This document shows positions 1-64,000 of a stretch of 64,000 bases of DNA, piece after piece. The translations under genes and the position numbers were made by a program. Origin of the DNA: Candidatus Liptonbacteria bacterium (GTDB lineage: Bacteria > Patescibacteriota > Minisyncoccia > UBA6257 > 2-01-FULL-56-20); contig JACQBP010000010.1 of assembly GCA_016194445.1 (NCBI GenBank), forward strand, positions 75 to 64,074, read 5' to 3'. Position 1 is the stretch's first letter, and each line of letters starts with the position of its first letter. The notes beneath the pieces were generated by a model. That model was not told where the DNA came from. It ran no database searches and saw nothing but the letters and a program-made list of their open reading frames with translations.

Positions 1-22
1 GGGCTACCTCTCCGTTTCCGGG

Positions 23-3000
23 GTGGGCACCTTTGCCACCACGACCGTCTTCTCCTCGAACCCGCTCGCCAAAGCTTCCTCCTCACTCCTCCAGTTCGGG
101 CCGAACGTGATCCAGGGCGGGAACAGCGCTTCGGGGACCTACCTGGGAGTGAACCCCGTGGCTTTCGCGGGAGACTTCTTGAACTTCCAAACCAACTCCT
201 CGACCCAGTTTGTGGTTTCGGCCACCGGCACGGCCACGCTCGCGGGAAACCTGACCATCGCCGGCTTCACTTCTTCGAGCCAGGAGTACGTCAACTCCTC
301 GACCATCACGGGGCTCCGGTTTACCTCGGCCACGGGTACTAACCTCACCATCACCAATCTCTTGGACGTGCAGGGGAACCGCTACATCACCTCGACCGTG
401 GTCGCGGATCCCTTGACCCTCTCGCAGCTCTACGTGAACTCCTCGGCCACCATCGTGGGGCTCAACTTCACCTCGGCCACCGGCACCAACTTGAACGTGA
501 CCACGCTTGTTGGGACCACGGTTTCCTCGACCGGCCTCACCTTTTCAAACGCGACGGGGTCGGGGAACTTGCAGGTGGGACGCCACGGGCTCGGGAGTGA
601 TGACGGTGACGAATGTTTCTTCCACCGGGATTACTTTTACGAACGCCACTGGGTCGAGCTCTTTCGCCCTGACCGGTACCCCTCCGGTCGCGACGAGCTC
701 GCAACTCTTCCAGCTGGGGCCGAATTCAATTCAGCTCTCGAACGCGACCACCACCTATCTCGGCGCCAACATCGCGACCGGCTTTGGCGGCAACTTCCTC
801 GACTTCCAAGTCAACTCTTCTTCCCAGTTCCGGATGACCACCGTCTCCTCGACCGGGATCACTTTCACGAACGCCACCGGGAGCGGGAACTTCCAAGTGG
901 GCACCGGCATCTTCACGACCCTCGCGTCCTCAACGGGCATCACCTTTACGAACGCCACGGGCTCGGGAGTGATGACGGTCACCAATGTTTCCTCGACCGG
1001 GATCACTTTCACGAACGCGACGGGGTCGGGGAATCTCTCGGTCTCGGGCCTCACTTCTTCCTCCCAACTTTATGCCAACAGTTCCACACTCGTCGGCCTC
1101 AACTTCACGAATGCGACGCGATACTGACCGTGGCCAGCACGTCAAATATCTTTGTGATACTGGATACGGGACTAATTGGGGTGGGGACATCATCACCGAC
1201 GGCTCTCTTTCATATAGTAGGAGCCACTCCGGCGGCGGCCACGACCGCGTCGAATACGCTGGTCGTGGTAGGGGGGACGGGAGGCGCGGGGACATCTGGC
1301 GCTACTGGGGGAGTAGGCGGGCTGATTTCTTTAACTACGGGAAATGGGGGAGATCAAAACAATTCAGCGCTTCTTACCTCCGGTAAGGGCGGCGCTTTTT
1401 CAATCACGACTGGAAATGGTGGTTTGAATCAAGGAACTCTTCTGGCAGCCGGCGCTGGAGGCGCGATTACGATTCTGACTGGTAACGGTGGCAATTCAAG
1501 TTCTACCGGCATTAACGGAGGAGGAGCCGCCGGGGCGATAACGATACAGGGCGGGGTGGGGGGAACGGCAACGACTACGGAGAACGGAGGTAACGGTGGA
1601 AGTCTTACATTGCTTGGTGGGGCGGGTGGTTCAACGGCTTCCACGACTAACTTAGAAGTTGGTGGCAATGGAGGAAGTATTACGCTTAATCCGGGAGCGG
1701 GTGGGAATGGAGCCGCGAGCGGGACGACGGGGAATATCATCTTGGCTAGTTTGCGAGGACTGGTCGGCATAGGCACCTCGTCGCCGTCGGACAAGCTTAC
1801 TATTGGCGGTCGGCCAGGGGAAAATACCACTTCGTCGCTACTCTTTTTGGGACCGAGCGGACCAATTAGAGGCGGATCGGTTTCAGGCACGGTGATTGGG
1901 TCTAACTTTGTAACTTTCAACGGTGATTTTATAAATTTCCAGGTGAATTCCTCGACCCAGTTCCGGGTTTCAGCCACCGGCACGGTCTTCCTGAACGGCG
2001 GTCTCTTCGCGAGCACCACGGTTTCCTCAACCGGCATCACTTTCACGAATGCCACTGGTTCCGGCAACCTCACTGTTTTGGGAATAACCTCGAGCTCGCA
2101 GGAATTCGTGAACAGTTCCACGATTACGGGACTCCGGTTTACAAACGCCACCGGCACGACGCTTGTCATGACCACCGTCTCCTCGACCGGGATCACTTTC
2201 ACGAACGCCACCGGGTCGGGAGTGATGACGGTAACGAATGTGTCTTCCACGGGGATCACGTTTACAAATGCGACGGGGTCTGGTGCTTTGACGATGCTTG
2301 GAGGTAGCAACACAAGACTGGGAACAACTACTAACGCGGCGACGAATGCGATTCTCACTGTGGCCAGTACATCAAATATTTTCGTGATACTGGATACGGG
2401 ACTAATTGGAGTGGGGACATCATCACCGACGGCTCTCTTTCATATAATAGGAGCCACGCCGGCGGATGGGAAAAACGCGTCGGATACATTGGTAGTGGTC
2501 GGAGGAACTGGAGGTGGGCCAACAATTGGGGGTAAAGGTGGATTGATTTCGCTCACTACCGGAAATGGGGGAGCTGTAGGAACGACGGGAGACACGTCGG
2601 GAGCCGGCGGCGCTTTTACAATTAGAACTGGGAATGGTGGTTTGAATGAAGGTTTCGGAAGTACAGGCGCAGGAGGCAATATTTCGATTATAAGTGGCAA
2701 CGGTGGCCAGGCGAGTACATCTAATGCTGGTAACGCGGGAGCGGCTGGAACAATCACGATAAGTGGTGGCACTGGTGGAGTAGCGACGTCGACTTTAAGT
2801 GGAGGAGCGGGTGGGAGTATTAGCATTAGCGCCGGACCGGGTGGCGCGACGACTCTTTCGGGTTCAGACGTTGGGGGAGCGGGGGGCAACATTACTTTGA
2901 ACCCGGGAGCCGGTGGGAATGGAGCCGCGAGCGGAACAACTGGAAATATTATTTTGGCCAACTTGCGGGGACTGGTCGGAGTGGGGACGTCTTCGCCTTT

Positions 3001-5098
3001 TGCCAAACTTTCGATTGGCGGCACGCCACCTCAATCCAATACCAGCACGTTAGTTTTACTGGGTAACAATTTCCTCTCATCTTCAACTGCCTCTAATGGG
3101 AGCGGAACATTTTTAGGCGCTAACCCAGCGACGGGATTCAACGGAGATTTCTTAAATTTTCAAGTGAATTCCTCCACTAAGTTTCAGGTTAGCTCGTCAG
3201 GGGTTATAACCGCTACGACAGTTTCATCAACAGGTATCACTTTCACGAACGCGACGGGGAGCGGCAACTTCCAAGTGGGCACCGGCATCTTCACGACCCT
3301 CGCGTCCTCAACGGGCATCACCTTTTCAAACGCCACGGGGTCGGGGAATCTGCAGGTTACGACGCTTATTGCGACGGGGACCCTCGCTATCGCGACGACG
3401 TCTGCACCCATTGGTTCAACGAGCACCTTGTGGGTTTGCGCGAAATCGAACTGTACGGTGCCGGCGGCAACAACAAGCACTGACACGGTGGCTTTCTTTG
3501 CCTCTTCTCGGGGGACAACGACGAGTACATCTATTACGGCGCGGGGGACGATTACGGGCGGAATGGCGGACGTGGGAGAGTTTGTAAAAGTAGTGGGGGA
3601 TGAGAGTACCTATCAAGCGGGCGACGTGCTTTCGATTGCGGTGGCGGATTCGATTAGTTTTGAAAAGTCGAAGGAAGCTTATAACCCGTGGCTGGCCGGG
3701 GTGGTTACCGAGACCGCAGGGCTTATCGCCGGGGGAGGCGAGGATGGACGCTCGAGGACGGTAATGGCACTGGCCGGTCGGGTGCCAGTTAAAGTGACTG
3801 GTGAGAACGGACCGATTAAACAGGGCGACGCGCTTACCTCGGCCAGCCGCGAAGGTTATGCCATGAAAGCGACGAGGTTGGGACGAACGGTAGCGGTGGC
3901 GCTAGAATCATTCAGTGGTACCACGGCAAGCGATGACGGAAAGATTATGGCGCTCATCAATCTTTCTTGGTTTGGCGGCAATATTAAGGAGGGTTTGAGC
4001 ATCAATGAGAGCGCTGGAGATATCGGCCGCCAAGCGCTCGATATTTTTCAGACCTATAAGATTGGAGGCCAGGCCAGCACGTCTTCTGAATTACTAACTG
4101 GCCGGGTGGCGGCTGAGCTAGAAGTGATCACGCCCAAAATTCTCACGAATGAACTCACCGTGAGCAGTACCGCTTCAATCAATGGGAATTTGGCGGTGGG
4201 AGGGGAAGCGGTTTTCACCGGTAAGGTAACGGCGCAACAGATCGAAGCGCAAGAGATAAAGAGTCCGGGACTCGATTACATCTCGAATACCTTGGCAACT
4301 TTAGGAAACTCGATGGATGATATTAAAAATAGAGTCACGGCGCTGGAAAACGGTTTTGGGGTGAGTTCTTCGACACAAGCGAGTAGTAGCTTAGGAATAG
4401 ATCTACAAGCTCTATTAGATAAAACTGGCGCGCTCACTATAAGTGGAGAGCTGACCTTAAAGAATGGTTTGAAGGTGGACAAGATCGAATCTTTAGGCGA
4501 GACGATCGCCTTTATGAGCGATACGGTTTTCTTCGGGCGACCTTATTTAAATAGCGACAGCGGCGGTTTCGCGGTCGTTTCGCAAGGGGAGCGGAAGGTA
4601 GAAGTGGTTTTTGATAAGGAGTATGTGGCGCAGCCGGTCGTAAATGCCACGATTTCGCTTGAAGATAACGCCAACGCGACGAGTACCGAAGAAGCGATTT
4701 TTGGAAATGGATTAAATTACTTAGTGACTCGAAAGAACCCGAAGGGCTTTACGATTGTGCTTAACAAACCCGCTCCGACGGATATAACTTTCAGTTGGGT
4801 GGCGCTTGCGGTTAAAGACGCAAAGACTTTTACATTTAAGTCGACTCCGGAACCTCCTCCGGCTTCGGCGCCGCTGCCGCCGGATGGAACAGTGGTTCCG
4901 CAAGCCACTTCGACAACAGAGGTTTCTTCTTCAACTTCTTCTACGACGCCAGAAGTTTCATCTTCAACCGATACGGGATTATTGCCACCTGATCTTGCGA
5001 CATCCACTCCGAGTTTAACGGGTGATGTTTTGGGCAGCCCGGCGACTAGTTCACCGCCTGATTTACCGCCGCCGGAAGCCACTTCGGCGCCGCCGTAA
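23..5098 (+). CDS. giant repetitive cell-surface/adhesin-like protein. It is 5'-partial: the frame is open to the window edge and the first listed codon is GTG
   Basis: Continuous 1691-codon ORF. It has tandem ~15-aa SSTGITFTNATGSGN-type repeats and Gly-rich GNGG-type blocks (beta-helix-like). A ~1.2 kb module is duplicated: near-identical ~110-nt DNA segments lie at ~1121-1232 and ~2351-2462, plus the repeated peptide ILTVASTSNIFVILDTGLIGVGTSSPTALFHI. The C-terminus has a non-repetitive domain with a coiled-coil-like stalk and a Ser/Thr/Pro-rich tail. No stop occurs upstream in frame. Confidence 0.75.
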   Translation: MGTFATTTVFSSNPLAKASSSLLQFGPNVIQGGNSASGTYLGVNPVAFAGDFLNFQTNSSTQFVVSATGTATLAGNLTIAGFTSSSQEYVNSSTITGLRFTSATGTNLTITNLLDVQGNRYITSTVVADPLTLSQLYVNSSATIVGLNFTSATGTNLNVTTLVGTTVSSTGLTFSNATGSGNLQVGRHGLGSDDGDECFFHRDYFYERHWVELFRPDRYPSGRDELATLPAGAEFNSALERDHHLSRRQHRDRLWRQLPRLPSQLFFPVPDDHRLLDRDHFHERHRERELPSGHRHLHDPRVLNGHHLYERHGLGSDDGHQCFLDRDHFHERDGVGESLGLGPHFFLPTLCQQFHTRRPQLHECDAILTVASTSNIFVILDTGLIGVGTSSPTALFHIVGATPAAATTASNTLVVVGGTGGAGTSGATGGVGGLISLTTGNGGDQNNSALLTSGKGGAFSITTGNGGLNQGTLLAAGAGGAITILTGNGGNSSSTGINGGGAAGAITIQGGVGGTATTTENGGNGGSLTLLGGAGGSTASTTNLEVGGNGGSITLNPGAGGNGAASGTTGNIILASLRGLVGIGTSSPSDKLTIGGRPGENTTSSLLFLGPSGPIRGGSVSGTVIGSNFVTFNGDFINFQVNSSTQFRVSATGTVFLNGGLFASTTVSSTGITFTNATGSGNLTVLGITSSSQEFVNSSTITGLRFTNATGTTLVMTTVSSTGITFTNATGSGVMTVTNVSSTGITFTNATGSGALTMLGGSNTRLGTTTNAATNAILTVASTSNIFVILDTGLIGVGTSSPTALFHIIGATPADGKNASDTLVVVGGTGGGPTIGGKGGLISLTTGNGGAVGTTGDTSGAGGAFTIRTGNGGLNEGFGSTGAGGNISIISGNGGQASTSNAGNAGAAGTITISGGTGGVATSTLSGGAGGSISISAGPGGATTLSGSDVGGAGGNITLNPGAGGNGAASGTTGNIILANLRGLVGVGTSSPFAKLSIGGTPPQSNTSTLVLLGNNFLSSSTASNGSGTFLGANPATGFNGDFLNFQVNSSTKFQVSSSGVITATTVSSTGITFTNATGSGNFQVGTGIFTTLASSTGITFSNATGSGNLQVTTLIATGTLAIATTSAPIGSTSTLWVCAKSNCTVPAATTSTDTVAFFASSRGTTTSTSITARGTITGGMADVGEFVKVVGDESTYQAGDVLSIAVADSISFEKSKEAYNPWLAGVVTETAGLIAGGGEDGRSRTVMALAGRVPVKVTGENGPIKQGDALTSASREGYAMKATRLGRTVAVALESFSGTTASDDGKIMALINLSWFGGNIKEGLSINESAGDIGRQALDIFQTYKIGGQASTSSELLTGRVAAELEVITPKILTNELTVSSTASINGNLAVGGEAVFTGKVTAQQIEAQEIKSPGLDYISNTLATLGNSMDDIKNRVTALENGFGVSSSTQASSSLGIDLQALLDKTGALTISGELTLKNGLKVDKIESLGETIAFMSDTVFFGRPYLNSDSGGFAVVSQGERKVEVVFDKEYVAQPVVNATISLEDNANATSTEEAIFGNGLNYLVTRKNPKGFTIVLNKPAPTDITFSWVALAVKDAKTFTFKSTPEPPPASAPLPPDGTVVPQATSTTEVSSSTSSTTPEVSSSTDTGLLPPDLATSTPSLTGDVLGSPATSSPPDLPPPEATSAPP

Positions 5099-5168
5099 AA
5101 CGTGCATATGTTGACCCAGCGCCACAAATAGGACATTTCTTTTTAATTATCGCTTTTGTGGTGCTGGG

Positions 5169-5196
5169 TTGACAGACTCCTTCTAACCTCTAAAAT
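5169..5196 (+). promoter_or_regulatory. sigma70-like promoter: TTGACA, 16-nt spacer, TAAAAT. It implies a leaderless transcript for the ORF at 5203
   Basis: TTGACA at 5169-5174 and TAAAAT at 5191-5196. The ATG at 5203 lies 7 nt downstream of the -10. No Shine-Dalgarno sequence is present. Confidence 0.5.
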
Positions 5197-5202
5197 ATAG
5201 TT

Positions 5203-5445
5203 ATGGAGAAAGAAGATCGAATTGATAAATTGGCGAGGATGAGTGCCGATGAATTCGCGGCAATCCGCCGTGATATGAAAACCTTGGCGACTAAGGATGA
5301 GCTTAGGGGCATGAAGGTGGAGATTCTTGACGCAATCAATGATCTAAGTCTTCACGTGAATGCCTGGGTGTCGGATACCGAGCATCGCTTCAAGGACGTC
5401 GAGCAACGGCTTCATGTACTTGAGAACAAGACTGGTCTTCGATAG
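5203..5445 (+). CDS. small coiled-coil hypothetical protein (80 aa)
   Basis: ORF directly downstream of a consensus promoter. The translated sequence has a charged, heptad-like composition. Confidence 0.45.
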   Translation: MEKEDRIDKLARMSADEFAAIRRDMKTLATKDELRGMKVEILDAINDLSLHVNAWVSDTEHRFKDVEQRLHVLENKTGLR

Positions 5446-5470
5446 TAAAAAAGGCGTAATTAAAAAACCT

Positions 5471-6052
5471 ATGGCTAAAAACATAAAGTCCACGGATGTT
5501 TTAAATGGGGAAGGGGAGGGAGAGGGGACGGATACTGGTTTTTTGCATTCTTCAGAAAATCAAAGTATAATGGAAGAAGAGGAGCTCGAAATTCCTACTA
5601 AGACCATGAAACCAATTTCCAAAGTTTTTCTAGCGGTACTTTTGGGAGCGCTTGTTTTTAGCTCCGGTTCAGCTTTGTATTTCTATAACAAGTATACAAA
5701 TCTTCAAAACGGTACGATTCAACCACCATCGCAAGCTTCGGTGGCGGATGAAACGAAGGCGCTTTTGGCCAGCGTGGGGAGTTTGATTGTTTTGCCCAAG
5801 AATGAGTCGCCGACGATTGCGACGGTGGCTGATCCGAGTCAACTTCGAGACCAACCTTTTTTCGTTAATGCTAAAAAAGGAGATAAGGTGCTGATTTACT
5901 CGACCGCTCGAAAAGCGATTCTCTATAGTCCCACGCAAAATAAGATCGTGGAGGTGGCGCCAGTAAACTTTGAAAATTCAAGTCAAGCGGCGACACCTGC
6001 TCCAAAAAGTAATGTTACATCGACGAACGGAAGATCGGTGAATAAAAAGTAG
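5471..6052 (+). CDS. N-terminally membrane-anchored hypothetical protein
   Basis: MAKNIK start inside the longer track ORF 5360-6052. There is a single hydrophobic helix (ISKVFLAVLLGALVFSSG) followed by a soluble domain. The exact start is uncertain. Confidence 0.45.
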   Translation: MAKNIKSTDVLNGEGEGEGTDTGFLHSSENQSIMEEEELEIPTKTMKPISKVFLAVLLGALVFSSGSALYFYNKYTNLQNGTIQPPSQASVADETKALLASVGSLIVLPKNESPTIATVADPSQLRDQPFFVNAKKGDKVLIYSTARKAILYSPTQNKIVEVAPVNFENSSQAATPAPKSNVTSTNGRSVNKK

Positions 6053-6282
6053 TGGAGATGCGGTAGAAGTTAAAAAATAAAAGATAAAAATGAAAAGTGA
6101 CAGTGAAAACTTAAAAAACTAAAGAGAAGAAAAATCGAGATACAAAAAAATAAAAGTGAAAAATGGCGGTGAAAAGTTAAAAATGGGATTTAGAAAAGGA
6201 CCGAATAGAAACACGATAGAGATACAATAGAGAAACTTTGGATATATTTTGGGGAAAAACGGTCGAAAAATAGATAATAAAA

Positions 6283-6738
6283 ATGGCAAAGTTTATGAAA
6301 AAATCCGAAGAATTGGCCGCAGAAGAATCTCAAGTGGATAGTTCGCGAAAAAAGATGTGGCGTCCGCTTTGGTTGGTTTTGATTATCGTTGTTTTGGTTT
6401 TAGTGGTTGTCAGTGTGAGCCGGAGTGGTTGGGGGGTCGGTAACAGCAAGTGGCAAGCCCTTTTTCTTAGCAACAACCAAGTTTACTTCGGTCATATTGA
6501 TCGAATGGGAGAAACGATTGCGCTCTCGAAAATTTTTTATTTGAGAGTGAACCAACAGTTACAACAAGGAACGCCACCGACACCGACTTTTGATTTAGTG
6601 AAACTAGGAACTGAACTGCATGGACCAGCGGATAGGATGTATATCCCTAGGTCTTCAGTTCTTTTTTGGGAAGATATGAGGGCCGATTCACAAGTGGTTC
6701 AGGGAATCGAGAAAGTTTTGAATCAGAATAAGAAGTAA
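6283..6738 (+). CDS. membrane-anchored hypothetical protein
   Basis: 151-aa ORF with one N-terminal TM helix (LWLVLIIVVLVLVVVSV). Confidence 0.45.
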   Translation: MAKFMKKSEELAAEESQVDSSRKKMWRPLWLVLIIVVLVLVVVSVSRSGWGVGNSKWQALFLSNNQVYFGHIDRMGETIALSKIFYLRVNQQLQQGTPPTPTFDLVKLGTELHGPADRMYIPRSSVLFWEDMRADSQVVQGIEKVLNQNKK

Positions 6739-6770
6739 ATTTTTCTGGCTTGAAAGTTTTATGAGGAAGT

Positions 6771-7334
6771 ATGAAGTACAGACTTCTTTTTGGTTTGGCG
6801 GTTTTATTGTGGCTTTGGCCGTGGTTTGGGGCGAATTTGGCTTTGGCGGACGTAGCGACTTCGACTAGCTTTAATCTCCACTCGGTAATTGGAACTGGCG
6901 GCAGCCGATCAACTTCAACTACTTTTAATGAAAAAGGTGTATTAGGGCAACCGGGGGAAGGGATTTCATCAAGCACCTCTTTTGTACTTAAGGGAGGGTT
7001 TTTGTACTTTGGGCCGGCGGTGACGACGACGGTGGCGACGAGCGGGGGTCCGGGACCGAGTGGTGGAGGAGGGCCGACTGGTGGGGGGGGAGGGGGTCTT
7101 TTTTTTCCAGGGGAACAGCCGCTGCCTAAAAAAACTGGAAAGTTGAGGTGCGGCAGTTTGGCGTTGGACAAGGTGGATTTAAGCGGGGATTGTAAGGTTA
7201 ATTTGATTGATCTTTCGATTCTGCTTTATTACTACGAGCGAAGCGGTCCAGGCGTGGCCCAATACGATTTTAACGAGAACTTGACGGTCGATTTTCCTGA
7301 TATTTCAGTGATGATGTTTTATTGGTCTGGTTAA
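6771..7334 (+). CDS. secreted Gly-rich protein with a C-terminal dockerin-like domain
   Basis: Signal peptide (MKYRLLFGLAVLLWLWPWFGANLALA) and a poly-Gly linker. There are two dockerin-type Ca-binding segments: DLSGDCKVNLIDLSILLYYY and DFNENLTVDFPDISVMMFY. In both, D/N sits at positions 1, 3, 5, 9 and 12. Confidence 0.6.
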   Translation: MKYRLLFGLAVLLWLWPWFGANLALADVATSTSFNLHSVIGTGGSRSTSTTFNEKGVLGQPGEGISSSTSFVLKGGFLYFGPAVTTTVATSGGPGPSGGGGPTGGGGGGLFFPGEQPLPKKTGKLRCGSLALDKVDLSGDCKVNLIDLSILLYYYERSGPGVAQYDFNENLTVDFPDISVMMFYWSG

Positions 7335-7373
7335 ATGAGGATATAGAATTTAGAATTTAGGATTTAGGTTACT

Positions 7374-8288
7374 ATGGAAAAAGAATCACCGAAATCTTTT
7401 AACCGGTATGGCTCTAAATTTCCAGGCCCTGCCTTTTTGTTTTTACTCCTGTATTCTATATCCTATATCCTAAATCCTTCTACTGGTTATGCATCATCTC
7501 ATCCGGTTTTTTATTTTGAAGGACCAGAGGGGATGCTCGGGGCGGGAAGCGAGTTTTCAGTGAAAGTTTTGGTGGATTCAAAGGAAGCTCTCAATGCTTA
7601 TGCCTTCTCGATTGATTACCCAGCTGAGAAGCTTGAGGTGGTCAGTGTCAATGACGCCGGTACGATTCTAGACATTAGAAAAGATCAGCCGGAGGCCCCT
7701 TTTTCGAGTCCGCTTAAATTTTCCGGCGCCGGTTTTAAATCTTTTTCTGGGAAGGCGGGGTTGCTTTTTAGGATTAACTTTAGAGTGATTGAAGTCGGAT
7801 CTAGTCTACTAACATTTAGCGAATCAAAAGCTTACTTAGCTGACGGCAAGGGAACACTCATTGTTCCTGAGGTTCGAATTTTAAAGGTAGAAGCAAAAGA
7901 AGGTATTCTCGGGAGCACTCCCGAAGTGGTAAACGACAAAACGCCACCTTCATTTGAAAAACTGGCTTTAGTGCCGGACCCGATAAATTCTGGTCAAAAG
8001 TTGCTGACTTTTTTAGTTAAAGATGATGTTTCTGGAGTTAGAGATGTGTCACTGCAATCTAAACGCTGGTTATGGTGGGAGGAGATTAAGAAGATCAGCA
8101 ATCCGGCGGCAGTTTCGAATTCGACGTGGGCGGTGAGGGTTCGAGTGAGCGATAACACCGGCAACATTAGCGAGAAGATAATTTACGATTGGGGAGTTCT
8201 GGCGCGGAATCTTTGGCCTCTCATTTTGATAATGTTCTTTGCCATCATCCTAGTTATAAACAGAATATTTAGAAGAAAGCGGTTATAA
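7374..8288 (+). CDS. cohesin-like domain protein with a C-terminal membrane anchor
   Basis: The N-terminal segment GSEFSVKVLVDSKEALNAYAFSIDYPAEKLEVVSV...GLLFRINFRVIEVGSSLLTF...ADGKGT matches the cohesin beta-sandwich pattern. The C-terminus carries a TM helix (LWPLILIMFFAIILVI) followed by basic residues. Confidence 0.55.
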   Translation: MEKESPKSFNRYGSKFPGPAFLFLLLYSISYILNPSTGYASSHPVFYFEGPEGMLGAGSEFSVKVLVDSKEALNAYAFSIDYPAEKLEVVSVNDAGTILDIRKDQPEAPFSSPLKFSGAGFKSFSGKAGLLFRINFRVIEVGSSLLTFSESKAYLADGKGTLIVPEVRILKVEAKEGILGSTPEVVNDKTPPSFEKLALVPDPINSGQKLLTFLVKDDVSGVRDVSLQSKRWLWWEEIKKISNPAAVSNSTWAVRVRVSDNTGNISEKIIYDWGVLARNLWPLILIMFFAIILVINRIFRRKRL

Positions 8289-8298
8289 TGAGAGGGTA

Positions 8299-10395
8299 AT
8301 GAGAAAGCTTTTGAGGAGTGTCTTTTTGTGTCTGTGGCTGATTTTCACACTAGCTCCTTTAGGCGCAAAGGCAAGTCCTGGGATTAGTTCAGCTTCATTA
8401 TCTCTGGCGCCGGCCACCGGTACTTTTACGGTGGGGAGCACGTTTACGGTTTCGCTTTTTTTAAATACGGGGGGACAAGCAGTGAACGCCATCGAGGCCA
8501 ATTTGAATTTCCCGACCGATAAATTGCAAGTAGTGGCGCCTTCGGCTGGGAAGTCTTTGATCCACGTCTGGATTAATCAACCGACTTATTCGAACATTGA
8601 CGGCTCCCTGAAGTTTCAGGGCGCGATACCGAATCCCGGCATTAACACGGAGAGCGGTTTGATTTCGACGGTGACTTTCCGAGTGAAGCAGGTGGGGGTG
8701 GCAACCGTAAAAATCTCCGACAGCTCGCGGGTGCTTTTAAACGATGGCAAAGGCACCGATATTTTGGGCAACACGGATAGCGGCGTCTACGAACTGATTT
8801 TGCCGCCGCCGGCGGGACCACTCGTCGTGTCACCAACTCATCCCGACCAGACTAAGTGGTACCCAATTAACAACGCAGCCTTGGGGTTTGAAAAAATTCC
8901 GGCGGTTCGAGGTTTCAGTTATGTTTTGAATGATTCACCAGTGGATGTCCCAGACGAAATTTCGGAAGGCATAAAAACTAACGTGGTTTACACGAACCTG
9001 GCCGACGGGATTCATTATTTCCATATTAAATCTTTAGGGGCGGATGCGTGGGGTGGAGTGACCCATTTTGCGGTTAATGTTGATAAGACTCCACCGGCCA
9101 CCTTTCCGGTTAATATTTCACCCAGCAATTATACTTCTCGTCGACAGCCCATTATTGATTTTAGAACGACGGATGCGGCCTCGGGGATAGATCACTACGA
9201 ACTGAAGATTATTCCTTTAGATGGGTCGGCGCGAGAAGCATTGGGGGTGCAAGATAAGAACGGCACGCCTTTTTTTATTGAAGTTAATCCTCCCTACTAT
9301 CGGGAACTGGGACTAGGGAGATACGACGTGGTGGTTCGGGGTTACGATAAGGCGGGTAATTTTTATCAGGCGACAGAGAAGCTGACGATTACTCGAGCGG
9401 TTTTTGAGTTGGTGAGAGGCGAGGGTATCCAGATTAAGGGAGTAATTCTCATTCGGTGGCCCTACGTTTGGGCTTTGTGTATTCTGCTTTTAATCATTTT
9501 AGGTTACTTAGGGAGAAGAGTTTTAAGGAGACACCGGGAGGTGCATGAGTATCTCGAGAGTGGGGCTCTCCGGCATCCGACGGTGGCTCCCAAGCTTGAA
9601 GAATTGAGGAAAAAACAGAAAGATTACTCTTCCGATTCAGGGAAAGGGCTCGCCGCAGTCGTGATGCTGATTTTAATGGCCGGGGCGATGGTTTTAGGTT
9701 CTAAGGAAGCGAGGGCTCAAGTGAAAGCGGCCAGTGTCTTGAAAGTGGAGCCGCCGATTGTGACTCTTTTGCCGAAAGCGATTTCGAATGACGAAATTTT
9801 GTATATCGGCGGGAGAGCGGGAGCGCCGGAAGCGGAAGTCATCGTGTATCTTCAGAATAAAACGACGGGTGAGTCGATCAGCCAATCCGTCAAGACGGAT
9901 CAAACCGGAGCCTGGTTTTATTCATTCTCGCAGTTTTTCAACCCGGGCGATTACGTGGTTTGGACCCAGCTTAAAGTGGGGGACGAACTTAGCCCGCCAA
10001 GTCCGGAGAGGAGTTTGGTGGTGGCGCCCTTAGCCATTCAGATTGGAGGAGGACGGCTGGGGTACGAGGAGTTGTATTTGATAATTCTTTCGGTTTTGAG
10101 CGCGGCGTTTTTGGGGATCATCATATTTATCGGCTACCATTCTTATCACCAACGGGTAAAGAGTAAGCGACTACTTGAGGAGATTCGCCAGGCGGAGGAA
10201 TCGGTGAGAAGAGGGTTTCTGGTTTTGCGCCGTGACATTGAGGCGGAACTGGCTACGATCCGAAGAGCCAAGATGAGCAAGGAGCTCCAGTTTGAGGAGA
10301 AGACTCGTGAGGAGAAGTTGCTTAAGGATTTGGAATTAGTCAACAATTACGTCGGCAAGGAGATTTGGGAAATCGAGAAGGAGCTCGGTTCGTGA
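8299..10395 (+). CDS. large cohesin-like domain membrane protein with a C-terminal coiled coil
   Basis: The N-terminal module is paralogous to 7374-8288 (TFTVGSTFTVSLFLNTGGQAVNAIEANLNFPTDKLQVV...VATVKISDSSRVLLNDGKGT). It has TM helices at ~aa 385-405 and 445-460 and again ~aa 590-615, and a charged coiled-coil C-terminus. Confidence 0.55.
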   Translation: MRKLLRSVFLCLWLIFTLAPLGAKASPGISSASLSLAPATGTFTVGSTFTVSLFLNTGGQAVNAIEANLNFPTDKLQVVAPSAGKSLIHVWINQPTYSNIDGSLKFQGAIPNPGINTESGLISTVTFRVKQVGVATVKISDSSRVLLNDGKGTDILGNTDSGVYELILPPPAGPLVVSPTHPDQTKWYPINNAALGFEKIPAVRGFSYVLNDSPVDVPDEISEGIKTNVVYTNLADGIHYFHIKSLGADAWGGVTHFAVNVDKTPPATFPVNISPSNYTSRRQPIIDFRTTDAASGIDHYELKIIPLDGSAREALGVQDKNGTPFFIEVNPPYYRELGLGRYDVVVRGYDKAGNFYQATEKLTITRAVFELVRGEGIQIKGVILIRWPYVWALCILLLIILGYLGRRVLRRHREVHEYLESGALRHPTVAPKLEELRKKQKDYSSDSGKGLAAVVMLILMAGAMVLGSKEARAQVKAASVLKVEPPIVTLLPKAISNDEILYIGGRAGAPEAEVIVYLQNKTTGESISQSVKTDQTGAWFYSFSQFFNPGDYVVWTQLKVGDELSPPSPERSLVVAPLAIQIGGGRLGYEELYLIILSVLSAAFLGIIIFIGYHSYHQRVKSKRLLEEIRQAEESVRRGFLVLRRDIEAELATIRRAKMSKELQFEEKTREEKLLKDLELVNNYVGKEIWEIEKELGS

Positions 10396-10569
10396 AGTAT
10401 GATCATGAAGCTTATGTTACGAGAGAGGCGGTTTTTCTGGTGACTATTGCCAAATCTGGGCTTTTTTGGTAACTTTTGGGTGGGAAAAGGCCTTGTATTT
10501 AAGTAGGGTTCGATACCCCCCTACGATTAAGTAGGTGGGAGGGTAAAGGTCGCTAATTTAATAAAAGTA

Positions 10570-10875
10570 ATGGTTTTCCTTTATATTACTTGTAAGAATC
10601 AAGAGGAAGCCAAAAGAATCGGCCGACAGTTGGTGAGGGAAAAAGCGGCCGGATGCGTGAATATCTTCCCTATTAGTTCGGTTTATGGGGATGGCGGAGG
10701 AGTCCGAGAAACTGAAGAGACTTCGATGATTGTCAAAACGATTGATTCGAAGGTGCAGGAGGTGGAAGATATCGTGCGAAGCATCCACAGCTACAAAGTT
10801 CCTTGCATCGCTTCTTTTTCGCTTCATCGCTTGAACCATGAGTACAAAGAGTGGCTCACGAGTCAAGTGGTGTAG
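10570..10875 (+). CDS. cutA: divalent-cation tolerance protein CutA
   Basis: The 101-aa ORF aligns along its length with CutA1 (YITCKNQEEAKRIGRQLVREKAAGCVNIFP...SYKVPCI...EYKEWL). Confidence 0.8.
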   Translation: MVFLYITCKNQEEAKRIGRQLVREKAAGCVNIFPISSVYGDGGGVRETEETSMIVKTIDSKVQEVEDIVRSIHSYKVPCIASFSLHRLNHEYKEWLTSQVV

Positions 10876-10941
10876 GTGATTTTGGTAAATAATTCCTTAG
10901 CGCCCAAAAGGATGGGGGTTAGATTTTATAATATCTATTCT

Positions 10942-12462
10942 ATGAAGTTTCAGCTTGTTAAAAATATTTCGAAAACAACCGCGCCAGTTTTTATTTTAAA
11001 AGACGAAGATCGGATTGATCGACACGGTTTTTTTAAATTTTTGTCGGATGGAGACAGGAAGTATTTAGTGAACTTTCAGAAAAATTTTCCGATCAAAAAA
11101 GAGCATAGCCATCCTTTGGTTTTGCCATCGGGGGTTAAAGTGATGGTGATTGGAGTATGGGAGAGAGCGAAATTTAATCATCGGAAAGCCATGATGACGG
11201 CTCGGAGAGTGATCGCGGTTGCGAGACGGGAGCGAGTGCGGAATTTGGCGGTAAGTTTTGAAGATTTTTTGGCAAAAGATAACCGCGATAATCGAAAGAC
11301 ACTGGCTGAAGTTTTGGCGACGCAGATGGAAATGGCGAATTACGAGTTTGTGAAGTACAAGACGCCGCAACCAGAAGGGTGGGCTTTTGTGCAGGAAGTC
11401 GGGGTGGTTTCCGAAAAACCGATGCCAATTTTAAATGAAGCCTTGAAGCAAGGACAAATTGTGGGTGAGGAGATTAACAACGCGAGGACACTTTCGAATA
11501 CGCCGGGGAACGATATGACGCCTCAAACTTTAGCCAACGGAGCGCTTAAAATTGGCGAGCAGTATAAAGTCAAGGTTGAGATTCTGGACGAAAAGGCCAT
11601 GAAGGAGCTCAAGATGGGTGGGGTGTTGGGTGTAGCGAAGGGTTCAATGGAGAAGCCAAAGTTTATTGTGATGGAATATATGAAAGGTAAGCGCTCGGAG
11701 AAGCCGGTAGTTTTAGTGGGCAAAGGGGTAACGTTTGATACGGGGGGTTTGAATTTGAAACCGGAGAATGGAATTTATGAGATGCATATGGATATGTCGG
11801 GTGGGGCGGCGGTGATCCATACGATCGCGGCACTCGCTCGACTAAAAGTGAAGAAAAATATCGTGGCTTTGGTGCCGGCGGTCGAGAATATGCCGTCGGG
11901 ATCGAGTTATCACCCCGGGGATGTTTTGACGACGATGAACGGAAAGACGATTGAAGTTTTGAATACGGATGCCGAAGGACGGGTGATTTTGGCGGACGCT
12001 TTGGAATATTCCAAGAAATATAAACCTCGATTAGTGATTGACGTGGCGACTTTAACGGGTTCCGCCATATCAGCCTTGGGACAAAGGGCTTCGGCGATTT
12101 TTTCTAACAACGCTCGAGTGGAACAGAAGATGATCGAGAGCGGTGAGGCGGTGGGTGATTTTCTTTGGGCGTTGCCCTTATGGGAGGAGTATGAGGAGGA
12201 TGTGAAGGGCACGTTTGGAGATGTGGCGAATAGCTCTAAAACCAGATACGGCGGCGTGATTAATGGAGCGATGTTTCTCTGGCAGTTTATAAAGAGTTCA
12301 CAAGAGACAAGAGACAAGGGACATGGAGGGGAAAAGGATCAGATTCCGTGGGTGCATATTGATATGGCGCCGCGAATGACGGCGACGGAAAATGAATTTT
12401 TGGCGAAGGGCTCGACCGGCGCGCCGGTGGGACTTTTGACGGAATTTTTGAAGAAGTTTTAG
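10942..12462 (+). CDS. pepA: M17 leucyl aminopeptidase
   Basis: M17 signature motifs VGKGVTFDTGG and NTDAEGRVILADAL are present. The start was chosen at MKFQLVK inside the track ORF 10876-12462. Confidence 0.85.
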   Translation: MKFQLVKNISKTTAPVFILKDEDRIDRHGFFKFLSDGDRKYLVNFQKNFPIKKEHSHPLVLPSGVKVMVIGVWERAKFNHRKAMMTARRVIAVARRERVRNLAVSFEDFLAKDNRDNRKTLAEVLATQMEMANYEFVKYKTPQPEGWAFVQEVGVVSEKPMPILNEALKQGQIVGEEINNARTLSNTPGNDMTPQTLANGALKIGEQYKVKVEILDEKAMKELKMGGVLGVAKGSMEKPKFIVMEYMKGKRSEKPVVLVGKGVTFDTGGLNLKPENGIYEMHMDMSGGAAVIHTIAALARLKVKKNIVALVPAVENMPSGSSYHPGDVLTTMNGKTIEVLNTDAEGRVILADALEYSKKYKPRLVIDVATLTGSAISALGQRASAIFSNNARVEQKMIESGEAVGDFLWALPLWEEYEEDVKGTFGDVANSSKTRYGGVINGAMFLWQFIKSSQETRDKGHGGEKDQIPWVHIDMAPRMTATENEFLAKGSTGAPVGLLTEFLKKF

Positions 12463-12568
12463 GGTAGACACTAGCCACTAGGGTTTAGGGTATAATAAAT
12501 AAATGAATTCGGCGGCTTGAGACATCCGAGGTTTTTTTGATGTTTTTTACTTAAGATGCTATGACGCG

Positions 12569-13084
12569 TCATAGCGTAATGGAGGATTTGGTGCGTTCGA
12601 GGAAGTCTTTGAGGGATCTGGGGAAGCTCGCGAAGTAGAGGAGGGAGCCGAAGGCGGTGCCTAAAGTGACAGAGATCAAAAACTGGTTGTATTCTCGGAT
12701 AAGCAAATAGTCAACCAGGGCGTAGGCCGAGAGGGCGGTGACGACAAGGACGGTGAGGCCAACGGTTTTGTGAGAGGCGACGACATTTTTCATCGTGAAA
12801 AGAATAAAGACGATGACGCTCGCTAAGAAAGCCAAGTTGAGGTTGATGCCCTGGAAGATCGGGTCGTGGGGAAAGCCAACGTCTAAAAAGTGACTGACTT
12901 TATAGACTAAAACGATAGCGACGAGAGTGAGGCCACCCCAGAAACCGGATTTGACGGCTTTGACGTCTCTCGCGTAATCCGGATCTTTGTCGGTCTTTTT
13001 AGTCATCACAAGAACAAGCAAGAGGATAAGAGGGATAATGACCCAGGTGATAAAGTCGAAGAGGAAGTTTAAAGTTTTGGGCAT
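12569..13084 (-). CDS. integral membrane hypothetical protein
   Basis: Four to five hydrophobic helices. The start was taken at the MPKTLNF ATG (13082-13084), which directly abuts a 19-bp inverted repeat. Confidence 0.5.
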   Translation of the reverse strand: MPKTLNFLFDFITWVIIPLILLLVLVMTKKTDKDPDYARDVKAVKSGFWGGLTLVAIVLVYKVSHFLDVGFPHDPIFQGINLNLAFLASVIVFILFTMKNVVASHKTVGLTVLVVTALSAYALVDYLLIREYNQFLISVTLGTAFGSLLYFASFPRSLKDFLERTKSSITL

Positions 13085-13371
13085 CCCAGTACTACAATTT
13101 TGATTGATAATACGACCTGAGGCGTTTGGCCAGAAATCTTCGTCCACCAGTAGCTTTAGTTTTCTCTGCGTTCAGCGTCAACTTCACTAGTGCAGGCTTC
13201 AAAATAGATCAGTTTCATAGGTAATCTTGGTTTAGTTGAAAAGTTCAACCCTTTTTGATGTTCTTCTATTCTTCGCTTCAAGTTGTTGGTAAATCCAATA
13301 TATTGGTTATCATCTTTAAGACTTTCTAAAACATACACGTAGAAGAACATCGTCAAAATTGTAGTACTGGG
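13085..13371 (-). mobile_element. 287-bp element bounded by perfect 19-bp terminal inverted repeats (CCCAGTACTACAATTTTGA) and carrying a GIY-YIG minigene
   Basis: TIR-L is at 13085-13103 and TIR-R (reverse complement) at 13353-13371, a 19/19 match. Both ends are flanked by an ATG, and the element lies between the start codons of two genes. Confidence 0.55.
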
Positions 13372-13374
13372 CAT
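13156..13374 (-). CDS. small GIY-YIG nuclease-family protein (YhbQ/UPF0213-like, slightly C-truncated)
   Basis: The FYVYVLES...YIGFTNNLKRRIEEHQKG motif defines a GIY-YIG core. The first seven codons (MPSTTIL) are encoded by the inverted repeat itself. Confidence 0.7.
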   Translation of the reverse strand: MPSTTILTMFFYVYVLESLKDDNQYIGFTNNLKRRIEEHQKGLNFSTKPRLPMKLIYFEACTSEVDAERREN

Positions 13375-13516
13375 GATAGAAGTTTAAAATTTAAAGATCA
13401 AAATGTAAAATTTTGGTATCCGTCCGGATTTCCAAGATAGGTTGTGCTTTTATGGTATCTTATCTGACACATTTTGAAAAGTTGAAAAGTTAGATTACAA
13501 TTAAGGGAGATTTATG

Positions 13517-13643
13517 CCCGGTACTACAACTTCAACGCTTAAAATACCAGCGGTTTATATTCTGTGTTTTGTTTTTAACCGTAATGAACTTAATATTTGG
13601 CAAGATAGTCGACTTAGGATAAAATTGAAGTTGTAGTACCGGG
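13517..13643 (+). mobile_element. 127-bp gene-less, MITE-like derivative of the GIY-YIG element, with 19-bp perfect TIRs (CCCGGTACTACAACTTCAA)
   Basis: TIRs at 13517-13535 and 13625-13643 match 19/19 within the pair but differ at 4 positions from the 13085/13353 pair. Both ends are flanked by TATG. The internal 40-codon ORF (MPGTTTSTLKIPAVYILCF...) looks like a decayed GIY-YIG N-terminus. The element sits between the ribosome-binding site and the ATG of the ATPase gene. Confidence 0.5.
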
Positions 13644-13644
13644 T

Positions 13645-15537
13645 ATGCCATTTTTATCGCAAGATGTAGTTTATTTCGGCCGGACGGATTTTCGTAACGC
13701 GAAGCGACTTTTCGGCATTAAGCGCAACGATCGGCGACAGCATATGTACGTGGTGGGGAAGACTGGGACTGGTAAAACGGCTCTGCTTCACAACATGGTG
13801 GTGCAAGATATTACGAATGGCGAGGGGGTGTGCGTGGTGGATCCGCACGGAGAGTTTGTGGAAAGTCTTTTGTCTAAAATTCCGGAGGAGAGACTCAAGG
13901 ATGTGATTTATTTCAATCCGGCGGACACCGATTATCCGATGGGGTTTAATCCGCTCGAGTTGCCGGATCAAAAATATAAACACTTGGCGGCTTCGGGGCT
14001 GATGGCCATTTTTACCAAGATTTGGGCGAATGTTTGGTCGGCGAGGATGGAGTACATTTTAAATAACGCTATTTTGGCGCTCTTAGAGACGCCGGGATCG
14101 ACACTTTTGGGAGTGAATAGAATTTTAGTCGACAAGGATTTCCGCCAAAAGATTATTGTGAACGTCAAAGATCCGGTGGTCAAGGCTTTTTGGACCAACG
14201 AGTTTGAAGCTTGGCGGGATCAGTTTCGCAACGAAGCCATCGCGCCGATTCAAAATAAAGTCGGGCAATTTCTTTCGACTGATTTGATTCGGAATGTCGT
14301 CGGTCAGCCGAAGAGCACGATCGACATTTTCGAGATTATAAACACCCGGAAAATTTTCCTCGTCAATGTTTCGAAGGGGCGGATTGGGGAGGACAATTCC
14401 GCGCTTTTAGGGGCGATGCTCATCACTAAAATTCAGCTCTCGGCGATGGAGCGGGTGCGGATTCCAGAGGAAGAACGGGCGGATTTTTATTTATACGTCG
14501 ACGAGTTTCAAAATTTTGCCACTGATTCCTTTGCCGGCATTCTTTCGGAGGCAAGGAAGTATCGGTTGAATTTGATTTTGGCGCACCAGTACATTGGGCA
14601 GCTGGTGACGGACGTTTCGACCAAAGTGCGGGACGCAGTTTTTGGCAACTGCGGGACGATGGTGATTTTTCGGATTGGGGCTACAGACGCCGAATTTTTG
14701 GAGAACGAACTGACACCCGAGTTTTTGCCAGAAGATATGGTCAACCTGCCGAATTACGCGGTTTATTTGAAGCTGATGGTGAACGGGATTACCTCGCGAC
14801 CGTTTTCGGCGGCGACGTTGCCGCCGTTTAAGGTGCCGACTTCTTCGGTGACGATTGAGAAGGTGCTCGAAGATTCTAGAAAAAATTACACGCGTTCGAG
14901 ATATGAAGTCGAGTCTCAAATTAATAGCTGGAGCGGGATGATGGGGGATGTGGTCGGTGGAGACGAAGAGAAAGCGAGGAGCGGAGTGGAACCGGGAGGT
15001 AAGTTGCCTGAGGGTCAAAAAATCGCGGCGACCTGTTCTTCTTGCGGGAAAAGGACGGAGCTGAATTTTGTGCCCACCGAGGGGCGGCCGATTTACTGCC
15101 GCGATTGTTTGGCGAAGATAAAAACGGGCGAGATGCCGAGAGTGAAGGTAGGGAAGGTCAAAGTGGCTAAACCTCAAGATAAATATTTTTCGGATTTGGC
15201 GGGATTGGGCATTGAATTTGAAGAAGATAAAAAGAAAGAGGGGGATGAGGAGGGAGGAGAAGGCAGTGAGCCTTCGAGGAGACCGGGGGGTTTGGCAACT
15301 CCGACTGGCCGAGGAATAAAGGAAATGGCGGAGGCGTCACTAAAAAAAGAAGTTTCCTTGCACTTAAGCGATCTAAAACCTAACGAGAAAGAGAGGACAC
15401 AAAAGCCGAAAAAAACTTCGGGTTTAAATATCGAAGAACTCCGGCGATCGATCACGGAAGCTTTGGAAAACCAAACGGCGGTTACTAAGGCGGAAGACAG
15501 TAATCAAAATGACTTTAGAGAAGAGAAGGCGATTTGA
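13645..15537 (+). CDS. FtsK/HerA/VirD4-superfamily P-loop ATPase (TraD/VirD4 coupling-protein-like, DUF87-like) with a C-terminal zinc ribbon
   Basis: Walker A GKTGTGKT, Walker B YLYVDEFQNF and a VDPHGEF motif. The C-terminus has CSSCGKRTELNFVPTEGRPIYCRDC. It is paralogous to 37693-39162. Confidence 0.6.
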   Translation: MPFLSQDVVYFGRTDFRNAKRLFGIKRNDRRQHMYVVGKTGTGKTALLHNMVVQDITNGEGVCVVDPHGEFVESLLSKIPEERLKDVIYFNPADTDYPMGFNPLELPDQKYKHLAASGLMAIFTKIWANVWSARMEYILNNAILALLETPGSTLLGVNRILVDKDFRQKIIVNVKDPVVKAFWTNEFEAWRDQFRNEAIAPIQNKVGQFLSTDLIRNVVGQPKSTIDIFEIINTRKIFLVNVSKGRIGEDNSALLGAMLITKIQLSAMERVRIPEEERADFYLYVDEFQNFATDSFAGILSEARKYRLNLILAHQYIGQLVTDVSTKVRDAVFGNCGTMVIFRIGATDAEFLENELTPEFLPEDMVNLPNYAVYLKLMVNGITSRPFSAATLPPFKVPTSSVTIEKVLEDSRKNYTRSRYEVESQINSWSGMMGDVVGGDEEKARSGVEPGGKLPEGQKIAATCSSCGKRTELNFVPTEGRPIYCRDCLAKIKTGEMPRVKVGKVKVAKPQDKYFSDLAGLGIEFEEDKKKEGDEEGGEGSEPSRRPGGLATPTGRGIKEMAEASLKKEVSLHLSDLKPNEKERTQKPKKTSGLNIEELRRSITEALENQTAVTKAEDSNQNDFREEKAI

Positions 15538-16234
15538 TATCATTACGATTTTCCCGAAGATCTTTGATTCTTACATTGGAGAGTCTTTTTTTAAGCGCGC
15601 GATTAAGGCGGGACTAATCGAGATTCGGACGCATAATCTGCGAGATTTCACTAACGATAAACATGCGAGAGTTGATGATCGGCCTTTTGGCGGGGGACCC
15701 GGGATGGTCCTAAAAATCGAACCGATTTTCCGAGCTGTTCAAAATGTTCGAGTTGATCGAAATGTTCGAAATGACGATCAAGCGAAGCGATCCATCAAGC
15801 GAAGTGATCGAGCGGTTCGAACTCGAGTTATTCTCTTCAGCACTCGGGGAAAGAAATTGGACGCGAAGATGGCGCAGAGGCTGGCGAAGTATGACCAATT
15901 AATTTTGATTTGCGGGAGATATGAGGGAGTGGATGAAAGGGTGGCAAAATATGTTGCCGACGAAGAAATCTCGATCGGGGATTATGTTTTGTCGGGAGGC
16001 GAATTGCCGGCCGCTGTTTTGATTGAGACGATCAGTCGTTTTTTGCCGGGTTTTTTGGGCAAGCGGGAGTCACTCGAGGAAGTTAAGGGTACTTATCCGG
16101 TTTATACTCAACCGGCTGATTTTCGGCCGATAAAATCGAGAAGTGTCTGGAAGGCGCCGAAAGTTTTGTTGTCGGGAGATCACAAAAAAATCCAAGCATG
16201 GCGATCCGACAAAAAGTCCTCTTCTGGGGTTTGA
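15509..16234 (+). CDS. trmD: tRNA (guanine37-N1)-methyltransferase
   Basis: TrmD motifs RFDIITIFP, PFGGGPGMVL, CGRYEGVDERV and GDYVLSGGELPA. A ~30-aa low-complexity insertion is encoded by short direct DNA repeats (15730-15810). Confidence 0.85.
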   Translation: MTLEKRRRFDIITIFPKIFDSYIGESFFKRAIKAGLIEIRTHNLRDFTNDKHARVDDRPFGGGPGMVLKIEPIFRAVQNVRVDRNVRNDDQAKRSIKRSDRAVRTRVILFSTRGKKLDAKMAQRLAKYDQLILICGRYEGVDERVAKYVADEEISIGDYVLSGGELPAAVLIETISRFLPGFLGKRESLEEVKGTYPVYTQPADFRPIKSRSVWKAPKVLLSGDHKKIQAWRSDKKSSSGV

Positions 16235-17634
16235 TTTTTCTTTTAGGTATTTTTGGCGCTTCGAGCGGGTGGAGTTTTTATTGGGTTTTTTTATTGGCCG
16301 GAGTTGGCGCTTTGATTTTTTGGCGGTTTAGAAAAGAAAAGAAAGGGGCATTACTAGTGGTTGGGACTTTGGTTGGTCTTGGCCTCGGATTTTTTTACTA
16401 CAGTTTTTATATTAATTTCACCGAGCGGAACCAAAACATTGTTTTGGACCGGAAAATTAATTTTGCGGGTGTGGTTACGAAAACCGAGATGCGGGACACT
16501 TATCAAAAATTAATTTTAGAACTTACGCCGCCTGATCGGGGGACGGTGATGGTCTTAGCTAAGCCAGCGCCAAACTTTGAGTACGGCGATCTTCTTAGGA
16601 TGGAAGGGGAAATTAGGGCGAGTCAGTTTGTCAATCAACCGCCCACGGTCGCTTTCCCAAAAATTGAAGTCGAAGCTAAAGATCAAGGGTTTTGGTTAAA
16701 AGCTGAACTTTATAAATTTAAAAACCATTTGACCGCTCAATTTAAGAAATATCTGAACGCTGACCAGGCGGCGCTCGTTTCGGGGATTACTTTCGGCGAG
16801 CGAGCTGAATTTAACAAAGATTTGAAAAACGATATGGCTCGAAGCGGAGTGACTCACATTGTGGCCTTGTCGGGCTACAACATCGCTGTTTTAGTTTTGG
16901 CCATTGAGCGGTCTTTGAAGAAACTGATGGCTCGCCGAAAGAGATTTTATTTGACGCTCGCGATTATCTTCCTTTTCGTCCTAATGGTGGGTGGTGAGGC
17001 ATCGGTCGTGCGGGCGGCAATTATGGGCGCGCTCATTCTCCTCGCCCAACATATCGGCCGACCGCACGATGCGTTGCATATTATAATGCTCACGGCTCTC
17101 GGGATGGTTTTAGTGAATCCCACTCTTCTCGCGTACGACATCGGTTTTCAGCTTTCATTTTTGAGTTTACTCGGGATTATTTTTCTGGAGCCGGCTCTCC
17201 GAAGAATTTTTAAAGTTGAAACTAAAAAAGGGGAAAGCTTTTTGGCTTGGAGGGAAAATGGCCTCACAACTATGGCCGCGCAACTGGCTGTGATTCCCGT
17301 TTTGATCCACAGCTTCAATCAGTTTTCCTTGACGGCGGTGGTTTCAAACGCTTTGATTTTGGTGACGGTGCCTTTGGCCATGTTTTTGGGGTTTCTGCTC
17401 GTAACCCTAAGTTCCATTTCTTTTTTCCTCGGCTTTTTGGCGGCAAAACTGGTAAGCATTTTGGCTTTCTATCAAATTTCCATCATCAAGATATTTTCGG
17501 TAATTTATATACCTCTGCCCGGCGGCCAATTTTTAAATAGTGGAATTGTTTTTGTAGTTTACTATGCCTTACTGATTTGGCTGGTCTTGTTGAAACAAGA
17601 AAAGGTCCCGACATTTAAAAAAATAAACCGATGA
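16198..17634 (+). CDS. comEC: competence protein ComEC/Rec2 (membrane channel part)
   Basis: Polytopic membrane protein with the Competence-domain motif GVTHIVALSGYNIAVLV. Confidence 0.75.
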   Translation: MAIRQKVLFWGLIFLLGIFGASSGWSFYWVFLLAGVGALIFWRFRKEKKGALLVVGTLVGLGLGFFYYSFYINFTERNQNIVLDRKINFAGVVTKTEMRDTYQKLILELTPPDRGTVMVLAKPAPNFEYGDLLRMEGEIRASQFVNQPPTVAFPKIEVEAKDQGFWLKAELYKFKNHLTAQFKKYLNADQAALVSGITFGERAEFNKDLKNDMARSGVTHIVALSGYNIAVLVLAIERSLKKLMARRKRFYLTLAIIFLFVLMVGGEASVVRAAIMGALILLAQHIGRPHDALHIIMLTALGMVLVNPTLLAYDIGFQLSFLSLLGIIFLEPALRRIFKVETKKGESFLAWRENGLTTMAAQLAVIPVLIHSFNQFSLTAVVSNALILVTVPLAMFLGFLLVTLSSISFFLGFLAAKLVSILAFYQISIIKIFSVIYIPLPGGQFLNSGIVFVVYYALLIWLVLLKQEKVPTFKKINR

Positions 17635-18479
17635 AAAATTTGAGTTGGATCATCGTTTTGGCCCTCATTGGTCTTAATTTGTTAACTTGGCGCGAAATAG
17701 TTTTTTCGAGTCAGGCCGGACCGGCTAAATTTTATTTTCTCCAAATCGGCCAGGGCGATTCAACTTTGGTCGAGTTACCCACCGGAGCGCAGATTTTAAC
17801 CGATGCCGGGCCGACGAAAAAAGTGGTTGACGAGTTGCAAAAGGTGATGGCTGGATCTGATCGCTATATAGACTTAGTGGTGGTTTCGCATCCGCAACTG
17901 GACCACTTCAACGGTTTTAACGATGTTTTAGATCGTTATCAAATCGGCGCTTTTATTTTTAACGGGCGGGAATCGGAACTGCCGGAATGGAAAGGTTTGA
18001 TGGCTAAAGTTAAAGAGAAAAAAATTCCGCTCGTCACACTCGCGGAGGGCGATCGAATAAAAAATGGCGGAAATGTGATTGACTTTATTTCACCGACTAA
18101 AGATTTTATTCAAAGCGCGGAGTTAAACGACACTGGCCTGGTTGAACTTATAAAAACAGAAAAAATGAGAATGCTTTTGACCGCAGACATCGGCGCGAAC
18201 GTGGAAAAATATCTGGTCGAAAAATTCGGCGGGCAGTTGGCGGCCGATATTTTGAAAGTACCTCACCACGGTTCGAAGTATTCCTCAAGCGAAGAATTTT
18301 TAAAAGCGATTCAGCCGAAGGTGGCCGTAATTGAGGTGGGTCAAAATAAGTATGGTCATCCAACCAAAGAAGCGTTGGACCGTTTGGAAGGGGTGGGCGC
18401 TAAAATTTTCCGCACAGATAGAAATGGAACTGTCACGATCACCACTTTCGGAGACAAAATGGAGGTTTTTGAGAATTAA
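17631..18479 (+). CDS. ComEC-type metallo-beta-lactamase domain protein. This is the ComEC C-terminal domain encoded as a separate ORF that overlaps the previous ORF by ATGA
   Basis: The sequence FLQIGQGDSTLVELPTG...VVSHPQLDHFNG is typical of the ComEC Lactamase_B domain. Confidence 0.7.
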   Translation: MKNLSWIIVLALIGLNLLTWREIVFSSQAGPAKFYFLQIGQGDSTLVELPTGAQILTDAGPTKKVVDELQKVMAGSDRYIDLVVVSHPQLDHFNGFNDVLDRYQIGAFIFNGRESELPEWKGLMAKVKEKKIPLVTLAEGDRIKNGGNVIDFISPTKDFIQSAELNDTGLVELIKTEKMRMLLTADIGANVEKYLVEKFGGQLAADILKVPHHGSKYSSSEEFLKAIQPKVAVIEVGQNKYGHPTKEALDRLEGVGAKIFRTDRNGTVTITTFGDKMEVFEN

Positions 18480-18732
18480 CCCCAGCACCGCAAGTGCGAC
18501 GTCGCGAACTTTTCAGGACACGTTATTCTAAAACTAATAAGCGTGAGTCATCTAGGCACATTAAGTAAAAGGAATAGAAAATAATCGCACTTGGGGTACT
18601 GAGTGAGGCGAATCCGCTTTCCGTGTCAGACCGCGGACTGGTTTGGGCTTTTTTTGACGCTGATTTTTTGGGGTGGAGTGTGCCTCGGTACTAATTAAAA
18701 ATAGTTTTGGGGTGTGTTATAATAATTCTAGA

Positions 18733-20238
18733 ATGACTTTGCTGATTCGGAACGTCAATATTTTAGGGAGTGATCAGAAATTGCCCGAGAAACTAGATGT
18801 TTTTGTAAGCGGAGATAGAATTACCGCTCTTGGGCGCTTTCCAGGGAAGAAGGCGGATGAGGTGATTGAAGGGCAGGGATGTTACTTAGCGCCCGGATTT
18901 ATTGATATTCAGACCGCCTCGGATCATTACTTGAGTATTTTTACGAATCCAGCGCAAGAGGATTTTATTAAACAAGGGGTGACTACGATTGCCGGAGGAT
19001 TTTGCGGGGCATCGCTCGCGCCGCTTATTTACGGAAGTTTGGAGTCGGTGGAGGAATGGACCACCACCAAGCAGATTAACGTGGATTGGCACAGTGTCGG
19101 CGAGTTTTTGACGGTTCTCACCAAAAGGCGGCTGGGAGTGAACTTTTTGACGTTAGTGGGCCACGCGACGGTGCGGCAGGCCATTATTTCCGGTCCGCCA
19201 CGAAATTTAACGAAAAACGAACTTGCGATTTTTGAGGAAATTTTAAAAAAATCGCTCAAAGAAGGCGCGTTCGGACTTTCAACGGGGTTGGGTTATGTGG
19301 CGAGCCGAGAGACACCTTATCAAGAATTAAAAGCATTAGGTTCAATTACGCGAGACGCTGGCGGTTTTTACGCCACGCATCTTAGAGATGAAACGGATGA
19401 TCTGCAAGCTTCAGTTGAGGAGACGATAAAATTAACGACGGAAATAAAATCCAGAACGATGATAAGTCACCTTTTGCCAGTCGAAGGTTACGAAAGGAAT
19501 TATGAAGCTGCCTTGCGAGTGATGAATGATTTGCCAGAAGAAGTGGATCTTCATTTTAGCCTCTACCCGTCTTCCGTTCGGATTTTAAAACTTTACGCTT
19601 TTTTGCCGAAGTGGGCGCAGAAAGACGATTTTGAAGTGATGAGATTAAGTTTGAGGGATGAATGGCTGCGGTCGAAGATGGTGAAAGATTTGCCAAAAGT
19701 GGATCCAAAAAACTTTGTCGTGGCACAGGCGCCGGGTAACGACAGTCTGGTCGGGTATTCGTTGGCGGATTTGAAAAAAGTTTATTCACTTAAAACTTGC
19801 GAAGAGACATTAATGAAACTGATGCTGACCACGAATCTTTACGCCACGGTTTTTTATAAGAGTATCGCCCACAATTTGATTCGACAGGCGCTTCAAAGTT
19901 CTCGGTCACTAGTAGCTTCAAACGCCGCGAGTTTTCGAGGGAATACTCGAGTCAAGGTTTTAAAACCGGAGCGGGCGACCGCGACATTTACAAAATTCCT
20001 GAAATTGGTGCAGGAGGAAAAAATTTTGACGCTTGAGGCCGCCATCCAAAAAATCACGGCGGAGCCAGCTAGAAAAATCGGTTTAATCAAGCGCGGGGTG
20101 ATTAAGGACGGTTATTTTGCTGATCTGACGGGCTTTAAGGGTGATCAGATATTGTTTGTCGTCGTGAATGGGCGAGTGGCTTTTCGAGACGGTAATGTCA
20201 CAGAGGTTTTGGGAGGACAAGTTTTGAGAAAAAGTTGA
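18733..20238 (+). CDS. amidohydrolase-family protein (D-aminoacylase-like) with a divergent metal-binding motif
   Basis: The N-terminus (IRNVNILG...VIEGQGCYLAPGFIDIQTASDHY) matches the D-aminoacylase/amidohydrolase fold, but the usual HxH after GFID is replaced by QTASD. The start was taken at MTLLIRN. Confidence 0.55.
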   Translation: MTLLIRNVNILGSDQKLPEKLDVFVSGDRITALGRFPGKKADEVIEGQGCYLAPGFIDIQTASDHYLSIFTNPAQEDFIKQGVTTIAGGFCGASLAPLIYGSLESVEEWTTTKQINVDWHSVGEFLTVLTKRRLGVNFLTLVGHATVRQAIISGPPRNLTKNELAIFEEILKKSLKEGAFGLSTGLGYVASRETPYQELKALGSITRDAGGFYATHLRDETDDLQASVEETIKLTTEIKSRTMISHLLPVEGYERNYEAALRVMNDLPEEVDLHFSLYPSSVRILKLYAFLPKWAQKDDFEVMRLSLRDEWLRSKMVKDLPKVDPKNFVVAQAPGNDSLVGYSLADLKKVYSLKTCEETLMKLMLTTNLYATVFYKSIAHNLIRQALQSSRSLVASNAASFRGNTRVKVLKPERATATFTKFLKLVQEEKILTLEAAIQKITAEPARKIGLIKRGVIKDGYFADLTGFKGDQILFVVVNGRVAFRDGNVTEVLGGQVLRKS

Positions 20239-20297
20239 TCTAAATAGGTTAAGAAGTGAAGCTTCGGCCGCGCAGGTTTTAAATCACACTTAAGCAA

Positions 20298-21410
20298 ATG
20301 TTGGGCGTTAAAACGAAGACTGGTCACAGCCCCGACTACCTGCTCTTGGCAGTGATTTTTATTTTAACGATTTTCGGTTTAGTGATGCTTTCAAGCGCTT
20401 CTTCTGAACTGGGTAAAATCCGTTTTAACGACAGCTATTATTATTTAAAGCACCAAGTTATAAGCGGTCTTTTGATAGGTCTCATTGGTTTTTTCGTGGC
20501 CTATAAATTTTATTATCCGAACTACAAAAAATTGGCTTTGCCCTTGCTAATTATTTCACTGGGACTTTTAACTTTGGTTTTTACTAAACTGGGAGTGACG
20601 GCGGGTGGGGCAACGAGATGGATTAGACTTGGGCCGACGGCATTTCAGCCGGCCGAGCTTTTAAAAATCACCTTTATTCTTTATTTGGCGGCTTGGCTCA
20701 GCAACGCCAAAATTCAGAGAGGGAAAAGTTTGGCGCAAGGTTTTTTACCGTTTTTAATTGTTTCGGGGGTGATGGCAGTTTTACTCATTCTCCAACCGGC
20801 GACGAGTATGGTGGTGCTTTTGATCACGGCGGGTTTGGTGGTTTATTTTTTAAGCGGGGCAAAATTGAAATATTTAGGATTCCTCGGATTAATCGGAGTG
20901 GTGGCTTTGAGTATTATCATCTACTTAACTCCTTATCGCTTCGAGCGAGTCGCGACTTTTTTAAAATCCGGGCGGGATACCCGAGGCGCCGGGTATCACC
21001 TGAACGAAGCGCTGATTGCCATCGGTTCGGGAGGACTAACGGGAGTTGGTTTTGGGGATTCGCGAACGAAAACTAATTACTTGCCGGCACCGATTGATGA
21101 TTCGATTTTTGCGGTTGCGGCGGAAGAATTGGGTTTTATTGGAGCGGGTAGTTTGATTGTGGTTTTTGGTTTTTTTGTTTTTAGATTATTCTGGATATCG
21201 AGAAAAATCCGGGATCAATTCGGACGATTGCTTTTAATTGGATTTGCCTCAATCATCGCCATTCAATCGCTCGTGAATATCGCGGCCATCTCGGGAATTT
21301 TGCCACTGACCGGACTGCCGCTGCCTTTTGTTAGTTACGGGGGGACGGCTTTGGCGATTTTCTTGACTATGAGCGGAATCGCCGCTAACGTTTCGAAATA
21401 CACTTCATAA
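20298..21410 (+). CDS. ftsW: SEDS-family peptidoglycan glycosyltransferase FtsW/RodA
   Basis: Ten TM helices and the conserved C-terminal PLPFVSYGGTALAIF. It lies next to murG. Confidence 0.8.
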   Translation: MLGVKTKTGHSPDYLLLAVIFILTIFGLVMLSSASSELGKIRFNDSYYYLKHQVISGLLIGLIGFFVAYKFYYPNYKKLALPLLIISLGLLTLVFTKLGVTAGGATRWIRLGPTAFQPAELLKITFILYLAAWLSNAKIQRGKSLAQGFLPFLIVSGVMAVLLILQPATSMVVLLITAGLVVYFLSGAKLKYLGFLGLIGVVALSIIIYLTPYRFERVATFLKSGRDTRGAGYHLNEALIAIGSGGLTGVGFGDSRTKTNYLPAPIDDSIFAVAAEELGFIGAGSLIVVFGFFVFRLFWISRKIRDQFGRLLLIGFASIIAIQSLVNIAAISGILPLTGLPLPFVSYGGTALAIFLTMSGIAANVSKYTS

Positions 21411-21514
21411 ATTAAAATTATGGATAAGCCCCGCACAACAAATGCGATCAATACCTTATACTTATCTTCTATAACTTTAAAACGTTAAAGCTTATCACTT
21501 AAGTAAATAAAACT

Positions 21515-22684
21515 ATGACCAATGAAACTTCTCAATCGCATGTGTTGTCACGGGGCAAGCGGGTTATTTTACTCACAGGCGGGGGCAGCGGGGGACACAT
21601 TTACCCTTTGAGCGCGGTAACTGAACAGTTTAAGAAACTGATTTCGAATCACCTGATTTATTATTTAGGGCCAGTGGATGTTTTTAGCGTGACTTTAGCG
21701 ACTCATTACGGAGTCAAGATGCGAAAAATCGCGACGGCTAAGCTCGACCGGTTTTTATCTTTCCGAAACATTTTCTTGCTGCCAAAGTTTTTTTGGAGTT
21801 TGCTCCAAGCTTTATTTAAAGTTTTTTGGATCATGCCGGAGGTGATTTTTTCTAAAGGTGGCCCGGGGGCTTTGCCGGTAGTTTTAGCGGGATGGTTTTA
21901 TCGAATTCCGATTGTGATTCATGAATCAGACGCTCTGCCGGGGCTCACCAATCTCATTTCGGCTAGATTCGCCAAAAAAATCGCTTTGAGTTTTGAAGGA
22001 TCAGCGGGATATTTTGATCCCAAGAAAACTTTTGTGACGGGTAATCCAGTGCGGGAAGAACTTTTGGGTACCCGATATTCGAGCGAGGTGGCTAAGGACG
22101 AACTACATTTCAATATGCAGATTCCCTTAACTTTAGTTTTGGGCGGCTCGCAGGGGTCAAAGCGAATAAACGAATTTATTTTAGCCAATTTAGGAAAGTT
22201 ACTCAAAGAAACTCAAATTTTGCATCAGACTGGGTCGGCGAATTATCTTGAAGTTAAAAATCTTTCCCGGGCGGCGATTTTGGAGTTGCCGCTTAAGGAG
22301 GAGTTGGAACATCGATATCAGGCGGTGCCTTATTTAGATGAAGACATGAAGGCAGCATTGCTCGCAGCCGATTTAGTGGTGGCGAGAGCGGGGAGCGGGA
22401 CGATTTTTGAAATTGCCGCTTTTGGCAAACCGGCGATTTTGATTCCGCTTAAGGAGTCGGCGAATGACCACCAAAGGGCTAACGCGTTTGAGTTTGCTCG
22501 GGCGGGTGGGGGAGTGGTGATCGAAGAAGAAAATCTACTCCCAGGAATTTTTACGAGTCGACTCCACGAGATTTTGGGGAACCAAAATGAAAGAGAAAAA
22601 ATGGCCGAAGCGGCGGTAAAATTTTTCCAGCCGGGAGCGGCGGAAGCTATCGCTCGGGAGGTTTTAAAATTAGCTGGTGCCTAG
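21515..22684 (+). CDS. murG: UDP-GlcNAc:undecaprenyl-PP-MurNAc-pentapeptide GlcNAc transferase
   Basis: GGGSGGHIYP N-terminal motif and GGSQGS. The ORF length matches MurG. Confidence 0.85.
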   Translation: MTNETSQSHVLSRGKRVILLTGGGSGGHIYPLSAVTEQFKKLISNHLIYYLGPVDVFSVTLATHYGVKMRKIATAKLDRFLSFRNIFLLPKFFWSLLQALFKVFWIMPEVIFSKGGPGALPVVLAGWFYRIPIVIHESDALPGLTNLISARFAKKIALSFEGSAGYFDPKKTFVTGNPVREELLGTRYSSEVAKDELHFNMQIPLTLVLGGSQGSKRINEFILANLGKLLKETQILHQTGSANYLEVKNLSRAAILELPLKEELEHRYQAVPYLDEDMKAALLAADLVVARAGSGTIFEIAAFGKPAILIPLKESANDHQRANAFEFARAGGGVVIEEENLLPGIFTSRLHEILGNQNEREKMAEAAVKFFQPGAAEAIAREVLKLAGA

Positions 22685-22733
22685 GTTACATTTTGGACTT
22701 CAAAATCGGGGCAAAAAATGCTAGGATTTTTGG

Positions 22734-24278
22734 ATGACTCCCCATCCTAAAAAGACGGTTAGGGTGCGATTGGCGCCATCACCGACCGGGCCGTTGCATT
22801 TGGGTACCGCTAGGACAGGCCTTTTTAACTGGCTTTTTGCCCGCCAGCAGGGAGGTAAATTTATATTAAGAATTGAGGATACGGACCAAGAGCGATCGGA
22901 AAAAAGATACGAAGAGGGGATTATGGAGGGACTCCTGTGGCTCGGGTTAGACTGGGATGAGGGACCAAGGTTCACGAAGCATGAATCACGCAGCATGAAT
23001 CATGAGTACATTGGAGATTATGGGCCTTATCGACAGAGTGAGCGAACAGAAATTTATAAAAAATATCTTCAAAAACTTTTGGATGATGGTCGGGCCTATT
23101 ATTGCTATTGCACCAAAGAAGAACTCGAAGCCCAGCGACAAGCGATGATGGCGGAAGGTTTGCCGCCGAAATATAGCGGACATTGTCGCAATCATCCCGA
23201 GCCCAAAGGAAAACTTCCGCAGGTGATTCGTTTTTTGACGCCGGAGACCAGAATTGAATTTACCGATCTAGTGCGAGGTAAAGTTTCTTTCGAGAGTTCG
23301 CTTTTTGGAGATATGGTGGTGGCGAAGAATTTGGAGACGCCACTTTATAATTTTGCGGCCGTGATCGACGACGAAGAAATGAAGATCAGCCACGTGATCA
23401 GGGGCGAGGATCATCTTTCGAATACCCCGAAGCAAATACTTTTGGCCAAAGCTTTAGGGTTTGAACCGCCGGTTTTTGGCCACTTGCCGCTGATTTTAGC
23501 GGCGGATCGTAGCAAACTTTCTAAGCGTTACGCCGACACCTCGCTTTTGGATTATCGAGAGAAAGGTTATTTGCCGGAGGCGGTTGTGAATTTTATGGTG
23601 CTTTTGGGTTGGCATCCTAAGAGTTCACCCTCCCAAATTTTGTCCGACAAAACCCGGGAGAGCGAGCAGGAAGTTTTTTCACGTGAGGAGCTCTTAAAAG
23701 AATTTGACCTTGGGCGAGTTCAAAAAGCGGGAGCGGTTTTTAGCCAAAGCAAATTGGATTGGTTAAACGGTGAGCATATCAAGAGTATGGAGCCAAAAAA
23801 ACTTTACGCTTACCTTAAACCACAACTAGAGGCGAGCGGCATTGAGGCGCCGCCAGAATTTCTCGAGAAAGTGATTGCGGCAGAGCGAGAGAGATTGAAA
23901 ACACTCAATGATTTTTTGACTGCGGCCGGGTTTTTCTTTGAGTTGCCGGATTATGAGAATAAGCTTTTAAAGTGGAAAGATGAAACTTTACCGGAGGTGA
24001 AGATGAATTTAACTAAGGTTCTTGAGGTGATCGAGAAAGTATCGGCGGCTAATTTTGAGCAAGAAAAAATTCGAGACGCGCTTTTGCCGCTCTCGGAACT
24101 AGGGGACAGAGGTTTATTTTTTTGGCCTTTTCGAGTGGCGCTTTCTGGTCGAGCGGCTTCGCCGGATCCACTTTTGATCGCGGAAGTTTTGGGTAAGGAG
24201 GAAACCATTCGGCGTCTCAATTTAGCGATCGAGAAAATTGAAGGAGTCAGAGAAAATTACTATGAGCAAACTGGCTAG
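22734..24278 (+). CDS. gltX: glutamyl-tRNA synthetase
   Basis: RLAPSPTGPLHLGTART...RIEDTD class I motifs, a KLSKR motif, and a Cys cluster in the catalytic domain. Confidence 0.9.
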   Translation: MTPHPKKTVRVRLAPSPTGPLHLGTARTGLFNWLFARQQGGKFILRIEDTDQERSEKRYEEGIMEGLLWLGLDWDEGPRFTKHESRSMNHEYIGDYGPYRQSERTEIYKKYLQKLLDDGRAYYCYCTKEELEAQRQAMMAEGLPPKYSGHCRNHPEPKGKLPQVIRFLTPETRIEFTDLVRGKVSFESSLFGDMVVAKNLETPLYNFAAVIDDEEMKISHVIRGEDHLSNTPKQILLAKALGFEPPVFGHLPLILAADRSKLSKRYADTSLLDYREKGYLPEAVVNFMVLLGWHPKSSPSQILSDKTRESEQEVFSREELLKEFDLGRVQKAGAVFSQSKLDWLNGEHIKSMEPKKLYAYLKPQLEASGIEAPPEFLEKVIAAERERLKTLNDFLTAAGFFFELPDYENKLLKWKDETLPEVKMNLTKVLEVIEKVSAANFEQEKIRDALLPLSELGDRGLFFWPFRVALSGRAASPDPLLIAEVLGKEETIRRLNLAIEKIEGVRENYYEQTG

Positions 24279-25578
24279 AGGTTTAGCTGTGACCTCGCTT
24301 TTTTTAGTATGGGTCACCCCAACGACTCTCACGCTGGCCCAAACCAGTGGAGACAGGAATGGGACGACACCGAACCAAGTGTTAATCGAAACGCAAGCTT
24401 ATCGCGCCGAAATTGAAAATCGAATTAAAGATCAGAACGCCCAACTCGAAAAGCTGAATCAGCAACTCGAGGAAACCCAGAACAAGTTAAATGGCGCAAG
24501 AAGCGAGCGGATTAGTTTGCAGAAGGACCTCGAAACCATCAAAAACAGCATCACTCAACTCAATTTGAGCATTAAAGGGGATCAAATCAATATCCAAAAG
24601 CTAACCCTTGAGATCGATTCATTGAATTACGACATTCGAGATATTGAAACCGCGACCGAAGATAAACGAGCGTCGGTGGCGGCGGTGCTGCGGGAAATTG
24701 ACCACAACGATCAAGTGAATTTAATGGTGGTGATTTTAAGCGGGAAAAATTTGGCGGAAAGCGTTTCGGAGTTTCAATCTTTGGCGAATACCGGCTCGCA
24801 ACTGGGCGTGGATATTAATAACTTGGAGGTTTTGAAAACCAGCAAGGTCCAAAAAGTGGACGAAGTGAATAACAAAAAGAAAGAGATAAGCTCGAGACAA
24901 AAAGATTTGGAAACAAAGAAACTGATTGTTCAGGATCAACAGGGTGAGAAAGAAACGATTCTAGAGAACACCAAAAATCAGGAAAGCGTTTATCAAAAAG
25001 AGCTCGAAGATCTGCGCAAAAAGCAAGATGAGATTGACGCGCAAATTAGCAAGTACGAAGATGAACTGCGCGCGAAGTTTGACGTGAGTCTTCTGCCAAT
25101 TAAGCGACACGGCGTTTTGGAGTGGCCGATCAAGTTAAAACAGAATGGCGGAATCGGCATTATCACCCAGCACATGGGTGAGATTTCGCGGTTGTATAAA
25201 GGAAGACCGCACAATGGTTTGGACATTGGCGTGCCAGTTGGGACGGCGGTTATGGCCGCGGAAGACGGTAAAGTCGCGGCGGTGGACGATAACGACCGGA
25301 GCCGGTGGCGTAAATATCAGTACGGGAAATACATTTTGATTCAACACGGAAATAATTTGGCGACGCTTTACGCGCACCTTTCAAAACAAGTGGTGACGGT
25401 CGGTCAGGTGGTGAAACGCGGCGATTTGATCGGTTATTCGGGAAACACGGGTTATACCACTGGCGCCCATCTTCACTTTGGCGTTTATTGGGGCGCGAGT
25501 ATCCTCATGAAGGCGGTGCCACCGGCTTTAGGACTGGTGCCGGTCGGAGTGGTTTTGAATCCGGAGGACTATCTTTGA
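24262..25578 (+). CDS. M23 family metallopeptidase with an N-terminal coiled coil (EnvC/LytM-like)
   Basis: C-terminal HNGLDIG...GYSGNTGYTTGAHLHF M23 motifs and a long heptad-rich N-terminal region. The start overlaps the end of gltX. Confidence 0.8.
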   Translation: MSKLARGLAVTSLFLVWVTPTTLTLAQTSGDRNGTTPNQVLIETQAYRAEIENRIKDQNAQLEKLNQQLEETQNKLNGARSERISLQKDLETIKNSITQLNLSIKGDQINIQKLTLEIDSLNYDIRDIETATEDKRASVAAVLREIDHNDQVNLMVVILSGKNLAESVSEFQSLANTGSQLGVDINNLEVLKTSKVQKVDEVNNKKKEISSRQKDLETKKLIVQDQQGEKETILENTKNQESVYQKELEDLRKKQDEIDAQISKYEDELRAKFDVSLLPIKRHGVLEWPIKLKQNGGIGIITQHMGEISRLYKGRPHNGLDIGVPVGTAVMAAEDGKVAAVDDNDRSRWRKYQYGKYILIQHGNNLATLYAHLSKQVVTVGQVVKRGDLIGYSGNTGYTTGAHLHFGVYWGASILMKAVPPALGLVPVGVVLNPEDYL

Positions 25579-25642
25579 GTAGAAAATAGAAAGTAGCAAG
25601 TAGAAAATAGAAAAAAATAGCAAGGGCGAGCATGAAACCCCC

Positions 25643-25688
25643 GAACTAATTGAGGAATAAGCAAGTCTAGAAGAAGTTCCTCAATTAG
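25643..25688 (+). repeat. conserved stem-loop element, copy 1: a 12-bp perfect stem (CTAATTGAGGAA/TTCCTCAATTAG) with a 19-nt loop
   Basis: A near-identical element occurs at 63161-63200. The flank CCCGRACTAA is also conserved. Confidence 0.6.
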
Positions 25689-25742
25689 TACAGGGGAAAC
25701 GTGAAGCTTGGTTCGGGTGATAATTTCGGGTATGATTAGATT

Positions 25743-26114
25743 ATGAACAAGGGTTGGTTTTTCGGTACTCTCACTCTAGGCGTTTTTTTAAATTTTCTTT
25801 TGTTTAATCCAGTCATCGCTCAAAATGATCTCATTCCAGGGTCGCAAAGCCCGAAAGCCACCTTGGATTCAATTTGGGCGCCGGTCATCGGATTTATCAA
25901 CGGCGGGGTGAGGTTGGTAAACGACATCGTCGATCACTTACTGGATTTTAATTGGTTAAGGAGTAAGGTGGTCGGGATTTTTGACTGGATAAGTGATTTA
26001 GTTCAAAGAGTCACTGGGAAGGATTTAGGAGAGATTTTGCGGCTGGCCGGAGGTTTAATCATCAATATTTTTAATTTAGTGATTGTGTTTGCCCGTAAAC
26101 TTTGGCCTTTTTGA
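25743..26114 (+). CDS. small secreted hypothetical protein
   Basis: 123-aa ORF with a signal-peptide-like N-terminus. A TATGAT -10 lies 6 nt upstream of the ATG, implying a leaderless start. Confidence 0.45.
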   Translation: MNKGWFFGTLTLGVFLNFLLFNPVIAQNDLIPGSQSPKATLDSIWAPVIGFINGGVRLVNDIVDHLLDFNWLRSKVVGIFDWISDLVQRVTGKDLGEILRLAGGLIINIFNLVIVFARKLWPF

Positions 26115-26170
26115 AGAGTAGTCGCGAATAATTCACACCTCTAGTTAGTTGTTTGTGTTACAATTAAGTT

Positions 26171-28015
26171 ATGGCAGATCAAGAACTGGTTGATTATATA
26201 AAAAAGTGTTTGGCGCAGGGGATGAGTCAGGAGGAGATAACGCAGGCTTTACTTAAAACCGGTTGGCAGGGGAGTGAGGTTGAAGAGAGTTTTAGGGCGG
26301 TGGGAGAGTCAAAATTTTTGGCGACATCTGGAGTTCCAGATGGTTCTGTGGGTTCAGCGATTTTAGGCGCAAAGTCAAAAAAGAAAATATTTTTAATATT
26401 GGGGGTATTATTGCTAGTTATAGTTCTAGGCGGAGGTTTTTATTGGTGGCAGAAATCTACAGTATCTATAATTCCTAGTAAAGTAAGTACCGAAAACAGT
26501 CAGGTGACGAAAGATGCCAAGCAAAATTATGAAGGGAAGATTTATGGTTCGTTGGATGGATATTTAGCTAAGTCGCTTGAGGATTATAAAAAGACTCATC
26601 CCAGTTCCACTTTGGAGGAGGCTAATAAGTTTTCGGAAGATAGAAAAAACAGCTACACTAAATATCGTGAGCATATTTCTCAAGTTCTAGCACATTGCGC
26701 CAGTTCCCCAAAGACAGTAACTAGTAGTATTGATCTGACTATTGATTTCAATAAATTAAGTGATTCCGATCCTATATTTAATCAATTAAAGGATTCGAAA
26801 ATTTTTCCAGATCCTTTAGTGAGAGGTTATGCTGTTTATGGCGATTTGCTTGAAGGATGTGTCTATAAGAATGCTGGAGATGGTAAAACTTGGAAAGTGA
26901 TTCAGGAGGAAAAAGATTATTTTGCTTTCGACAAAGCTCTTAAAGATCAAGCAACAAAATATGATACTTGTACTGATCTACCCGAGGAGATTGCTATGAC
27001 GAGAGGAATTGGTTTTCTGGGCGAAGAGGTAAAGTCTGTAATTTCTATTCCAGGCAACTCAAATGATCTGTATCTTAGTTTAAGAGCAGCATGTCTTTAT
27101 AAGAGTAGCGATGCCGGTTCCAAATGGAAAAGAGTTCAAAAAGAAGAGCCCGAATTTAGAGGTTTTAATCTCTTTGATGCTGGCGGTACAGTTAGAAGAC
27201 TTTTTGTCGATCCTAATAACACCAGTCATCTATATCACAGTGCTGGGATTGAAAGTTTCGATAATGGTAAAAATTGGCAGCAGGTGATAGTAGAAAAAAC
27301 TAAAACTGAGAAAATCGTCTTGAATGGTGATGAAAAAACTAAATTTAGTCAGGTAGAAATATCAAATTTAGCAATAGCTGGTGACGGCAAAACTCTTTTC
27401 GCGGCTACGGTTGCGAGCTTTGGGACAAAAACTACTAGTTCTTTGTCCCAGAATAACGTTACTTCAAGCGTGTATAGGTCACAGGATGGAGGGGTAAGCT
27501 GGAGAAAAATGTATGATTTTTTAGATGACAAAGGAAAAGTGAGAAGATGTGGTAGTAGTTTTATTGTAATAGACCCATTGAACAGCAGTAGCGTCTTTGT
27601 CGATTGCGATGATCTTTTCAAGTCAACTGATGGCGGGGAAACATGGAAAGTTTCTCTTAAAGATCCACCAAATATCATGATCGCTACAAAGAGTTTTCTT
27701 TACGGCACGAGGACTTCTGCAGGAGCGCAAGCATTTTTTAGAAGTTCGGATAAGGGGAAGACTTGGAACATTAAAGCTACAACTTTAGGTTTGTGGGAGA
27801 TAGAAACCTTGCCTTCTAATGAAAAAGTAATTTATGCTACGAGTTTCGATAAGAAACTTTATAAATCGGAGGATGCTGGAGATTCTTGGAAGGAGTTACC
27901 TTTGCCGATTACTTTTGATCAATATGGAGTTTTAGTTGGTTTGTTGGTTCACGAACCGAGCGGTAAAGTTTTTGTGGTTAGCACAGGAGGTTTAATGAGT
28001 GTCCCGATTGAATAG
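26171..28015 (+). CDS. membrane-anchored BNR/Asp-box repeat (sialidase/sortilin-like beta-propeller) protein
   Basis: Short N-terminal cytoplasmic domain, one TM helix, and at least six S/T-x-D-x-G-x-T/S-W Asp-box motifs (SSDAGSKW, SQDGGVSW, STDGGETW, SSDKGKTW, SEDAGDSW). Confidence 0.7.
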   Translation: MADQELVDYIKKCLAQGMSQEEITQALLKTGWQGSEVEESFRAVGESKFLATSGVPDGSVGSAILGAKSKKKIFLILGVLLLVIVLGGGFYWWQKSTVSIIPSKVSTENSQVTKDAKQNYEGKIYGSLDGYLAKSLEDYKKTHPSSTLEEANKFSEDRKNSYTKYREHISQVLAHCASSPKTVTSSIDLTIDFNKLSDSDPIFNQLKDSKIFPDPLVRGYAVYGDLLEGCVYKNAGDGKTWKVIQEEKDYFAFDKALKDQATKYDTCTDLPEEIAMTRGIGFLGEEVKSVISIPGNSNDLYLSLRAACLYKSSDAGSKWKRVQKEEPEFRGFNLFDAGGTVRRLFVDPNNTSHLYHSAGIESFDNGKNWQQVIVEKTKTEKIVLNGDEKTKFSQVEISNLAIAGDGKTLFAATVASFGTKTTSSLSQNNVTSSVYRSQDGGVSWRKMYDFLDDKGKVRRCGSSFIVIDPLNSSSVFVDCDDLFKSTDGGETWKVSLKDPPNIMIATKSFLYGTRTSAGAQAFFRSSDKGKTWNIKATTLGLWEIETLPSNEKVIYATSFDKKLYKSEDAGDSWKELPLPITFDQYGVLVGLLVHEPSGKVFVVSTGGLMSVPIE

Positions 28016-28081
28016 GATTTGTGATGGTGACTGTGGATAATGTCTGTTGATTTGATTGTGCGACTGTGAGAAAATTGAGAG

Positions 28082-28588
28082 ATGGACAAATTGCCGGGTG
28101 ATTATGTGGCGGGTTTTGTGGATGGTGAGGGTTGTTTTGCTTTAAAATTTAGGCGCGATGTTAAACATGAACGTAAGGGTAAACCCATCTATTTCTATTG
28201 GGATATTGAATTCGCTATTGTTTTGCGTGAAGATGATGGAGGGATAATTCAAAACATAAGGGATACTCTGGGTTGTGGGAAAATAAGTATTAGCCGGAAA
28301 GGCCAAGTCAGGTATTCAGTAAACAGGATTGATGATTTACTTGATAAGGTAGTGCCATTCTTTGAGAGGTATAGATTAAGGGCAAAAAAGAGATTCGATT
28401 TTGAGTTATGGACAGAAGCTCTTGAGATATTGTCGAGAAATCAACAGACTAAGACGAAACGTAAAGGTATAGGTTTTGCAAAAGTAGAATGGGGAAGGGA
28501 TGATTTAAAAAGGTTGAGAGAAATCCAGGAAGAAATGCGAGAATTTAAGAGTAAAAGGAGTGATTGGAAATGGATAGCTCAAGTTTAA
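28082..28588 (+). CDS. free-standing single-motif LAGLIDADG homing endonuclease (I-CreI-like, 168 aa)
   Basis: YVAGFVDGEGCF LAGLIDADG motif near the N-terminus. The size and architecture match I-CreI. Confidence 0.75.
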   Translation: MDKLPGDYVAGFVDGEGCFALKFRRDVKHERKGKPIYFYWDIEFAIVLREDDGGIIQNIRDTLGCGKISISRKGQVRYSVNRIDDLLDKVVPFFERYRLRAKKRFDFELWTEALEILSRNQQTKTKRKGIGFAKVEWGRDDLKRLREIQEEMREFKSKRSDWKWIAQV

Positions 28589-28634
28589 TAAATGACATAA
28601 AAGGTATAATGTGCGACAGTTCTAATAGTGTAAA

Positions 28635-30023
28635 ATGACTCGGAAAAGCCCTTCCCTACCTCGATTAAACGCTCACTTTGTAGGTATCGGCGGGATTGGA
28701 ATTAGCGCTTTGGCTAGGTGGTTTTTGGCTCAAAATTGGGCTGTTTCGGGTTCTGACCTGGCGGACAGTCAGATCGTGGCTGATTTAAGAAAAGCCGGCG
28801 TAAAGGTCAAAATTGGGCAAAAACAGGCTAATTTACCTAAGAAGGGCTTGGATATGGTCATTTACAGCTCGGCCGTGCCTTATTCCAATCCAGAACTGGT
28901 TGAGGCGCGACGGCGAGGTGTCAAGCCGCTTTCCTACCCGGAAGTGGTGGGGTGTCTCACCAAAGTTTATCGGACGATCGCGATTGCTGGCAGTCACGGC
29001 AAAAGTACCACAACGGCGCTCACTAGTTTGGTTTTGATGAAGGCCAAGTTGGATCCAAATGTCATACTTGGAACCAACCTGAAAGAATTTGGCAATTCTA
29101 ATTTTCGGAAAGGACGGTCCAAATGGTTGGTTTTGGAAGCCGACGAATGGAGCGCTTCTTTTTTGAATTATTACCCGGAGATTACGGTCGTGACGAATAT
29201 CGACAAAGAACATTTAGATTTTTACAAAAACTTGGCGAACGTTAAAAAAATTTTTTTGAAATTTTTAGGGAATACGAAAGTCGGCGGTTATTTGGTTTTG
29301 AATCGAGATGATAAGGCGCTTTTTTCGCTCAAGTCCCCTATCTTGAAGCTAGCGGTTAAAAATAAATTGGAGGTTTATTGGTATTCGTTGAATGATCGAG
29401 GATCGAGGATCGAGGATCGAGGTTTGAGAAAAGTTTTGAAGATCCCCGGAGAGCATAATGTGTCGAACGCGATGGCGGCCTTGTCGGTGGCGAGAATTTT
29501 GAAGATTAAGTTGTCAGTGGCGTTAAGAGCGCTAGGTTCTTATACGGGAGCGTGGAGGAGGTTTGAATACAAGGGTAGGTTTCAGGTTTCAGGTGTCAGG
29601 TGTCAGGTGTTTGATGATTACGCTCATCATCCAACTGAAATTAAAGCGACGCTCCAGGCGTTTCGAGAAAAATTTCCAAAATCAAAGTTAGTTTGTGTTT
29701 ATCAACCGCATCAAGCGAAGAGACTAAGAGCTTTGTTTAAAGAGTTCGTGGGAGCTTTTGAGCTCGCGGACATTTTAATTTTACTGCCTGTTTATGAGGT
29801 AGCGGGGCGGGATAAAACGAGTTCTGGTTTTACTTCTCAAAAGTTAGTGGATGTCATAAAGAAAAAATATCCCAAAAAAGAAGTTTACTATCTCCCCTCC
29901 CCTAAGCGAATTAGAAATATGTTACATGATACATGTGAAAAGTTTCATTACGACCACTGTGTGGTCGTAATGATGGGCGCGGGAGATATTGTGAACTACA
30001 CACCGTTGCTACTGCATAAATGA
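28635..30023 (+). CDS. murC: UDP-N-acetylmuramate--L-alanine ligase
   Basis: VHFVGIGGIGISALA, GSHGKSTTT, GEHNVSNAMAA and DDYAHHPTE MurC motifs. The gene contains two heptanucleotide tandem repeats: GATCGAG x4 at 29395-29422 and AGGTKTY x5 at 29577-29611. Confidence 0.85.
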   Translation: MTRKSPSLPRLNAHFVGIGGIGISALARWFLAQNWAVSGSDLADSQIVADLRKAGVKVKIGQKQANLPKKGLDMVIYSSAVPYSNPELVEARRRGVKPLSYPEVVGCLTKVYRTIAIAGSHGKSTTTALTSLVLMKAKLDPNVILGTNLKEFGNSNFRKGRSKWLVLEADEWSASFLNYYPEITVVTNIDKEHLDFYKNLANVKKIFLKFLGNTKVGGYLVLNRDDKALFSLKSPILKLAVKNKLEVYWYSLNDRGSRIEDRGLRKVLKIPGEHNVSNAMAALSVARILKIKLSVALRALGSYTGAWRRFEYKGRFQVSGVRCQVFDDYAHHPTEIKATLQAFREKFPKSKLVCVYQPHQAKRLRALFKEFVGAFELADILILLPVYEVAGRDKTSSGFTSQKLVDVIKKKYPKKEVYYLPSPKRIRNMLHDTCEKFHYDHCVVVMMGAGDIVNYTPLLLHK

Positions 30024-30043
30024 TAGTTTATAAATAACGCATA

Positions 30044-30814
30044 ATGGATTTTTATAAAGATCAAGAATCTTTTAAAGAAGCCAGTGGGTACACGATCGAC
30101 GGAGTTTGGTATCCACGGGTGACGAAGATTGTTTCGATCAAAGCTAAGCCGGCTTTGCTTTATTTTTACGCCGAGGCGGCGAATTATCGGGCGGGGCGGG
30201 CGGTGACGCAGAAGTCGGCGGAAGAAGGGACGTTGGTTCACAGCATTATTGAAGGTCTTTTGCTAGATAAGAATCCAGTCATTGAGGAATCAGTTAGGCC
30301 TTCCATCGAAGCTTTCCAGAGATTTTGGGAGGAGAAAAATATTCAAGTGACGCCGGAGTTGATTGAAAGGCGAGTGGTGAGCTTTGATCATCGCTACGCT
30401 GGGACGGTGGATGCGATCGCTTTGATTGACGGCAAGCTTGGCGTACTCGACATCAAAACTTCGCAGGCGATTTACCGAGATTACAATTTACAAACGGCGG
30501 CGTATATGGACGCGCTTAAAAATAATTTTCAAAATTTGCAGACGCGGTGGATTTTACGAGTGGATCAGACCCAAGTTTGCCAAGTCTGCGGAGCGAAAAA
30601 ACGCGTCAAGGGCGGCCGAGAAAAAGTGAGGCCGATGAACGGAAATTTTGCCGCGATGAGGAATTGCCCCGGGCACGAGTGGTCGGAAGTGAAGGGCGAG
30701 ATTGAACTCAAGGAATTCCCCTACTGGCAAACGGACTTCGACGCTTTTTTAGGCGCGAAAAAACTTTGGGAGTGGGAGAATGATTTTTGGCTTAAGAAGG
30801 TTGGGTATTTGTAA
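30044..30814 (+). CDS. PD-(D/E)XK nuclease superfamily protein (RecB/Cas4-like fold) with a C-terminal Cys cluster
   Basis: GTVDAIALIDGKLGVLDIKTS (D...D-x-K) and QTAAY motifs. C-terminal CQVCG...CPGH. Confidence 0.5.
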   Translation: MDFYKDQESFKEASGYTIDGVWYPRVTKIVSIKAKPALLYFYAEAANYRAGRAVTQKSAEEGTLVHSIIEGLLLDKNPVIEESVRPSIEAFQRFWEEKNIQVTPELIERRVVSFDHRYAGTVDAIALIDGKLGVLDIKTSQAIYRDYNLQTAAYMDALKNNFQNLQTRWILRVDQTQVCQVCGAKKRVKGGREKVRPMNGNFAAMRNCPGHEWSEVKGEIELKEFPYWQTDFDAFLGAKKLWEWENDFWLKKVGYL

Positions 30815-30958
30815 TGCATCTCGATTTATCGTTGACTTGAGTAATCCACAGCGGTGATTGCTCTTGTGTTATAATGGTTTGAGTGACTAAGAACCAGTCG
30901 GTAAAAATTAGGAGGAAAGAATTAGAGGTTAGAATTTTTTAGGATTAGATATATTTTA

Positions 30959-30980
30959 GGGCGGCTTCGGGCCGCTTTTT
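30959..30980 (+). terminator. rho-independent terminator (GCGGC-TTCGG-GCCGC followed by TTTTT)
   Basis: GC stem followed by a T-tract, nested in a longer TTTTAGG/CCTAAAA inverted repeat. Confidence 0.55.
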
Positions 30981-30992
30981 GCGTAGCCTAAA

Positions 30993-31139
30993 ATGAAAAA
31001 GTATAAATATTATTGCCGAAGTTGTGAGGAGGTTTTTTATGTTAATCGAGCGAATATGAATGAGAAGCATCACTGCGGCAGTTTTAGCTTGATGGACTGG
31101 ACCTATGATGGCTCTGAGGAGGAAAAAAGTAAGGAATAG
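30993..31139 (+). CDS. possible 48-aa zinc-ribbon protein (MKKYKYYCRSCEEVF...HHCGSF)
   Basis: Short ORF below the ORF-track cutoff. It has CxxC...HxC spacing but no obvious ribosome-binding site. Confidence 0.2.
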   Translation: MKKYKYYCRSCEEVFYVNRANMNEKHHCGSFSLMDWTYDGSEEEKSKE

Positions 31140-31153
31140 AGTTTGGATTGTTT

Positions 31154-31351
31154 TTAGGGCGAGGACTTTTCGATGATAATCGGTGCGTGGTTTAGTTCGC
31201 GGTTGGCGAGATAGCCAAGGCCAAAACTAAGGCTGGCGACGAGGAAGATGATGAGACCGAGGAGGATTTCTTTTTTGTGGTTTTCGTAGTAGGTTTTTAG
31301 GTTTGACCAGGTAGTAGAAATTCGACTTTTTTTATCCATAGGTTCCTCCAT
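31154..31351 (-). CDS. small single-TM membrane protein
   Basis: 65-aa ORF with one hydrophobic helix (ILLGLIIFLVASLSFGLGYLA). Confidence 0.35.
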   Translation of the reverse strand: MEEPMDKKSRISTTWSNLKTYYENHKKEILLGLIIFLVASLSFGLGYLANRELNHAPIIIEKSSP

Positions 31352-31466
31352 GTGTTTTAAAGTATTTTTCCGATGCTAAATTTATTTGAAAACTTCTTAA
31401 AGCGGTCGAATTCTCACTACCTGGTTGACATTAAGCCAATTATATAATAGACTGTTACGGAAATAA

Positions 31467-31739
31467 ATGGCGCATACACAATCGGGTGGGTCAACAAAAT
31501 TAGGGAGAGATTCTCGCGCGAAGCGACTGGGAGTTAAAATTCACGACGGCCAGTTGGTCAATATTGGGCAAATTATTATCCGCCAGCGAGGAGCGAAATA
31601 TTTGTTCGGCAAGAATATCCGAATGGGAGGAGACAACACTCTTTACGCCCTTAAAAACGGCGTGATTAAATTTGGGACAAAGATTAAACGAGGTTTTGAT
31701 GGACGACTACGGAGAGCTACAGTGGTAAACGTTCAATAA
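31467..31739 (+). CDS. rpmA: 50S ribosomal protein L27
   Basis: [24 protein letters not shown]...IIIRQRGAK is the L27 signature. Confidence 0.9.
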
Positions 31740-32169
31740 TTACTTTAAGCTCTGCTCGAATTCCCTTTTTGAAGTTCACTTCGACTAGGTGTTCGCCGAG
31801 CTCCTTGAGTGGATGTGAGAGTTTGATTTCGACCCGATCTTTGGTGACGAGGCCGTGTTCGCGAAGGCCTTTTAAAATCATTTTTTTGGTAACCGATCCA
31901 AACGGTCGGCCGCCCTTGTCAGTTCTTAGGGAAAACTTTAAGTTCCGGTCCGAAATTTTTTGCGCTAGAACGGCCAGATGTTTTTTTGACTCGACTTCTT
32001 CTTTTTCGAGGAGCGACTTTAACTTCGTTAATTCTTTTTCTGATTGGCTCGTGGCAGCTTTGGCTAGTTTTTTGGGAAAGAGAAAATTGCGAGCGTAGCC
32101 GTCGGGGACGGATTTAATTTCGTGTTTTTTGCCAATCTTCACGACATCTTCGAGAAGGATGACCTCCAT
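31717..32169 (-). CDS. rplI: 50S ribosomal protein L9
   Basis: [37 protein letters not shown]9 N-domain. Confidence 0.85.
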
Positions 32170-32174
32170 TTGAC

Positions 32175-33422
32175 CTATTTGATTTTAAATAGAACGTTTT
32201 TATTTTTGTCGATTTCGGATTTTAGAACTTCGAGAGCTTTGTCGAGTTGCGGGTCGCGCTTTTTTTCGAAGTCTTGGTCGGTCATTTTAACTTCAAGATC
32301 CGGCGATAACCCCGTGCCTTCGAGAATGAGGCCGCTCGGCATAACCCAGTTCGCGATGGTTAATTTGATTGTTGAGCCGTCGAAGAGATCTTCGACTTCT
32401 TGGACGGTGCCTTTGCCAAAAGTTTTTTCACCAATGAGTTTTATTTTGCGGTTATCACGGAGGGCGCCGGCTAGAATTTCTGAGGCCGAAGCAGAACCAT
32501 TATTAACTAGCACGACGACCGGGAAATCCTTGAGAACGGCGTTACCGCTCGAGAAATATTGCGTATCGGTTTTGTCGCGATAGGCCTCTTTGACAACCAA
32601 GGTATTGCGGGGAAAGAACCAACCAGCGAGATCAATCGCAACTTGAAGGTAGCCACCGGGGTTGTTTCTTAAATCTAAGACTAGTCCCCGGCTGCCGGCG
32701 GTCAAAGCTTTGGTGATGGCTTGACCAAAGAGGAGGTTCGAGTTGCCGTTGAAGCTGTGGAGATTAATGTAAGCGATATCGCCCGCTTTCATTTCGAAAT
32801 CTAGAGTCGGAACGACGATCGTATCGCGGATGAAAGTCAGATCTTTCGGTTTTTGCCAGCCATCTCTTGCGATAGTCAGTGTGACTTTGGTGCCAATCGG
32901 GCCGCGGATAATTTTTACGGCTTCGTCGGCGCTCATGCCGTCGGTGGAAGACGAGTTAATGCTTAAAATGGCGTCCTTGGGTCGTAAGCCGCCGCGGCTG
33001 GCGGGAGTGTTATCTAACGGGGCAACAACGACGAGTTGATCATTTTTTACGCTGATTTCGGCGCCGATGCCGCCGAAGTTGCCCTTGATGTCTTCTTCAA
33101 ACTTTTTGCCGTCGTCGGGGTTGAAGAATTCCGAGTGAGGATCGCCTAAGGATCTAACTAAGCCGCTCACGGCCCCATAAACCTTTTTTTGGTCGGAGAC
33201 ACTGGAGGCGTTTAAGTATTTATTGTTGACTATATCCCAAGCTTGCCAGAAAGTGCCAAAGTCGGTGGGCGGACCATTTTTTGATTCTAAGTTGGTTAAG
33301 CCAACAACTTTGATAACTTTGGGGTGGAGTTCACCCGCGTTAAAGCCGACTAAAAATGAAGTGCCGATGAGTCCTAAAAAGACGAAGATGACCGTCGCGA
33401 TTCTGATTTTTTGATTAGACAT
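32175..33422 (-). CDS. carboxyl-terminal processing protease (S41, PDZ-containing)
   Basis: PDZ segment GGIGAEISVKNDQLVVVAPLDNTPASRGGLRPKD and S41 core GASASASEILAGALRDN. N-terminal TM anchor. Confidence 0.85.
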   Translation of the reverse strand: MSNQKIRIATVIFVFLGLIGTSFLVGFNAGELHPKVIKVVGLTNLESKNGPPTDFGTFWQAWDIVNNKYLNASSVSDQKKVYGAVSGLVRSLGDPHSEFFNPDDGKKFEEDIKGNFGGIGAEISVKNDQLVVVAPLDNTPASRGGLRPKDAILSINSSSTDGMSADEAVKIIRGPIGTKVTLTIARDGWQKPKDLTFIRDTIVVPTLDFEMKAGDIAYINLHSFNGNSNLLFGQAITKALTAGSRGLVLDLRNNPGGYLQVAIDLAGWFFPRNTLVVKEAYRDKTDTQYFSSGNAVLKDFPVVVLVNNGSASASEILAGALRDNRKIKLIGEKTFGKGTVQEVEDLFDGSTIKLTIANWVMPSGLILEGTGLSPDLEVKMTDQDFEKKRDPQLDKALEVLKSEIDKNKNVLFKIK

Positions 33423-33526
33423 GTTGGATAATTTTAGCGGAGTTTAGATTAATAAGCAATCTACTGATGTTTGAGAGCGGCCGGTCTAGATTTGAAGATT
33501 TCTGTTTTATAAATTAAAATGGTGGA

Positions 33527-33820
33527 GTGGCGGATCAAAGTTATCTCGACAAACTTAAGGAGAGGGCGAAAGAGTCGCATGTCTATAAGAAACATCAACT
33601 TTTTGGACTCGAGATCAGCCAGGCTTTGGACGATGCAAAGCACAAAGCGCTCTACATAAAATTGGCAAAAGAGAATAGCCCCGAGGAACTGCTGGCTTTA
33701 GCCAAGAGAATTGCGGAGAATCCGACCGTGAAGAATAAAGGGGCTTATTTTATGAAGATAGTGACAGAAAACAAAAAGCGAAAATCGAATGGCCGGAAAA
33801 ATTCTAACGGTTCAAGTTAA
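33527..33820 (+). CDS. small hypothetical protein
   Basis: 97-aa ORF upstream of def that overlaps it. No recognisable domain. Confidence 0.35.
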   Translation: MADQSYLDKLKERAKESHVYKKHQLFGLEISQALDDAKHKALYIKLAKENSPEELLALAKRIAENPTVKNKGAYFMKIVTENKKRKSNGRKNSNGSS

Positions 33821-34346
33821 AAAAGAAGATAAATTTCTTAGGGAAAAAACTAAGGAATTTAAATTTTTCAAGAAATCCGCTCAAGCAGCTGGGAGGGAAT
33901 TGTCGTTTAAGGAAATCGACGAACTTCTTCGCGAGATGAGAAGGACGATGCGGGAAGCTAGGGGGGTGGGTTTGAGCGCGAATCAAATCGGACTCCCCTA
34001 TCGCTTATTTGTGGCGGAAGTGCCAGACGCGCAAGGGAGTGTGAAGTTTTACGCGGTCTTTAACCCACGACTTGAATTTCCTAAAAAGGAAAAAGCTGTG
34101 ATGGAAGAAGGGTGTTTAAGTGTGCCGGGGAAATACGGTTTTGTAGAGCGGGTAACCAGCGTGAAACTCAACGGAGTGGATAAACGAGGCCGAGCAGTCA
34201 AGATTAAAGCTTGGGGACTTTTGGCGCACGTTTTTCAACATGAAGTGGATCATTTGGAGGGAAAACTTTTTATTGATAAGGCTAAAGAAATTTTCGATGT
34301 ACCGAGAAGTGAAAGGTTAATTAAAAAGGAAAGCGATTTAAAATGA
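33789..34346 (+). CDS. def: peptide deformylase
   Basis: EGCLSVPG and QHEVDHLEG motifs. Confidence 0.9.
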   Translation: MAGKILTVQVKKEDKFLREKTKEFKFFKKSAQAAGRELSFKEIDELLREMRRTMREARGVGLSANQIGLPYRLFVAEVPDAQGSVKFYAVFNPRLEFPKKEKAVMEEGCLSVPGKYGFVERVTSVKLNGVDKRGRAVKIKAWGLLAHVFQHEVDHLEGKLFIDKAKEIFDVPRSERLIKKESDLK

Positions 34347-35188
34347 AATTTGTTTTTTTTGGTTCGCCTCGATTTGCGGAGATTGTTTTGAAAAAAATGA
34401 TCGAGGGCGGGTGTAAACCGAATTTAGTAATTTGCAATCCCGACCGGCCATTTGGGAGAAAAAAGGTGATCACTCCCCCACTTACCAAAATTTTGGCAAA
34501 GGAATACGAAATTGAAGTTTGGCAACCGGAGAAGTTGGATGTGGAAGGTTTTGAAAGAGAGGTGGACGGGGTGGATTTTGCGGTGGTGGCCGCTTACGCC
34601 AAGATTATCCCTCAAAGAATTGTGGATTTTCCGAATTTGGGGACGATTGGGGTTCACCCATCTTTACTCCCGAAGTACCGAGGGGCATCTCCGATTCAAA
34701 CAGCAATTTTGAAGGGCGAAAAGGAAACGGGTGTGACTTTGTATTTAATGGATGAAAAGCTCGACCACGGCCCTATTTTGGCCCAAAGAAAGACGATTAT
34801 AGGCGCTCACGAGAACTATTTACAGCTCGAGAAGCGATTAGCGGAGATGGGCGGAGAATTGCTGGCTGAAATTTTGCCGGATTTTTCGGCTGAGAAAATT
34901 AAGCCTAGGGTTCAGGATGAGACTCTCGTAACTTTCACGAAGAAATTTGTGACGCAAGACGCGTTTATTGAACCGAGGGATTTAGAGTTGGCAGAAGGCG
35001 GGAGTTATGAAAAGGCGTTAGAGATTCACCGCAAGGTGCGAGCTTTTGTTTTGGAACCGGGAGCGTGGACCACTTTTAATAAGAAACGGGTAAAAATTTT
35101 GGAGACGGATATTGTTGGCAAAAGTTTGAAGTTGAAGAAGATTCAGGTGGAGGGAGAGAAAGTGAAGGAAGTAGGAAGTAGGAAGTAG
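34343..35188 (+). CDS. fmt: methionyl-tRNA formyltransferase
   Basis: Formyltransferase N-domain (GVHPSLLPKYRGASPIQ) immediately downstream of def. The 3' end and stop lie within a GGAAGTA x4 heptamer repeat (35167-35194). Confidence 0.85.
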   Translation: MKFVFFGSPRFAEIVLKKMIEGGCKPNLVICNPDRPFGRKKVITPPLTKILAKEYEIEVWQPEKLDVEGFEREVDGVDFAVVAAYAKIIPQRIVDFPNLGTIGVHPSLLPKYRGASPIQTAILKGEKETGVTLYLMDEKLDHGPILAQRKTIIGAHENYLQLEKRLAEMGGELLAEILPDFSAEKIKPRVQDETLVTFTKKFVTQDAFIEPRDLELAEGGSYEKALEIHRKVRAFVLEPGAWTTFNKKRVKILETDIVGKSLKLKKIQVEGEKVKEVGSRK

Positions 35189-35220
35189 GAAGTGTTATCT
35201 TAAACTGCGGGTTTGCGTTT

Positions 35221-35256
35221 TACTACACTATTTCGCGATCGCGAAATAGTGTAGTA
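35221..35256. terminator. 36-bp perfect palindrome (TACTACACTATTTCGCGA/TCGCGAAATAGTGTAGTA) between the convergent fmt and Cys-rich genes; a candidate bidirectional terminator hairpin
   Basis: Perfect 18/18 inverted repeat located between two convergent stop codons. Confidence 0.5.
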
Positions 35257-35279
35257 AGGTTGTATTTCTTCTTTTTTGT

Positions 35280-37052
35280 TTAGTTAACTTCAAGATTGTA
35301 ACAACTTTCACAGTAAACAATTTCTGGACGGTTTAGGGCGTAGGTGGTGTGGAACTGGTTGGAGCAGGGCCCGGTTTCGTGATGGCGATGCGGGATTGTG
35401 TTTGAATATTTTTGGTAGTCGCACATACATTGCCGGAGATACCATTTGGGAGAGTTGCGGAGCTTGATTCTGGCTTGATGGCGGCAAGCGTGACAGAGTC
35501 GAGGCAGGGAGATTTCGAATTTTTTGTAGAACTCAAGTTCTGAAGCTAGAATGCGGTAGGCCTTTTTACATCCCAAGCAGCCGATAGTTTCTTTCAAAAT
35601 ATCTTCTGGTACGTCTCGAATATGGTCGGGCAAATCAGAAGCGCCTAAGGTAACTTTGAATTCTTTGGCTTCGGGATCTCGCCAGCGAAATCCTTTTTGA
35701 GTTGCCGCATCTTTGGTCAACAGAAAGAGATCTTGAGCGATGGTTTCGTTGTAAGCAAAAGGTGAAATTTCTAGCGGGAAAAATTCGCCATACCGGTAGA
35801 TGCGGCCACGGTGATCAGTGAAGGGTTTCTCATTCATGTGGGTAATGATTTTTTCTCGAAGTTTGTGAAAGTCTTCTCTAGAATACTGTTTATTAAAGAT
35901 GCAGTAAGATTTTTTCTTAAGGCCGACGCAACCGAAAAGATGGGTGGAAGAATGGCAATGCGCCGAGTATTCGACCTCTTCACAGGCGGGCCAGCATTCA
36001 AAGGAGAATTTCACTTGGCGGCAATTTTCGCCGCAGATGATAGATTCATACATCAACTCCGAATTATCGCCCCAGTGAGTGTAGTCGTAGCAATCGGCGG
36101 CGCCGTTTACCACCCGCTCGCAATATTTCAAATCTTTGATGTCTTTGATGACTTGATAACAGTATTTAGCATTTTTGGCGTGGTAGACATAATCACCGAT
36201 GACGTTTTCATTGTGGTGGCCGTGGATGTATTTAAAGGGGTGTTTAAGCCAGAAGGGGTAAATTTGTTTTTGAATGGCCTCGAGCGCGCGGTAGGAACCG
36301 AGGTTAAACTCTTTAATTTTCTCCAAGTATTCCTCTTTGGTGTAAGGGACATTGAAAATGTGATATTGCTTATGCCTTAAGTTGACACAACCGAAGCAGT
36401 TTTGGCAGTTGTAGCATTCACGCGAGAACCAGACGTTTTGACAGTCATCGCTTTCAACACTCATAAAAGTTTGGTTGCAGCGGTCGCAGGAAAGGAGTCC
36501 GTAGCAGGATTCGAGATAGTTGGCTTCGGAAAAATCGAATGAGTTGCTGCAGTGACGAAACCCCACGCCGTAGAAGCAGTTTTCAGATTCGTCGGCGTCA
36601 AAGCAAAGATAGCAGTCTTTGAGACGATTGCCGTTGTTGCAATAATCACTGTTGTTAAGATGCCAAATCGAGAGCGCGGCCCAAGGGACCGCATAAAATA
36701 GTTCCCGAAACTGTTCGAAGAAGGTTTTAGAAAAATCGTAATCCCGGGCGTATTCACTCGCGTCCCAGCCGTCGGACCACCAGTAGTCGTGGTCGTAGAG
36801 TTTAGCGCCGGAAGTTTTTGGGTAAGCGGAAAAGATCTCTTTGCCGGTTTTATGATGGGTGGCGCGGTAGAGATTGTGTTCATTCCAGAAAGAGAGGCGC
36901 CGGATGGCTCGACACCCCGGACACCAGGTGGGCGGAGGGACTTGAATTTTTTCGTAGAACTGAAAATCTTCGGGTTCGATTACGAAATTTTGTTTACAGT
37001 TTTGGCAGGTTTTAGTTTCAGGATTCATATTTGTGGCACTATGACGCGTCAT
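35280..37052 (-). CDS. large cysteine-rich protein of unknown function (590 aa, ~50 Cys) with terminal CxxC...CPxC zinc-ribbon-like motifs
   Basis: N-terminal CQNCKQNFVIEPEDFQFYEKIQVPPPTWCPGCR and C-terminal CLGCKKAYRILASELEFYKKFEISLPRLCHACR are mutually similar. The interior is packed with CxxC/CxGC modules (ECYNCQNCFGCVNL, SCYGLLSCDRCNQTF and others). The first codons (MTRHS) lie in a palindrome also found at 12558. Confidence 0.6.
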   Translation of the reverse strand: MTRHSATNMNPETKTCQNCKQNFVIEPEDFQFYEKIQVPPPTWCPGCRAIRRLSFWNEHNLYRATHHKTGKEIFSAYPKTSGAKLYDHDYWWSDGWDASEYARDYDFSKTFFEQFRELFYAVPWAALSIWHLNNSDYCNNGNRLKDCYLCFDADESENCFYGVGFRHCSNSFDFSEANYLESCYGLLSCDRCNQTFMSVESDDCQNVWFSRECYNCQNCFGCVNLRHKQYHIFNVPYTKEEYLEKIKEFNLGSYRALEAIQKQIYPFWLKHPFKYIHGHHNENVIGDYVYHAKNAKYCYQVIKDIKDLKYCERVVNGAADCYDYTHWGDNSELMYESIICGENCRQVKFSFECWPACEEVEYSAHCHSSTHLFGCVGLKKKSYCIFNKQYSREDFHKLREKIITHMNEKPFTDHRGRIYRYGEFFPLEISPFAYNETIAQDLFLLTKDAATQKGFRWRDPEAKEFKVTLGASDLPDHIRDVPEDILKETIGCLGCKKAYRILASELEFYKKFEISLPRLCHACRHQARIKLRNSPKWYLRQCMCDYQKYSNTIPHRHHETGPCSNQFHTTYALNRPEIVYCESCYNLEVN

Positions 37053-37138
37053 AGCGTTTATCGTATTAGTTTTGATTATTCTTGTTTTTTCGGATTTCTT
37101 ATTGATTATATTTTGTTCCCCTCCGTTGTGGAGGTCAT

Positions 37139-37408
37139 TTAGAGGTTTTGATAAAGAGTTTCGATGCTATCAGACCTTACGCCGGTGTGAAATTTTTCTA
37201 GTTCTTCACGCAGAATTGTAAGGACGTATCTATCTTCTTGCCATTTCGGATCGCTAAGAGAGAAGTCAACGAGCGGAAAAGCGCGCTCAATGGCTTCACG
37301 AAAGTATTTTGGGTTTTTTTTCTGCCAAGTTTTGGCGCGCATTATTTCGGATCCTATCATTAGAAGTTGCTGGTTTTTTGAGAAACTATTCCAACGGTCT
37401 TGAGTCAT
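37139..37408 (-). CDS. small hypothetical protein (89 aa)
   Basis: ORF lying immediately downstream of the ATPase operon. Confidence 0.4.
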   Translation of the reverse strand: MTQDRWNSFSKNQQLLMIGSEIMRAKTWQKKNPKYFREAIERAFPLVDFSLSDPKWQEDRYVLTILREELEKFHTGVRSDSIETLYQNL

Positions 37409-37612
37409 TTAATGTAGAAGTTCTTTAACTATTTTCTCAACTTTTTCCTTTATCTCCTGAATTTGAATTTCCATTGACCGATTCCCGACTTTCGGCCGGA
37501 TGTTAATCATCGAAGCATATTCAATTTCTTTGCTTTCGAGGTCTTTGAAATCTGAACCGTCGGATTGGAGCTCCTCGGCACAGTCAATATGAAACTCGCA
37601 ACCCATACTCAA
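37409..37612 (-). CDS. small acidic hypothetical protein (67 aa)
   Basis: Its ORF end abuts 37408, the start of the preceding ORF, suggesting co-transcription. Confidence 0.4.
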   Translation of the reverse strand: MSMGCEFHIDCAEELQSDGSDFKDLESKEIEYASMINIRPKVGNRSMEIQIQEIKEKVEKIVKELLH

Positions 37613-37692
37613 AATTCCTTTTTGATATCAACGACGACTTTTACGAAGTCGCTGTTGTCGGGTAGCGCTGTTTTTTCTTTGATGATCATATT

Positions 37693-39162
37693 TTAGATCA
37701 ATGGTTCGGGTTCTTTGTTAGCGGTGGGGCCGGTGTTTTTTTCATCGTTGCCAGATTTTGCTTTGCCTTCAATGATGGCTTTTTCCCCAGCACTTCGGAA
37801 AATAGTGGCTTCTTCGGCGGCGATTAATTTTTTAGCGGCATCGGCGGGTATGGTGTATTTGCGGCGAGACTTGTCAGTGATTTCGTTTTTCCAAGATGAG
37901 TGGGTGGGTGGCAGAACTTTCAGGGTTTCGGCGGAGAAGGGATCGTAGGTTTCGCCGTCGATGGTCATTTTAATGTAGAACTCTTGCATGCCGAGGTTGA
38001 TCATGTCTTTGGTTTTGAAGATTGGGTCCATTTCGGGTTCAAGTTTGACCGCGTCTTCACCACCGACCCTAAAAATAACGATCGTGCCGGTGTTGCCAAG
38101 TACGGCGGCTTGGACGCGCGGGAGGAGTTGGGCGACGTATTGGTGGGCCACAGTGAGGCAGAGACCGTATTTGCGAGCTTCGGACAAGATGTTTTCGAAA
38201 GTTTCGGTGACTAAGTTGTGGAATTCGTCGACGTAGAGATAGAAGTCTGTGCGGGCCTCTTCGGGCATACTAGCTCTCGCCATGCCGGCTTGCTTGATTT
38301 TGGTGATAAACATCGCGCCCAAGAAACTCGAATTTTCTTCGCCAAGACGGCCTTTGCAGAGGTTGATAAAAAGAATTTTCTTTTCTTTCATTATCCTTTC
38401 GATATCGATCTTGTTTTCCTTTTGGCCGAAGATGTTACGTAAAAGCGGGTCGGACAAGAATTGGCCGAGTTTGTTTACAAGCGGGATGATGGCATCGGTG
38501 TCAAACTTTTCTGACCAATCGGCGAATTCAATCGCCCAGAAACGTTTGACCATGTCGTCCTCGATGTACTCGACAACTTTTTGGCGATAGTTGCGGTCGG
38601 TAAGCATCGAGATCATGCCGCGCATGGTGGCGTGCGGGTAATCCAAAAGCGCGAGACAAGTGAAACGGAAGACGTGTTCGAGGCGCGGGGTCCAGTTGGC
38701 GCCAAATTGCTTTTCCATGACTTCGATTAAACCTTGAGTGAGTTGGTGCTTAAAGGAAGGATCGATATTAGTTAGAGGATTAAAAGAGACGGGGTGAGCA
38801 AGATCGGTCGGGTCAATAATAATGACATCCTCGACTCGCTCTTTTGGCATGAAGTCTAAAATTTCCTGAATGACATCGCCGTGAGGATCAATAAAAACAA
38901 GACCATGGCCGTAGGCGATATCTTGGCGAATTAAGAGTTCGAGGAGTTTGGATTTCCCCACGCCGCTTTTGCCGACGATGTACATATGGCGGCGGCGATC
39001 TTTGCGCTTGATGCCGAAGATGAATTTCTTTTCCTCAAGAGCGGCCACGTAATTAGTGCGACCGATGAAAGAGGCTTCGGCGGGATCAACTCGGCCGTAG
39101 ATCGGGAGCTCCGACGGAGGCGGAGCGTATTTGATAATTTGAACTTTTCCGGCTTTGGGCAC
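37693..39162 (-). CDS. FtsK/HerA/VirD4-superfamily P-loop ATPase, paralog 2 (TraD/VirD4 coupling-protein-like)
   Basis: Walker A GKSGVGKS, VFIDPHGD and Walker B YLYVDEFHNL motifs. It is collinear with 13645-15537 and has a GTG start (MPKAGK). Confidence 0.6.
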   Translation of the reverse strand: MPKAGKVQIIKYAPPPSELPIYGRVDPAEASFIGRTNYVAALEEKKFIFGIKRKDRRRHMYIVGKSGVGKSKLLELLIRQDIAYGHGLVFIDPHGDVIQEILDFMPKERVEDVIIIDPTDLAHPVSFNPLTNIDPSFKHQLTQGLIEVMEKQFGANWTPRLEHVFRFTCLALLDYPHATMRGMISMLTDRNYRQKVVEYIEDDMVKRFWAIEFADWSEKFDTDAIIPLVNKLGQFLSDPLLRNIFGQKENKIDIERIMKEKKILFINLCKGRLGEENSSFLGAMFITKIKQAGMARASMPEEARTDFYLYVDEFHNLVTETFENILSEARKYGLCLTVAHQYVAQLLPRVQAAVLGNTGTIVIFRVGGEDAVKLEPEMDPIFKTKDMINLGMQEFYIKMTIDGETYDPFSAETLKVLPPTHSSWKNEITDKSRRKYTIPADAAKKLIAAEEATIFRSAGEKAIIEGKAKSGNDEKNTGPTANKEPEPLI

Positions 39163-39212
39163 GTTACAAGTTTAAAATTAAAAAGATCAAAGTTAAAAGT
39201 CACTGTTATTCT

Positions 39213-39809
39213 TCATAGTTCGGCGAGATCGATGACGTCTAACTCCTGAAGCATCACTTCGTAATTGTGAATGGCTTTTTTGACGCCTTCTCGAGTGATT
39301 TCGAAATCAGGAGTGTGGACAATATGGTTGCGGTATTCATTAGCTTTCAGGGCGGGACTACGGATCCAACCGAGATCATCCGAAAGGATTTGATTGATCT
39401 TGTCGCCGGTGGTTTCACCCGTGAAACCCACTCGCTCCAAGATTTCGCCGGCTAACTTGTCCGCTTCCATGATGGCTAATTTCATTAAGTCAGTGTCGCC
39501 ACTCAACGCTTTTTTTCGGATTGATCGCCACTCTACCATCACGGCTTTTTCTTCTTCGGATAGAACTTTTTTAATTTTTGGCGTTTGAATCGCTAAGTGA
39601 GGGCGATAAGGGATGGCTTTAATTAGGGAAAAGATAAAAAAAATGAGGAAGGTGAAGTTCACGGCAAACCAAAAAACTTTGACGTCGATCACGGGTTTTT
39701 GAGGCCAGGCGTCCACGGTTAGATAAATGGAGCCAGCCAGGAGTAAGACGCCGATCACAAAGACCAGAGACCGGAGCAGTTTTAAAGTTTGGTAGAAACC
39801 CCAATTCAT
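39213..39809 (-). CDS. membrane protein (two N-terminal TM helices plus a soluble domain)
   Basis: Hydrophobic helices LVFVIGVLLLAGSIYL and FWFAVNFTFLIFFIFSLI. It is flanked by the ATPase and large membrane protein genes in the same orientation. Confidence 0.5.
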   Translation of the reverse strand: MNWGFYQTLKLLRSLVFVIGVLLLAGSIYLTVDAWPQKPVIDVKVFWFAVNFTFLIFFIFSLIKAIPYRPHLAIQTPKIKKVLSEEEKAVMVEWRSIRKKALSGDTDLMKLAIMEADKLAGEILERVGFTGETTGDKINQILSDDLGWIRSPALKANEYRNHIVHTPDFEITREGVKKAIHNYEVMLQELDVIDLAEL

Positions 39810-39816
39810 TTTGATG

Positions 39817-41202
39817 CTAGAGGAATTTTTCGATTTTTTCTTCTTCGCCGAAAATGGCTAAGCCCGCCGGCGGCCCCGCCTTGCGACTCTCAACGCGTTT
39901 GACGTGCGGAGCCACCAAGACATATTGGCTCGGCGGATGGAAGAGGGTAGCGATGGATTCGATATTTAAATGGATGGGCTTAGAAGCAAAATTGAAATTA
40001 AAATGATAGGCGGAAAGGATTTTGGCCCAGAAAGTCTTTTGAGGTTGTTTCCAGCGCAAGTAGTTGTAGAGAAGTCGTTGTTTGCGGTAGCGATTTCTGG
40101 TTTGGGCAAAGAAGAAGGGCCAAGTCCAGAATTTAAGACGGGTGGAAACTTTGATGTTTTGCCTAAAAGAATTCAAGTCGAGGGCGCTATATTGATTAAA
40201 CGCACCAACCAAGCCGCGACGGGCAAAGCTGTCGTAAAACATTAGCTTCGGTGAAAAATAAATAAAGCGGACCGTGGTTTTGAAAGCGGGTTTAGAGAGG
40301 TTGGTTTCGACCGCCTTTAAGACATCGGTTTCGCCGGGAGAACGAGTGAGGGATTTGGCGAAGAGGTCGAGGGCATCGGTCTCGGGTTTTTCGGTAGTGA
40401 AAACTGGCAACGGGCCGCCGGGGAAAGTGGTGGTGGTTTCGACTCCGCCAAGATGAGCCTGGGCTTCTCGCCGGGCTTTAGTTTGCTTTAACTTTTCAAC
40501 CAATTCTTCCCATTCGTCTTTCCACGAGGCGGTATCAGCTTCGAGCAGAAGTTGAATGCCGACCATTTCTTGTTTTTTGACTTTCGCGAGCACTTCTAAA
40601 AAGGCGGAGATGGGGTCGTATTCTTTATTTTCATCGGGTGACTCAAAGAACGGATAAGTTTTGATCGGGTAAGCTTCTTCACGATTCAGAACCATTTCGG
40701 TACCCCAGAGCTCGTAGCCTTTGCTGTACATATCCTCGACGTTCGACGGGAAGCGGTTTAAGTAATCCTCAACCTCGACGAGCTCAACGTCTTGGTAATA
40801 CGAGTAAAAAGCGGCTTCAACCAAAGCGCGATATTTGTAATAAAGCCGAACATAAAAATGGACTTCCCCACCGAAGCTCACCATTTCTAAAGAAAACCAG
40901 CGGGTGACTTCGCCGTCGCGATAGTACTCGGCAAGGTCATAGGCTTCGTTTCTTAAGGCGTGGATGGAAGCCAAGACTTGTTCCATGGCCTTTGGATTAC
41001 GAAGCGTTTCGCGCGGCATATTGATTTCCAAAAGAATCCACTTAAGTTTTTTCTTGAAATCCTCTCGGCGCCAAAAAAGAAGGGTTTGCTCAGCCATCTG
41101 GAAAAGAATAAAAGCTAAGGCAAATAAGCCAATTAAAGTGGCGATCTCGAGGTTGAGGGGCGAAAGGATATTTGTCAGATCCGTGGCGGTCGCGGGTGAC
41201 AT
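39817..41202 (-). CDS. large membrane-anchored protein of unknown function (461 aa)
   Basis: N-terminal TM helix (IATLIGLFALAFILF) followed by a large soluble domain. It is the second gene of the putative operon. Confidence 0.5.
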   Translation of the reverse strand: MSPATATDLTNILSPLNLEIATLIGLFALAFILFQMAEQTLLFWRREDFKKKLKWILLEINMPRETLRNPKAMEQVLASIHALRNEAYDLAEYYRDGEVTRWFSLEMVSFGGEVHFYVRLYYKYRALVEAAFYSYYQDVELVEVEDYLNRFPSNVEDMYSKGYELWGTEMVLNREEAYPIKTYPFFESPDENKEYDPISAFLEVLAKVKKQEMVGIQLLLEADTASWKDEWEELVEKLKQTKARREAQAHLGGVETTTTFPGGPLPVFTTEKPETDALDLFAKSLTRSPGETDVLKAVETNLSKPAFKTTVRFIYFSPKLMFYDSFARRGLVGAFNQYSALDLNSFRQNIKVSTRLKFWTWPFFFAQTRNRYRKQRLLYNYLRWKQPQKTFWAKILSAYHFNFNFASKPIHLNIESIATLFHPPSQYVLVAPHVKRVESRKAGPPAGLAIFGEEEKIEKFL

Positions 41203-41252
41203 GATCTAATTATAACCAGGAATCCCCGCCGAAGCTAGCGAACAAATAACAG

Positions 41253-42281
41253 TTAGTCTTGCCGGATGCGGTAGCGGCCGTCTTCTAGCCGTTCAAAAAA
41301 TTTGCGATTTTGGAGGTTAACGAGGATGGTGTTGGGTTTTAAGATTCGTTCCTTTTGGATGGCTAAGGAAATCTCCCCAGTCTTCAAGGGACCATTCTCT
41401 TTCAAAATGCGTTTAATCACCTCCTGGACCGTGCCGGGTTTGTAGCCGTGCTCGGCTAAGGCGTAGATACCTCGGCCGACTAGAACAAAACGCTTATCTT
41501 TAATGAGTTCGTTGTGAACAGTGGGCGCTAAAGCCACCTTGCCGTCGAATTTAATTTTATTAATTTCCGTAGCGATGGTTTCGAAATGGAGCGGCTGGCC
41601 GGTTTTTTTCAAGACTAGATAGATACGGTCGCGGATATTTTGGGGTTTGATTTCGGGCCATTCGGCTAGGCCGGTTTCGTTGTAAGGACTGGTGTGAATT
41701 TTTTTGGAGATGCCGATGTAACTTAGAGCCTGACTTTCGGTCATTTTTTGGCTCGCAACAAATTCTTTGAGGAGTTTTTGAAAGTGGCCAGCGAGAATCG
41801 CGTTTTTGGAGCCGCGCATGAATTTGGCGAGTTGGGTGATGAACTTGGTGTTTTGACTAAGCTTTTCGTTGTCAAGGTAATAAAAAGGCCAGAAGTTCTT
41901 ATCTTCATCGTGAAAGTGGAAAGCGCCGGTCGTTTCAAGCAGGAAGAGAAGATGATTGCGAGTGATGCCATCCGAAACCGAAGCTAATTCAGTAAGAAGC
42001 ATATCTTCTTTGGCTGATCCACCGTTCGTTTGGAGATGCTTTTTGCCCTTGCTTAAAATAGCTTGGCATTCGGCGTTACTCACAACCCTATTTTTTAGGG
42101 TTTTTAAGCTTTGGAATTCAATTTGTCGGATTCTTTCCCGAGTCAGGTTGTGGTTTTGGCCAATAGCCGCTAGGGTTTGCGGCGCTTGATCGAGTAGGCC
42201 AAAGCGACCAGAAACTACCTCCTTCTGGCGGGGGTTCAAATTGGTAAGAATAGAATCAATTGTTTTTTTGATACTAGGCAT
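41253..42281 (-). CDS. sigma-70 region-4 (HTH) domain-containing regulator-like protein
   Basis: The N-terminal LNPRQKEVVSGRFGLLDQAPQTLAAIGQNHNLTRERIRQIEFQSLKTLK matches sigma-70 region 4. The remaining ~270 aa have no recognisable domain. It is the first gene of the minus-strand cluster. Confidence 0.6.
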   Translation of the reverse strand: MPSIKKTIDSILTNLNPRQKEVVSGRFGLLDQAPQTLAAIGQNHNLTRERIRQIEFQSLKTLKNRVVSNAECQAILSKGKKHLQTNGGSAKEDMLLTELASVSDGITRNHLLFLLETTGAFHFHDEDKNFWPFYYLDNEKLSQNTKFITQLAKFMRGSKNAILAGHFQKLLKEFVASQKMTESQALSYIGISKKIHTSPYNETGLAEWPEIKPQNIRDRIYLVLKKTGQPLHFETIATEINKIKFDGKVALAPTVHNELIKDKRFVLVGRGIYALAEHGYKPGTVQEVIKRILKENGPLKTGEISLAIQKERILKPNTILVNLQNRKFFERLEDGRYRIRQD

Positions 42282-42292
42282 AGATTCTGTGT

Positions 42293-42531
42293 ATTATAAA
42301 CATATTATTTTAATTTCGTCAACCCCGGTGATATTAGTACTCGAAGTGTAATATTTAAAGGTTTTTTATCATACCATTTGATAGTTACTGGGTCAACCCG
42401 GTGCCACAAGCGGGACATTTTCTTGAATTTGGGCTGTGAGTTGAAGTGAGTGTCATCTGTTTAGCCTTGCACCAACTGTCGAAACACGAAGGATGTTTTT
42501 TTATCATCCCACTTGGTGGCTACCGGGTCAA
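42293..42531 (-). promoter_or_regulatory. three tandem sigma70-type promoters reading into the sigma-r4 gene
   Basis: On the minus strand: TTGACG at 42317-42322 (-35), an 18-nt spacer, then TTATAAT at 42293-42299 (-10); TTGACC at 42391-42396, N17, TATGAT at 42368-42373; TTGACC at 42526-42531, N17, GATGAT at 42503-42508. The second and third lie within two ~45-nt direct-repeat blocks. Confidence 0.55.
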
Positions 42532-42595
42532 CTGTTGATAACTTTTAGGATTTTGGGTCTGATTTTTACTAAAGGTGCGGCCTTTTTTTCTACTT

Positions 42596-44740
42596 TTATT
42601 TATTTTTGGCGGTTTGGTTGGTCAGCGTGTGCCAGACGAGTAGTAAAGGGCTGGCGACGAAGATGGATGAGTAAACACCGGTTGTGACACCGACTAAAAG
42701 AGTTAAGATAAAATATTTCAAGTTAATCGGCCCCAGGAGATAGAGAATAATCAAAACAATGATAAGGGTGAGCGAGGTGTTGATGGAGCGAGCGATGGTT
42801 TGGATGATGCTCTGATTAATAGTTTCGGCAAAGTCGGCTCGATTTTTGCTGACGATCAAATTTTCTCGAATGCGATCGAAGACAACAATGGTGTCGTGGA
42901 CCGAAAAGCCCATCACGACTAGAAGCGCGACGATAAAATTCGAATCAATTTCGATTTTTAAATAATGACCTAAAATCGCGATGAGACCAGCCGGGATGGC
43001 GATGTCGTGCAGTAAAGTAATCATGGTCACGACTCCATACTTCCAGGATGAAATGGGCCGGGAGACTTTTCGAAAAGCGTAAGCAATGTAGAGCGAGACA
43101 ATCACGATGGCGAGGATGATGGCGGTCACGGCGTTACTTTTAAGTTTTTGCCCAATCGAAGGTCCGATGGACTGAAAACTTAATTCTTCGAAGGAAGGAT
43201 AAGTTTTCTGCGCGGCTGCTTCTAAAGTGTGATGTTCGGCTTCGGTGGTGGTTTTAAAGCGAGCGAAAAATTGATTTTGGCTCGCATCCAGGTTGATGCG
43301 GATTTCGCTTATGTCACTGACAGCGGATTTAACAAAGCCTTCTAACTCTACGGTGGTGGGCTGGTTTTTTTCGATTTTAAATTGCCAGAGAGTTCCGCCC
43401 CTAAAATCGATACCTTGGTTAAAACCAAAACCAATAACGGCGAGTATCCCGGAGGCGACTAACAAACCGGAAACAGCGAGAAAAATTTTTCTTTTGGCGA
43501 TGATGTTCATGACAATTAGGTTATAGGTTGTAGGTGTTGGGTTGGCGCTGAACATACTCACCAGAACTCCGATTAAAAGGGTGAGGGCAAAGCCTCTTAC
43601 GAAACTCGAAGTGAGGAAGTAAAGGATCAAGGCCGTGATAATAGTCGAGATATTAGAGTCGCGAATGGACGGCCAGGCGCGCCGGAAGCCTTCTTCAATC
43701 GCGTTCGAACGAGAGAGTCCCCTCTTTATTTCTTCTTTGATTCTTTCGAAGATTAAAATATTGGCGTCAACAGCCATACCGATCGTAAGAATGAAACCAG
43801 CCAAACCAGCTAGAGTCATCGTCACGGAAAAGATTTTGAAAATGCCGAGGGTTAAGAAGGTGTAAATTAAAAGGGCGGATGAAGCAAAGACACCCAAGAA
43901 GCGATAGTAGGCGACCATGAAAAGCATCACTAAAAGGGTGCCGATCAAACCGGCGCTGAGCGCTCGGTTTAATGAATCAGTGCCGAGAGTCGCGCTCACG
44001 GTTTGCTGGTTGATTAGAGTGATAGGAGCCGGCAAGGCGCCCGCGTTAAAGCGTTCAACAAGACCCTGCGCTTCTTTGATGGTAAATTTTCCGGTGATCA
44101 CGGCTTGACCGCCAGAAATTTTTTGCTGAACGATGGGAGCTTCGATTAAGACGTTGTCGAGAAAGATAGCCAAGGGTTTACCGATATTAGCTTCGGTCAT
44201 CTGTTCGAAAATCGTAGCTCCTTCGCTGTTGAAGGCGATCGAAACTTGCGGCGCTTGAGTGGTTTGGTCAAAGGTGAGGGCGGCACTTTTTATATAACGG
44301 CCGGTCAGGTTAGTCGGGATGATTTCAGTTGAGGAACCGTTTTGATTGAGTTCGCGGAAGTCGAGAAGCGGAGTCAAACCAATTTGAGCGATGGCATCTT
44401 CCTTTTTTTTGATGCCGGCGAGTTCGACAATCAGATTGCTTTCTGCATTAGTTTTGGAGATGAAAACTTGGGGTTCGCTCACGCCGATTAGATTAACTCT
44501 TTTTTCGATCACATCTCGGAGGCCATTTAAAACGGAATCTTGATCCTTGGCCGGTACCTGGGCTAGATCAACTTTATAAATAAGATGGCTGCCGCCGACT
44601 AGATCCAGTCCGAGGTGCCAGGGTGACCACCGTAAACCGTAATTTTTGGGATAAATGAAAATGCCGGCTAAAACGGTTACGATTAAAATGAGAATTAAAA
44701 AGAGGCCTGGGTTGCGACGCATTGGTTGCGATTCTAACAT
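42596..44740 (-). CDS. secDF: fused protein translocase subunit SecDF
   Basis: 714 aa with SecD and SecF periplasmic and TM domains. It contains an in-frame AGGTKTY-type heptamer repeat (43518-43545) encoding PTPTTYNL. Confidence 0.85.
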   Translation of the reverse strand: MLESQPMRRNPGLFLILILIVTVLAGIFIYPKNYGLRWSPWHLGLDLVGGSHLIYKVDLAQVPAKDQDSVLNGLRDVIEKRVNLIGVSEPQVFISKTNAESNLIVELAGIKKKEDAIAQIGLTPLLDFRELNQNGSSTEIIPTNLTGRYIKSAALTFDQTTQAPQVSIAFNSEGATIFEQMTEANIGKPLAIFLDNVLIEAPIVQQKISGGQAVITGKFTIKEAQGLVERFNAGALPAPITLINQQTVSATLGTDSLNRALSAGLIGTLLVMLFMVAYYRFLGVFASSALLIYTFLTLGIFKIFSVTMTLAGLAGFILTIGMAVDANILIFERIKEEIKRGLSRSNAIEEGFRRAWPSIRDSNISTIITALILYFLTSSFVRGFALTLLIGVLVSMFSANPTPTTYNLIVMNIIAKRKIFLAVSGLLVASGILAVIGFGFNQGIDFRGGTLWQFKIEKNQPTTVELEGFVKSAVSDISEIRINLDASQNQFFARFKTTTEAEHHTLEAAAQKTYPSFEELSFQSIGPSIGQKLKSNAVTAIILAIVIVSLYIAYAFRKVSRPISSWKYGVVTMITLLHDIAIPAGLIAILGHYLKIEIDSNFIVALLVVMGFSVHDTIVVFDRIRENLIVSKNRADFAETINQSIIQTIARSINTSLTLIIVLIILYLLGPINLKYFILTLLVGVTTGVYSSIFVASPLLLVWHTLTNQTAKNK

Positions 44741-44800
44741 ATTGTTGATTACTTTGACAAGCGGTTTTTTGAGACTGGGGTTTGCTGTTAGAATTGGACT

Positions 44801-45400
44801 ATGGGCAACTTAACTTTAGTCAAAGGTAGGGCGTTAGTGATTGTGGCGCATCCGGATGATGAGACAATTTGGATGGGCGGGACGATTTTGGCTAATCCGC
44901 AGGTAGAGTGGACGATTTTTTCTTTGTGTCGAGCGGATGACACGGATCGGGCGCCAAAATTTAGAAAGGTGTGCCGGTTTTTGGGCGCGCGAGGCGCGAT
45001 TTCGGATTTAGACGACGAAGAAGTTTTGAGTTTGCGCGAGAGCTTGCCGGAGATTCGCCGACGAATTCGCCGGGCGATTGGATCGGCGCGATTTGATTAT
45101 GTCTTCACACACAGCTATAATGGAGAGTACGGACATCCGCGACATCGAGGCGTCAGTCGAGTGGCGCGAGAGATGGTGCGGAGCGGAGAGATCAAGACGC
45201 AGGCGCTTTATAATTTCAGTTACGAGTTTGATGAAGGGAAAAATCTTTGCCGACCGCGTGAGGAGGATGTTTTTGTGAAGTTATCCCCTACCCTCTTCCG
45301 AAAGAAACAGAAAGTTATCAGCGAGATTTACGGATTTAGGAAATCGACATTTGAGTATATGACTTTGTCAAAAATTGAATACTTCAAATCGATTAAATAG
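44801..45400 (+). CDS. PIG-L/LmbE family N-acetylglucosaminyl deacetylase
   Basis: VIVAHPDDETIWMGGT motif and a downstream H-containing motif. Confidence 0.8.
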   Translation: MGNLTLVKGRALVIVAHPDDETIWMGGTILANPQVEWTIFSLCRADDTDRAPKFRKVCRFLGARGAISDLDDEEVLSLRESLPEIRRRIRRAIGSARFDYVFTHSYNGEYGHPRHRGVSRVAREMVRSGEIKTQALYNFSYEFDEGKNLCRPREEDVFVKLSPTLFRKKQKVISEIYGFRKSTFEYMTLSKIEYFKSIK

Positions 45401-45405
45401 TTAGT

Positions 45406-46551
45406 ATGAAATCAGTTATTCTTTACGCCTATCCGCCGGAGCCGGACGGGTTAAGTCAGCAGGGAGATATGCTCTATCGCGGGATGAAGGAAAACGGCGA
45501 GGAGGTTTGGCCGGTGCATTTGTCGAGCGAGTTTCAGAAGGAATTTTTATATAAATTTTATAAGCCGGATGTGGCGATCGGGGTCGGATTTTGGGGGCAG
45601 ACCCAGGATTTGATTGAGCATCCGCAGAAGTATGGCGTGCAACCGGTGCCGTGGTTACTCGCGGACGGCTGGGTGGCCAATCATCACAAAATCATTTCGG
45701 ATTTGCCTTTGGTTTTTACGACGAGCGATTGGGTGCGAAAGACATTCGCGCGGGACGGGGTGGACACGAAAAACTTTCAAACGCTATACATTGGAGTTGA
45801 CACGGAACTTTTCAAACCGATTTCGCGAGACGACGCGAGAATTTTAAAAATTAAGGAGATGCTCGGAATCAAGCCGGAGGAAATTGTGATTATGACGGTT
45901 GGGGGGGACGTGACTTCGAAAGGGGCGCAGGAAGTGTTGAAAGCGCTCAAGAAGGTGGATCAGGAATTTAAGAATTGGAAGTACGTTTGCAAACTTTGGG
46001 GCGGGCAGAGCGCGGATGATCATTACGACGATGAGATGGTTTTGCTTGAAGAGCTCGGCGATTCGAAGGACAAAGTGATCTACCTTGAAGGTTCGATGTC
46101 GCGAGAGTTTATGCCTCTGCTTTTGAACGCGTGCGATATTTACGCGGCGCCCTCGCGACTCGAAGGATTTGGGATGATTCAAGTGGAGGCGCAGGCCTGC
46201 GGGAAACCGGTGATTTCGATTGATGAGATGGGGCCGAAGGAGACGATTTTAAACGGCGAGACGGGATTTTTGGCAAAAGTGGCGGAGACGGTAGATTTAA
46301 CTTCGGAATGGGCGTACGTTGGGATGGGTTTTGAGGAGGATCACCGGATTGAATTTGAGAAACCAAAGACGTTTGCTTACCGCGCGGATGAAAATGAGAT
46401 CGCAGAATTTTTACTGAAGCTTTTAAAAGATCCAGATCTGCGGGCTAAGATGGGCGCGCGAGCGCGAGAACACGCGGTCAGCAAATTTGAGTATAGAAAA
46501 ATCGCCAAACAGATGGCGGAGGTGATTAAAAATAAATTTGGATTAAGTTAA
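45406..46551 (+). CDS. GT4-family (group 1) glycosyltransferase
   Basis: EGFGMIQVEAQACGKPVISI EX7E motif. Confidence 0.8.
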   Translation: MKSVILYAYPPEPDGLSQQGDMLYRGMKENGEEVWPVHLSSEFQKEFLYKFYKPDVAIGVGFWGQTQDLIEHPQKYGVQPVPWLLADGWVANHHKIISDLPLVFTTSDWVRKTFARDGVDTKNFQTLYIGVDTELFKPISRDDARILKIKEMLGIKPEEIVIMTVGGDVTSKGAQEVLKALKKVDQEFKNWKYVCKLWGGQSADDHYDDEMVLLEELGDSKDKVIYLEGSMSREFMPLLLNACDIYAAPSRLEGFGMIQVEAQACGKPVISIDEMGPKETILNGETGFLAKVAETVDLTSEWAYVGMGFEEDHRIEFEKPKTFAYRADENEIAEFLLKLLKDPDLRAKMGARAREHAVSKFEYRKIAKQMAEVIKNKFGLS

Positions 46552-46606
46552 AATTGGGAGGATTTTTTGAATATCGGATAAGTTTCATTTAAGAAATTAT
46601 ATCACT

Positions 46607-46640
46607 AAAAAGAAACCCCGGCCGTGATGGTCGGGGTCTG
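46607..46640 (-). terminator. rho-independent terminator for minus-strand transcripts
   Basis: CCCGGCC-gtgat-GGTCGGG stem (one G·U pair) followed on the minus strand by TTTCTTTTT. Confidence 0.5.
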
Positions 46641-47005
46641 CGCTACTTCGATTACAGATTTACTAGAAGTAGCGATGGCATGGTTGGCAGTAGCTGGCGT
46701 AGTCATCCAGGTCCTGCCCTTTTGTCCCACAGGTGGGGCATTTTGCTCTTCGGAATGATAAGAAAAATCTGAGAGAACAAAGACCCACGACAACAATAAT
46801 GCATGCATCAACCACTCGTCCTCCTCTGTATTCTCTGATTATTTCGTTGTCTTACCTGAAGGCCAAATTCCCTCAAGAAAGACAACGAAAGATCTCAAAT
46901 TTCTAGTCTAATTATACACTATAATTCTATGCCCTGTCAATAGTCGAAATCGGCTTGATTTTGCTAGCTAAAATGGGATAACCCTTTCGTTATTTTGAAA
47001 AAGAC

Positions 47006-47359
47006 TTAGTTTTTATGGCTAACGGTTTTCTCGAGTTTTACCACTCGGCGTTCTAATAAGGCAAACTCGTCGTGGGCAGTTTTTACTTTTAGATCACTGC
47101 GGATTATGCTTACGTTCTCTTTTACTTCGGAGATATCTTCGGTGTTGATTCGAATGTTAATTTTCATTTCCTCTATGTCTTCTGTATTTCTGGCTACCAT
47201 ATCTTTAATTGCCGTAAGTTGCCTTTCCATACCTACCATCGATTCAGCGATTAGTTTTACCTGGGACTCGAAGCTTTCAATCGCAACGCCTAAGTAGCGC
47301 TGAAAATCCTGTGCTTGCTTAGTTAGAATTTGCTCGAGTTTTTGATCATTTATTTCCAT
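47006..47359 (-). CDS. coiled-coil hypothetical protein (117 aa)
   Basis: Heptad-rich sequence with no recognisable domain. Confidence 0.45.
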   Translation of the reverse strand: MEINDQKLEQILTKQAQDFQRYLGVAIESFESQVKLIAESMVGMERQLTAIKDMVARNTEDIEEMKINIRINTEDISEVKENVSIIRSDLKVKTAHDEFALLERRVVKLEKTVSHKN

Positions 47360-47384
47360 AGTTAGATTTTATTCTTATTGAAAG

Positions 47385-48647
47385 TTAGTTGTCAAATGTA
47401 GCCAGTTTTTTAGTTTTGAGTGCGTTATACGCATACAAATACATTCCGGCGGACCAGGCTTGGTAGGGAGAAGAACCGCCTTCGGGCTTGCCGGTTTTGC
47501 CATCGAGCCACTCGTAAAATCCGAACTCCTTAAGGTTTTTTTCATCCCCCACCTTTTTCAAATGTGAGGGACTGCAGCGGGGAGTTTTAAATACTTCTCT
47601 GTTTGCCTGCGCAAGAAGTTTAAGCTCCTTCTCTGCCTTCTTGTATCGCCTTGTTTTGACGAGGGCGGCCACATAAAATCCGCCGATGAAGGGCCAGATG
47701 CCGGCGTTTAGATAGTGGAAAGCTTCGCGGGCTTCGCATTCGTCGAAGTAAGAGCGCCATTCCTTGTCCCCTTTTCGAATGGGTGGCCAGATGGCTTTAC
47801 AGGGGTAGGGGCGATTGATTTTATTTTTTTCGATGTAGTTTAAAATTGAGTTGGCGATTTGGGGAGTGGCGAGGCCGGTTGTAATCGCTAAAAGATTGCC
47901 GAGAGTGTCGAACCAACTTTCTTGCTCTTTGTGTTTGGGATTAGGGCCGTGAGTTTTCCAGACCCAGGGACGATAAAACCCTAGAGACATGTCGAATAGA
48001 GACAAGTACTTTTGGGTTTCGCCGTTAACGATTTTTTTGAGGTGGGCGGCTTTTTTCTTCTGGCCAGTTAAATTTAGAACGGCATAGTAGAGGGCTTCGG
48101 TGTTTATCACGCGGCCGTATTTGTGTGGGAAGGCATCTTGCCATTCCATAGTTGGCTGTTGGACGAGCAAACTATCTTCGTTCGGATCTTGGTATTCGAG
48201 CCAGGTGAGGGCCGCCTTTAAGCGCTTGGCGTGCTTTTTGAGGATGGATTTTTCTTTGTAAGTTTTGGCGTAAGTGTGGAGGCCGATGATCCACCAAAGA
48301 GTGGAGTCGATAGAATTAAAAGTAATGTCGGAGCGACGCTCGAGGTTGTAGCTTCCGACAGCGTTGGGGATTTGGCCGTGCTTGGATTGGTTTTGGGCTA
48401 GGAGTTCAAGGCTTTTTCTGAAGGTGATTTTTAACTTGTCACTTTTCACATTTAACGTTGCGACTCCAAGTCCTGTAATCATGCTGTCGCGGGCCCAAGT
48501 GGCTTCGTAGCCGCCGGGTAAACCGGAGGCGTAGAAGCCGGTTTTTTTGGCGCAGTGTTCGAGGACCTGGATGGCTTTTTGGTAAGCCATCTCCGTTGCT
48601 TGAATGTTGGAGTGTTGGATTGCTTGATTGCGAGAATGTTGTTTCAT
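47385..48647 (-). CDS. (alpha/alpha)6-barrel glycoside hydrolase, GH125-like (putative exo-alpha-1,6-mannosidase)
   Basis: LPGGYEATWARDSMITG resembles the GH125 ...AMWLRDS motif. At 420 aa, the length fits GH125. Confidence 0.5.
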   Translation of the reverse strand: MKQHSRNQAIQHSNIQATEMAYQKAIQVLEHCAKKTGFYASGLPGGYEATWARDSMITGLGVATLNVKSDKLKITFRKSLELLAQNQSKHGQIPNAVGSYNLERRSDITFNSIDSTLWWIIGLHTYAKTYKEKSILKKHAKRLKAALTWLEYQDPNEDSLLVQQPTMEWQDAFPHKYGRVINTEALYYAVLNLTGQKKKAAHLKKIVNGETQKYLSLFDMSLGFYRPWVWKTHGPNPKHKEQESWFDTLGNLLAITTGLATPQIANSILNYIEKNKINRPYPCKAIWPPIRKGDKEWRSYFDECEAREAFHYLNAGIWPFIGGFYVAALVKTRRYKKAEKELKLLAQANREVFKTPRCSPSHLKKVGDEKNLKEFGFYEWLDGKTGKPEGGSSPYQAWSAGMYLYAYNALKTKKLATFDN

Positions 48648-48758
48648 TTGTTCAATTATAGCATCGTTGAGTACAAAAAATGAATGGGTAATTTTTCCAG
48701 CATTCCATTATAAATGAATATTCTCTTAAGATGGAACGATGGTGAAAAGTGAAAAGAA

Positions 48759-48790
48759 AACCGCCCAGCACACACCATGTGGGCAGTTTT
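48759..48790. terminator. bidirectional terminator-like hairpin (GCCCAG...TGGGC) with U-tracts on both strands
   Basis: It lies downstream of the 48824-49648 minus-strand gene. Confidence 0.4.
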
Positions 48791-48823
48791 CTTTTTCTCA
48801 CTGAAAACGTCACTCTATACAGA

Positions 48824-49648
48824 TTAGAAGACGGTGACACTGGCTACATTAGAGTAGCTTGAGCTCCCCCCTGAATTATAGGCTCTTACTCGATAGTAAA
48901 TTGTTCCTGTTGCATTATTGCTATTGGTGTAAGTGGTTATATTCGAACCAACTGTACCTATTTGACTGAAGCTAGAAGTGCTGTAAAAGCTGCTCTCTAC
49001 CGCGAAACCATCCTCATATTCGGAATTGTCCGTCCAGCTTAAATTTTTAATTGTCCCGCTTGCGTTTGCCGTTAGATTTGAAGGAGCATTAAGCGAGGTG
49101 TAGGTGATTTTAGTTGAGAGGCGACTTACACGCGCTCCTTTTGACCCAGAAACAAAAACAAATCCAGATTGGAGCGTCGTTGACCCATTTTTTATATTAG
49201 GGATTAATAAGAATTCGTAAGGTACTTGGTCGGTGGGAGTTGTGCCACTGAGATAATATTCCCCATCATCTCCACTGTCGCTACCGTTTAATCTATAAAA
49301 AACATTTACGTTTGAGGTTCCTGAGCCGGAAAGGTGATTAGAGGCGCATGGCGTAATTTCGATTGCAGTTATAGCTGATCCATTTGGTACCGAAGAAAGA
49401 TTTATACTGAACGATTCCCTGTTGTTCGTAGCTGTTGTATATATATAATCAGTATTTCCGTTGCACGATGTTTCATCTACGAGAGTGTATTTTAATGTAC
49501 TACTCCCACTTGATGCCGTCCAAGCACTATAAAAACCATTTAAGACGGGGAGAAGATCTGCGGTTGTATCTGCATAAATTTTAATTACTGTTGCAATTGT
49601 CAGTACGGAGAAAGCCAATAAATAAACGGTTAATTTTTTTCTAGACAT
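48824..49648 (-). CDS. secreted protein with a C-terminal fibronectin type III-like domain
   Basis: Signal peptide, and at the C-terminus SAPSNLTANASGTIKNLSWTDNSEYEDGF...YYRVRAYNSGGSS FN3-like sequence. Confidence 0.55.
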   Translation of the reverse strand: MSRKKLTVYLLAFSVLTIATVIKIYADTTADLLPVLNGFYSAWTASSGSSTLKYTLVDETSCNGNTDYIYTTATNNRESFSINLSSVPNGSAITAIEITPCASNHLSGSGTSNVNVFYRLNGSDSGDDGEYYLSGTTPTDQVPYEFLLIPNIKNGSTTLQSGFVFVSGSKGARVSRLSTKITYTSLNAPSNLTANASGTIKNLSWTDNSEYEDGFAVESSFYSTSSFSQIGTVGSNITTYTNSNNATGTIYYRVRAYNSGGSSSYSNVASVTVF

Positions 49649-49752
49649 TTTTATTTGTGTTTTTGATTTTTTATTCGACCTTTACCTCTTCCAATGCTAG
49701 TCTGGCAAGTAGATACGAAATGGTGGATTCGGCGCCTTGGTTCCGCGCTTTA

Positions 49753-49998
49753 CTACTTCGGATGTTTTGAGATCGTGATTACGAAGACAACATCTTTTTT
49801 CATGGTAAAGAAAAATCGGTAGTTTTTATCGATTCGTCCCTGCCAAACATTCTGGGATTCGTCATATTTTTTAGCGTGAATCGAAGGGTGTCGGAGATTT
49901 TTTATCAACAATGAAAATTGTTTATCTGCCTTCGTTTTTAGCTCTTTCGATAGATCGAGGTAGTCGTCTAGAGCTTTTTTCGCAAAAGCTAACTTCAT
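49753..49998 (-). CDS. type II toxin, YoeB/Txe (RelE superfamily)-like
   Basis: MKLAFAKKALDDYLDL...WQGRIDKNYRFFFTMKKDVVFVITISKHPK aligns with YoeB (MKLIW...WDDYLYW...WSRRI...HRLVY...H). Confidence 0.6.
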   Translation of the reverse strand: MKLAFAKKALDDYLDLSKELKTKADKQFSLLIKNLRHPSIHAKKYDESQNVWQGRIDKNYRFFFTMKKDVVFVITISKHPK

Positions 49999-50007
49999 CT
50001 GCTTATT

Positions 50008-50238
50008 TTAACGATTTTTAAGAGCAGTTTTGAATGCTTGAATATTTTTGAATGGGCCGAAAACTCGCCCGAGTTCGATGTCTTTAAGGCCTTCGAAAAT
50101 CGCTTGGTTTAAAACACTTCGCGATTTGGTTGAAATTGAAGCCCGGCCAGTTTTCACTGACTTAATTGGAATTTTAACAATGAGGTATTCTTTGGTTTTC
50201 TCGATAGTGACTTGATTCATTTGGTTTAAAGATACCAC
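50008..50238 (-). CDS. putative cognate antitoxin, with a possible AbrB/MazE-like N-terminus
   Basis: 76-aa ORF 9 nt upstream of the toxin gene (antitoxin-toxin order). It carries an EYLIVKIPIK motif. Confidence 0.45.
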   Translation of the reverse strand: MVSLNQMNQVTIEKTKEYLIVKIPIKSVKTGRASISTKSRSVLNQAIFEGLKDIELGRVFGPFKNIQAFKTALKNR

Positions 50239-50286
50239 AACTGCTTTCGTGGAAGCAAATTTAGGGAAGTTAGGGTGCTGGAATGA

Positions 50287-52506
50287 CTATGACTGCTTAA
50301 TTTCTTCTAATGCAAGGCGAGCTAAGAGATACGAAATGGTGGATTCGGCGCCTTGGTTCAAGTTGATCGCGTACTGACCGACGCCATCGTAGCAGCCGCC
50401 GGTGGCTTCATCGTAGACCATTTGGCCCAAGTGATTTTTGCCGAGAAACCAGTTCATCACTCGGTAGGCGTCTTTCAGGTATTGCTTATCCCCGGTCACT
50501 TGGTAGGCGACCACTTTGGTTTCGACCATGGTCGAAGTTTCTTCGGGTTGCTGGTCGAAGTAGGCGCGCTTTTTGTTGCGGAAGTACCAGCCGTTTTGGC
50601 CGATCGGCGAGTAGTGATCTTTTTCGAAGGTGATCGATTTCAAGAAGTTTAGAGTTTTTTTGGCGACTTCGAGATACTCGGGATTTTTGATTAAGTCGTA
50701 GGCATAGAAAAGGGATTCGGCGAGCTTGCTGTTTGAATAAGTTAATTGATCCTCAAACCAATGCCAGTCAACGCCCGAGTATTCTTTATATTGACCGACT
50801 TGGCGATCAGCCATTTTTTTCATTAGTTTTAGAAGCGCGGGTTTGGGATTATTTTTTAAGTAGAAGTAGAGGCCGGTCATCGCGAAGGCGATGGCGCGAG
50901 GCGAGGTGAGGCGCGGAAGAAACGGAAAAGTTTTGGTGAGGATTTTCTCGGCTTTGGTTCGGATCTCATCCGGAAGATTTTCATTTTTGGCGACTAATCC
51001 AAGCGCCCAAATGGCTCGGCCTTGGACGTCTTCGTCGGCGGTAGCGTCTCTCAATTTTTGATACGAAACGATATTGGCGAATTTGCCGTTGGGACGTTGG
51101 GTGAACTTAACAAAATTGAGATAGGTAGTCATGAGCCGTTCGAGTTCAGGATCGGGTTTGGTTTGATAAGCTTTAGCGGAAACTACCAGAGCGCGGGCGT
51201 TGTCGTCGAGACTGTAGCCGTAGCGTTTTTCGGGTTTGGAATATTTGGCAAAGTGGAAGATACCAAAGCTGTCGGTCATGCGGCGAAGGTGATCGAGTTT
51301 AATATCGGGGAGTTTATCATCCTCGGCTTCGAGATCGGCGAATTCTTTGTATAAATTAAAATAGGCGGTCGCGACGTTCGGCCAAGTCATCGGGCGAGTG
51401 TGTTCATAAGCTTCGCGACCCATTCCTTTTATGCGTTTCTCGTCAGCTAAAATTTCTAGCAAGGATTTGGTGATCGCGCCTGGGTTTTTGATTGGCACGA
51501 GAACACCAGTTTGGGGAGTGACTAGGAACTGTGCGTAGGAAGAGGCGGTGGAGATGACTGGCCGGCCAAAACCCATGGCGTAGGAAAGGGTACCGCTCAC
51601 CGATTGACCTTCGTCGATCGAAGGAGAGATGTACAAATCGGTGGCTTTTAGATATTTGGAGAGTTCCTCGAGGTCAAGATATTTGTTGTAAAACTTGACG
51701 TGTTCTTCTAATCCCAATTTTTGAACTTCAGCAATGAGGGAATTTCTGTAAACTTCACCCTTTTCTTTGGCGACATTCGGATGAGTGGCGCCGATAACCA
51801 CGTAAACAACATTGGGAAATTTTTGGATAACTTCGGGGAGAGCACGGATGGCGTATTGGATGCCTTTGTTCGGACTTAAGAGGCCGAAGGTCGAAAGAAC
51901 AGTTTTGCTTTCAAGCCCGAGTTCGATTTTGTATTTTTCACTGGATTCAAAAGCGGTTTGGGGAATGCCATGCGGAACGAGCCGGATTTTCGTTTCGTCG
52001 ATGCCATAATCATTTTTCAAAATATCCTTGGAGAGCGAATTCATGACGATCACGGCGCGAGATTTATCCACAATCGCGCGAACAATATTTTTCAGATCGT
52101 CCTCGGGATCAGGAATGGCGGTGTGAAAAGTGGTCACGACCGGCTTTTCGATGACTTGGAGAAAGGGAATAATGTAGTCACCCCAGTTGCCGCCGTAGAG
52201 ACCAAATTCGTGTTGGAGATTGACAACTTTGATTTCGTTGTTTTGGTTAATTTCGCGAGCGAGATTGACGTAATTGGAAATTTCGTTCGAATTGATTTCA
52301 TCGGCTACTTTGGTTGGGTAGTTATAAATAGCGGTCGGATTGTCGTTTAAAGCGACGATGCGGGATTTAACCGCTGGATTGAATTTGGTGTCTAAAGCGG
52401 CGGTGATGTCTTTCGTAAAGGTGGCGATGCCGCAAGCTCTTGGCGGATAAGAACTGATATGAATTACGAAATTGGAATTTTTTCGCCCGACTTCTTTGAG
52501 GTTCAT
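50287..52506 (-). CDS. GT4 glycosyltransferase fused to a C-terminal (alpha/alpha)6 glycoside-hydrolase-like domain
   Basis: N-terminal half shows a GT4 fold (DLYISPSIDEGQSVSGTLSYAMGFGRPVIST). The ~330-aa C-terminal domain (GYSLDDNARALVVS...GRAIWALG) resembles six-hairpin glycosidases. Confidence 0.65.
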   Translation of the reverse strand: MNLKEVGRKNSNFVIHISSYPPRACGIATFTKDITAALDTKFNPAVKSRIVALNDNPTAIYNYPTKVADEINSNEISNYVNLAREINQNNEIKVVNLQHEFGLYGGNWGDYIIPFLQVIEKPVVTTFHTAIPDPEDDLKNIVRAIVDKSRAVIVMNSLSKDILKNDYGIDETKIRLVPHGIPQTAFESSEKYKIELGLESKTVLSTFGLLSPNKGIQYAIRALPEVIQKFPNVVYVVIGATHPNVAKEKGEVYRNSLIAEVQKLGLEEHVKFYNKYLDLEELSKYLKATDLYISPSIDEGQSVSGTLSYAMGFGRPVISTASSYAQFLVTPQTGVLVPIKNPGAITKSLLEILADEKRIKGMGREAYEHTRPMTWPNVATAYFNLYKEFADLEAEDDKLPDIKLDHLRRMTDSFGIFHFAKYSKPEKRYGYSLDDNARALVVSAKAYQTKPDPELERLMTTYLNFVKFTQRPNGKFANIVSYQKLRDATADEDVQGRAIWALGLVAKNENLPDEIRTKAEKILTKTFPFLPRLTSPRAIAFAMTGLYFYLKNNPKPALLKLMKKMADRQVGQYKEYSGVDWHWFEDQLTYSNSKLAESLFYAYDLIKNPEYLEVAKKTLNFLKSITFEKDHYSPIGQNGWYFRNKKRAYFDQQPEETSTMVETKVVAYQVTGDKQYLKDAYRVMNWFLGKNHLGQMVYDEATGGCYDGVGQYAINLNQGAESTISYLLARLALEEIKQS

Positions 52507-52590
52507 GTTAAGAAATTGAAAATTTAAAAAGCAAAATGAAAAATTTTGGTATCCCTTTGGGAGGATTGTTTAATTTTCTAACGGGATTCA

Positions 52591-53640
52591 TTAGCGAATG
52601 TTGTGATATTTGGCCTTTCGGATGATTTCGAGACAGAGTTTGTCGAGATTGACTTTGGCGACACCGATATATTTGTCGGCGGCGCCGTAGTAGATATATA
52701 AGTCTTCATCAAAAATGGCAGTGCCGGTTGGGAAGACGACGTTTGAAACAAAGCCCTGTTTCTCCCACTTTTCTTCGGGTGATAGGAGTGGTTGGTGGAG
52801 GCGTCCTTTGTATTTTAAAGGATCATTGCCGTCCAGAAGGGCGGCGGCGCCGCGATAGATGCGCGATTGGTTTAATTCTTCGACAGCGTGGTAAATCAGA
52901 AGCCAGCCGTATTTGGTTTTGATGGGTGGTGCTCCCCCGCCGATGTTGCGGGATTCGAACCAATATTTGTTTTCGAGTAAAACGTATTTAGTCAGATTTT
53001 TTAAATAGTCCTTCCAAAATTTTTTACTTTTGAGTTGTTCGAAATTATTAAAGTAAACGATTTGGATGTCGGGGAGGATGCGATGGATCATGGCGAACTT
53101 GCCGTTAATTTTTTTTGGGAAAAGGAAAACATCTTTTTCCCAAAGGAAGACATCTTGGCCGGCGTATTCTTCGTAAAAGGATTCGAACATAAAATATCGA
53201 TCTTTTAATTTTTCTTTTCTGAAAATTCTTCCGACTTGGTCGTAGGTGATGCGCGGGGTGATGACGCCTTTCTTTTCTAAATTTTTTAAATCTTTACCCA
53301 TGGCATAAGCGGTCACCGCGTTTTTTCCATCATGGGCAACGTAGGTCAGATAGAAAGTGCCGTCGATTTTGACTATTCTTGGGTCTTCGCAACCCTTTTT
53401 TTCGTATTCAAACTCTTTTTGGATGATGGGTCGGTCCCAGCGCTCAACAACTTTGGTGGGGCCTTTTAGTTTGGCGTAACCGATTGAAGAGATGTGTTTT
53501 TTATTGATGGCGCGGTAAAAGATGTGCACAAACTCGCCGTCTTGGTAGACGCCGGGATTTAAAACAGAGAGATCTTCGAATTTATTTTTAGTCGGAGCGA
53601 GGAGGATGCCCAGCTTCTCGACTTTGATGTGATCGTTCAT
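52591..53640 (-). CDS. GH130 family glycosidase/phosphorylase (beta-mannoside-acting)
   Basis: CEDPRIVKIDGTFYLTYVAHDG and GGGAPPIKTKYGWLLIYHAV motifs typical of GH130 (DUF377). Confidence 0.75.
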   Translation of the reverse strand: MNDHIKVEKLGILLAPTKNKFEDLSVLNPGVYQDGEFVHIFYRAINKKHISSIGYAKLKGPTKVVERWDRPIIQKEFEYEKKGCEDPRIVKIDGTFYLTYVAHDGKNAVTAYAMGKDLKNLEKKGVITPRITYDQVGRIFRKEKLKDRYFMFESFYEEYAGQDVFLWEKDVFLFPKKINGKFAMIHRILPDIQIVYFNNFEQLKSKKFWKDYLKNLTKYVLLENKYWFESRNIGGGAPPIKTKYGWLLIYHAVEELNQSRIYRGAAALLDGNDPLKYKGRLHQPLLSPEEKWEKQGFVSNVVFPTGTAIFDEDLYIYYGAADKYIGVAKVNLDKLCLEIIRKAKYHNIR

Positions 53641-53847
53641 CCCGTTAGAGATAGGAAACGATTACGTTTCTGCGGAAGTCAGGCGCGACCTTTAGTTGTT
53701 GCGAAATCATTTTTACAAAATTAGATTTAATTCGTTGATGGGTCATCTCTACCGGGATTCATTTCGACCGCGATTCAAACGCAATTCTCCGGACCGCTCT
53801 CGGCTCGGACTTACCTAAATTGTATCACATCTGGATTTAATTGAAAT

Positions 53848-53880
53848 GGAAAAACCCCTGATGCGTGATCAGGGGTTTTC
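53848..53880. terminator. rho-independent terminator (AAAAACCCCTGAT-gcgtg-ATCAGGGGTTTT) downstream of tRNA-Lys
   Basis: Perfect 8-bp stem flanked by A- and T-tracts. Confidence 0.65.
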
Positions 53881-53888
53881 GGTTACAG

Positions 53889-53962
53889 TGCCTCCTGTAG
53901 GATTTGAACCTACGACCATCTCCTTAAAAGGGAGCTGCTCTACCGGACTGAGCTAAGGAGGC
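53889..53962 (-). tRNA. tRNA-Lys (anticodon UUU)
   Basis: Manual fold: 7-bp acceptor stem GCCTCCT/AGGAGGC, D-stem GCTC/GAGC, anticodon loop CTTTTAA, T-arm GTAGG-TTCAAAT-CCTAC, discriminator A. CCA is not encoded. Confidence 0.8.
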
Positions 53963-54111
53963 ATTAATTTTTAGCAACGAACCAATCGATAAAGCGAAGC
54001 CTTATTAAAGGGAGCTACCCCTCCCGCGCTAAAGCTTCGGGCGGGCAAGTCTGCCGGACTGACCTGCCTATCGACAAGCAGAGCTCCGGGCGCAAATAAT
54101 CGAGAATTATT

Positions 54112-55203
54112 TTACAGCTCTTTCTCGATTTCTTCAAGGATACTGCGAGTTTTGCCACTAACTTTTTTCGGGGCTTTGATGGTGAAATCGACGAGCATGT
54201 CTCCTCGGCCGAAACTGCCGAAGCGGGGCATGCCTTCGTTTTTTATTTTGAGATCATCTTTCAAATTAAAGTGAGATGGGATTTCGGCGTAAATTTTGCC
54301 GCCGGAGATGGTCGGGATTTCGATTTTTTTGCCCAGCAGAAGATCAGAAATTTTTAATTCTTTTTTGACGATTAAATCATCGCCGCGGCGGACGAAGTGG
54401 TTGTGGGGAGTGATTTTCACTCGAATATAAAGGTCGCCCGTGCCCGCGCCGCGCTCACCAGTTTCACCAGCGCCGGTGATTTTGATGATTTGATCGTTTT
54501 GAATGCCGGGAACGATTTCGAAATGGATTTCTCGATCGTTTTGTTTGCGGCCCGAACCGGAGCAGGCGGGGCAAGCTTTGTTGGGAATTTGGCCAAGCCC
54601 CTGGCACTTTTTACACGTTTTGACTTGCATAAAGCTGCCAAAGAAGGTTCGGCTTTGTTCTTTGATTTCACCTTGGCCGTCGCAAGTGGAACATTTGGTA
54701 AAACCGGCGGACTCATCTGCGCCTTTACCTTTGCAAGTCACACACGGAATATAGGTTTTAATTTTGGTTTTTTTGGTCGTGCCGCGAAAAGCTTCTTCGA
54801 GGGTGATTTCGGTTATGAGTTCTAGATCAGAGCCTTTTTGATAAGTTTTGCGGCGAGGTCGAACGCCTATGTTTTCGAAAAAGCTTTCGAAGACATCGTT
54901 TAAGTCGCCAAAGTCGCCGTAGAACGAGCCATCAAAATTGCCGCCTTGGAATCCTTCCCAGCCGCCGGCGCTTTGAGCTCCACTGGCGCCAAAGGGTTCG
55001 GCGGTGCCATAACGGTCATAGTTGGATCGCTTGGTTTTGTCCGAGAGAGTTTGGTAAGCCTCGTTGATTTCTTTGAATTTGCCCTCGTTGCCGCCTTTTT
55101 TATCGGGATGGTGCTCGTGGGCCAGCTTGCGATAAGCTTTTTTGATTTCGTCGTCGGAGGCCGCGCGACTGACACCTAGGATTTTGTAGTAATCTTTTGC
55201 CAT
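54112..55203 (-). CDS. dnaJ: chaperone DnaJ
   Basis: J-domain (YYKILGV...HPDK), G/F region and four CxxCxGxG repeats. Confidence 0.9.
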
Positions 55204-55212
55204 ATTGAAAAT

Positions 55213-56208
55213 TTATAAAGTTAAGTTTTCTTTCGTGCGTGTTTCGCCGGAGATGAAAATAAAACCCGCCGTTAAAAGAAGTTGGATGACAAGATAATTG
55301 AGACCAGCGGCGAGAGGCACAAGAATCACGCCTAAACTGCGGATAGTGAGGAAAAGGATGATGGTCCAAACAATGCGAAATTGGTCGCTGAATTGGTTCT
55401 TGATCTGTTCGATCTTAGATGAAACAATTTTATACGCGATGTCGACTAGGTTTTCGCTCCCTTTGTTTTCAATTTTTAATTGTTCGTTGAATTTGGCGAT
55501 GATGCTTTCGATCGCAGCTTGTTTGATTTTTTCTTGATTCGGAACGGGCAGGTTTTTGTATTCGGGGGTTTTTTCAATTTCGGCTTCGGCTAGTTTTGAA
55601 GCAAAGTCGCTAACCGTACCGTTTAAATTAACTTCCGGATAAATTTTACTGACCACGTCTGAGGCCCAGTTAAAAACAGAACCGAATTTAGCGGGGGAGA
55701 TAAAATTCTCTCGAGCGTCAAACTTGGGAAAATAGATAATCGCGGCCATCAAAGCCAGGGCGCTAACAATTTTACTAATCGTGATACGACTGACCCTGAA
55801 ATAACTGGGTTCGAGAGTGTTTGAAACTTCTCGCCGGCCGTTCATTTCTCCCCAAACTAGAAAGAAGAGAGTTAACCCAAAAGCGGTTACAAGCAAACCG
55901 TTCGGCAGATTTAGAAAAAATAAGAAGAGAGCCAGAGCTTCTAGAACTAAAACAAGAGTCCGGCGTTTAAGGCTTTTGATGAGGAGAACCTCGAGGGTGG
56001 AGAGAATGGAGAAGATGATAAGGATTAAGACGGGGATAGGAAAGGTGACTCGGTCGTTTAGAAAGAGGTAGTAGCTTAAACTAAAAAGAGCCGCAGTTAA
56101 AACGGTAAGGGTGTCGAGGACCAGACTCTTGTAGAAACCGCGCGGAGCACTGGCTTTTTCGACAGGCGTTTGATTAATAAAGTTTTCCGGCGGCGGAGAA
56201 AATTTCAT
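55213..56208 (-). CDS. polytopic membrane protein of unknown function inserted between dnaK and dnaJ
   Basis: 331-aa ORF with at least five hydrophobic helices. It is separated from its neighbours by only 9-10 nt on either side. Confidence 0.5.
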   Translation of the reverse strand: MKFSPPPENFINQTPVEKASAPRGFYKSLVLDTLTVLTAALFSLSYYLFLNDRVTFPIPVLILIIFSILSTLEVLLIKSLKRRTLVLVLEALALFLFFLNLPNGLLVTAFGLTLFFLVWGEMNGRREVSNTLEPSYFRVSRITISKIVSALALMAAIIYFPKFDARENFISPAKFGSVFNWASDVVSKIYPEVNLNGTVSDFASKLAEAEIEKTPEYKNLPVPNQEKIKQAAIESIIAKFNEQLKIENKGSENLVDIAYKIVSSKIEQIKNQFSDQFRIVWTIILFLTIRSLGVILVPLAAGLNYLVIQLLLTAGFIFISGETRTKENLTL

Positions 56209-56217
56209 CGCTGATTT

Positions 56218-58083
56218 TTAACTTGGAGTCCCGGGTTCTTTGGGCGGACTCGTATCTTGGGGCTTCTCCTCATTATACATGCTTTGTCCGATTTTTTGAA
56301 TTTCGGCGGAGAGCGTGGTTGAAGCGGATTGAATGGCTTCAAGGTTATTGCCCGCGGTGACTTTTTTGAGCTCCTCGATTTTCTCGGTAATGGATTTCTT
56401 GACGTCTTCGGGAACCTTGTCGCCGGCGTCACGAAGAGATTTTTCGGATAGATAAACTAGACTCTCCGCCTGATTTTTGGCTTCGATTAGGGATTTTTTT
56501 TCGGCGTCCTCGGTGGCGTGCTCGAGCGCTTCTTTTTTGAGTTTTTCGATTTCATCTTTAGAAAGCGCCGTGGAAGCCTCGATCCGAACAGACTGAGATT
56601 TGCCGCTAGCCTTATCAATAGCTTTAACGCTTAAGATGCCGTTTGCATCAATGTCAAAGGTGACTTCGATTTGAGGCAAACCGCGGGGCGAGGGCGGCAG
56701 ACCGTCTAGAATAAATCGAGCGAGGGTTTTGTTGTCCGAAGCTAGCGGCCGTTCGCCTTGGAGGACATGAATTTCGACAGCCGGCTGATTGTCGGCGGCC
56801 GTTGAGAAAATTTGGCTCTTGGAGGTGGGAACGGTGGTGTTTTTTTGGATCATCGGGGTGGCCACGCTACCTAAAGTTTCGATGCTTAACGTAAGAGGCG
56901 TGACGTCTAAAAGTAAAATGTCCTTAACGTCACCCTGGAGGATGCCGCCCTGAATGGCAGCGCCGACAGCCACCACTTCGTCGGGATTTATACCTTGATG
57001 TGGATCTTTACCGAAAAGCTTTTTGACCGCTTCAACGATAGCGGGCATGCGGGTTTGGCCGCCAACTAAAATGACTTCATTGATTTCGCTGAGTTTGAAA
57101 CCAGCGCCTTTCGGAGGGGCGGCGGTGACGGTTTCTTCGGTTAACTTAACCGAGCGATCAATATATTCACGAACCAGTTCTTCGAGTTTGGCTCGCGATA
57201 GCTTCATCGTAAAATGCTTGGGGCCGGAGGCATCCGAGGTGATGTAGGGCAAATTGATTTCGGTTTCGACCGCGACAGAGAGTTCATGCTTGGCGCGCTC
57301 GGCACCTTCCTTGAGACGCTGGAGCGCGAGCGCGTCTTTCGATAGATCAATCCCTGCTTGTTTTTTGTATTCGGCAACGAGATACTCATTGATCTTTTTG
57401 TCAAAATCGTCGCCACCGAGGTGGGTGTCGCCACCAGTGGCTTTAACTTCGACGGTGTTGTCGCCGATTTCTAAAACTGAGATATCAAAAGTGCCACCCC
57501 CAAAATCATAGACGACAATTTTTTCGCTTTTTTGTTTGTCGAGGCCGTAGGCCAGCGCGGCGGCAGTGGGTTCGTTGATGATGCGGTTGACTTTAAGGCC
57601 AGCGATCTCGCCGGCGTTTTTGGTGGCTTGACGTTGCGAGTCATCGAAATAGGCCGGAACGGTAATGACGGCTTCTTCCACTTTTTCGCCGAGTTTGGCT
57701 TCGGCGTCTGTTTTTAATTTTCGAAGAATTTCAGCCGAGATGGCTTCGGGAGAGTACCACCCATCGCCCATCTTGACTTCGACACCGCCCGTCGGACCGG
57801 CTTTAATTTCATACGGGAGCCAGACTTTGTCGCGCTCTATTTCGGGATCGGTAAATTTTCTGCCCATCAGACGTTTAACCGAAAAAATGGTGCCTTTGGG
57901 ATTCGTAACGGCCTGACGTTTGGCCAAAGTGCCGACAATGCGCTCGCCGGCCTTACTCACCGCTACAATCGAGGGGGTAGTGCGGTTACCTTCGGCGTTT
58001 TCCAAAATCTCCGGTTCGCCTCCCTTCATCACGGCGACGGCGGAATTAGTGGTACCGAGATCGATTCCAATTATTTTGCTCAT
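56218..58083 (-). CDS. dnaK: chaperone DnaK (Hsp70)
   Basis: [18 protein letters not shown] and related Hsp70 signatures. Confidence 0.95.
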
Positions 58084-58181
58084 ATTTATGTTTCTATCTT
58101 GTTTTGCGACTTTTTGGCTACAGAATACGGATTTTTACGAATATACTAAATAATAAGTTAAATTTTTTTTGTATTTCGTAG

Positions 58182-58679
58182 CTAACTTTGACCTTTGGAT
58201 ATCTTGATTCGAGTGGGTCTTAAGATTTTACCATGAAGTCGGTATCCGGGCTCAATGATTTCGACTATCACTCCCGGCGGTTTATCGGATTCGACTTCGG
58301 TAACGGCTTCGGCGAGATTAGGGTCGAAGGGATCACCGGGTTTGACGTTGATTTTTTCCAAGCCCCGCTTCTTTAAAATATCTTCAATCTGGGCGCGGAT
58401 GATATAGATACCTTTTTCGATGGGCCCGGACTTCTCGAGAGCTGCTAGGCCAAGGTCGAAATTATCGATTACGCCGATTAATTCCCGAATCAAATCCTCG
58501 TTGCCGTATTTGGCGATTTCTCCGAGTCGAGCGAACTCTTCTTTCTTATAGTTGATGAAGTCGGCTTTGGCTCTTTGCCAACCGCTTAGATACGTATCTC
58601 TTTCTTCCTGGACTTTGGTGAGTTCATTCTCGGGCTCGTTTGGCTGATCTGGGAATGGATTATTTGGTTCTTCGTTCAT
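58182..58679 (-). CDS. grpE: nucleotide exchange factor GrpE
   Basis: Recognisable GrpE coiled-coil N-terminus and C-terminal beta-domain. It is positioned between hrcA and dnaK. Confidence 0.85.
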   Translation of the reverse strand: MNEEPNNPFPDQPNEPENELTKVQEERDTYLSGWQRAKADFINYKKEEFARLGEIAKYGNEDLIRELIGVIDNFDLGLAALEKSGPIEKGIYIIRAQIEDILKKRGLEKINVKPGDPFDPNLAEAVTEVESDKPPGVIVEIIEPGYRLHGKILRPTRIKISKGQS

Positions 58680-59358
58680 TTAAATTTTTAAGACCTTTAA
58701 AGGTTTTGACGACTTTTTTGTAGTTCATTCTCTTTGGACCAATGGCCAGGATTAAAATATTTTCACCGTCCAGGTAGCATCTTTGAGCGACCACCGCCAA
58801 CTCCCGACTTTCAGTAACCGGACTTTTTTGACCAATGAAAACTTGGATGGGACAAGCTTCGAAAATTTCGTCGTTTAAATTTTCGACTTTTTCGTCTAAT
58901 TCTTCGAAGTCACGAATAATTTCTCTGATTTCATTTTGATTTTCCCAGTCCAATCGATTCAAAAGGGTTTCGAGACCAGTTTTGTAAATCCGATCTTCGT
59001 TTTTTTGCTCCAGCGCTCCTAAAAGACCGAGTTGATTGGAAAAAAGCGTTAAAAAGTTTGGCCAATCGGCGCTTCGGATCGACTGAAGGAAAACTTCGTC
59101 GAGATTCGGTTCACTTTCAACCGCTAAAAGTTTTTCGGCAAAAATTTCGTAAGCCTTGTCACTTGGGACACGGCCGGCGGAATGGTAGGGTTGTTCTAAA
59201 AATCCGGAGTCAGTTAGCGTTTCGAGTTCGTGGCGAATCATGGCGGGTTTAATGCCAAAGTTATATTTTTCGTAAAGCCAGCCCGAAGAAACCGGCGAGC
59301 CGGATTTGATAAAAGATTCGATGACGGCGTTTAAAATGTTTTCGGTGCGTGGATCCAT
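58660..59358 (-). CDS. hrcA: heat-inducible transcription repressor HrcA (short form, 232 aa)
   Basis: N-terminal winged-helix ILNAVIESFIKSGSPVSSGWL. It is the first gene of the hrcA-grpE-dnaK operon. Confidence 0.75.
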   Translation of the reverse strand: MDPRTENILNAVIESFIKSGSPVSSGWLYEKYNFGIKPAMIRHELETLTDSGFLEQPYHSAGRVPSDKAYEIFAEKLLAVESEPNLDEVFLQSIRSADWPNFLTLFSNQLGLLGALEQKNEDRIYKTGLETLLNRLDWENQNEIREIIRDFEELDEKVENLNDEIFEACPIQVFIGQKSPVTESRELAVVAQRCYLDGENILILAIGPKRMNYKKVVKTFKGLKNLNERRTK

Positions 59359-59483
59359 CCCGGTTAGAAAATTAATTTCTTGTTCTGATTCGACAAATTG
59401 ATATTTTCAAATGATTTTAGGTTTATCTCAATAGGTTTAATTTTCTAACGGGATAAATCTTTCTTGAAACTATTATAGGGCGA

Positions 59484-59510
59484 TTAGCAAGGTTGTCAAG
59501 GGACTGCTAA
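59484..59510. promoter_or_regulatory. degenerate CIRCE-like operator TTAGCAAGG-N9-GACTGCTAA upstream of hrcA
   Basis: Matches the CIRCE consensus TTAGCACTC-N9-GAGTGCTAA at the outer TTAGCA/TGCTAA hexamers with the exact 9-nt spacing. It lies ~125-150 nt upstream of the hrcA ATG. Confidence 0.5.
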
Positions 59511-59557
59511 CGAACAGGTTTTAGGTTATAGGTGTTAGGTTTTAGTAAAAACGAAAA

Positions 59558-59585
59558 GGGACGGATTGCTCCGTCCCGTCTTTTG
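59558..59585 (-). terminator. rho-independent terminator of the zinc-finger minigene operon (GGGACGG-attgct-CCGTCCC plus a T-tract on the minus strand)
   Basis: Perfect 7-bp GC stem followed by TTTTCGTTTTT on the minus strand. A-rich on the other side. Confidence 0.6.
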
Positions 59586-59627
59586 GTGTTGAAATCTAAC
59601 TCATAGTTTTGCCAAAACAGTTGCTCC

Positions 59628-59855
59628 TCAGGGAATACCTTCCCCTCTTCTTCTGGGCACCACGCGAAATTGACGTAATCGTACCATGGCTAAGACTCTT
59701 CGATTGGCTAACCTCCTTTCGATCGCTTCTTTTCGAGCTTGAGGACTCCACGCGCCACACTTGTCGCATTTTTCGGGCGACAAGTGCGAGGTTCGACCGC
59801 AGCAGTCACATCGCCATTTATAAGCGGTTGTATCTAAAACACATCCTTCCGCCAT
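59628..59855 (-). CDS. RanBP2/NZF-type zinc-finger miniprotein A (75 aa)
   Basis: WRCDCCGRTSHLSPEKCDKC, i.e. W-x-C-x2-C-x3-S-x6-C-x2-C. A GGAGG ribosome-binding site sits 8 nt upstream. It is fifth in a tandem array of paralogs. Confidence 0.6.
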   Translation of the reverse strand: MAEGCVLDTTAYKWRCDCCGRTSHLSPEKCDKCGAWSPQARKEAIERRLANRRVLAMVRLRQFRVVPRRRGEGIP

Positions 59856-59876
59856 TCTTCTTCCCTCCTTTCTCGA

Positions 59877-60089
59877 TCACTCGATGGTGTTGAGGATTTC
59901 ACCGCTGAATCTGTAAACGCCGCAACGACATCGGCCGACTTTTCTTTGGTTGACGTTACCGCAGTACTTGCATTTCCATTGATCACGCTTTGCACTCGAG
60001 GAGTTATCTCCCGAATCCCTGAGAAGATGAGCCCAGATGAGAGCTCTGATTTCTCGGAGAGTGACGGCGACTCCTTTCCTTTTTTTCAT
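59877..60089 (-). CDS. RanBP2/NZF-type zinc-finger miniprotein B (start taken at the internal Met with an AGGAGG ribosome-binding site; the track ORF extends to 60194)
   Basis: WKCKYCGNVNQRKVGRCRC motif. AGGAGG lies 9 nt upstream of the ATG at 60087-60089. Confidence 0.55.
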   Translation of the reverse strand: MKKRKGVAVTLREIRALIWAHLLRDSGDNSSSAKRDQWKCKYCGNVNQRKVGRCRCGVYRFSGEILNTIE

Positions 60090-60102
60090 CTCAATTACCC
60101 TC

Positions 60103-60327
60103 CTATAGCTGCGGCTTTTCGGTCTGGCACTTACGGCATCTCTTATCTTTGTCGGTGTTGCGCTCGCTGCAGTGTTCGCAGGTCCAACTCGCAATGATTG
60201 GATCTTCGGTTTCCAAGGTTAGCGTCTGTTGATCCTGGTCGGTCTGAGAGAGAGGAAAAAACAAGTAGCAGCGGTTACCGCGGCGAACGTGGATTTCTAC
60301 TGGGGCGTTCGGGTTGCGTTTGGGCAT
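60103..60327 (-). CDS. RanBP2/NZF-type zinc-finger miniprotein C (74 aa)
   Basis: WTCEHCSERNTDKDKRCRKC is an exact match to W-x-C-x2-C-x3-N-x6-C-x2-C. Confidence 0.6.
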   Translation of the reverse strand: MPKRNPNAPVEIHVRRGNRCYLFFPLSQTDQDQQTLTLETEDPIIASWTCEHCSERNTDKDKRCRKCQTEKPQL

Positions 60328-60484
60328 TTTTTCTCTCTTCCGGGATCACCGCTGGCTCTTCGACCGGTCGTTTGCCGTCGCACTTAGGATTTAGGCAGTA
60401 GTTCATGATGATGCCGTTTTCCCGCCTACACTTGGGGCATCGCCAAATAAAAGGTGATACTTTCGACTTGTTTTGCCGCGCCAT
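60275..60484 (-). CDS. RanBP2/NZF-type zinc-finger miniprotein D (69 aa)
   Basis: WRCPKCRRENGIIMNYCLNPKC motif. The start ATG overlaps the upstream stop (TAATG coupling). GAGGTGA ribosome-binding site. Confidence 0.6.
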   Translation of the reverse strand: MARQNKSKVSPFIWRCPKCRRENGIIMNYCLNPKCDGKRPVEEPAVIPEERKNAQTQPERPSRNPRSPR

Positions 60485-60684
60485 TAATCACCTCGCTGGT
60501 TTATACGCGTTGGACGCACATAGAGTCCGATTTCACCTGGGTGAGTCGGACTGGCTACGAGTTTTCCCGTTCCGGGTTTGCTTTTGCCACAGTTACAACA
60601 AATCAAGCGATATCCATGGTTCGTAATCCGACACTCTGGATTCCCACAGCGCCAATTGAAGACCGAGTTGCGTTTTTCTGGCAT
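60484..60684 (-). CDS. RanBP2/NZF-type zinc-finger miniprotein E (66 aa), first gene of the array
   Basis: WRCGNPECRITNHGYRLICCNC motif and a GGAGGT ribosome-binding site. Confidence 0.6.
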   Translation of the reverse strand: MPEKRNSVFNWRCGNPECRITNHGYRLICCNCGKSKPGTGKLVASPTHPGEIGLYVRPTRINQRGD

Positions 60685-60786
60685 ATGACCTCCGTTTTGA
60701 CAGATTGGCTTAATGACAACGTTCTAGCTATAGCTTATCGTTTAGGGGGTTTCTGTCAACTTTTCAAAATATGTTAAACTTAAAGG

Positions 60787-61695
60787 ATGAATAGCATTCA
60801 GGGGAAGGTTAAATGGGTCAATATTTTTAAACCGACAACCGCCGATTTGAGTTGGCTCCGTAAAGAATTAAACCTCCACCGTTTAATCCTAGAAGAGCTG
60901 AAAGGACCATCCTCTAGAGCGCGGGTGGAGGTCAACAAAAATTACCTTTACCTAATCTATTATTTCCCGATTTACGATCCGGTGGAGCGAGTTTCGAAGC
61001 GGAGCGAAATTGATATTTTAGTGACTAAGAGTGAGGTGGTGACGGTATCTTATGAAAAGATCGAAGTTTTTGATGAGCTTACAAAAACTCTAAACAAAAA
61101 TTCCCGAGCGCTGGAGGATAGTTTAAAGCTCACTCACAAAATTATTGATTCCCTTTTGGATTTTCAGCAACGACAGATGATTCACATTCGCGAAAAGTTG
61201 GAAACTGTGAGCGTGGAACTTTTTAAAGAGAAGGAGCGAGAGCGAGAACAGGTGCTCTTGGAACAAATTTCCTATCTGAAGCGAGATATTTCGCAGTACC
61301 GGTTGATTATCAAACCGCAGAAACATATCCTCGAATCTTTTTTCCAAGTCGGTTGCAACTTTTTCAATCAAGCGAATTGCTCTGTCTATATGAATGACTT
61401 GATTGGGGAGCATATGAAGATTACCGATCTGCTCGAAGACTATCGCCAAGCGATTGAAGATTTTGAAGATACAAATAACCAGCTTATCAATATCAAAAAC
61501 AGCCAACTTGTTAAGACCTTCACGATTTTGGCGTTTTTAACTTTCCCGATGATGCTTTTCGCGTCACTTTTTAGCATGAACACGCGTGGGACTCCGATCG
61601 TGAACAACCCGCGGGCTTTTTGGATTGTACTCGGTGTAATGATCATAGCCATGACCGGAATGTTTGCGTATTTTAAAAAGAAAGATTGGCTCTGA
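60787..61695 (+). CDS. corA: CorA-family magnesium transporter, with a SMN variant of the GMN motif
   Basis: Two C-terminal TM helices with FSMNT preceding the loop. N-terminal cytoplasmic domain with coiled coil. Confidence 0.7.
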   Translation: MNSIQGKVKWVNIFKPTTADLSWLRKELNLHRLILEELKGPSSRARVEVNKNYLYLIYYFPIYDPVERVSKRSEIDILVTKSEVVTVSYEKIEVFDELTKTLNKNSRALEDSLKLTHKIIDSLLDFQQRQMIHIREKLETVSVELFKEKEREREQVLLEQISYLKRDISQYRLIIKPQKHILESFFQVGCNFFNQANCSVYMNDLIGEHMKITDLLEDYRQAIEDFEDTNNQLINIKNSQLVKTFTILAFLTFPMMLFASLFSMNTRGTPIVNNPRAFWIVLGVMIIAMTGMFAYFKKKDWL

Positions 61696-61738
61696 AAAAC
61701 TAGGTTTTAGGTTGTAGGTGACAGGTTTTAGATGAGAT

Positions 61739-63151
61739 ATGAAAATTTATTTATTCAATACTTTGAGCGGTAAAAAAGAATTGCTAGTGAAGCCGAAGGG
61801 AAGGCCCTTGCGGCTTTTTGTTTGCGGGCCGACGGTTTATGACGATCCGCATATTGGGAACGGGCGGACCTACGTTTTTTTTGACACGCTTGTAAAATAT
61901 TTGCGCTCGACCGGACTCAAAGTTTTTTATCTCCAAAATATTACCGATATTGACGATAAAATCATCGCTCGCGCTCACGCCGAGAAGGTTTCTTTTTCAA
62001 AAATTGCGGAGACTTATCTCGCGGTTTACTTTCGCGACATGAAAGCTTTAGGCGTAACGGCAGTGACTAAATACGCCAGAGCCACCAAATATATTCCGCA
62101 GATCCAAAAACAAATCGAGGTGCTCTTAAAAAAAGGCTATGCCTATGAAATCGCTAAAGACGGCATCTATTATGATGTTTCCAAATTTCGTGATTACGGC
62201 AAGCTTTCACGACGAACCACCGTTCAAGCCGAGTCGGGCGTGAGTCGAATTGATGAGAGCATTCATAAAAAAAATAAAGCGGACTTTGCTCTTTGGAAAT
62301 TTGGCCATACGAAAGCGCCCATGCAAATTATCAATGGAGAACCGGCATGGCCTTCGCCTTGGGGTCTAGGGCGACCGGGATGGCATATTGAAGACACGGC
62401 AATCACCGAATATTTTTTTGGCCCGCAGTATGACATTCACGGCGGAGCGGTGGATTTAAAATTCCCGCATCACGAGGCGGAAATCGCGCAGCAAGAAGCG
62501 GCTTCCGGAAAAAAACCTTTGGTGAAGATTTGGATGCACGGGGGATTTTTAACTCTGGAGGATCAAAAAATGTCGAAGAGTTTGGGCAACTTTATGACGA
62601 TTGATCAATTTTTAAAGAACACTTCACCTGAAGTATTTAGACTGATGACGCTAAGCCACCATTACCGTTCTCCCCTTAACTATACGGTTAAACTGAATAA
62701 AGAAATGAAACTCAAATGGCTAGCGATCCTGGAATTTTTAGCGAAGGCGGAGGTGGGAGCAAAATCTTCGTTAGTCAAAAAATCACGGGTCAGCAATTTG
62801 GCTAAGTTTGAAAAAGAATTTACTTTGGCTTTGGCGGATGATTTTAACACTCCGGCGGCTTTGGGAATTTTGTTCAAATTTATCGGAGAACTGCAACCGA
62901 AGTTGTGGCAGCTTTCTCGGGTTGAGGCGAAGCAGATTTTAAAGAAAATACGCAAAACCTTAAAAACACTGGGATTTTCTTTTAAATTCCCTCAAATACC
63001 CTTAAAAATTAAAGGATTGGCTCGAGAGCGCGAGAATCTAAGGAAGAATCAACAGTTTGTCCAGTCTGATAGCTTGAGAAAAAAGGCCAATGATTTAGGA
63101 TTTCTAATAGAAGATTCACCACTCGGGCCTTTCGTGTGGCCTAAATCGTGA
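61739..63151 (+). CDS. cysS: cysteinyl-tRNA synthetase
   Basis: HIGN and KMSKS class I motifs (CGPTVYDDPHIGNGRT, KMSKSLGN). Confidence 0.9.
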   Translation: MKIYLFNTLSGKKELLVKPKGRPLRLFVCGPTVYDDPHIGNGRTYVFFDTLVKYLRSTGLKVFYLQNITDIDDKIIARAHAEKVSFSKIAETYLAVYFRDMKALGVTAVTKYARATKYIPQIQKQIEVLLKKGYAYEIAKDGIYYDVSKFRDYGKLSRRTTVQAESGVSRIDESIHKKNKADFALWKFGHTKAPMQIINGEPAWPSPWGLGRPGWHIEDTAITEYFFGPQYDIHGGAVDLKFPHHEAEIAQQEAASGKKPLVKIWMHGGFLTLEDQKMSKSLGNFMTIDQFLKNTSPEVFRLMTLSHHYRSPLNYTVKLNKEMKLKWLAILEFLAKAEVGAKSSLVKKSRVSNLAKFEKEFTLALADDFNTPAALGILFKFIGELQPKLWQLSRVEAKQILKKIRKTLKTLGFSFKFPQIPLKIKGLARERENLRKNQQFVQSDSLRKKANDLGFLIEDSPLGPFVWPKS

Positions 63152-63160
63152 AACTCCCGG

Positions 63161-63200
63161 ACTAATTGAGGAATGGGCAAGTCGATAAGAAGTTCCTCAA
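63161..63200 (+). repeat. conserved stem-loop element, copy 2 (TTGAGGAA-19 nt-TTCCTCAA)
   Basis: Stem, 15/19 loop positions and the CCCGGACTAA 5' flank are all shared with 25643-25688. Confidence 0.6.
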
Positions 63201-63219
63201 ACATGGAACATGAAAAATT

Positions 63220-64000
63220 ATGGCTAAAAAAAATAATTTAAAAATTCCCCCGAGCAATCTTGAAGCCGAACAGTCAGTTTTGGGCGCGATCTTGATTGAT
63301 AAAGAGGCCATGGTCAAAGTGGCCGATCTTTTGGTGCCAGAAGATTTTTACCAACCAGCAAACGGGAAGATTTTTGAAGTGATAGTGGAACTTTTTGAGC
63401 GGCACCAGCCGATTGATGTTTTAAGCGTGGCCAATCTTCTCACCGAAAAAGGAATCTTGAAAGCAGTGGGTGGGTCGGGATATCTAGCGGATTTGACTAA
63501 TCAGGTGCCGACGTCTTCGCACGTGGCTAACTACGCGAAAATTGTGAAGGAAAAAAAGATTTTGAGAGATCTGATCCGAGCTTCGGCGGATATCACGGAA
63601 GATGTTTTTGGGCAAGAGGGCGAAGTGGAGGATTTACTGGACGCGGTGGAGCAAAGAATCATTGGAATTTCGCAGCGATCAATGCCGCAAAATTTGGTCC
63701 AAATTAAGGATGAACTCAAAAGCGCGTACGAAAGAATTGAAAAACTGCATCGAGGCGATGGAGCTCTCCGAGGGGTGCCGACTGGGTTTGAGGGACTGGA
63801 TAATTTACTGTCTGGGTTACAAAAGTCAGACCTGGTGGTTTTAGGGGCTCGACCTTCTTTAGGAAAAACTTCTTTGGCGTTAGACATTGCCCGGCACGCC
63901 GCTTTAAAAGGACAAGTGCCGGTGGGTTTGTTTTCACTTGAAATGTCTCGGGAGCAGGTAATCGATCGTTTGATTTCTTCGGAATCGCAAGTTCCCCTTT
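63220..64000 (+). CDS. dnaB: replicative DNA helicase DnaB (3' truncated by the window end)
   Basis: N-terminal PPSNLEAEQSVLGAIL and GFEGLDNLLSGLQKSDLVVLGARPSLGKTSLAL (Walker A) motifs. The ORF runs off the window. Confidence 0.85.
   Translation, partial: MAKKNNLKIPPSNLEAEQSVLGAILIDKEAMVKVADLLVPEDFYQPANGKIFEVIVELFERHQPIDVLSVANLLTEKGILKAVGGSGYLADLTNQVPTSSHVANYAKIVKEKKILRDLIRASADITEDVFGQEGEVEDLLDAVEQRIIGISQRSMPQNLVQIKDELKSAYERIEKLHRGDGALRGVPTGFEGLDNLLSGLQKSDLVVLGARPSLGKTSLALDIARHAALKGQVPVGLFSLEMSREQVIDRLISSESQVPL

Follow-up and report, generated by a model that had tools for sequence, protein, structure and literature searches.

A conserved chromosomal gene pair in Patescibacteria that resembles a split type IV coupling protein

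A conserved unit among housekeeping genes

A 64 kb stretch of a Candidatus Liptonbacteria (CPR) chromosome, referred to here at its full length as the window, encodes on the minus strand a membrane protein, M461, and a soluble ATPase, ATPase1, that are homologous, respectively, to the N-terminal and C-terminal parts of single proteins of 812-906 aa encoded by Bacillus phages and by Bacillus and Embleya plasmids (Gram-positive conjugative). The neighbors of the fused genes encode Replic_Relax relaxases, VirB4-type ATPases, PrgI, and NlpC/P60 proteins, so the pair in the window reads as a split type IV coupling protein (T4CP). We infer that the unit containing this pair is a domesticated, membrane-tethered substrate motor that most likely serves the chromosomal type IV secretion system (T4SS) of the phylum. 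For the evolutionary part of this reading, that is, a T4CP-like ATPase with a split gene that became fixed on the chromosome and domesticated, we put the chances at about even.

All six minus-strand ORFs of the preliminary description were found at the coordinates given there. Four of these, encoding a sigma-r4/HARE-HTH protein, M461, M198, and ATPase1, comprise the conserved unit, whereas the two small ORFs, p67 and p89, that had been counted as members lie outside it. The small ORFs were rejected because they are unconserved across related loci, being detectable in 4/80 species-level loci (p67 in 2, p89 in 3) and 1/80 distant loci; p67 corresponds to the 3' portion of a DUF5674 gene with a frameshift (61 bits for the joined 93-aa reading vs 42 bits for p67 alone). 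The measured gaps (50, 7, 50, 80, 0, and 86 nt) differ from the tight spacing of 8-50 nt reported earlier. The four reading frames of the unit are intact, its GC content is indistinguishable from that of the neighborhood, and the adjoining genes are housekeeping ones. There is no integrase, relaxase, or repeat boundary around the unit, no relaxase or T4SS gene within the window, and no relaxase, VirB4, or channel gene in the window or the flanks of 160 loci; the earlier statement that the gene set does not match a canonical T4SS or T2SS is borne out.

Adjacency was counted in 158 related loci, 80 species-level and 78 distant. M461 and the ATPase are adjacent in 149 of these (77/80 and 72/78), and secDF is kept upstream of the unit across deep divergence. 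The pair is vertically inherited among housekeeping genes. The synteny check on relatives thus shows the ATPase to be co-conserved with one of the two dedicated membrane partners that had been claimed, M461; the other, M198, is a clade-restricted HEPN protein and no universal partner.

M461 and ATPase1 correspond to the halves of a coupling protein

ATPase1 (37693..39162, minus strand; 489 aa) is a P-loop motor of the T4CP (VirD4/TraD/TrwB) kind according to Pfam and NCBIfam. The ATPase matches TrwB_AAD_bind, T4SS-DNA_transf, DUF87, and TraG-D_C above the Pfam cut-offs, and ATPase1 has no Pfam match to FtsK_SpoIIIE, which upholds the earlier assignment to the conjugation type (VirD4/TraD). Hence the membrane partner and the ATPase stay together in relatives, and the ATPase does not classify with FtsK, the two points on which the preliminary description had made its proposal depend. 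The Walker A (GKSGVGKS) and Walker B (DEFHNL) motifs are as originally described, and Walker A is kept in 64 of the 66 ATPase1 orthologs recovered by motif search. Among solved structures, the best matches of the ATPase1 profile are TrwB (E 1.6e-6) and DotL (1e-3), with no VirB4 match in the PDB. ATPase1 scores far under every NCBIfam equivalog cut-off for TraD/VirD4 (59.9 bits vs 366), and reaches 17 bits with TIGR00929 (cut-off, 643 bits). The median identity of ATPase1 across 68 species is 79.6%, compared to 62% for SecDF; identity of about 80% is unusually high among coupling proteins and counts against the coupling-protein reading.

M461 (39817..41202, minus strand; 461 aa), previously considered novel, already has a Pfam family, DUF8128 (PF26449). 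It contains a single predicted transmembrane (TM) segment at the N-terminus, a cytoplasmic alpha/beta domain with a predicted fold like that of the VirB4 N-terminal domain, and a conserved tail, HPP..APH.KRVESRK.GPP, that is predicted to be disordered. The top 14 Foldseek matches of the predicted structure are all TrwK, with TM-scores of only 0.25-0.31, and the modeled fold appears closest to the VirB4 N-terminal region. The M461 sequence has no detectable similarity to TrsE/VirB4 or TrsD; therefore, the link to VirB4 rests on predicted structure.

PHROG 5156, which includes SPO1 gp27.4, Bacillus phage G gp156, and phage 0305phi8-36 orf201, has consecutive profile regions that match M461 and the ATPase (positions 389-809 vs ATPase1, E 9.6e-57); other fused forms are an 833-aa 'DUF87' protein of Bacillus methanolicus plasmid pBM69 and an 812-aa 'T4SS conjugative DNA transfer' protein of Embleya. 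In hhalign comparisons, M461 profiles align with the N-termini of the phage G (E 5e-6), pBM69 (E 2.4e-7), and Embleya (E 2.4e-6) proteins, and in tblastn, the ATPase aligns with the C-terminal half of each of these proteins. Both the split and the fused versions thus consist of a DUF8128-like N-domain followed by a T4CP-like P-loop domain, with the break at the linker: in the Embleya protein, residue 1 of the ATPase falls near residue 376, and the M461 tail, which probably occupies the position of the linker, aligns weakly with residues 348-401 (hhalign probability 3%). The Embleya protein also shares with M461 an N-terminal TM helix. The phage version has been described as a 'DNA translocation operon' consisting of a relaxase and a coupling ATPase (PMC3357382). 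The compact machine built from novel parts that was suggested earlier, therefore, does not hold: M461 and the ATPase are halves of a known coupling-type class.

Unlike the fused proteins, the CPR pair is encoded by two genes, with M198 between them in the subclade of the window, and is chromosomal and vertically inherited; it comes without Replic_Relax, an adjacent VirB4, PrgI, or a cell-wall hydrolase, and is preceded by the sigma-r4/HARE-HTH protein. With TrwB of R388, VirD4, TraD, and DotL, ATPase1 shares a P-loop nucleotide-binding domain bearing both Walker motifs, A and B. In contrast to these canonical T4CPs, the ATPase1 polypeptide lacks a TM domain, M461 apparently providing the anchor in trans; it has a partner with a predicted VirB4-like N-domain; and it is unlinked to relaxase or mating-pair-formation genes. 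A similar arrangement is found in TrsD of pGO1, an N-domain-like protein encoded by a separate gene directly 5' of the ATPase. Unlike VirB4 (TrwK of R388) and TrsE, ATPase1 resembles T4CPs in sequence, and where the fused relatives occur, a genuine VirB4-type ATPase is present as a separate protein.

The window encodes a second such ATPase, ATPase2 (13645..15537, plus strand; Pfam), a paralog with a C-terminal CxxC-x17-CxxC zinc ribbon that is 43-45% identical to ATPase1; neither has predicted TM segments. In the distant loci, the ATPase directly 3' of M461 (median gap, 7 nt) shares 51-64% identity with ATPase2 and 41-50% with ATPase1. ATPase2 is the ancestral type, relocated in the window 22 kb away; far from lying alone, as had been stated, it is the first gene of a conserved block, ATPase2-TrmD-ComEC. 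ATPase1 would have arisen by duplication in the Liptonbacteria/Jorgensenbacteria subclade, where M198 would also have been inserted.

Variable and regulatory components of the unit

M198 (39213..39809, minus strand; 198 aa) combines two TM helices with a cytoplasmic domain of HEPN fold that contains an Rx4H motif (R160-N-H-I-V-H165), although none of the Pfam HEPN models matches at threshold (best E-value 0.01). The two TM helices tether M198 to the membrane, which sets it apart from other HEPN proteins such as Csm6, HepN/MNT toxins, and sacsin HEPN. It is confined to the subclade of the window and missing from most lineages that have M461 and the ATPase. The motif histidine is gone in the nearest relatives of the window, so catalysis by M198 may be dispensable; the tethered domain might contribute nucleic acid binding or an RNase-type function, or play a purely structural role.

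The first gene of the unit (41253..42281, minus strand; 342 aa; Pfam) encodes a primary-sigma-like region 4 (residues 12-63), followed by a middle section with no domain assignment, a winged helix of the HARE-HTH type (220-276), and another wHTH-like segment at the C-terminus. Sigma region 4, recognized from the outset, is confirmed by a Sigma70_r4 score of 45.7 bits over residues 12-63 and by matches of the family profile to region 4 of RpoS, RpoD, and SigA in the PDB (E 1e-17). Region 2 is absent, and the identification of this protein as a sigma factor was therefore rejected. The gene lies directly 5' of the M461 homolog in 72/80 and 66/78 loci; the median gap is 138 nt in the former set and 40 nt in the latter. 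The protein shows no similarity to Replic_Relax; by position, it would stand in for the DNA-binding relaxase of the fused systems and may serve as a DNA-binding adaptor or an operon regulator.

Possible functions of the unit

In the mechanism that we favor, M461 would hold the soluble motor at the cytoplasmic membrane, with its conserved C-terminal tail as the probable point of attachment. There the motor, presumably assembled as a ring ATPase, would recruit or pump a substrate that is probably DNA or a nucleoprotein. The chromosomal T4SS of Patescibacteria is encoded elsewhere, near dnaA, usually without a nearby coupling-protein gene; parsimony makes it the foremost candidate for the partner channel, an assignment that we hold tentatively, at somewhat less than even odds. 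A role in taking up DNA or in delivery to host cells, as proposed earlier, is conceivable.

Orphan coupling proteins are a general feature of the phylum. According to the available text of a recent survey, 5,713 VirD4-type homologs are present in 2,918/3,035 Patescibacteria genomes, only 148 of them near virB4, and these orphan T4CP homologs were considered possibly 'exapted for other functions', their function being left open (Quinonero-Coronel et al. 2025, PMC12102498). ATPase1 and ATPase2 very probably belong to these orphans, given that the orphans are almost universal, number about two per genome, and lie far from virB4, a pattern matched by ATPase1 plus ATPase2. That text names no partner, DUF8128, split-gene relation, HEPN insertion, or sigma-r4/HARE-HTH neighbor. 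M461 is a candidate partner for the products of these orphan genes, which have been reported in almost all Patescibacteria genomes. The same source reports that in Ca. Southlakia epibionticum the t4cp homolog is not essential, unlike the T4SS genes (PMC12102498); the dispensability of this homolog counts against a partnership with the T4SS.

An unlikely, albeit the most viable, alternative is a DNA-import motor in which the tethered ATPase pulls incoming DNA through the ComEC competence channel, analogous to ComFA or to the VirB4-type ATPases of archaeal Ced and Helicobacter ComB uptake. ATPase2 is followed in the window by trmD, comEC, and a separate gene for a ComEC metallo-beta-lactamase, and the same order occurs 3' of the cluster in ten loci (L010, L016, L026, L071, L072, L074, L101, L121, L129, and L144); the ATPase weakly matches NCBIfam CedD (E 1.9e-8, in the P-loop region only); and CPR are thought to scavenge DNA, with ComEC in 86% of their genomes (PMC6744442). 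However, a distance of 5 kb or less to comEC is seen in only 4/6 close and 4/26 distant assessable loci (8/32), the housekeeping gene trmD intervenes wherever this order occurs, and in the window, comEC is 22 kb from the M461 cluster and on the other strand. Other downstream neighbors are EF-P, MnmA, and AlaRS, so the linkage looks like general synteny. Furthermore, the ComFC/ComFA family is widespread in CPR.

Marginally less likely still is a T4SS-independent housekeeping DNA motor with an FtsK-like function, such as handling the chromosome or nucleoid at the membrane or septum, guided by the sigma-r4/HARE-HTH protein. The extreme conservation of ATPase1 relative to SecDF, the near-universal presence of the pair in synteny with housekeeping genes, the absence of a co-conserved channel protein, and the frequent DNA-binding protein gene upstream are all compatible with such a role, as is membership of the motor in what we take to be a common FtsK/HerA/VirB4/VirD4 ATPase group. 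Against it stand the lack of an FtsK_SpoIIIE match and the closest relatives of known context, all of which are in transfer modules; Saccharibacteria, at least, seem to have FtsK, judging from titles and text counts.

The preferred reading, a T4SS-serving motor, also compares favorably with an anti-phage or conflict system combining a HerA/mad8-like ATPase with a HEPN effector, which we consider improbable. PADLOC matches to mad8 (E 1.2e-13) and HerA models, the Rx4H-bearing M198, and the resemblance of the sigma-r4 domain to the MzaA C-terminus would fit a defense role, but the MzaA match is limited to generic sigma region 4, M198 is absent from most lineages with the pair and has lost its motif in the nearest relatives, the unit is single-copy, vertically inherited, and keeps its place on the chromosome throughout the 158 loci, and ATPase identity of about 80% is the opposite of what patchy, fast-evolving defense islands show. 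A reading of the unit as the decaying remains of an integrated conjugative element or a prophage 'DNA translocation operon', suggested by the plasmid and phage location of the closest characterized relatives and by the frameshifted DUF5674 gene nearby, is highly improbable, being already contradicted by synteny with secDF across deep divergence as well as by the intact frames and Walker A motif, the unremarkable GC content, and the lack of integrase, relaxase, and repeat boundaries.

The upstream region

Three promoter-like sites are present upstream of the unit, as described initially, but only the proximal one is conserved. The two distal sites (42396-42368 and 42531-42503, minus strand, within 42362..42532) each lie in one copy of a direct repeat (42362-42397 and 42497-42532) whose copies are 83% identical and 135 nt apart; the repeat is real, although 36 nt long rather than about 45. 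The pair of sites is located in a stretch of about 220 nt that is absent from the closest relatives (L001-L003), in which secF ends only about 60-130 nt ahead of the first gene, and the distal sites were accordingly rejected as part of the unit; the segment, which has no match in Rfam, is a lineage-specific insertion. The strict motif TTGAC-N17-19-TATRAT occurs four times in the 64 kb (0.12 expected), with two of the four in the intergenic region 5' of the unit. The proximal sigma-70-type promoter (TTGACG-N18-TATAAT; 42293..42322, minus strand) matches 11/12 consensus positions about 40 nt 5' of the first gene; of 68 relatives, 26 carry a promoter of this type near position -40 (background rate, 0.01 per 450 nt).

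Gene content and conservation of the cluster

The cluster is part of an ordinary chromosome: the window carries secDF, def, fmt, ftsW, murG, murC, gltX, cysS, dnaK-dnaJ-grpE-hrcA, rplI, trmD and comEC, and the GC content of the cluster (0.44-0.47) is the same as that of its surroundings. All six minus-strand ORFs of the preliminary description are present, namely, those for a 342-aa protein with sigma region 4 (sigma-r4 protein; 41253..42281), the 461-aa membrane-anchored protein M461 (39817..41202), the 198-aa protein M198 (39213..39809), the P-loop ATPase1 (37693..39162), and two miniproteins, p67 and p89. M461 is 100% identical to the protein HY093_00730 from a Candidatus Liptonbacteria MAG. 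Hydropathy analysis predicts a single transmembrane (TM) segment for M461 and, in agreement with the preliminary description, a pair of them for M198, whereas neither ATPase1 nor its paralog, ATPase2 (13645..15537, plus strand), has any.

The window proteins were mapped onto two sets of loci: a close set of 80 species-level genome loci (profile of M461 homologs at 46-76% identity) and a distant set of 80 metagenome loci (profile of homologs 28-41% identical to the window M461). The gene order secDF, sigma-r4 protein, M461, M198, ATPase is nearly invariant in the close set, with the sigma-r4 gene upstream in 72 of the 80 loci, an ATPase gene 3' of M461 in 77 (two of the other three loci are too near a contig edge to be assessed), a gap between M461 and the ATPase of 400-1,100 nt in 76 of these 77 (quartiles, 533-648), and M198 detected in this gap in 76/80 loci. 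The distant set displays the order secDF, sigma-r4 protein, M461, ATPase, the last gene being found in 72/78 loci; the median M461-ATPase gap is 7 nt, too small to hold M198. The ATPases of the distant set are 51-64% identical to ATPase2 but only 41-50% identical to ATPase1, and 23 of their 52 complete ORFs include a zinc ribbon.

Therefore, the conserved, vertically inherited core consists of the sigma-r4 protein, M461, and an ATPase. The preliminary description tied its interpretation to the co-conservation of the ATPase with membrane partners, and such co-conservation is found for M461. M198 and ATPase1 are an innovation of one subclade, by duplication and insertion, whereas ATPase2 is the ancestral-type ATPase, relocated in this genome 22 kb away, together with trmD and comEC. 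Across species, ATPase1 has a median identity of 79.6%; SecDF follows at 62%, M461 at 53%, the sigma-r4 protein at 43%, and M198 at 30%. Many MAGs carry the title 'Candidatus Saccharibacteria', probably as a generic label, since their proteins share 50-76% identity with this Liptonbacteria set.

In the window, secD and secF read as a single 714-aa ORF (42596-44740, minus strand). For two Logan contigs with an identical M461 (L164 and L165), the gene calls instead list two genes, encoding a SecD of at least 390 aa and a SecF of 304 aa, and the tblastn match of SecDF is also broken near residue 399 in most relatives; the fusion could be genuine, or there may be a difference between the sequences.

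The three tandem promoters proposed upstream of the sigma-r4 gene are all genuine pattern matches, but only the proximal one is conserved. A strict promoter pattern occurs 4 times in 64 kb compared to 0.12 expected, with two of the four occurrences upstream of the sigma-r4 gene, and this clustering of promoter-like sites is beyond chance. Of 68 relatives, 26 have a promoter of the proximal type near position -40 (background, 0.01 per 450 nt). The two distal promoter-like sites are copies of a 36-nt repeat that, within the window, is unique to this spot, and the segment of about 220 nt that holds them is absent from the closest relatives. A search of the region 35-45 kb against Rfam (E up to 1) yielded no match, and no riboswitch or small RNA was found in the long leader.

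The motor class of the two ATPases

The assignment of ATPase1 to the FtsK/HerA/TraD-VirD4 superfamily can be narrowed. Its scores for TrwB_AAD_bind (46.4 bits; cut-off, 20.5), T4SS-DNA_transf (33.9; 20.1) and TraG-D_C (26.3; 22), as well as DUF87, all exceed the Pfam gathering cut-offs, so that ATPase1, with its Walker A (GKSGVGKS) and Walker B (DEFHNL) motifs, contains the P-loop NBD of a type-IV coupling protein (T4CP). The Pfam alignment runs in one stretch (residues 54-366 matching profile positions 12-310), which is only suggestive as to an all-alpha insertion in the NBD. Neither ATPase contains the hydrophobic segment of a T4CP, the TM helix residing in the separate protein M461; linkage to relaxase or mating-pair-formation genes was not found among the window ORFs of at least 110 aa; and the ATPase1 scores remain below the NCBIfam equivalog cut-offs (59.9 bits vs 366 for SXT_TraD, and 56.4 vs 250 for conju_CD1115).

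The VirB4 models fit ATPase1 below their cut-offs (TIGR00929, 17 bits vs 643; AAA_10, 14.9 vs 27.5), and CagE_TrbE_VirB gave no match. Classification of ATPase1 with the housekeeping FtsK, which had been named as a possible outcome, is not borne out: FtsK_SpoIIIE does not match ATPase1 at E up to 0.1 and reaches 13.9 bits vs 24 in ATPase2. In BLASTP comparisons, TrsE (VirB4) and TrsK (VirD4) are equally weak matches of ATPase1 (about 5e-5, Walker regions only), and therefore the finer classification comes from profiles. A profile of the CPR ATPases run against the PDB matched TrwB best (1.6e-6), followed by DotL (1e-3) and then HerA, with no match to VirB4.

ATPase2 is a paralog of ATPase1 with a zinc ribbon, as originally described, but does not stand alone: it heads a plus-strand block (13645-18479) that further encodes TrmD, ComEC (DUF4131 and Competence domains) and a separate metallo-beta-lactamase (MBL). 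At least 10 related loci show this arrangement as well. ComEC is thus split from its own MBL domain in the window, as reported for CPR (PMC6744442).

M461 and the fused relatives in phages and plasmids

The precomputed Pfam annotation assigns M461 (as the identical protein P0001) and nearly all of its homologs to DUF8128 (PF26449); a local Pfam scan gave no match. With an E limit of 1e-3, the family comprises 2,368 representative clusters; the 150 best of these are without exception stand-alone proteins of 150-590 aa. No mention of DUF8128 or PF26449 was found in a literature search.

The link between M461 and phage proteins is visible by profiles only, tblastn of M461 against phages giving no match. 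Both M461 and ATPase1 align, in this order, to a single profile, PHROG 5156 (824 positions), M461 to positions 76-287 (E 1.4e-9) and ATPase1 to 389-809 (E 9.6e-57). The members of PHROG 5156 include gp27.4 of SPO1 (906 aa) and gp156 of Bacillus phage G (825 aa); unlike these proteins, the window version is split and hence is a variant rather than a standard member. The M461 profiles align (hhalign) to the N-termini of gp156 (E 5e-6), of an 833-aa protein encoded by the Bacillus methanolicus plasmid pBM69 (E 2.4e-7), and of an 812-aa protein from an Embleya plasmid (E 2.4e-6), and with tblastn ATPase1 matches the C-terminal half of each of these three proteins. Residue 1 of ATPase1 corresponds to about residue 376 of the Embleya protein, and residues 348-401 of the latter are a weak match (hhalign E 0.015, probability 3%) for the conserved tail of M461, a predicted disordered segment. 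If this tail alignment holds, the break between M461 and ATPase1 would fall in the linker of the fused protein. Matches in a Microcystis phage and a Sulfitobacter plasmid are short stand-alone ATPases in uninformative contexts.

In all of these elements, the fused gene adjoins one for a Replic_Relax protein (PF13814; SPO1 gp27.3 and the neighbors in pBM69 and the Embleya plasmid) and, in Embleya and phage G, also a gene for a VirB4-type ATPase (P-loop_TraG, AAA_10, TraC_F_IV); PrgI and NlpC/P60 are further encoded in the Embleya locus. The phage version has been described as a 'DNA translocation operon' of a relaxase and a coupling ATPase, dispensable in the laboratory (Pathria et al. 2012, PMC3357382).

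The AlphaFold2 model of M461 (pLDDT 77.5, pTM 0.75) was compared with known structures using Foldseek. TrwK chains fill the first 14 places (E 1.8e-4 to 8.6e-3), ahead of a match with an E of 0.08. This suggests a VirB4-like fold, and the link to VirB4 comes from this predicted structure. A sequence search of M461 against the PDB gave chance matches only. Homology to TrsD of pGO1 was considered and rejected (hhalign, no similarity), and no similarity to pGO1 TrsE was seen either (hhalign probability 0.1).

Given the TrwB and DotL matches and the lack of a VirB4 match in the PDB search, the most fitting description of the M461-ATPase pair is that of a T4CP-like protein (coupling type) in two parts, with an N-domain of predicted VirB4-like fold. 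It is not VirB4, with which, as a genuine separate protein, the fused relatives coexist.

The Embleya plasmid (NZ_CP108778, 1318-9373) and pBM69 (2258-9507) loci are compact monoderm transfer modules, with genes for PrgI, XF1762, a VirB4-type ATPase, the fused DUF8128-like and T4CP protein, Replic_Relax, and NlpC/P60. MOB-suite calls both plasmids 'non-mobilizable', and therefore the fused-type coupling protein and relaxase may be overlooked by standard typing.

The sigma-r4 protein and M198

The Sigma70_r4 and HARE-HTH domains described in the first gene were recovered with Pfam. The N-terminal domain closely matches the region 4 found in sigma factors of the primary and RpoS types (RpoS and RpoD; E 1e-17), but Sigma70_r4 covers only residues 12-63 and is followed by HARE-HTH and a further winged-helix-like segment. 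No region 2 was found, the NCBIfam sigma matches spanning only about residues 3-72 at scores far below the cut-offs; therefore, the sigma-r4 protein is not a sigma factor. A reading as a disguised relaxase was likewise rejected, as no similarity was seen to SPO1 gp27.3 or the Replic_Relax proteins of pBM69 and Embleya. Its adjacency to M461 is deep and tight, but secDF is equally conserved upstream, and therefore this adjacency alone is no proof of a shared function.

The C-terminal domain of M198 has the helical HEPN fold and the Rx4-6H motif (R160-N-H-I-V-H165), the R and N of which are at least 90% conserved among 36 homologs. The curated HEPN models all stay below threshold: HEPN_Swt1 matched 5 of the 36 members, with an E of 0.01 at best, and HEPN_RiboL-PSP gave 0.11. 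A sequence search against the PDB gave weak Rpb5 matches only. The Rx4H motif is conserved across the family, but in the nearest relatives (P0124-P0128) it is degenerate (YYLKLE, within AHEYYLKLE, and YRNKIID) and the rest of the domain is kept. Judging by this motif loss, catalysis may be dispensable for M198.

Possible functions of the pair

Patescibacteria, which account for much of the diversity of bacteria, are host-dependent and need their T4SS for epibiotic growth. Their genomes encode about two 'orphan' coupling proteins, previously without a known partner or role, which can now be paired with the DUF8128 protein. The pair equals a single fused protein of Gram-positive plasmids and phages, which gives DUF8128 its first functional context and offers experimenters a concrete candidate for a two-protein complex. 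M461 would anchor the soluble motor at the membrane, and the motor would recruit or translocate a nucleic-acid or nucleoprotein substrate.

Among the possible functions, we tentatively place first, at somewhat below even confidence, the coupling ATPase of the chromosomal T4SS. As in the preliminary description, there is no canonical T4SS gene set here: no relaxase, pilus, or T4SS gene, including those for mating-pair formation (VirB4, VirB6 etc.), was detected among ORFs of at least 110 aa in the 64 kb window, no relaxase or mating-pair-formation genes recur next to the cluster in the 29 distant loci whose flanks were inspected, and no further conserved membrane or channel genes were found downstream of the cluster. 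In a published survey (PMC12102498), VirB4 is recorded in 2,417 of 3,035 Patescibacteria genomes, and 5,713 VirD4-type homologs are recorded in 2,918 genomes, only 148 of them near virB4, with their role left open. A single-copy gene found in 80% of incomplete MAGs predicts 96% for a two-copy gene, which is the reported VirD4-type prevalence. Therefore, this higher prevalence is no argument for independence from the T4SS, and a T4SS coupling role is favored. No partner for orphan T4CPs is described in the T4SS literature examined.

Second in rank is an import motor linked to ComEC, the neighbor of ATPase2. As a general rule, ComEC is rejected as a conserved partner: of 32 assessable loci, only 8 have it nearby, and the remaining genes downstream serve housekeeping functions. 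A DNA motor independent of the T4SS comes third. We consider it unlikely, as a whole reading, that the pair is a near-universal Patescibacteria machine independent of conjugation, that is, a membrane-tethered nucleic-acid motor. Such a motor would keep a VirB4-type N-domain with a VirD4-type motor as a living intermediate of the two T4SS ATPase families, would be guided by the free-standing sigma region 4/HARE-HTH protein as a DNA-binding factor, would work with a HEPN nuclease at the membrane in one subclade, and would acquire or process host-derived nucleic acids that these organisms cannot make. A defense system and, last, a decaying mobile element rank below these.

The components are of known kinds: sigma region 4, HEPN, a T4CP-like motor, and an N-domain resembling that of VirB4. 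The new aspects are that the protein is split, that this arrangement has become fixed in a large CPR radiation as a core operon of the chromosome, that HEPN has been inserted, and that a sigma-r4/HARE-HTH protein is the neighbor. A VirB4-like N-domain on a VirD4-like motor, as the model predicts, bears on the kinship of the two T4SS ATPase families, and the unusual add-ons, the membrane-tethered HEPN domain within the operon and the free-standing primary-sigma region 4 with HARE-HTH that precedes it, are each interesting targets.

Other features of the window

The two miniproteins do not hold up as members of the cluster, being detectable in only four close loci and one distant locus. The 67-aa p67 is the 3' part of a DUF5674 gene (37409-37690, minus strand, in the joined reading), the N-terminus of which is encoded in another frame, in a 26-aa ORF from 37688 (MIIKEKTALPDNSDFVKVVVDIKKEF, then a stop); the frame changes at a T-run near 37613-37618. 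When joined to 93 aa, the two parts reach 61.2 bits over positions 15-109 of the DUF5674 profile, compared to 42.1 bits for the fragment, and the frameshift is either real or an assembly error. The 89-aa p89 (37139-37408, minus strand) abuts this gene with a 0-nt gap and has no family match. Among the related loci L002, L017, L021 and L114, the two genes occur together in L002 and L017 and, at a different place within the locus, in L114, which suggests a small mobile two-gene cassette.

A 590-aa protein with 36 cysteines (35280-37052, minus strand) contains zinc-ribbon-like CxxC...CxxC motifs at both ends (residues 16-47 and 492-523) and has no Pfam or NCBIfam match. At least 49 of the 80 close loci encode a homolog downstream of the cluster, no more than 10 kb away, and in L102, L117 and L156, the gene lies directly between or after the two ATPases; this protein may be a further associate of the system. 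The convergent fmt and Cys-rich genes are separated by a 44-nt hairpin (35217-35260), which has a 20-bp stem (G-T pairs were allowed by the scan) and T-runs and probably serves as a terminator in both directions.

Elsewhere, a 1,691-aa plus-strand ORF without a Pfam match (23-5098) lies in a stretch with several long overlapping ORFs on both strands and a clearly raised GC content of 0.55-0.59, compared to about 0.45 elsewhere. Two adjacent cohesin-domain proteins (304 and 698 aa; 7374-10395, plus strand) are candidates for a surface or adhesion role. A free-standing LAGLIDADG homing-endonuclease gene (28082-28588, plus strand; 72.5 bits) is located between a BNR/sortilin-repeat gene and murC.

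Follow-up and report, generated by a model that had tools for sequence, protein, structure and literature searches.

We show that heptanucleotide tandem arrays are scattered through a 64,000-nt stretch of DNA (the window) from a Patescibacteria MAG with the NCBI name Candidatus Liptonbacteria, an ultra-small member of the candidate phyla radiation (CPR) with a GC content of ~45%, and through related genomes. On balance, these arrays are probably STRR-type (short tandemly repeated repetitive) heptanucleotide simple-sequence repeats (long SSRs), that is, in-place footprints of slippage and strand switching filtered by selection, and a mutational footprint rather than a regulatory system is the most likely reading. 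Patescibacteria are a new host group for this known, unexplained kind of bacterial repeat; the literature searched yielded no paper tying heptamer repeats to Patescibacteria, in agreement with an earlier remark, made from the sequence alone, that its author knew of no comparable system for the lineage.

The excess of arrays is specific to a period of seven. Seven strict period-7 arrays were observed in the window against 0.03 +/- 0.18 expected (30 second-order Markov simulations), and none was found there at period 6 or at periods 8-15. Across 842 kb of CPR loci, 81 period-7 arrays stood against 3 in Markov simulation, with ~0 arrays at periods 8-12 and a copy number of 3-5 (median 4.0). Distances from AGGT to AGGT in the window peaked at 7, 14 and 21. 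The 7-only excess recurs in many relatives with a patchy distribution: counts per locus were over-dispersed among 30 CPR loci (chi2 = 107, df 29, p = 6e-11), and five loci of close CysS relatives (56 kb scanned) held no arrays. Most non-CPR controls were free of a period-7 excess, Thermodesulfobacteria, Aquificae and Pelagibacter together giving 2 arrays in 345 kb. The sequence-only reading had proposed a genome-wide heptamer repeat system. Every array that it placed was recovered at its position, and the over-representation and dispersal of heptamer tandems were borne out; the word "system" was not, as orthologous sites in relatives carry another unit or no array. The arrays of the window, with context features of the hrcA region, are as follows.

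6071-6089, plus strand: weak A-rich array TAAAAAA TAAAAGA TAAAA, intergenic and borderline; newly listed here
7338-7368, plus strand: AGGATTT/TAGAATT (TAGAATT/TAGGATT) array, ~4.4 copies, taking up the intergenic space that separates the 7334 stop from the 7374 ATG
7447-7478, minus strand: array of TATCCTA (plus strand) or TAGGATA (minus strand), ~4.6 copies, inverted partner of 7338-7368
12300-12323, plus strand: ACAAGAG array, ~3.4 copies, close to the C-terminal end of M17 leucyl aminopeptidase (PepA) and in frame; newly listed here
25580-25614, plus strand: TAGAAAA array, 5 copies, beginning 2 nt past the M23 peptidase stop; newly listed here
29394-29422, plus strand: in-frame perfect array (GATCGAG)x4.1 at loop "site A" of murC; newly listed here
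29577-29610, plus strand: AGGTTTC x2, AGGTGTC x2, AGGTGT (AGGTKTC x4.9), in frame at hairpin loop "site B" of murC; coordinates first given here
35166-35193, plus strand: (AGGAAGT)x4, perfect, forming the final fmt codons and the TAG stop
43517-43545, plus strand: AGGTTAT AGGTTGT AGGTGTT GGGTTGG, antisense to secDF (gene on the minus strand)
59499-59472, minus strand: perfect TTGACA-16-TATAAT promoter upstream of hrcA-grpE-dnaK, a context feature outside the repeat family
59484-59510, minus strand: CIRCE-like inverted repeat TTAGCA-N15-TGCTAA, interleaved with the promoter (context feature, 59472-59510)
59516-59545, plus strand: AGGTTTT AGGTTAT AGGTGTT AGGTTTT AG, intergenic, in the hrcA upstream region
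59558-59577, bidirectional: intrinsic-terminator hairpin, a context feature adjoining the 59516 array
61701-61731, plus strand: (T)AGGTTTT AGGTTGT AGGTGAC AGGTTTT AG, filling the gap between corA (stop 61695) and cysS (start 61739)

No array overlapped a known RNA family (Rfam). The genes murC, ftsW, murG, gltX and def were identified from Pfam matches, and the window ORFs also include one LAGLIDADG endonuclease.

Unit sequences are not random. AGGTKKY units made up three window arrays (0.16 expected) and eight across CPR loci (0.6 expected), both expectations coming from letter-shuffled units. The AGGTKTY family first singled out is enriched locally, but it is not self-contained: it belongs to a wider bias of CPR units, A-R-R-W-W-T-Y, which held under cross-validation and was lacking in random genomic 7-mers. 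Nor is AGGTKTY special globally, because permuted control heptamers match equally often (in viral contigs, 88 matches against 71 and at least 120). Units containing TAGR were also over-represented in CPR arrays (33 vs 15 expected). Within arrays, adjacent units are identical in a-a-b-b order (AGGTTTC AGGTTTC AGGTGTC AGGTGTC; TAGAATT TAGAATT TAGGATT), as is expected from unit-by-unit duplication.

Arrays are also biased in position. Among CPR arrays, 39/115 are intergenic or at gene edges, compared with 10.3% non-coding DNA (p = 8e-12), a ~3-fold enrichment; about two thirds lie within ORFs, in both orientations (30 sense, 20 antisense), and several follow stop codons in the sense orientation. 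Those inside genes map to loop or linker insertions in MurC, SecDF, PepA and one signal peptide, and in the essential housekeeping genes murC, secDF and pepA they are always in frame. The surviving arrays occupy intergenic gaps, gene ends, and loops or linkers at protein surfaces, a pattern that fits a selection filter.

In MurC, site A encodes LNDRGSRIEDRGLR, an insertion relative to other CPR MurC sequences, and site B encodes RFQVSGVRCQV, between RRFEYKG and DDYAHHP, which adds 4 aa relative both to outgroups and to one solved MurC. Strong 7-periodicity at site B was present in 14/47 CPR sequences and in 0/32 outgroups; the carriers use at least 10 different units, and some of them (L033, L040) have perfect x4 arrays. 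Outgroup loops are 8 aa long, whereas those with arrays span 12-23 aa. The array reported inside secDF is likewise present; its reverse strand encodes ...SANPTPTTYNLIV..., with NPTPTTYNL lying in the linker that joins the SecD and SecF halves, and the PepA array encodes ...SSQETRDKG....

Near gene starts, 6 nt separate the end of the 7338-7368 array from the ATG at 7374, and the final AGG of the array stands 5 nt before the start codon in a Shine-Dalgarno (SD)-like position. The inverted relative announced inside the first cohesin gene falls within ORF 7374-8288, which has a cohesin domain, in the part that encodes the signal peptide/TM region, and the two arrays can pair around the start codon (predicted MFE -36.9 kcal/mol, z -2.35). 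Both the hrcA-upstream array, between the CIRCE-like site and the terminator, and the corA-cysS array proved to be where the sequence-only reading had put them; the former is separated by 17 nt from the hrcA promoter, upstream of its -35 box, and by 12 nt from the terminator that follows.

Arrays differ between orthologous sites. At the fmt stop, the perfect (AGGAAGT)4 of the window is matched in L002 by a diverged array (AGTGAGT AGTAAGT AGAAAGT...), and after the M23 peptidase gene the TAGAAAA array is matched in L002 by an array of another heptamer, GAATTRT, while L003 has no array at either site. Three relatives have loci that include the orthologous CIRCE region (L631/L632, L633 and L634), and all three lack the 59516 array there. 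Because the unit differs or the array is missing at such sites, the arrays are not conserved regulatory elements. Array-less relatives instead carry, in the same place, single-copy seeds of the same sequence. Where murC of the window has (AGGTTTC)2(AGGTGTC)2AGGTGTT, L028/29/31 read GGTTTCAAGGTGTTC, and where L040 has (AAGTTCA)4, L038 reads AAGTTCAAAGG; L633 holds GAGGTGTTATTTTAAAT upstream of cysS and AATAAGGTTTTCC next to CIRCE.

A dedicated enzyme or a mobile element is less well supported by this evidence than is the in-place growth of local seeds. A single- or two-copy seed would be duplicated in a 7-base register through slipped-strand mispairing during replication or repair, and recurrent gain and loss would keep adjacent units similar as their sequence drifts apart between species. 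Occasional strand switching may then create a nearby inverted partner array, an extra step that is needed given the common inverted pairs and the occurrence of AGGT in both orientations in murC. Selection would remove harmful arrays and spare those between genes, those at the ends of genes and those that are in frame in surface loops or linkers, essential proteins included. Any effects on expression would be incidental, for example where the last-unit AGG acts as a ribosome-binding site for the ATG at 7374, or where an array lies beside the hrcA promoter. Slippage may be ongoing in the host organism, its propensity probably being set by a heritable feature of replication or repair, because the phenomenon is period-7-specific and is pronounced in certain lineages but missing from close relatives. 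Several points sit uneasily with slippage: no reason emerges for a register of seven, plain polymerase slippage should be universal but the excess is patchy, and simple slippage does not predict the shared A-R-R-W-W-T-Y bias.

A dedicated process, which we consider unlikely, would have an enzyme confined to certain lineages (a reverse transcriptase, a primase-polymerase, or a break-repair polymerase making templated direct and snap-back insertions) or a tiny mobile element leave arrays as break or junction scars. Such a process would suit the patchy, all-or-none, period-7-only phylogenetic pattern and the unit bias held in common, as well as the frequency of inverted adjacent array pairs (48/134 in metagenome loci, 7 in outgroups, 5 in CPR), the array-spacer-inverted-array insertions in murC of L003, L020, L024 and L048, and the appearance of the AGGT family in either orientation at one MurC loop, depending on the species. 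Arrays 59516 and 61701, which resemble each other more than any other two in the window (27/30 identical), moreover bracket ~2.15 kb with corA, a segment missing from relatives. However, same-sequence seeds occur at orthologous sites of array-less relatives, identical units are adjacent as local duplication would give, and the spacers of inverted pairs are ordinary intergenic DNA without homology between loci, one match being found among all pairs. Conserved flanks and target-site duplications were not found, and the 40 window ORFs scanned (Pfam) contain no reverse transcriptase, transposase or recombinase family. Among the three roles put forward in the sequence-only reading, the footprint of a repeat-generating process fits best, with in-place expansion from local seeds favoured over a dedicated enzyme.

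Quite improbable, in our assessment, are functional cis-elements, whether binding sites for a protein or regulator that reads heptamer periodicity, multiple SD-like AGGs that tune translation, TAG stops in all frames after genes or promoter-upstream elements; for TAACTGA repeats, binding of S1/Csp/Csr-type proteins has been proposed. SD-like AGGs do lie just upstream of the ATGs at 7374 and 61739, the predicted 7338/7447 hairpin could sequester a start codon, a perfect sigma-70 promoter has the 59516 array directly upstream of its -35 box, and the TAGR enrichment, the sense arrays after stop codons and a unit bias common across species point the same way. Yet the conserved CIRCE/promoter region of three relatives has no array, orthologous gene ends have none or other units, most CPR arrays lie in ORFs in mixed orientation, the same genes occur in array-rich and array-free genomes, Rfam gave no matches and the hairpin z-score is modest, so that conserved regulation is not supported. 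Phase variation, also suggested earlier, by which copy-number change at contingency loci would switch genes through frameshift or promoter spacing, is very hard to credit. A 7-nt unit does shift the reading frame, one array spans the fmt stop codon, two lie in 5' regions, and unit and copy number vary among species; but the arrays are short, those within essential genes stay in frame, typical contingency genes are without arrays, and none lies between promoter -35 and -10 boxes.

Expansion in place by slippage can be set beside known repeats. The likeness drawn at the outset to cyanobacterial STRR heptanucleotides, reportedly described by Mazel and colleagues in 1990, is apt: tandem 7-nt units, many dispersed copies and several unit families per genome, mostly outside genes or at gene edges. 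The two differ in host, cyanobacteria as against Patescibacteria, and in unit, CCCCAGT, TTGGTCA and CAACAGT as against A/T-rich A-R-R-W-W-T-Y (AGGTTTT, AGGATTT, TAGAAAA); the Patescibacteria arrays are also short (3-5 copies), many being in frame in housekeeping genes. STRR-like units (ACAACTG, GTCAGTG, AACTGAC) were found in a Desulfobacterales outgroup, L055. Rickettsia palindromic elements (RPEs), said to have been described by Ogata and colleagues in 2000 as in-frame repeat insertions in protein genes, are comparable in that in-frame repeat DNA is tolerated at surface-exposed positions of essential proteins, and some MurC insertions are palindromic (array-spacer-inverted array). RPEs, however, are 100-150-bp elements with a conserved consensus that spread as copies, whereas the Patescibacteria arrays vary by site and species and appear to have grown in place from local seeds.

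According to the accounts in PMC4679880 and PMC4692102, heptanucleotides are over-represented among prokaryote long SSRs, and slippage over a 7-nt polymerase footprint has already been hypothesized (Mrazek et al. 2007). STRR sequences are mentioned in PMC4692102 as Calothrix heptanucleotides, and Xanthomonas and Nostoc have repeats of GGGAATC / GGGGAYT (Rehm et al. 2015, PMC4692102). As far as these descriptions go, such repeats share with ours a period-7-specific excess, intergenic bias, inverted array pairs and use of the same intergenic site in related species with varying length and sequence; they differ in occurring in large, often GC-rich genomes with G-quadruplex-capable units rather than in a small-genome CPR MAG, the Patescibacteria units having no G-runs of at least 3 and a large coding share. 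TAACTGA direct repeats, known from marine Beggiatoaceae, some cyanobacteria and Bacteroidetes (MacGregor 2015, PMC4679880), resemble the arrays in forming short sets in which a single heptamer is repeated 2-6 times, often immediately before start codons at the SD place, in having stop codons inside the unit, and in a patchy phylogeny with no evident transfer mechanism. There, however, the unit has another sequence and one heptamer dominates, whereas the window holds several unit types and only 2/11 of its arrays abut a start codon.

Tandem heptamers are far more frequent in the window than its composition predicts, as the sequence-only reading had proposed: at a strict threshold, the 64 kb contain 7 period-7 arrays against 0.03 ± 0.18 expected from second-order Markov simulations, and zero arrays at periods 6 and 8-15. 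Tandem Repeats Finder (TRF) assigns period 7 to 15 of its 47 rows, and a separate in-house scan with a looser cut-off yields 11 period-7 arrays of ~2.7-5 copies each, along with 3 arrays of period 8 and none of period 6. Distances from one AGGT to another peak at 7 (12 cases), 14 (11) and 21 (5) nucleotides over a background of mostly 0-3. Each of the three AGGT arrays described earlier is present on reading its region, and Pfam upholds the gene names used for the surroundings (SecDF, HrcA-GrpE-DnaK, CorA, CysS, Fmt, MurC, and two cohesin-domain proteins). Inside arrays, neighbouring units are identical, giving an a-a-b-b pattern. The finding is robust and no artefact, and it extends a known phenomenon rather than defining a new system.

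Heptamer arrays of the window
7338-7368: AGGATTT x4.4 (TRF)
7447-7478: TCCTATA x4.6, signal-peptide/transmembrane (TM) segment (TRF)
12300: ACAAGAG array, C-terminal loop of PepA
29394: (GATCGAG)x4.1, murC (TRF)
29577: AGGTGTC x4.9, murC (TRF)
35166-35193: (AGGAAGT)x4, with the TAG stop codon of fmt inside it (TRF)
43517-43545: AGGTTAT AGGTTGT AGGTGTT GGGTTGG, antisense to secDF
59516-59545: AGGTTTT AGGTTAT AGGTGTT AGGTTTT AG, between the CIRCE-like inverted repeat and a bidirectional terminator
61701-61731: AGGTTTT AGGTTGT AGGTGAC AGGTTTT AG
After the M23 peptidase gene: TAGAAAA x5

The material comprised these 64 kb and ~20-kb slices of relatives, the comparison set being 80 murC-centred loci (numbered with L) in which genes were called as greedy ORFs. 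The closest murC loci among GTDB genomes belong to Patescibacteria/Parcubacteria MAGs, and a CysS identical to that of the window bears the name Candidatus Liptonbacteria bacterium at NCBI. Loci from the candidate phyla radiation (CPR), 842 kb in all, contain 81 arrays of period 7, where Markov simulation gives 3, and about none at periods 8-12, while 345 kb from Thermodesulfobacteria, Aquificae, Pelagibacter, and Omnitrophota hold 2 against 1 in simulation. Desulfobacterales-type loci are array-rich (41 in 132 kb). L055, from Desulfobacterales bacterium HSG2, carries 27 heptamer arrays of up to 26 copies in 21 kb, with units like those of the cyanobacterial short tandemly repeated repetitive (STRR) sequences and the TAACTGA repeats of Beggiatoaceae (ACAACTG, GTCAGTG, AACTGAC, TGGTCAG); several arrays of this very repeat-rich non-CPR genome are paired in inverted orientation. 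Within the CPR the distribution is patchy, ten loci having no arrays and two having 10-11 (chi2 = 107, df 29, p = 6e-11), and none occur in 56 kb from five loci of CysS relatives (65-70% identity).

The AGGTKTY family singled out by the sequence-only reading is enriched locally, but it forms part of a broader unit bias of the CPR and is not special globally. Arrays of AGGTKKY number 3 in the window against 0.16 expected and 8 in the CPR against 0.6, and 4 of the 5 arrays of L018 use such units. More generally, CPR units lean towards A-R-R-W-W-T-Y (e.g. AGGATTT, AGAAATT, AGGAATT, TAGAATT), with an information content of 5.3 bits compared to 4.47 ± 0.09 for letter-shuffled units and a full match in 34% of CPR units versus 6% of random genomic 7-mers; the bias survives split-sample cross-validation with the murC arrays left out, and outgroup (non-CPR) arrays have a different motif. 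A global peculiarity of AGGTKKY was rejected on viral contigs, where it has 88 matches against 71 and at least 120 for two permuted control units (period-8 version, 31; period-6 version, at least 120). Metagenome contigs give at least 120 matches to AGGTKKY, at contig GC of 33-71%. Single AGGTKKY heptamers occur 62 times on the + strand of the window and 19 times on the - strand; the ~48 on the + strand outside arrays are near the expectation of ~46, our mononucleotide estimate.

Arrays of the CPR are enriched between genes or at gene edges (39 of 115, against 10.3% non-coding DNA; 3.3-fold, p = 8e-12), and 76 of the 115 lie within ORFs, in both orientations, a count in which murC-centred sampling over-represents coding arrays at murC loops. 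The window has in-gene arrays in four places, namely the signal-peptide/TM segment, the C-terminal loop of PepA, the linker between the SecD and SecF halves (where the array encodes NPTPTTYNL), and two loops of MurC; those in murC, secDF, and pepA are in frame. Two of the 11 window arrays lie just upstream of a start codon (7338-7368 and 61701-61731), and none falls between -35 and -10 boxes. Orientation by replication strand was considered and dropped: 10 of the 11 are purine-first on the G-rich strand, but the corresponding CPR count of 30 vs 22 is not significant.

Arrays occupy three loops in the MurC alignment (sites A, B, and C), and each loop is inserted by comparison with the outgroups and with a solved structure. 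At site B, a hairpin loop between RRFEYKG and DDYAHHP, loop length is 8 residues in outgroups and eleven CPR species and 12-23 residues in array carriers; 7-periodicity of at least 0.8 is found there in 14 of 47 CPR sequences and in zero outgroups, and the solved MurC 9ir5, aligned to that of the window, has a 4-residue gap at this point. The units differ from species to species.

Repeat units at MurC site B
AGGTKTC: window, L018
AGGTATC x4, perfect: L033
AGATTCA: L002, L005, L025
GAAATTR: L006
GCAAATC: L008
AAATTTC: L013
AAGTTCA x4, perfect: L040
AACTAAA: L027
ACCTAYM (reverse-complement): L011, L019

Four further relatives carry a palindromic insertion in the MurC hairpin loop, in which an array is followed by a 28-36-nt spacer and an inverted array, as in (AGGAATC)n ... 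(AATTCCT)n; the reading frame of murC, an essential gene, continues through them.

Palindromic insertions in murC
L003: 10945-11027
L020: 6638-6720
L024: 1606-1696
L048: about 10920-11020

The less expected part of our data is that the same loops of essential proteins are recurrently occupied in frame, by differing units and with palindromic pairs included.

Turnover between close relatives is apparent at several sites. The four perfect AGGAAGT units of the window at the fmt stop correspond to a diverged array in L002 (AGTGAGT/AGTAAGT/AGAAAGT) and to no array in L003; 3' of the M23 peptidase gene, the window, L002, and L003 have TAGAAAA x5, GAATTRT x5, and none, respectively. In the three CysS relatives that have the region (L631/L632, L633, and L634), the CIRCE element is kept and the adjoining array is missing. 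In relatives without an array, the corresponding position carries the repeated sequence in a single-copy version: GGTTTCAAGGTGTTC in murC of L028, L029, and L031; AAGTTCAAAGG in L038, where L040 has (AAGTTCA)4; and, in L633, GAGGTGTTATTTTAAAT upstream of cysS and AATAAGGTTTTCC next to CIRCE. The turnover, the seeds, and the a-a-b-b units fit in-place growth from local seeds with ongoing gain and loss, and not the import of a ready-made element. One assembly is on record for the window species; for MurC and L27, exact-protein look-ups matched solely one Logan contig (SRR12113409), which shares 100% identity with the window, and the fmt array, sought in metagenome contigs by its flanks with a variable gap between them, had no match.

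Adjacent arrays are often mutually reverse-complementary (48 of 134 adjacent pairs in metagenome loci, together with 7 outgroup and 5 CPR pairs). In the window, 7338 and 7447 form an inverted pair with a predicted fold around the start of the cohesin gene (z = -2.35). The spacers between paired arrays are ordinary intergenic DNA without homology across loci, only one pair having matched, which argues against a single mobile element conserved between inverted arrays. Among metagenome contigs (L083-L202), AGGTGTC/AGGTTTC arrays very often come in inverted pairs; the 10-230 nt between the partners are ordinary intergenic DNA, in many cases with a terminator hairpin (e.g. L090 2792-2942, L092 646-803, L114 467-652, and L201 3240-3432).

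The two most similar arrays of the window, 59516 and 61701, are identical at 27 of 30 positions and in the same orientation; this identity is mostly that of the consensus unit and so gives no independent evidence of whole-array copying between them. In the CysS relatives, only 166-860 nt separate hrcA from cysS, which adjoin each other in divergent orientation (L631 5834-6001, L633 3038-3899, L634 5397-5848). By comparison, the window has ~2.15 kb extra (59546-61700), bracketed by these two arrays and containing corA, the terminator, and two further ORFs, one of 107 aa and the other small, Cys-rich, and on the - strand. The segment may have been inserted at or beside an array, or the arrays may have arisen at the insertion junctions.

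Repeats of heptanucleotides were recognized in cyanobacteria in 1990 and, as a curiosity of bacteria in general, in 2007; the canonical STRR units are CCCCAGT, TTGGTCA, and CAACAGT. The likeness to STRR sequences drawn by the sequence-only reading applies to structure and function, both being heptanucleotide long simple-sequence repeats (SSRs) with a tandem unit (11 period-7 arrays here) and many dispersed copies above chance (7 vs 0.03; 81 vs 3 in 842 kb). It does not extend to the named family, since the window units (AGGTKTY, AGGATTT, TAGAAAA, AGGAAGT, GATCGAG, ACAAGAG) match none of the canonical ones and the host is a member of the Patescibacteria, not a cyanobacterium. Unit sequence and host likewise set the arrays apart from the TAACTGA and GGGAATC families: the Beggiatoaceae unit is absent from the window, AACTGAC-type units being found only in L055, and most TAACTGA repeats precede a start codon by a few nucleotides, compared to only 2 of 11 window arrays; GGGAATC/GGGGAYT repeats are defined by at least 4 runs of at least 3 G, whereas the units here reach at most GG and in many cases contain a single G or no G. 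G-quadruplex formation was rejected for the same shortness of G-runs (<3), G-poor units (TAGAAAA and the relatives' AAATTTC) being equal in copy number. Rickettsia palindromic elements share the in-frame insertion into conserved proteins (here MurC sites A, B, and C and the SecDF linker), but the shared consensus of their copies is lacking, the units varying by site and species.

The arrays share features with long SSRs of the Mrazek type, in which an over-represented unit of 5-11 nt has 7 as the dominant length (here no period but 7 is in excess) and related genomes differ in length and sequence at a given site (fmt stop, post-M23 site, MurC loop). Such SSRs also favour non-coding DNA; here a 3.3-fold enrichment in non-coding DNA stands beside 76 of 115 arrays within ORFs. 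According to Mrazek (2007), as summarised in PMC4679880 and PMC4692102, no long SSRs are as over-represented in many prokaryotes as those with a heptanucleotide unit, and a polymerase footprint was proposed to explain them; for Xanthomonas, Rehm et al. (PMC4692102) describe inverted pairs as well as fixed intergenic sites at which the repeats vary from species to species. Our literature search, within a searchable library, found no paper linking heptamer repeats with Patescibacteria, and in Rfam no RNA family overlaps any array, one tRNA-Lys being the sole match in the window. What is new here is the host clade and the unit bias, within the already known heptanucleotide long SSRs.

Taking together the observed period specificity, location bias, insertion character, between-species turnover, and seeds, the best-supported explanation is that of in-place repeats in a 7-nt register, homogenized by slippage, sometimes inverted, and kept where tolerated. 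Heptanucleotide repeats would arise in place in that register, continued slippage would homogenize their units, occasional copying would take place in inverted orientation, and arrays would survive only at tolerated sites. Both the slippage and what sets the register are our inference; the inverted pairs would require a strand-switch or snap-back step besides slippage. A generic polymerase property leaves the patchy distribution and the unit bias unexplained, so a lineage-specific determinant is possible, if on balance unlikely; no reverse transcriptase, transposase, or recombinase is present among the 40 window ORFs scanned against Pfam. A regulatory role, which the sequence-only reading had suggested, fits poorly because arrays are not conserved between relatives, the one adjoining CIRCE being missing in all three that have the region, and we consider conserved regulation improbable. 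Phase variation, another of its suggestions, is hardly credible: the arrays are short, in frame within essential genes, and away from promoter spacers, in contrast to contingency SSRs, which belong to dispensable surface or restriction-modification genes and lie in their promoter spacer or 5' coding part, so that a change in copy number switches expression. On present evidence, heptamer arrays should not be annotated as regulatory sites or phase-variation switches.

Beyond in-place growth and slippage, we would speculate, with considerable reserve, that a heritable, lineage-restricted activity with a 7-nt register is at work in parts of the CPR and, separately, in some Desulfobacterales, cyanobacteria, and others, where it continually seeds, expands, and inverts heptamers genome-wide, essential genes included. 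It would be due to a dedicated enzyme or to a variant component of the replisome or of repair. If true, this would be a major source of lineage-specific loop insertions in CPR proteins and would bear on a question that dates from 2007, namely why 7 nt is the favoured unit length of long SSRs in bacteria. The period-7-only signal is now seen in ultra-small Patescibacteria, whose genomes have very few replication and repair genes, and array-rich species stand beside array-free relatives as natural contrasts; the cause thereby becomes more tractable, and a determinant could be identified by phylogenetic profiling. Heptamer repeats enter genes as in-frame insertions: essential proteins, MurC among them, have surface loops that are repeatedly extended in this way in differing species and with differing units, a concrete route by which lineage-specific insertions in CPR proteins could arise.

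Several other features of the window were recorded.

23-5098 (+): ORF of 1691 aa at the left end, zero Pfam matches, a compositional outlier (G+C ~57% vs ~45% elsewhere)
13645-15537 (+) and 37693-39162 (-): two paralogous TrwB/VirD4-like type IV coupling-protein ATPases, the former with a treble-clef zinc finger
16198-17634: ComEC competence channel gene
28082-28588 (+): free-standing LAGLIDADG homing-endonuclease ORF of 168 aa, directly upstream of murC, between it and the gene of a BNR/sortilin-repeat protein
35224-35261: perfect 38-nt palindrome, TTACTACACTATTTCGCGA|TCGCGAAATAGTGTAGTAA, between convergent fmt and a 590-aa ORF
59499-59472 (-): hrcA promoter, perfect sigma-70 TTGACA-16-TATAAT

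The hrcA promoter is interleaved with the CIRCE-like operator, the two together spanning 59472-59510, and its -35 box lies inside the operator's spacer. The HrcA ORF has 232 aa, of which Pfam matches only the C-terminal HrcA domain, and that of the relatives is equally short (228-231 aa). An independent Logan assembly stops inside the 38-nt palindrome, at ~35249. GC skew is positive in all 4-kb bins of the window (1-64000; 0.06-0.26), and this strong skew is independent of gene orientation, holding from 35 to 59 kb, where genes are mostly on the - strand.

Follow-up and report, generated by a model that had tools for sequence, protein, structure and literature searches.

A toxin-antitoxin (TA) pair lies between two copies of the 3' end of a glycosyltransferase (GT) gene in the 64-kb stretch of DNA (64,000 nucleotides; the window) of Candidatus Liptonbacteria that we have analyzed, and the same layout recurs in two other lineages of Patescibacteria. 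The explanation that we favour, and to which we would give an even chance of being right, is that a hypervariable slot behind the GT gene swaps its cargo by homologous recombination, with a conserved core of the gene and the orphan copy of that core as the joint. All features of the locus described below are on the minus strand.

The GT gene (50287-52506) encodes a fusion protein of 739 aa, with an N-terminal GT4 domain (Pfam Glycos_transf_1, E 4.7e-20) and a C-terminal (alpha/alpha)6-like glycoside-hydrolase-like domain that gave weak matches to GH127/GH76. The protein is 86% identical to its counterpart in the sister lineage L001 and 74-77% identical to those of the lineages denoted H and S below. 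The slot is bordered by two genes that are syntenic in all relatives: to the left, before the GT gene, a gene for a GH130 phosphorylase (52591-53640; Pfam PF04041, E 4.8e-52), and to the right a gene for a GDE_C/GH100-like glycoside hydrolase (47385-48647; identified by Pfam). These GH130-GT...GDE flanks are conserved, and the content between them differs in all 11 lineages compared, even in the sister pairs W/L001 (86% aa), where W is the lineage of the window, and H/L003 (93% aa). In W the slot also contains a gene for a secreted FN3-like protein of 274 aa (48824-49648), whose homologues have the domain PF00041; it is followed by a terminator-like hairpin (48752-48795; inverted repeat I3, with 16-nt arms that are 94% complementary). 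The FN3 gene is missing in most relatives and is 59% identical to a gene that lies directly behind an intact GT gene in L037. We considered that the TA pair and the right flank were imported together from an H-like donor, as the GDE gene looked 84% identical to that of H. This was rejected because the same GDE residues are equally similar in all lineages and because the N-terminal extension of the W gene is shared with the clade member L031.

The repeat itself is as the original prediction described it. A repeat search found GATACGAAATGGTGGATTCGGCGCCTTGGTTC in two exact copies in the window, one within the GT gene (50328-50359) and one outside it (49712-49743), and both translate on the minus strand to NQGAESTISY. 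A third copy was not found in the window with up to 3 mismatches allowed, and 100 shuffles gave 0 chance matches. The identity extends over 33 nt (the 32-nt core and one base), the copies are spaced 616 bp apart, and a wider repeat of 64 nt around the core is 83% identical. The in-gene core continues into the tail LLARLALEEIKQS and a stop codon (50327-50287), the true terminus of the 739-aa gene, whereas the other copy continues into the orphan tail LLARLALEEVKVE and a stop codon (49711-49671). Both tails code for LLARLALEE(I/V)K and a stop, in different codons (22/33 nt matches over the first 33 nt, 25/42 with the stop included). The claim that one peptide is coded in two ways thus stands; the differences are mostly synonymous, as between two functional alleles. 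The orphan as a whole (49671-49743) consists of the core, a tail of 13 codons and the stop. It has no start codon, and its frame differs from that of the toxin in W. Translation of the orphan was rejected for this lack of a start codon and because the toxin frame is shared only in H, not in W or S; an RNA element was rejected as well, since the orphan region gave no Rfam match and no stable fold. The orphan stop is separated by an A-rich spacer of 22 nt (49649-49670) from the ATG of the FN3 gene, the distance originally given. The GC content of the cassette is about 37%, versus 47-52% for the GT gene.

Between the repeats lies a toxin gene (49753-49998; 81 aa), preceded by a gene for a small antitoxin. 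The assignment of the toxin to the YoeB/RelE fold, which agrees with the original prediction, is based on an AlphaFold model (pLDDT 90.9), fold matches in the PDB and sub-threshold profile matches. The top 36 structural matches are all TA toxins of the YoeB/RelE/YafQ/ParE type; the TM-score to the YoeB structures 2a6r/8yxv is 0.84, the best match being 2a6r_C (rmsd 2.0). A profile search against the PDB gave E 0.012 to YoeB, and the sub-threshold Pfam matches are to YoeB/ParE. The scores stay below the curated thresholds (20.9 bits versus a cutoff of 27 for PF06769, and 20.5 versus 51.8 for TIGR02116). The catalytic residues of YoeB are Glu46, Arg65, His83 and Tyr84. The invariant residues R61 and H79 of the toxin correspond to Arg65 and His83 in the alignment; a 5-residue deletion takes in the Glu46 loop, and the C-terminus reads HPK, not HY.

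The antitoxin gene (50008-50220) encodes 70 aa (MNQVTIEK...) that are 71-83% identical to the proteins encoded 5' of the toxin gene in H, S and L021. Its start was placed at the ATG at 50220 by homology to these relatives; the ORF call had reached to a GTG at 50238. The two genes are 9 nt apart, and W, H, S, L021 and L022 all share this pairing. The C-terminal half of the antitoxin is homologous to the C-terminus of the PF04014-type antitoxins of distant toxin relatives. Searches of Pfam, NCBIfam and PADLOC gave no match, BLASTP found none to a MazE-type partner, and a single-sequence AlphaFold model (pLDDT 66) gave no meaningful fold match. The upstream region (50221-50258), as read from the sequence, holds a small hairpin (50235-50252) and a weak promoter-like motif, TTGCTT-18-TATCTT. 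The region is homologous to that with TTGCCT-17-TATCAT 5' of the antitoxin gene of lineage H; the motif in W fails a consensus scan and can only be called a putative promoter. The pair probably acts as a ribosome-dependent mRNA endonuclease with its neutralising antitoxin, and would make loss of the surrounding block unfavourable by addiction. The same TA family is found at unrelated loci without a GT fragment (L021, L022), and the pair should therefore be seen as cargo and not as mover. Flanking repeats were also searched for at the GroEL-BipA locus (L027) of more distant TA relatives, and none were found there.

The layout GT end-(cargo)-antitoxin-toxin-orphan GT end is common to W, H (L012, L015-L017) and S (L019, L020). 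The hosts of the arrangement represent three groups of ultra-small groundwater bacteria. In all three lineages the orphan begins at the same nucleotide; a site-specific recombinase, too, would be expected to produce exactly the same junction nucleotide in each of them. The spacer between toxin stop and orphan core (49744-49752 in W) measures 9 nt in W, 2 nt in H and 3 nt in S. The collinear block of antitoxin, toxin, orphan core and tail is 76-78% identical among the lineages, and the unit between the repeats, 616 bp in W, measures 840 and 898 bp in H and S, where it additionally holds a gene for a small membrane protein and a terminator. Within a lineage the two cores match at 32/32 (W), 31/32 (H) and 27/32 positions (S), with 4/5 of the differences in S at third positions. 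Between W and H the orphan cores agree at 32/32 positions, while the adjacent toxin genes are about 80% and the tails about 73% identical. On the 3' side of the orphan core lies the FN3 gene in W, and unrelated small membrane genes in H and S.

The original view of the TA pair as accessory DNA at the 3' end of the GT gene is borne out by the relatives, as the pair is absent and the order GH130-GT-(small ORFs)-GDE retained in L001, L002, L003, L004, L031, L032 and L034. Moreover, a relative with an uninterrupted, TA-less GT gene directly ahead of the FN3 gene, which had been put forward as a check, does exist: in L037 the GT gene ends in LLARLALEEIKVEP and a stop codon, an orphan-like tail, and is followed by an A-rich spacer of 24 nt, similar to that in W, and the FN3 homologue. 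Of the gene ends compared, this live one is closest to the W orphan tail, with 26/33 nt matches and identical GTC GAA codons; the orphan tail gave an nhmmer E of 4.9e-20. The FN3 gene of L037 itself lies between tail repeats that are 25/27 identical, and thus repeats the footprint with a different cargo and a different boundary, while L001 carries a decayed second GT end past the stop. The sequence 3' of the orphan core in W matches the real gene end and FN3 gene of L037 and differs by lineage, which places a breakpoint in or at the core. The in-gene tail of W matches that of L001 (25/33), and of the 28 nt past the GT stop (50259-50286) the first 12-18 nt are homologous to the post-stop sequence of this TA-less sister. 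The BLAST match (L001 7100-7238) runs through to 18 nt past the stop, and the score of the local post-stop alignment was equalled in 12/2000 shuffles. The orphan tail had been suggested to be the ancestral gene end, but either tail may be: the orphan tail matches the live end of L037, and the in-gene tail and the nucleotides behind it resemble L001. The reverse polarity, with the in-gene tail as the native one, was dropped after L037 was found; both tails are natural alleles from the same clade. Comparisons of the tails alone are noisy (26/33 versus 22-24/33), and a phylogeny built on them was rejected, the best value being 26/33 and the background 20-24/33.

The toxin-to-orphan junction is old, considering that saturation at synonymous sites has gone as far in the TA genes as in the GT and GH130 genes. 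The TA genes of H and S are only 77-78% identical, with saturated synonymous sites, so the event is not recent. These data, with the same junction in H and S and the longer units there, speak against a recent 0.6-kb element. At the same time the orphans are fresh. The orphans W1 and S-2 show 13 synonymous and 3 nonsynonymous differences over 15 synonymous and 48 nonsynonymous sites (pN/pS about 0.05-0.1), and the reading frame LLARLALEE(I/V)K is intact in all orphans. As nearly all differences among these ends are synonymous, they are functional alleles that turned into fossils recently, and the orphan of W still stands at its natural place ahead of the FN3 gene.

Among the 704 ten-codon windows of the GT gene the core ranks first for nucleotide conservation over 10 lineages (0.90 pairwise, and 0.70 versus 0.50 at third positions). 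Any two alleles would consequently show identity followed by divergence, and the drop from 100% to about 60% provides no evidence for a crossover point. The same rank makes the core the final stretch of good homology ahead of the variable region.

No integrase or transposase was found among the 52 ORFs (about 47 distinct genes) scanned in the 64-kb window, in line with the unit being described as devoid of an integrase. Inverted repeats overlapping either core copy and att-like dyads were absent from the window, and a degenerate core pattern gave no match in the viral contigs scanned. The window does hold the competence gene ComEC (16198-17634); recA is not within it. Patescibacteria have been reported to be competent and to have kept genes for homologous recombination (PMC12455944), and the host (Candidatus Liptonbacteria in NCBI) appears to be a naturally competent Patescibacterium. 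Both copies of H and S, and L031 as well, have a promoter-like TTGAnG-17-TGnTATAnn at the same register, and the duplicated gene end of H and S would then also carry the promoter of the next gene. Neither copy in W passes the consensus scan, which leaves such a role unsupported in the window.

How the slot may swap its cargo by homologous recombination can be pictured as follows. One old illegitimate event would have joined the stop of a self-contained TA operon of the YoeB/RelE type to a GT 3' fragment starting with GAACCAAGG. Since then the orphan core would have served as a short homology arm and the GT gene as a long one; an arm of 32 nt is near the lower limit for RecA-dependent exchange. 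Recombination of the RecA type with DNA from a related lineage could bring in the block 'GT end + cargo + TA + orphan core', and could also exchange the sequence downstream of the orphan core, whereas recombination between the direct repeats could remove the block again. Every exchange would refresh the orphan with a functional allele, and this proposed renewal would explain why the orphan is intact and, in W, identical to the live core. What we infer here is which enzyme acted, in what direction the events ran and that transformation took part; the anatomy and its recurrence, the common junction, the 'empty' relatives, the synonymous divergence of the orphans and the lack of recombinase genes in the window are observations.

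Unlikely, though credible, is site-specific integration at the 32-nt GT sequence by a recombinase encoded elsewhere, of which the locus would be a decayed, CIME-like remnant. This was the original reading of the footprint, and homologous recombination explains the data at least equally well, with no integrase, transposase or att-like dyad in the window. The flanking repeats are indeed perfect in W and nearly so in H (31/32), but those of S agree at just 27/32 positions, and no att site is needed for identity in what is the best-conserved part of the gene. The common start nucleotide of the orphans in three lineages, their freshness and the resemblance of L037 to an empty site suit such an insertion, as does the fact that CIMEs with attL and attR and without an integrase are a known outcome of decay (PMC5704250). 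However, not only the unit but also its vicinity and the whole 64-kb window are free of integrases, the core has no inverted-repeat arms inside or around it, the viral contigs gave no core match, the content of the 'element' varies by lineage (616, 840 and 898 bp), and in W the in-gene tail and the 12-18 nt past the stop match the chromosome of the TA-less L001. The order toxin-core-A-type tail in L018 would fit an excised circle or a tandem junction, but this contig has a coverage of 1, is 795 bp long and opens with 33 nt that match nothing else, so that its 5' end is unexplained; it is the sole candidate for an empty-site or excised-circle molecule, and none other was found in the same population. 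A slimmer chance, to our mind a rather speculative one, goes to the core as a true attachment site, used in Patescibacteria by an accretion system that is integron-like but lacks an integrase, with the TA pair as the addiction module that fixes the array. An incoming cassette (TA, FN3, small membrane genes) would then bring a fresh GT C-terminus and promoter and push the previous gene end downstream, and the same dedicated mechanism would also have produced the second footprint of L037 and the scar of L001.

We also regard as improbable that the locus is a static old fossil, i.e. a single ancient rearrangement followed by vertical inheritance, many losses and selection of the orphan as a promoter or regulatory region, without later recombination at the core. 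Such a fossil could have originated, for instance, by tandem duplication of the GT 3' end with a downstream gene or by insertion with a long target duplication. The junction common to the lineages and a TA divergence as deep as that of the hosts fit this history, L001 may be a deletion scar, and the H and S copies look orthologous (ATG-type versus GTG-type downstream genes, similar terminators). The promoter-like motif in register in the H and S copies and in L031 points the same way, yet neither copy in W contains a scoring promoter, and promoter selection would not preserve the frame and amino acids of an untranslated fossil of 21 codons (pN/pS as above), nor would it hold the GC-rich core, which lies 5' of the -35 element, at 32/32 identity in W and H. 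Moreover, the W orphan tail and FN3 gene match the live gene end of L037 and no orphan of H or S, and this history takes a minimum of four or five separate losses. An assembly artefact, in which two strains were joined through the 33-nt repeat, is effectively refuted. The window does derive from a MAG, and short low-coverage contigs at the locus (L014, L018) have odd ends, but a repeat-mediated mis-join is unable to produce the toxin-to-core junction. That same junction is present in at least 6 independent contigs of lineages H and S, from different samples and assemblers, and the presence of the duplication in these independent assemblies argues against an artefact.

TA modules are typical cargo of gene-end integrative islands. 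The locus resembles integrative elements and CIMEs (PMC5704250) in having cargo between direct repeats of the end of a target gene that is kept intact by a second end, and in the unoccupied site in a relative. It differs from them in that no integrase was found in the window, the repeat lacks dyad symmetry and is the most conserved coding stretch, the unit is only 0.6-0.9 kb with a content that varies by lineage, and the structure is an old one, with cores that have diverged in one lineage. The minimal mobile elements of Neisseria (Saunders and Snyder 2002, as cited in PMC3787668) are described there as variable cargo between two conserved genes without mobility genes, exchanged by natural transformation and homologous recombination in the flanks. 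As far as that summary goes, the locus is alike in its slot between conserved genes, its variable cargo and the ComEC gene in the window, and unlike in that a homology arm is apparently formed by a 32-nt orphan copy of the flank inside the slot. Such an arm leaves duplicated gene ends and permits additive as well as replacement events, which lies outside the definition as summarised. In homology-facilitated illegitimate recombination a long homologous anchor and a very short or illegitimate second join integrate foreign DNA, and in transformation-driven unequal crossing-over alternative pairing of a partly repeated donor fragment yields duplications (PMC3240628; PMC3784515). Those are laboratory events, whereas the locus shows only an evolutionary end product, with a junction re-used or inherited across lineages.

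The TA pair resembles YefM-YoeB/RelBE modules in its 81-aa toxin of YoeB/RelE fold with invariant R61/H79 and the small antitoxin gene 9 nt upstream. It differs in the deleted Glu46 loop, in a toxin that stays under all library thresholds and in an antitoxin without a match to a YefM/Phd or RelB model, the C-terminal half of which resembles the AbrB/MazE type. Like an integron cassette it is a promoter-poor, exchangeable TA unit of about 0.5 kb in an array-like slot; unlike one, it has its own upstream region and no attC-like imperfect palindrome past the toxin, where the GT fragment follows 9 nt from the stop and shows no structure (z = +0.48), and IntI is not in the window.

For annotation, the locus cautions that a perfect repeat and a 'regenerated' gene end are by themselves no proof of site-specific integration if the gene is nowhere better conserved than in the repeat. 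Current libraries miss the YoeB/RelE-fold subfamily that is represented by this toxin and the unclassified antitoxin. To our knowledge, the mechanisms by which small TA cassettes without a mobility gene move between genomes are poorly documented. The locus offers a testable route, in which the orphan copy of a conserved neighbouring coding segment carried by a cassette can act as homology arm in competent cells. In this way the genome-reduced Patescibacteria can hold a flexible cargo slot without dedicated recombinases.

The 3' end of the gene for the 739-aa GT4-fusion glycosyltransferase (GT; 50287-52506, minus strand) occurs twice in the window, around a toxin-antitoxin (TA) pair, as the original prediction had stated. 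A 32-mer that encodes NQGAESTISY, hereafter the core, is found in exactly two copies, at 49712-49743 and 50328-50359; there are no near-copies beyond these two in the window and no chance matches are expected. The repeat identity covers 33 nt and forms part of a wider 64-nt repeat that is 83% identical, at a spacing of 616. The upstream copy lies within the GT gene and continues as LLARLALEEIKQS and a stop. The downstream copy, also on the minus strand, continues as LLARLALEEVKVE and a stop; 22 nt separate this stop from the ATG of an FN3-like gene (274 aa). Second gene ends of this kind, here called orphans, have no start codon, and those of the window and of lineage S (see below) do not share the toxin's reading frame. 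A search for an RNA family or stable fold that could account for the conservation of the orphans found none.

The 70-aa antitoxin and the 81-aa toxin sit between the two core copies, and comparison with homologues places the true start of the antitoxin at the ATG at 50220. The toxin stays below the Pfam and TIGRFAM thresholds for YoeB; the top structural matches of its model (pLDDT 90.9) are nevertheless all YoeB/RelE-type toxins (TM 0.84). The antitoxin had no match in the family libraries, and its C-terminal half is homologous to that of the AbrB/MazE-type antitoxins that partner more distant members of the toxin's family. The same TA family is found without a GT fragment at two unrelated loci (L021, directly before glmS, and L022). 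At the first of these (L021:1326-1381) the toxin is 68% identical and its stop is 1 nt away from the ATG of the glmS-like gene (MCGIFGY...). On its right side the cassette essentially ends with this stop. In a coverage-1 contig (L014:950-1009, minus-strand reading) unrelated sequence takes the place of about the first 40 nt of the antitoxin gene, which represents either a truncated allele or a chimeric contig end.

The locus has the order GH130-GT-[slot]-GDE-like hydrolase and adjoins tRNA-Lys and the hrcA-grpE-dnaK-dnaJ cluster. The proteins of the window are 100% identical to NCBI MAG entries labelled Candidatus Liptonbacteria. The flanking arrangement GH130-GT ... GDE is kept in 11 related loci, and seven relatives (L001, L002, L003, L004, L031, L032 and L034) lack both the TA pair and the FN3 gene, in line with the proposal that the TA pair is accessory DNA. 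The amino-acid identity of their GT proteins to that of the window is 86% for the sister L001 and 83-85% for L031, L032 and L034. In each of the seven the slot holds small membrane-protein genes of its own; it therefore turns over faster than its flanks, and this turnover is seen even between sisters, namely the window and L001, and lineage H and L003 (93% amino-acid identity).

A core scan of metagenome contigs, together with look-ups of toxin homologues, showed that two more lineages share the arrangement, H (L012, L015, L016 and L017; repeat spacing 840) and S (L019 and L020; spacing 898). In both, the GT gene with its core and tail is followed by a small TM gene, a terminator, antitoxin, toxin, orphan core, orphan tail and another small TM gene. 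The orphans of the window, H and S start at the identical nucleotide (GAACCAAG), 2-9 nt past the toxin stop, and the block from antitoxin to orphan tail is collinear with 76-78% identity. The TA genes themselves are 77-78% identical at the nucleotide level and, with a fraction of identical codons of about 0.5, as saturated at synonymous sites as GT and GH130. The toxin-orphan junction must therefore be old, and was either inherited or precisely re-created. Being common to the three lineages, with TA genes so diverged, the arrangement is no recent insertion of a 0.6-kb element. A promoter-like TTGAnG-17-TGnTATAnn stands in fixed register inside the GT tail of H, S and L031, and we infer that in H and S the duplicated end also feeds the next gene via this predicted promoter; in a promoter scan of both window copies neither passed.

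Three other contigs carry related arrangements. A coverage-1 contig from another Hainich well (L018:1-795) has the toxin, then an A-type core, the tail and the TM gene that usually follows the GT gene. Such an order would be expected of an excised circle or a tandem copy, but no other contig matches the first 33 nt, so the contig may be a chimera. At an unrelated locus, a distant TA relative with a 46% identical toxin and a MazE-type antitoxin lies between two diverged copies of a direct repeat some 75 nt long (L023:4590-4665 and 5270-5350). The first copy is ahead of the antitoxin and the second past the toxin, each with a TTGACA-17-TATCAT/TAGATT promoter. In L001 an apparently decayed second GT 3' end (TCCAACATTCTCGCATTCCCGCAGTTCCAATGCCCTTGAAGAAGTAAAG; L001:7221-7300) lies 12 nt past the GT stop. 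It has weak statistical support (alignment; nhmmer E 0.19) and could be the scar of a cargo loss.

The age of the junction has to be reconciled with the state of the orphans. In the window, H and S the full reading frame and the family amino-acid sequence are intact, and the differences among orphans, and between orphans and live gene ends, are almost only synonymous. For instance, the orphans of the window and S differ by 13 synonymous and 3 nonsynonymous changes, for 15 synonymous and 48 nonsynonymous sites. The sole clear amino-acid change among the orphans is Gly to Asp, in S, where four of the five core differences fall at third positions. The orphan cores of the window and H are identical (32/32) next to toxin genes of about 80% identity. 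The orphans thus were functional gene ends until recently, which, given the old toxin junction, is compatible only with repeated recombination inside the core.

The core itself is exceptional within the GT gene. Among ten GT genes, the NQGAESTISY codons rank first of 704 windows for nucleotide conservation (0.90 pairwise identity), and their third positions (50328-50359 of the window and nine other GT genes) are 0.70 identical versus 0.50 at other invariant residues. This hints at a DNA-level constraint or at frequent exchange between lineages. Consequently, any two alleles are nearly identical in the core and diverge beyond it (the window orphan matches L003 at 40/41 positions), and the sharp switch from identity to divergence is no evidence of a crossover. 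The only informative boundary of the orphan is the 5' one.

The predicted uninterrupted GT gene directly followed by FN3 does exist: L037 carries the 3' end of such a gene, from the same clade. Over 87 nt ahead of its core it matches the window at 77 and L001 at 80 positions. Its tail, LLARLALEEIKVEP and a stop, matches the window orphan at 26/33 positions with identical GTC GAA codons, and an A-rich spacer of 24 nt separates it from an FN3 homologue (59% amino-acid identity). As L037 shows, orphan tail and FN3 gene form a natural unit, and the window minus L037 is exactly one core copy, the in-gene tail and the TA pair. The in-gene tail of the window resembles that of L001 (25/33), as do the 12-18 nt after the stop (10/12), so both tails are natural alleles of the clade. 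Over the 40 nt compared, either tail could be the resident and either the newcomer, so the orphan tail may but need not be the ancestral gene end. The gene-end footprint is recurrent: in L037 itself, another incomplete GT tail (cTTGCCAGATTAGCTCTTGAGGAGATA; L037:1040-1105, versus 120-162) lies beyond the FN3 terminator, where the contig ends. The two tails of L037 agree at 25/27 positions, and the left boundary of the second is unlike that of the window orphan (nhmmer E 0.006).

Elsewhere in the window, the competence gene comEC is present and apparently split into overlapping ORFs (16198-17634 and 17631-18479, plus strand), which divide the PF03772 channel domain from the metallo-beta-lactamase domain. 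Between murC and the gene of a BNR/sortilin-repeat protein there is a free-standing LAGLIDADG homing-endonuclease ORF (28082-28588, plus strand; PF00961, E 5.7e-20). Two TrwB/VirD4-like coupling-protein ATPases are encoded at 13645-15537 (plus) and 37693-39162 (minus), the latter surrounded by large ORFs without Pfam match (35280-37052 and 39213-41202); together these may constitute type IV secretion or DNA-transfer machinery of Patescibacteria. The 1691-aa ORF that opens the window (23-5098, plus strand) and the cohesin-domain proteins at 7374-10395 look like large surface proteins.

The most economical account, to which we give about an even chance, is a cargo slot that exchanges by homologous recombination with the orphan core as short arm. 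The slot would be akin to a 'minimal mobile element' (PMC3787668) and its host competent; competence has been reported for Patescibacteria (PMC12455944), and the window has ComEC. Through an old illegitimate join, the TA operon would have become linked to a GT 3' fragment, whose core would since have served as a short homology arm. Recombination with related DNA could then insert the block, swap the DNA downstream, renew the orphan or delete between the repeats. There is laboratory precedent both for integration with one long arm (PMC3240628) and for duplications driven by transformation (PMC3784515).

The main rival, a site-specific recombinase acting in trans on the core as att site, with the locus as a CIME-like remnant (PMC5704250), would likewise account for both the unchanging junction and the freshness of the orphans. 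We nevertheless consider it unlikely: a scan of 52 ORFs across the window, or about 47 distinct genes, found no integrase, transposase or other recombinase, the core has no dyad, and there is no convincing circle, since L018 has a fitting order but coverage 1 and an unexplained 5' end. Still less probable is a static fossil retained for promoter function, which leaves the synonymous-only divergence of the orphans unexplained, and an assembly artefact is effectively ruled out by the independent contigs that carry the same arrangement. Taken together, the predicted anatomy largely stands (an accessory TA pair, a duplicated gene end and a GT-FN3 relative), but neither the proposed mechanism, in which a tiny element integrated site-specifically in the classic way, nor the implied recency is supported. 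The window locus resembles a replacement slot or minimal mobile element, combined with gene-end duplication and TA cargo, and this combination is a variant on known kinds.
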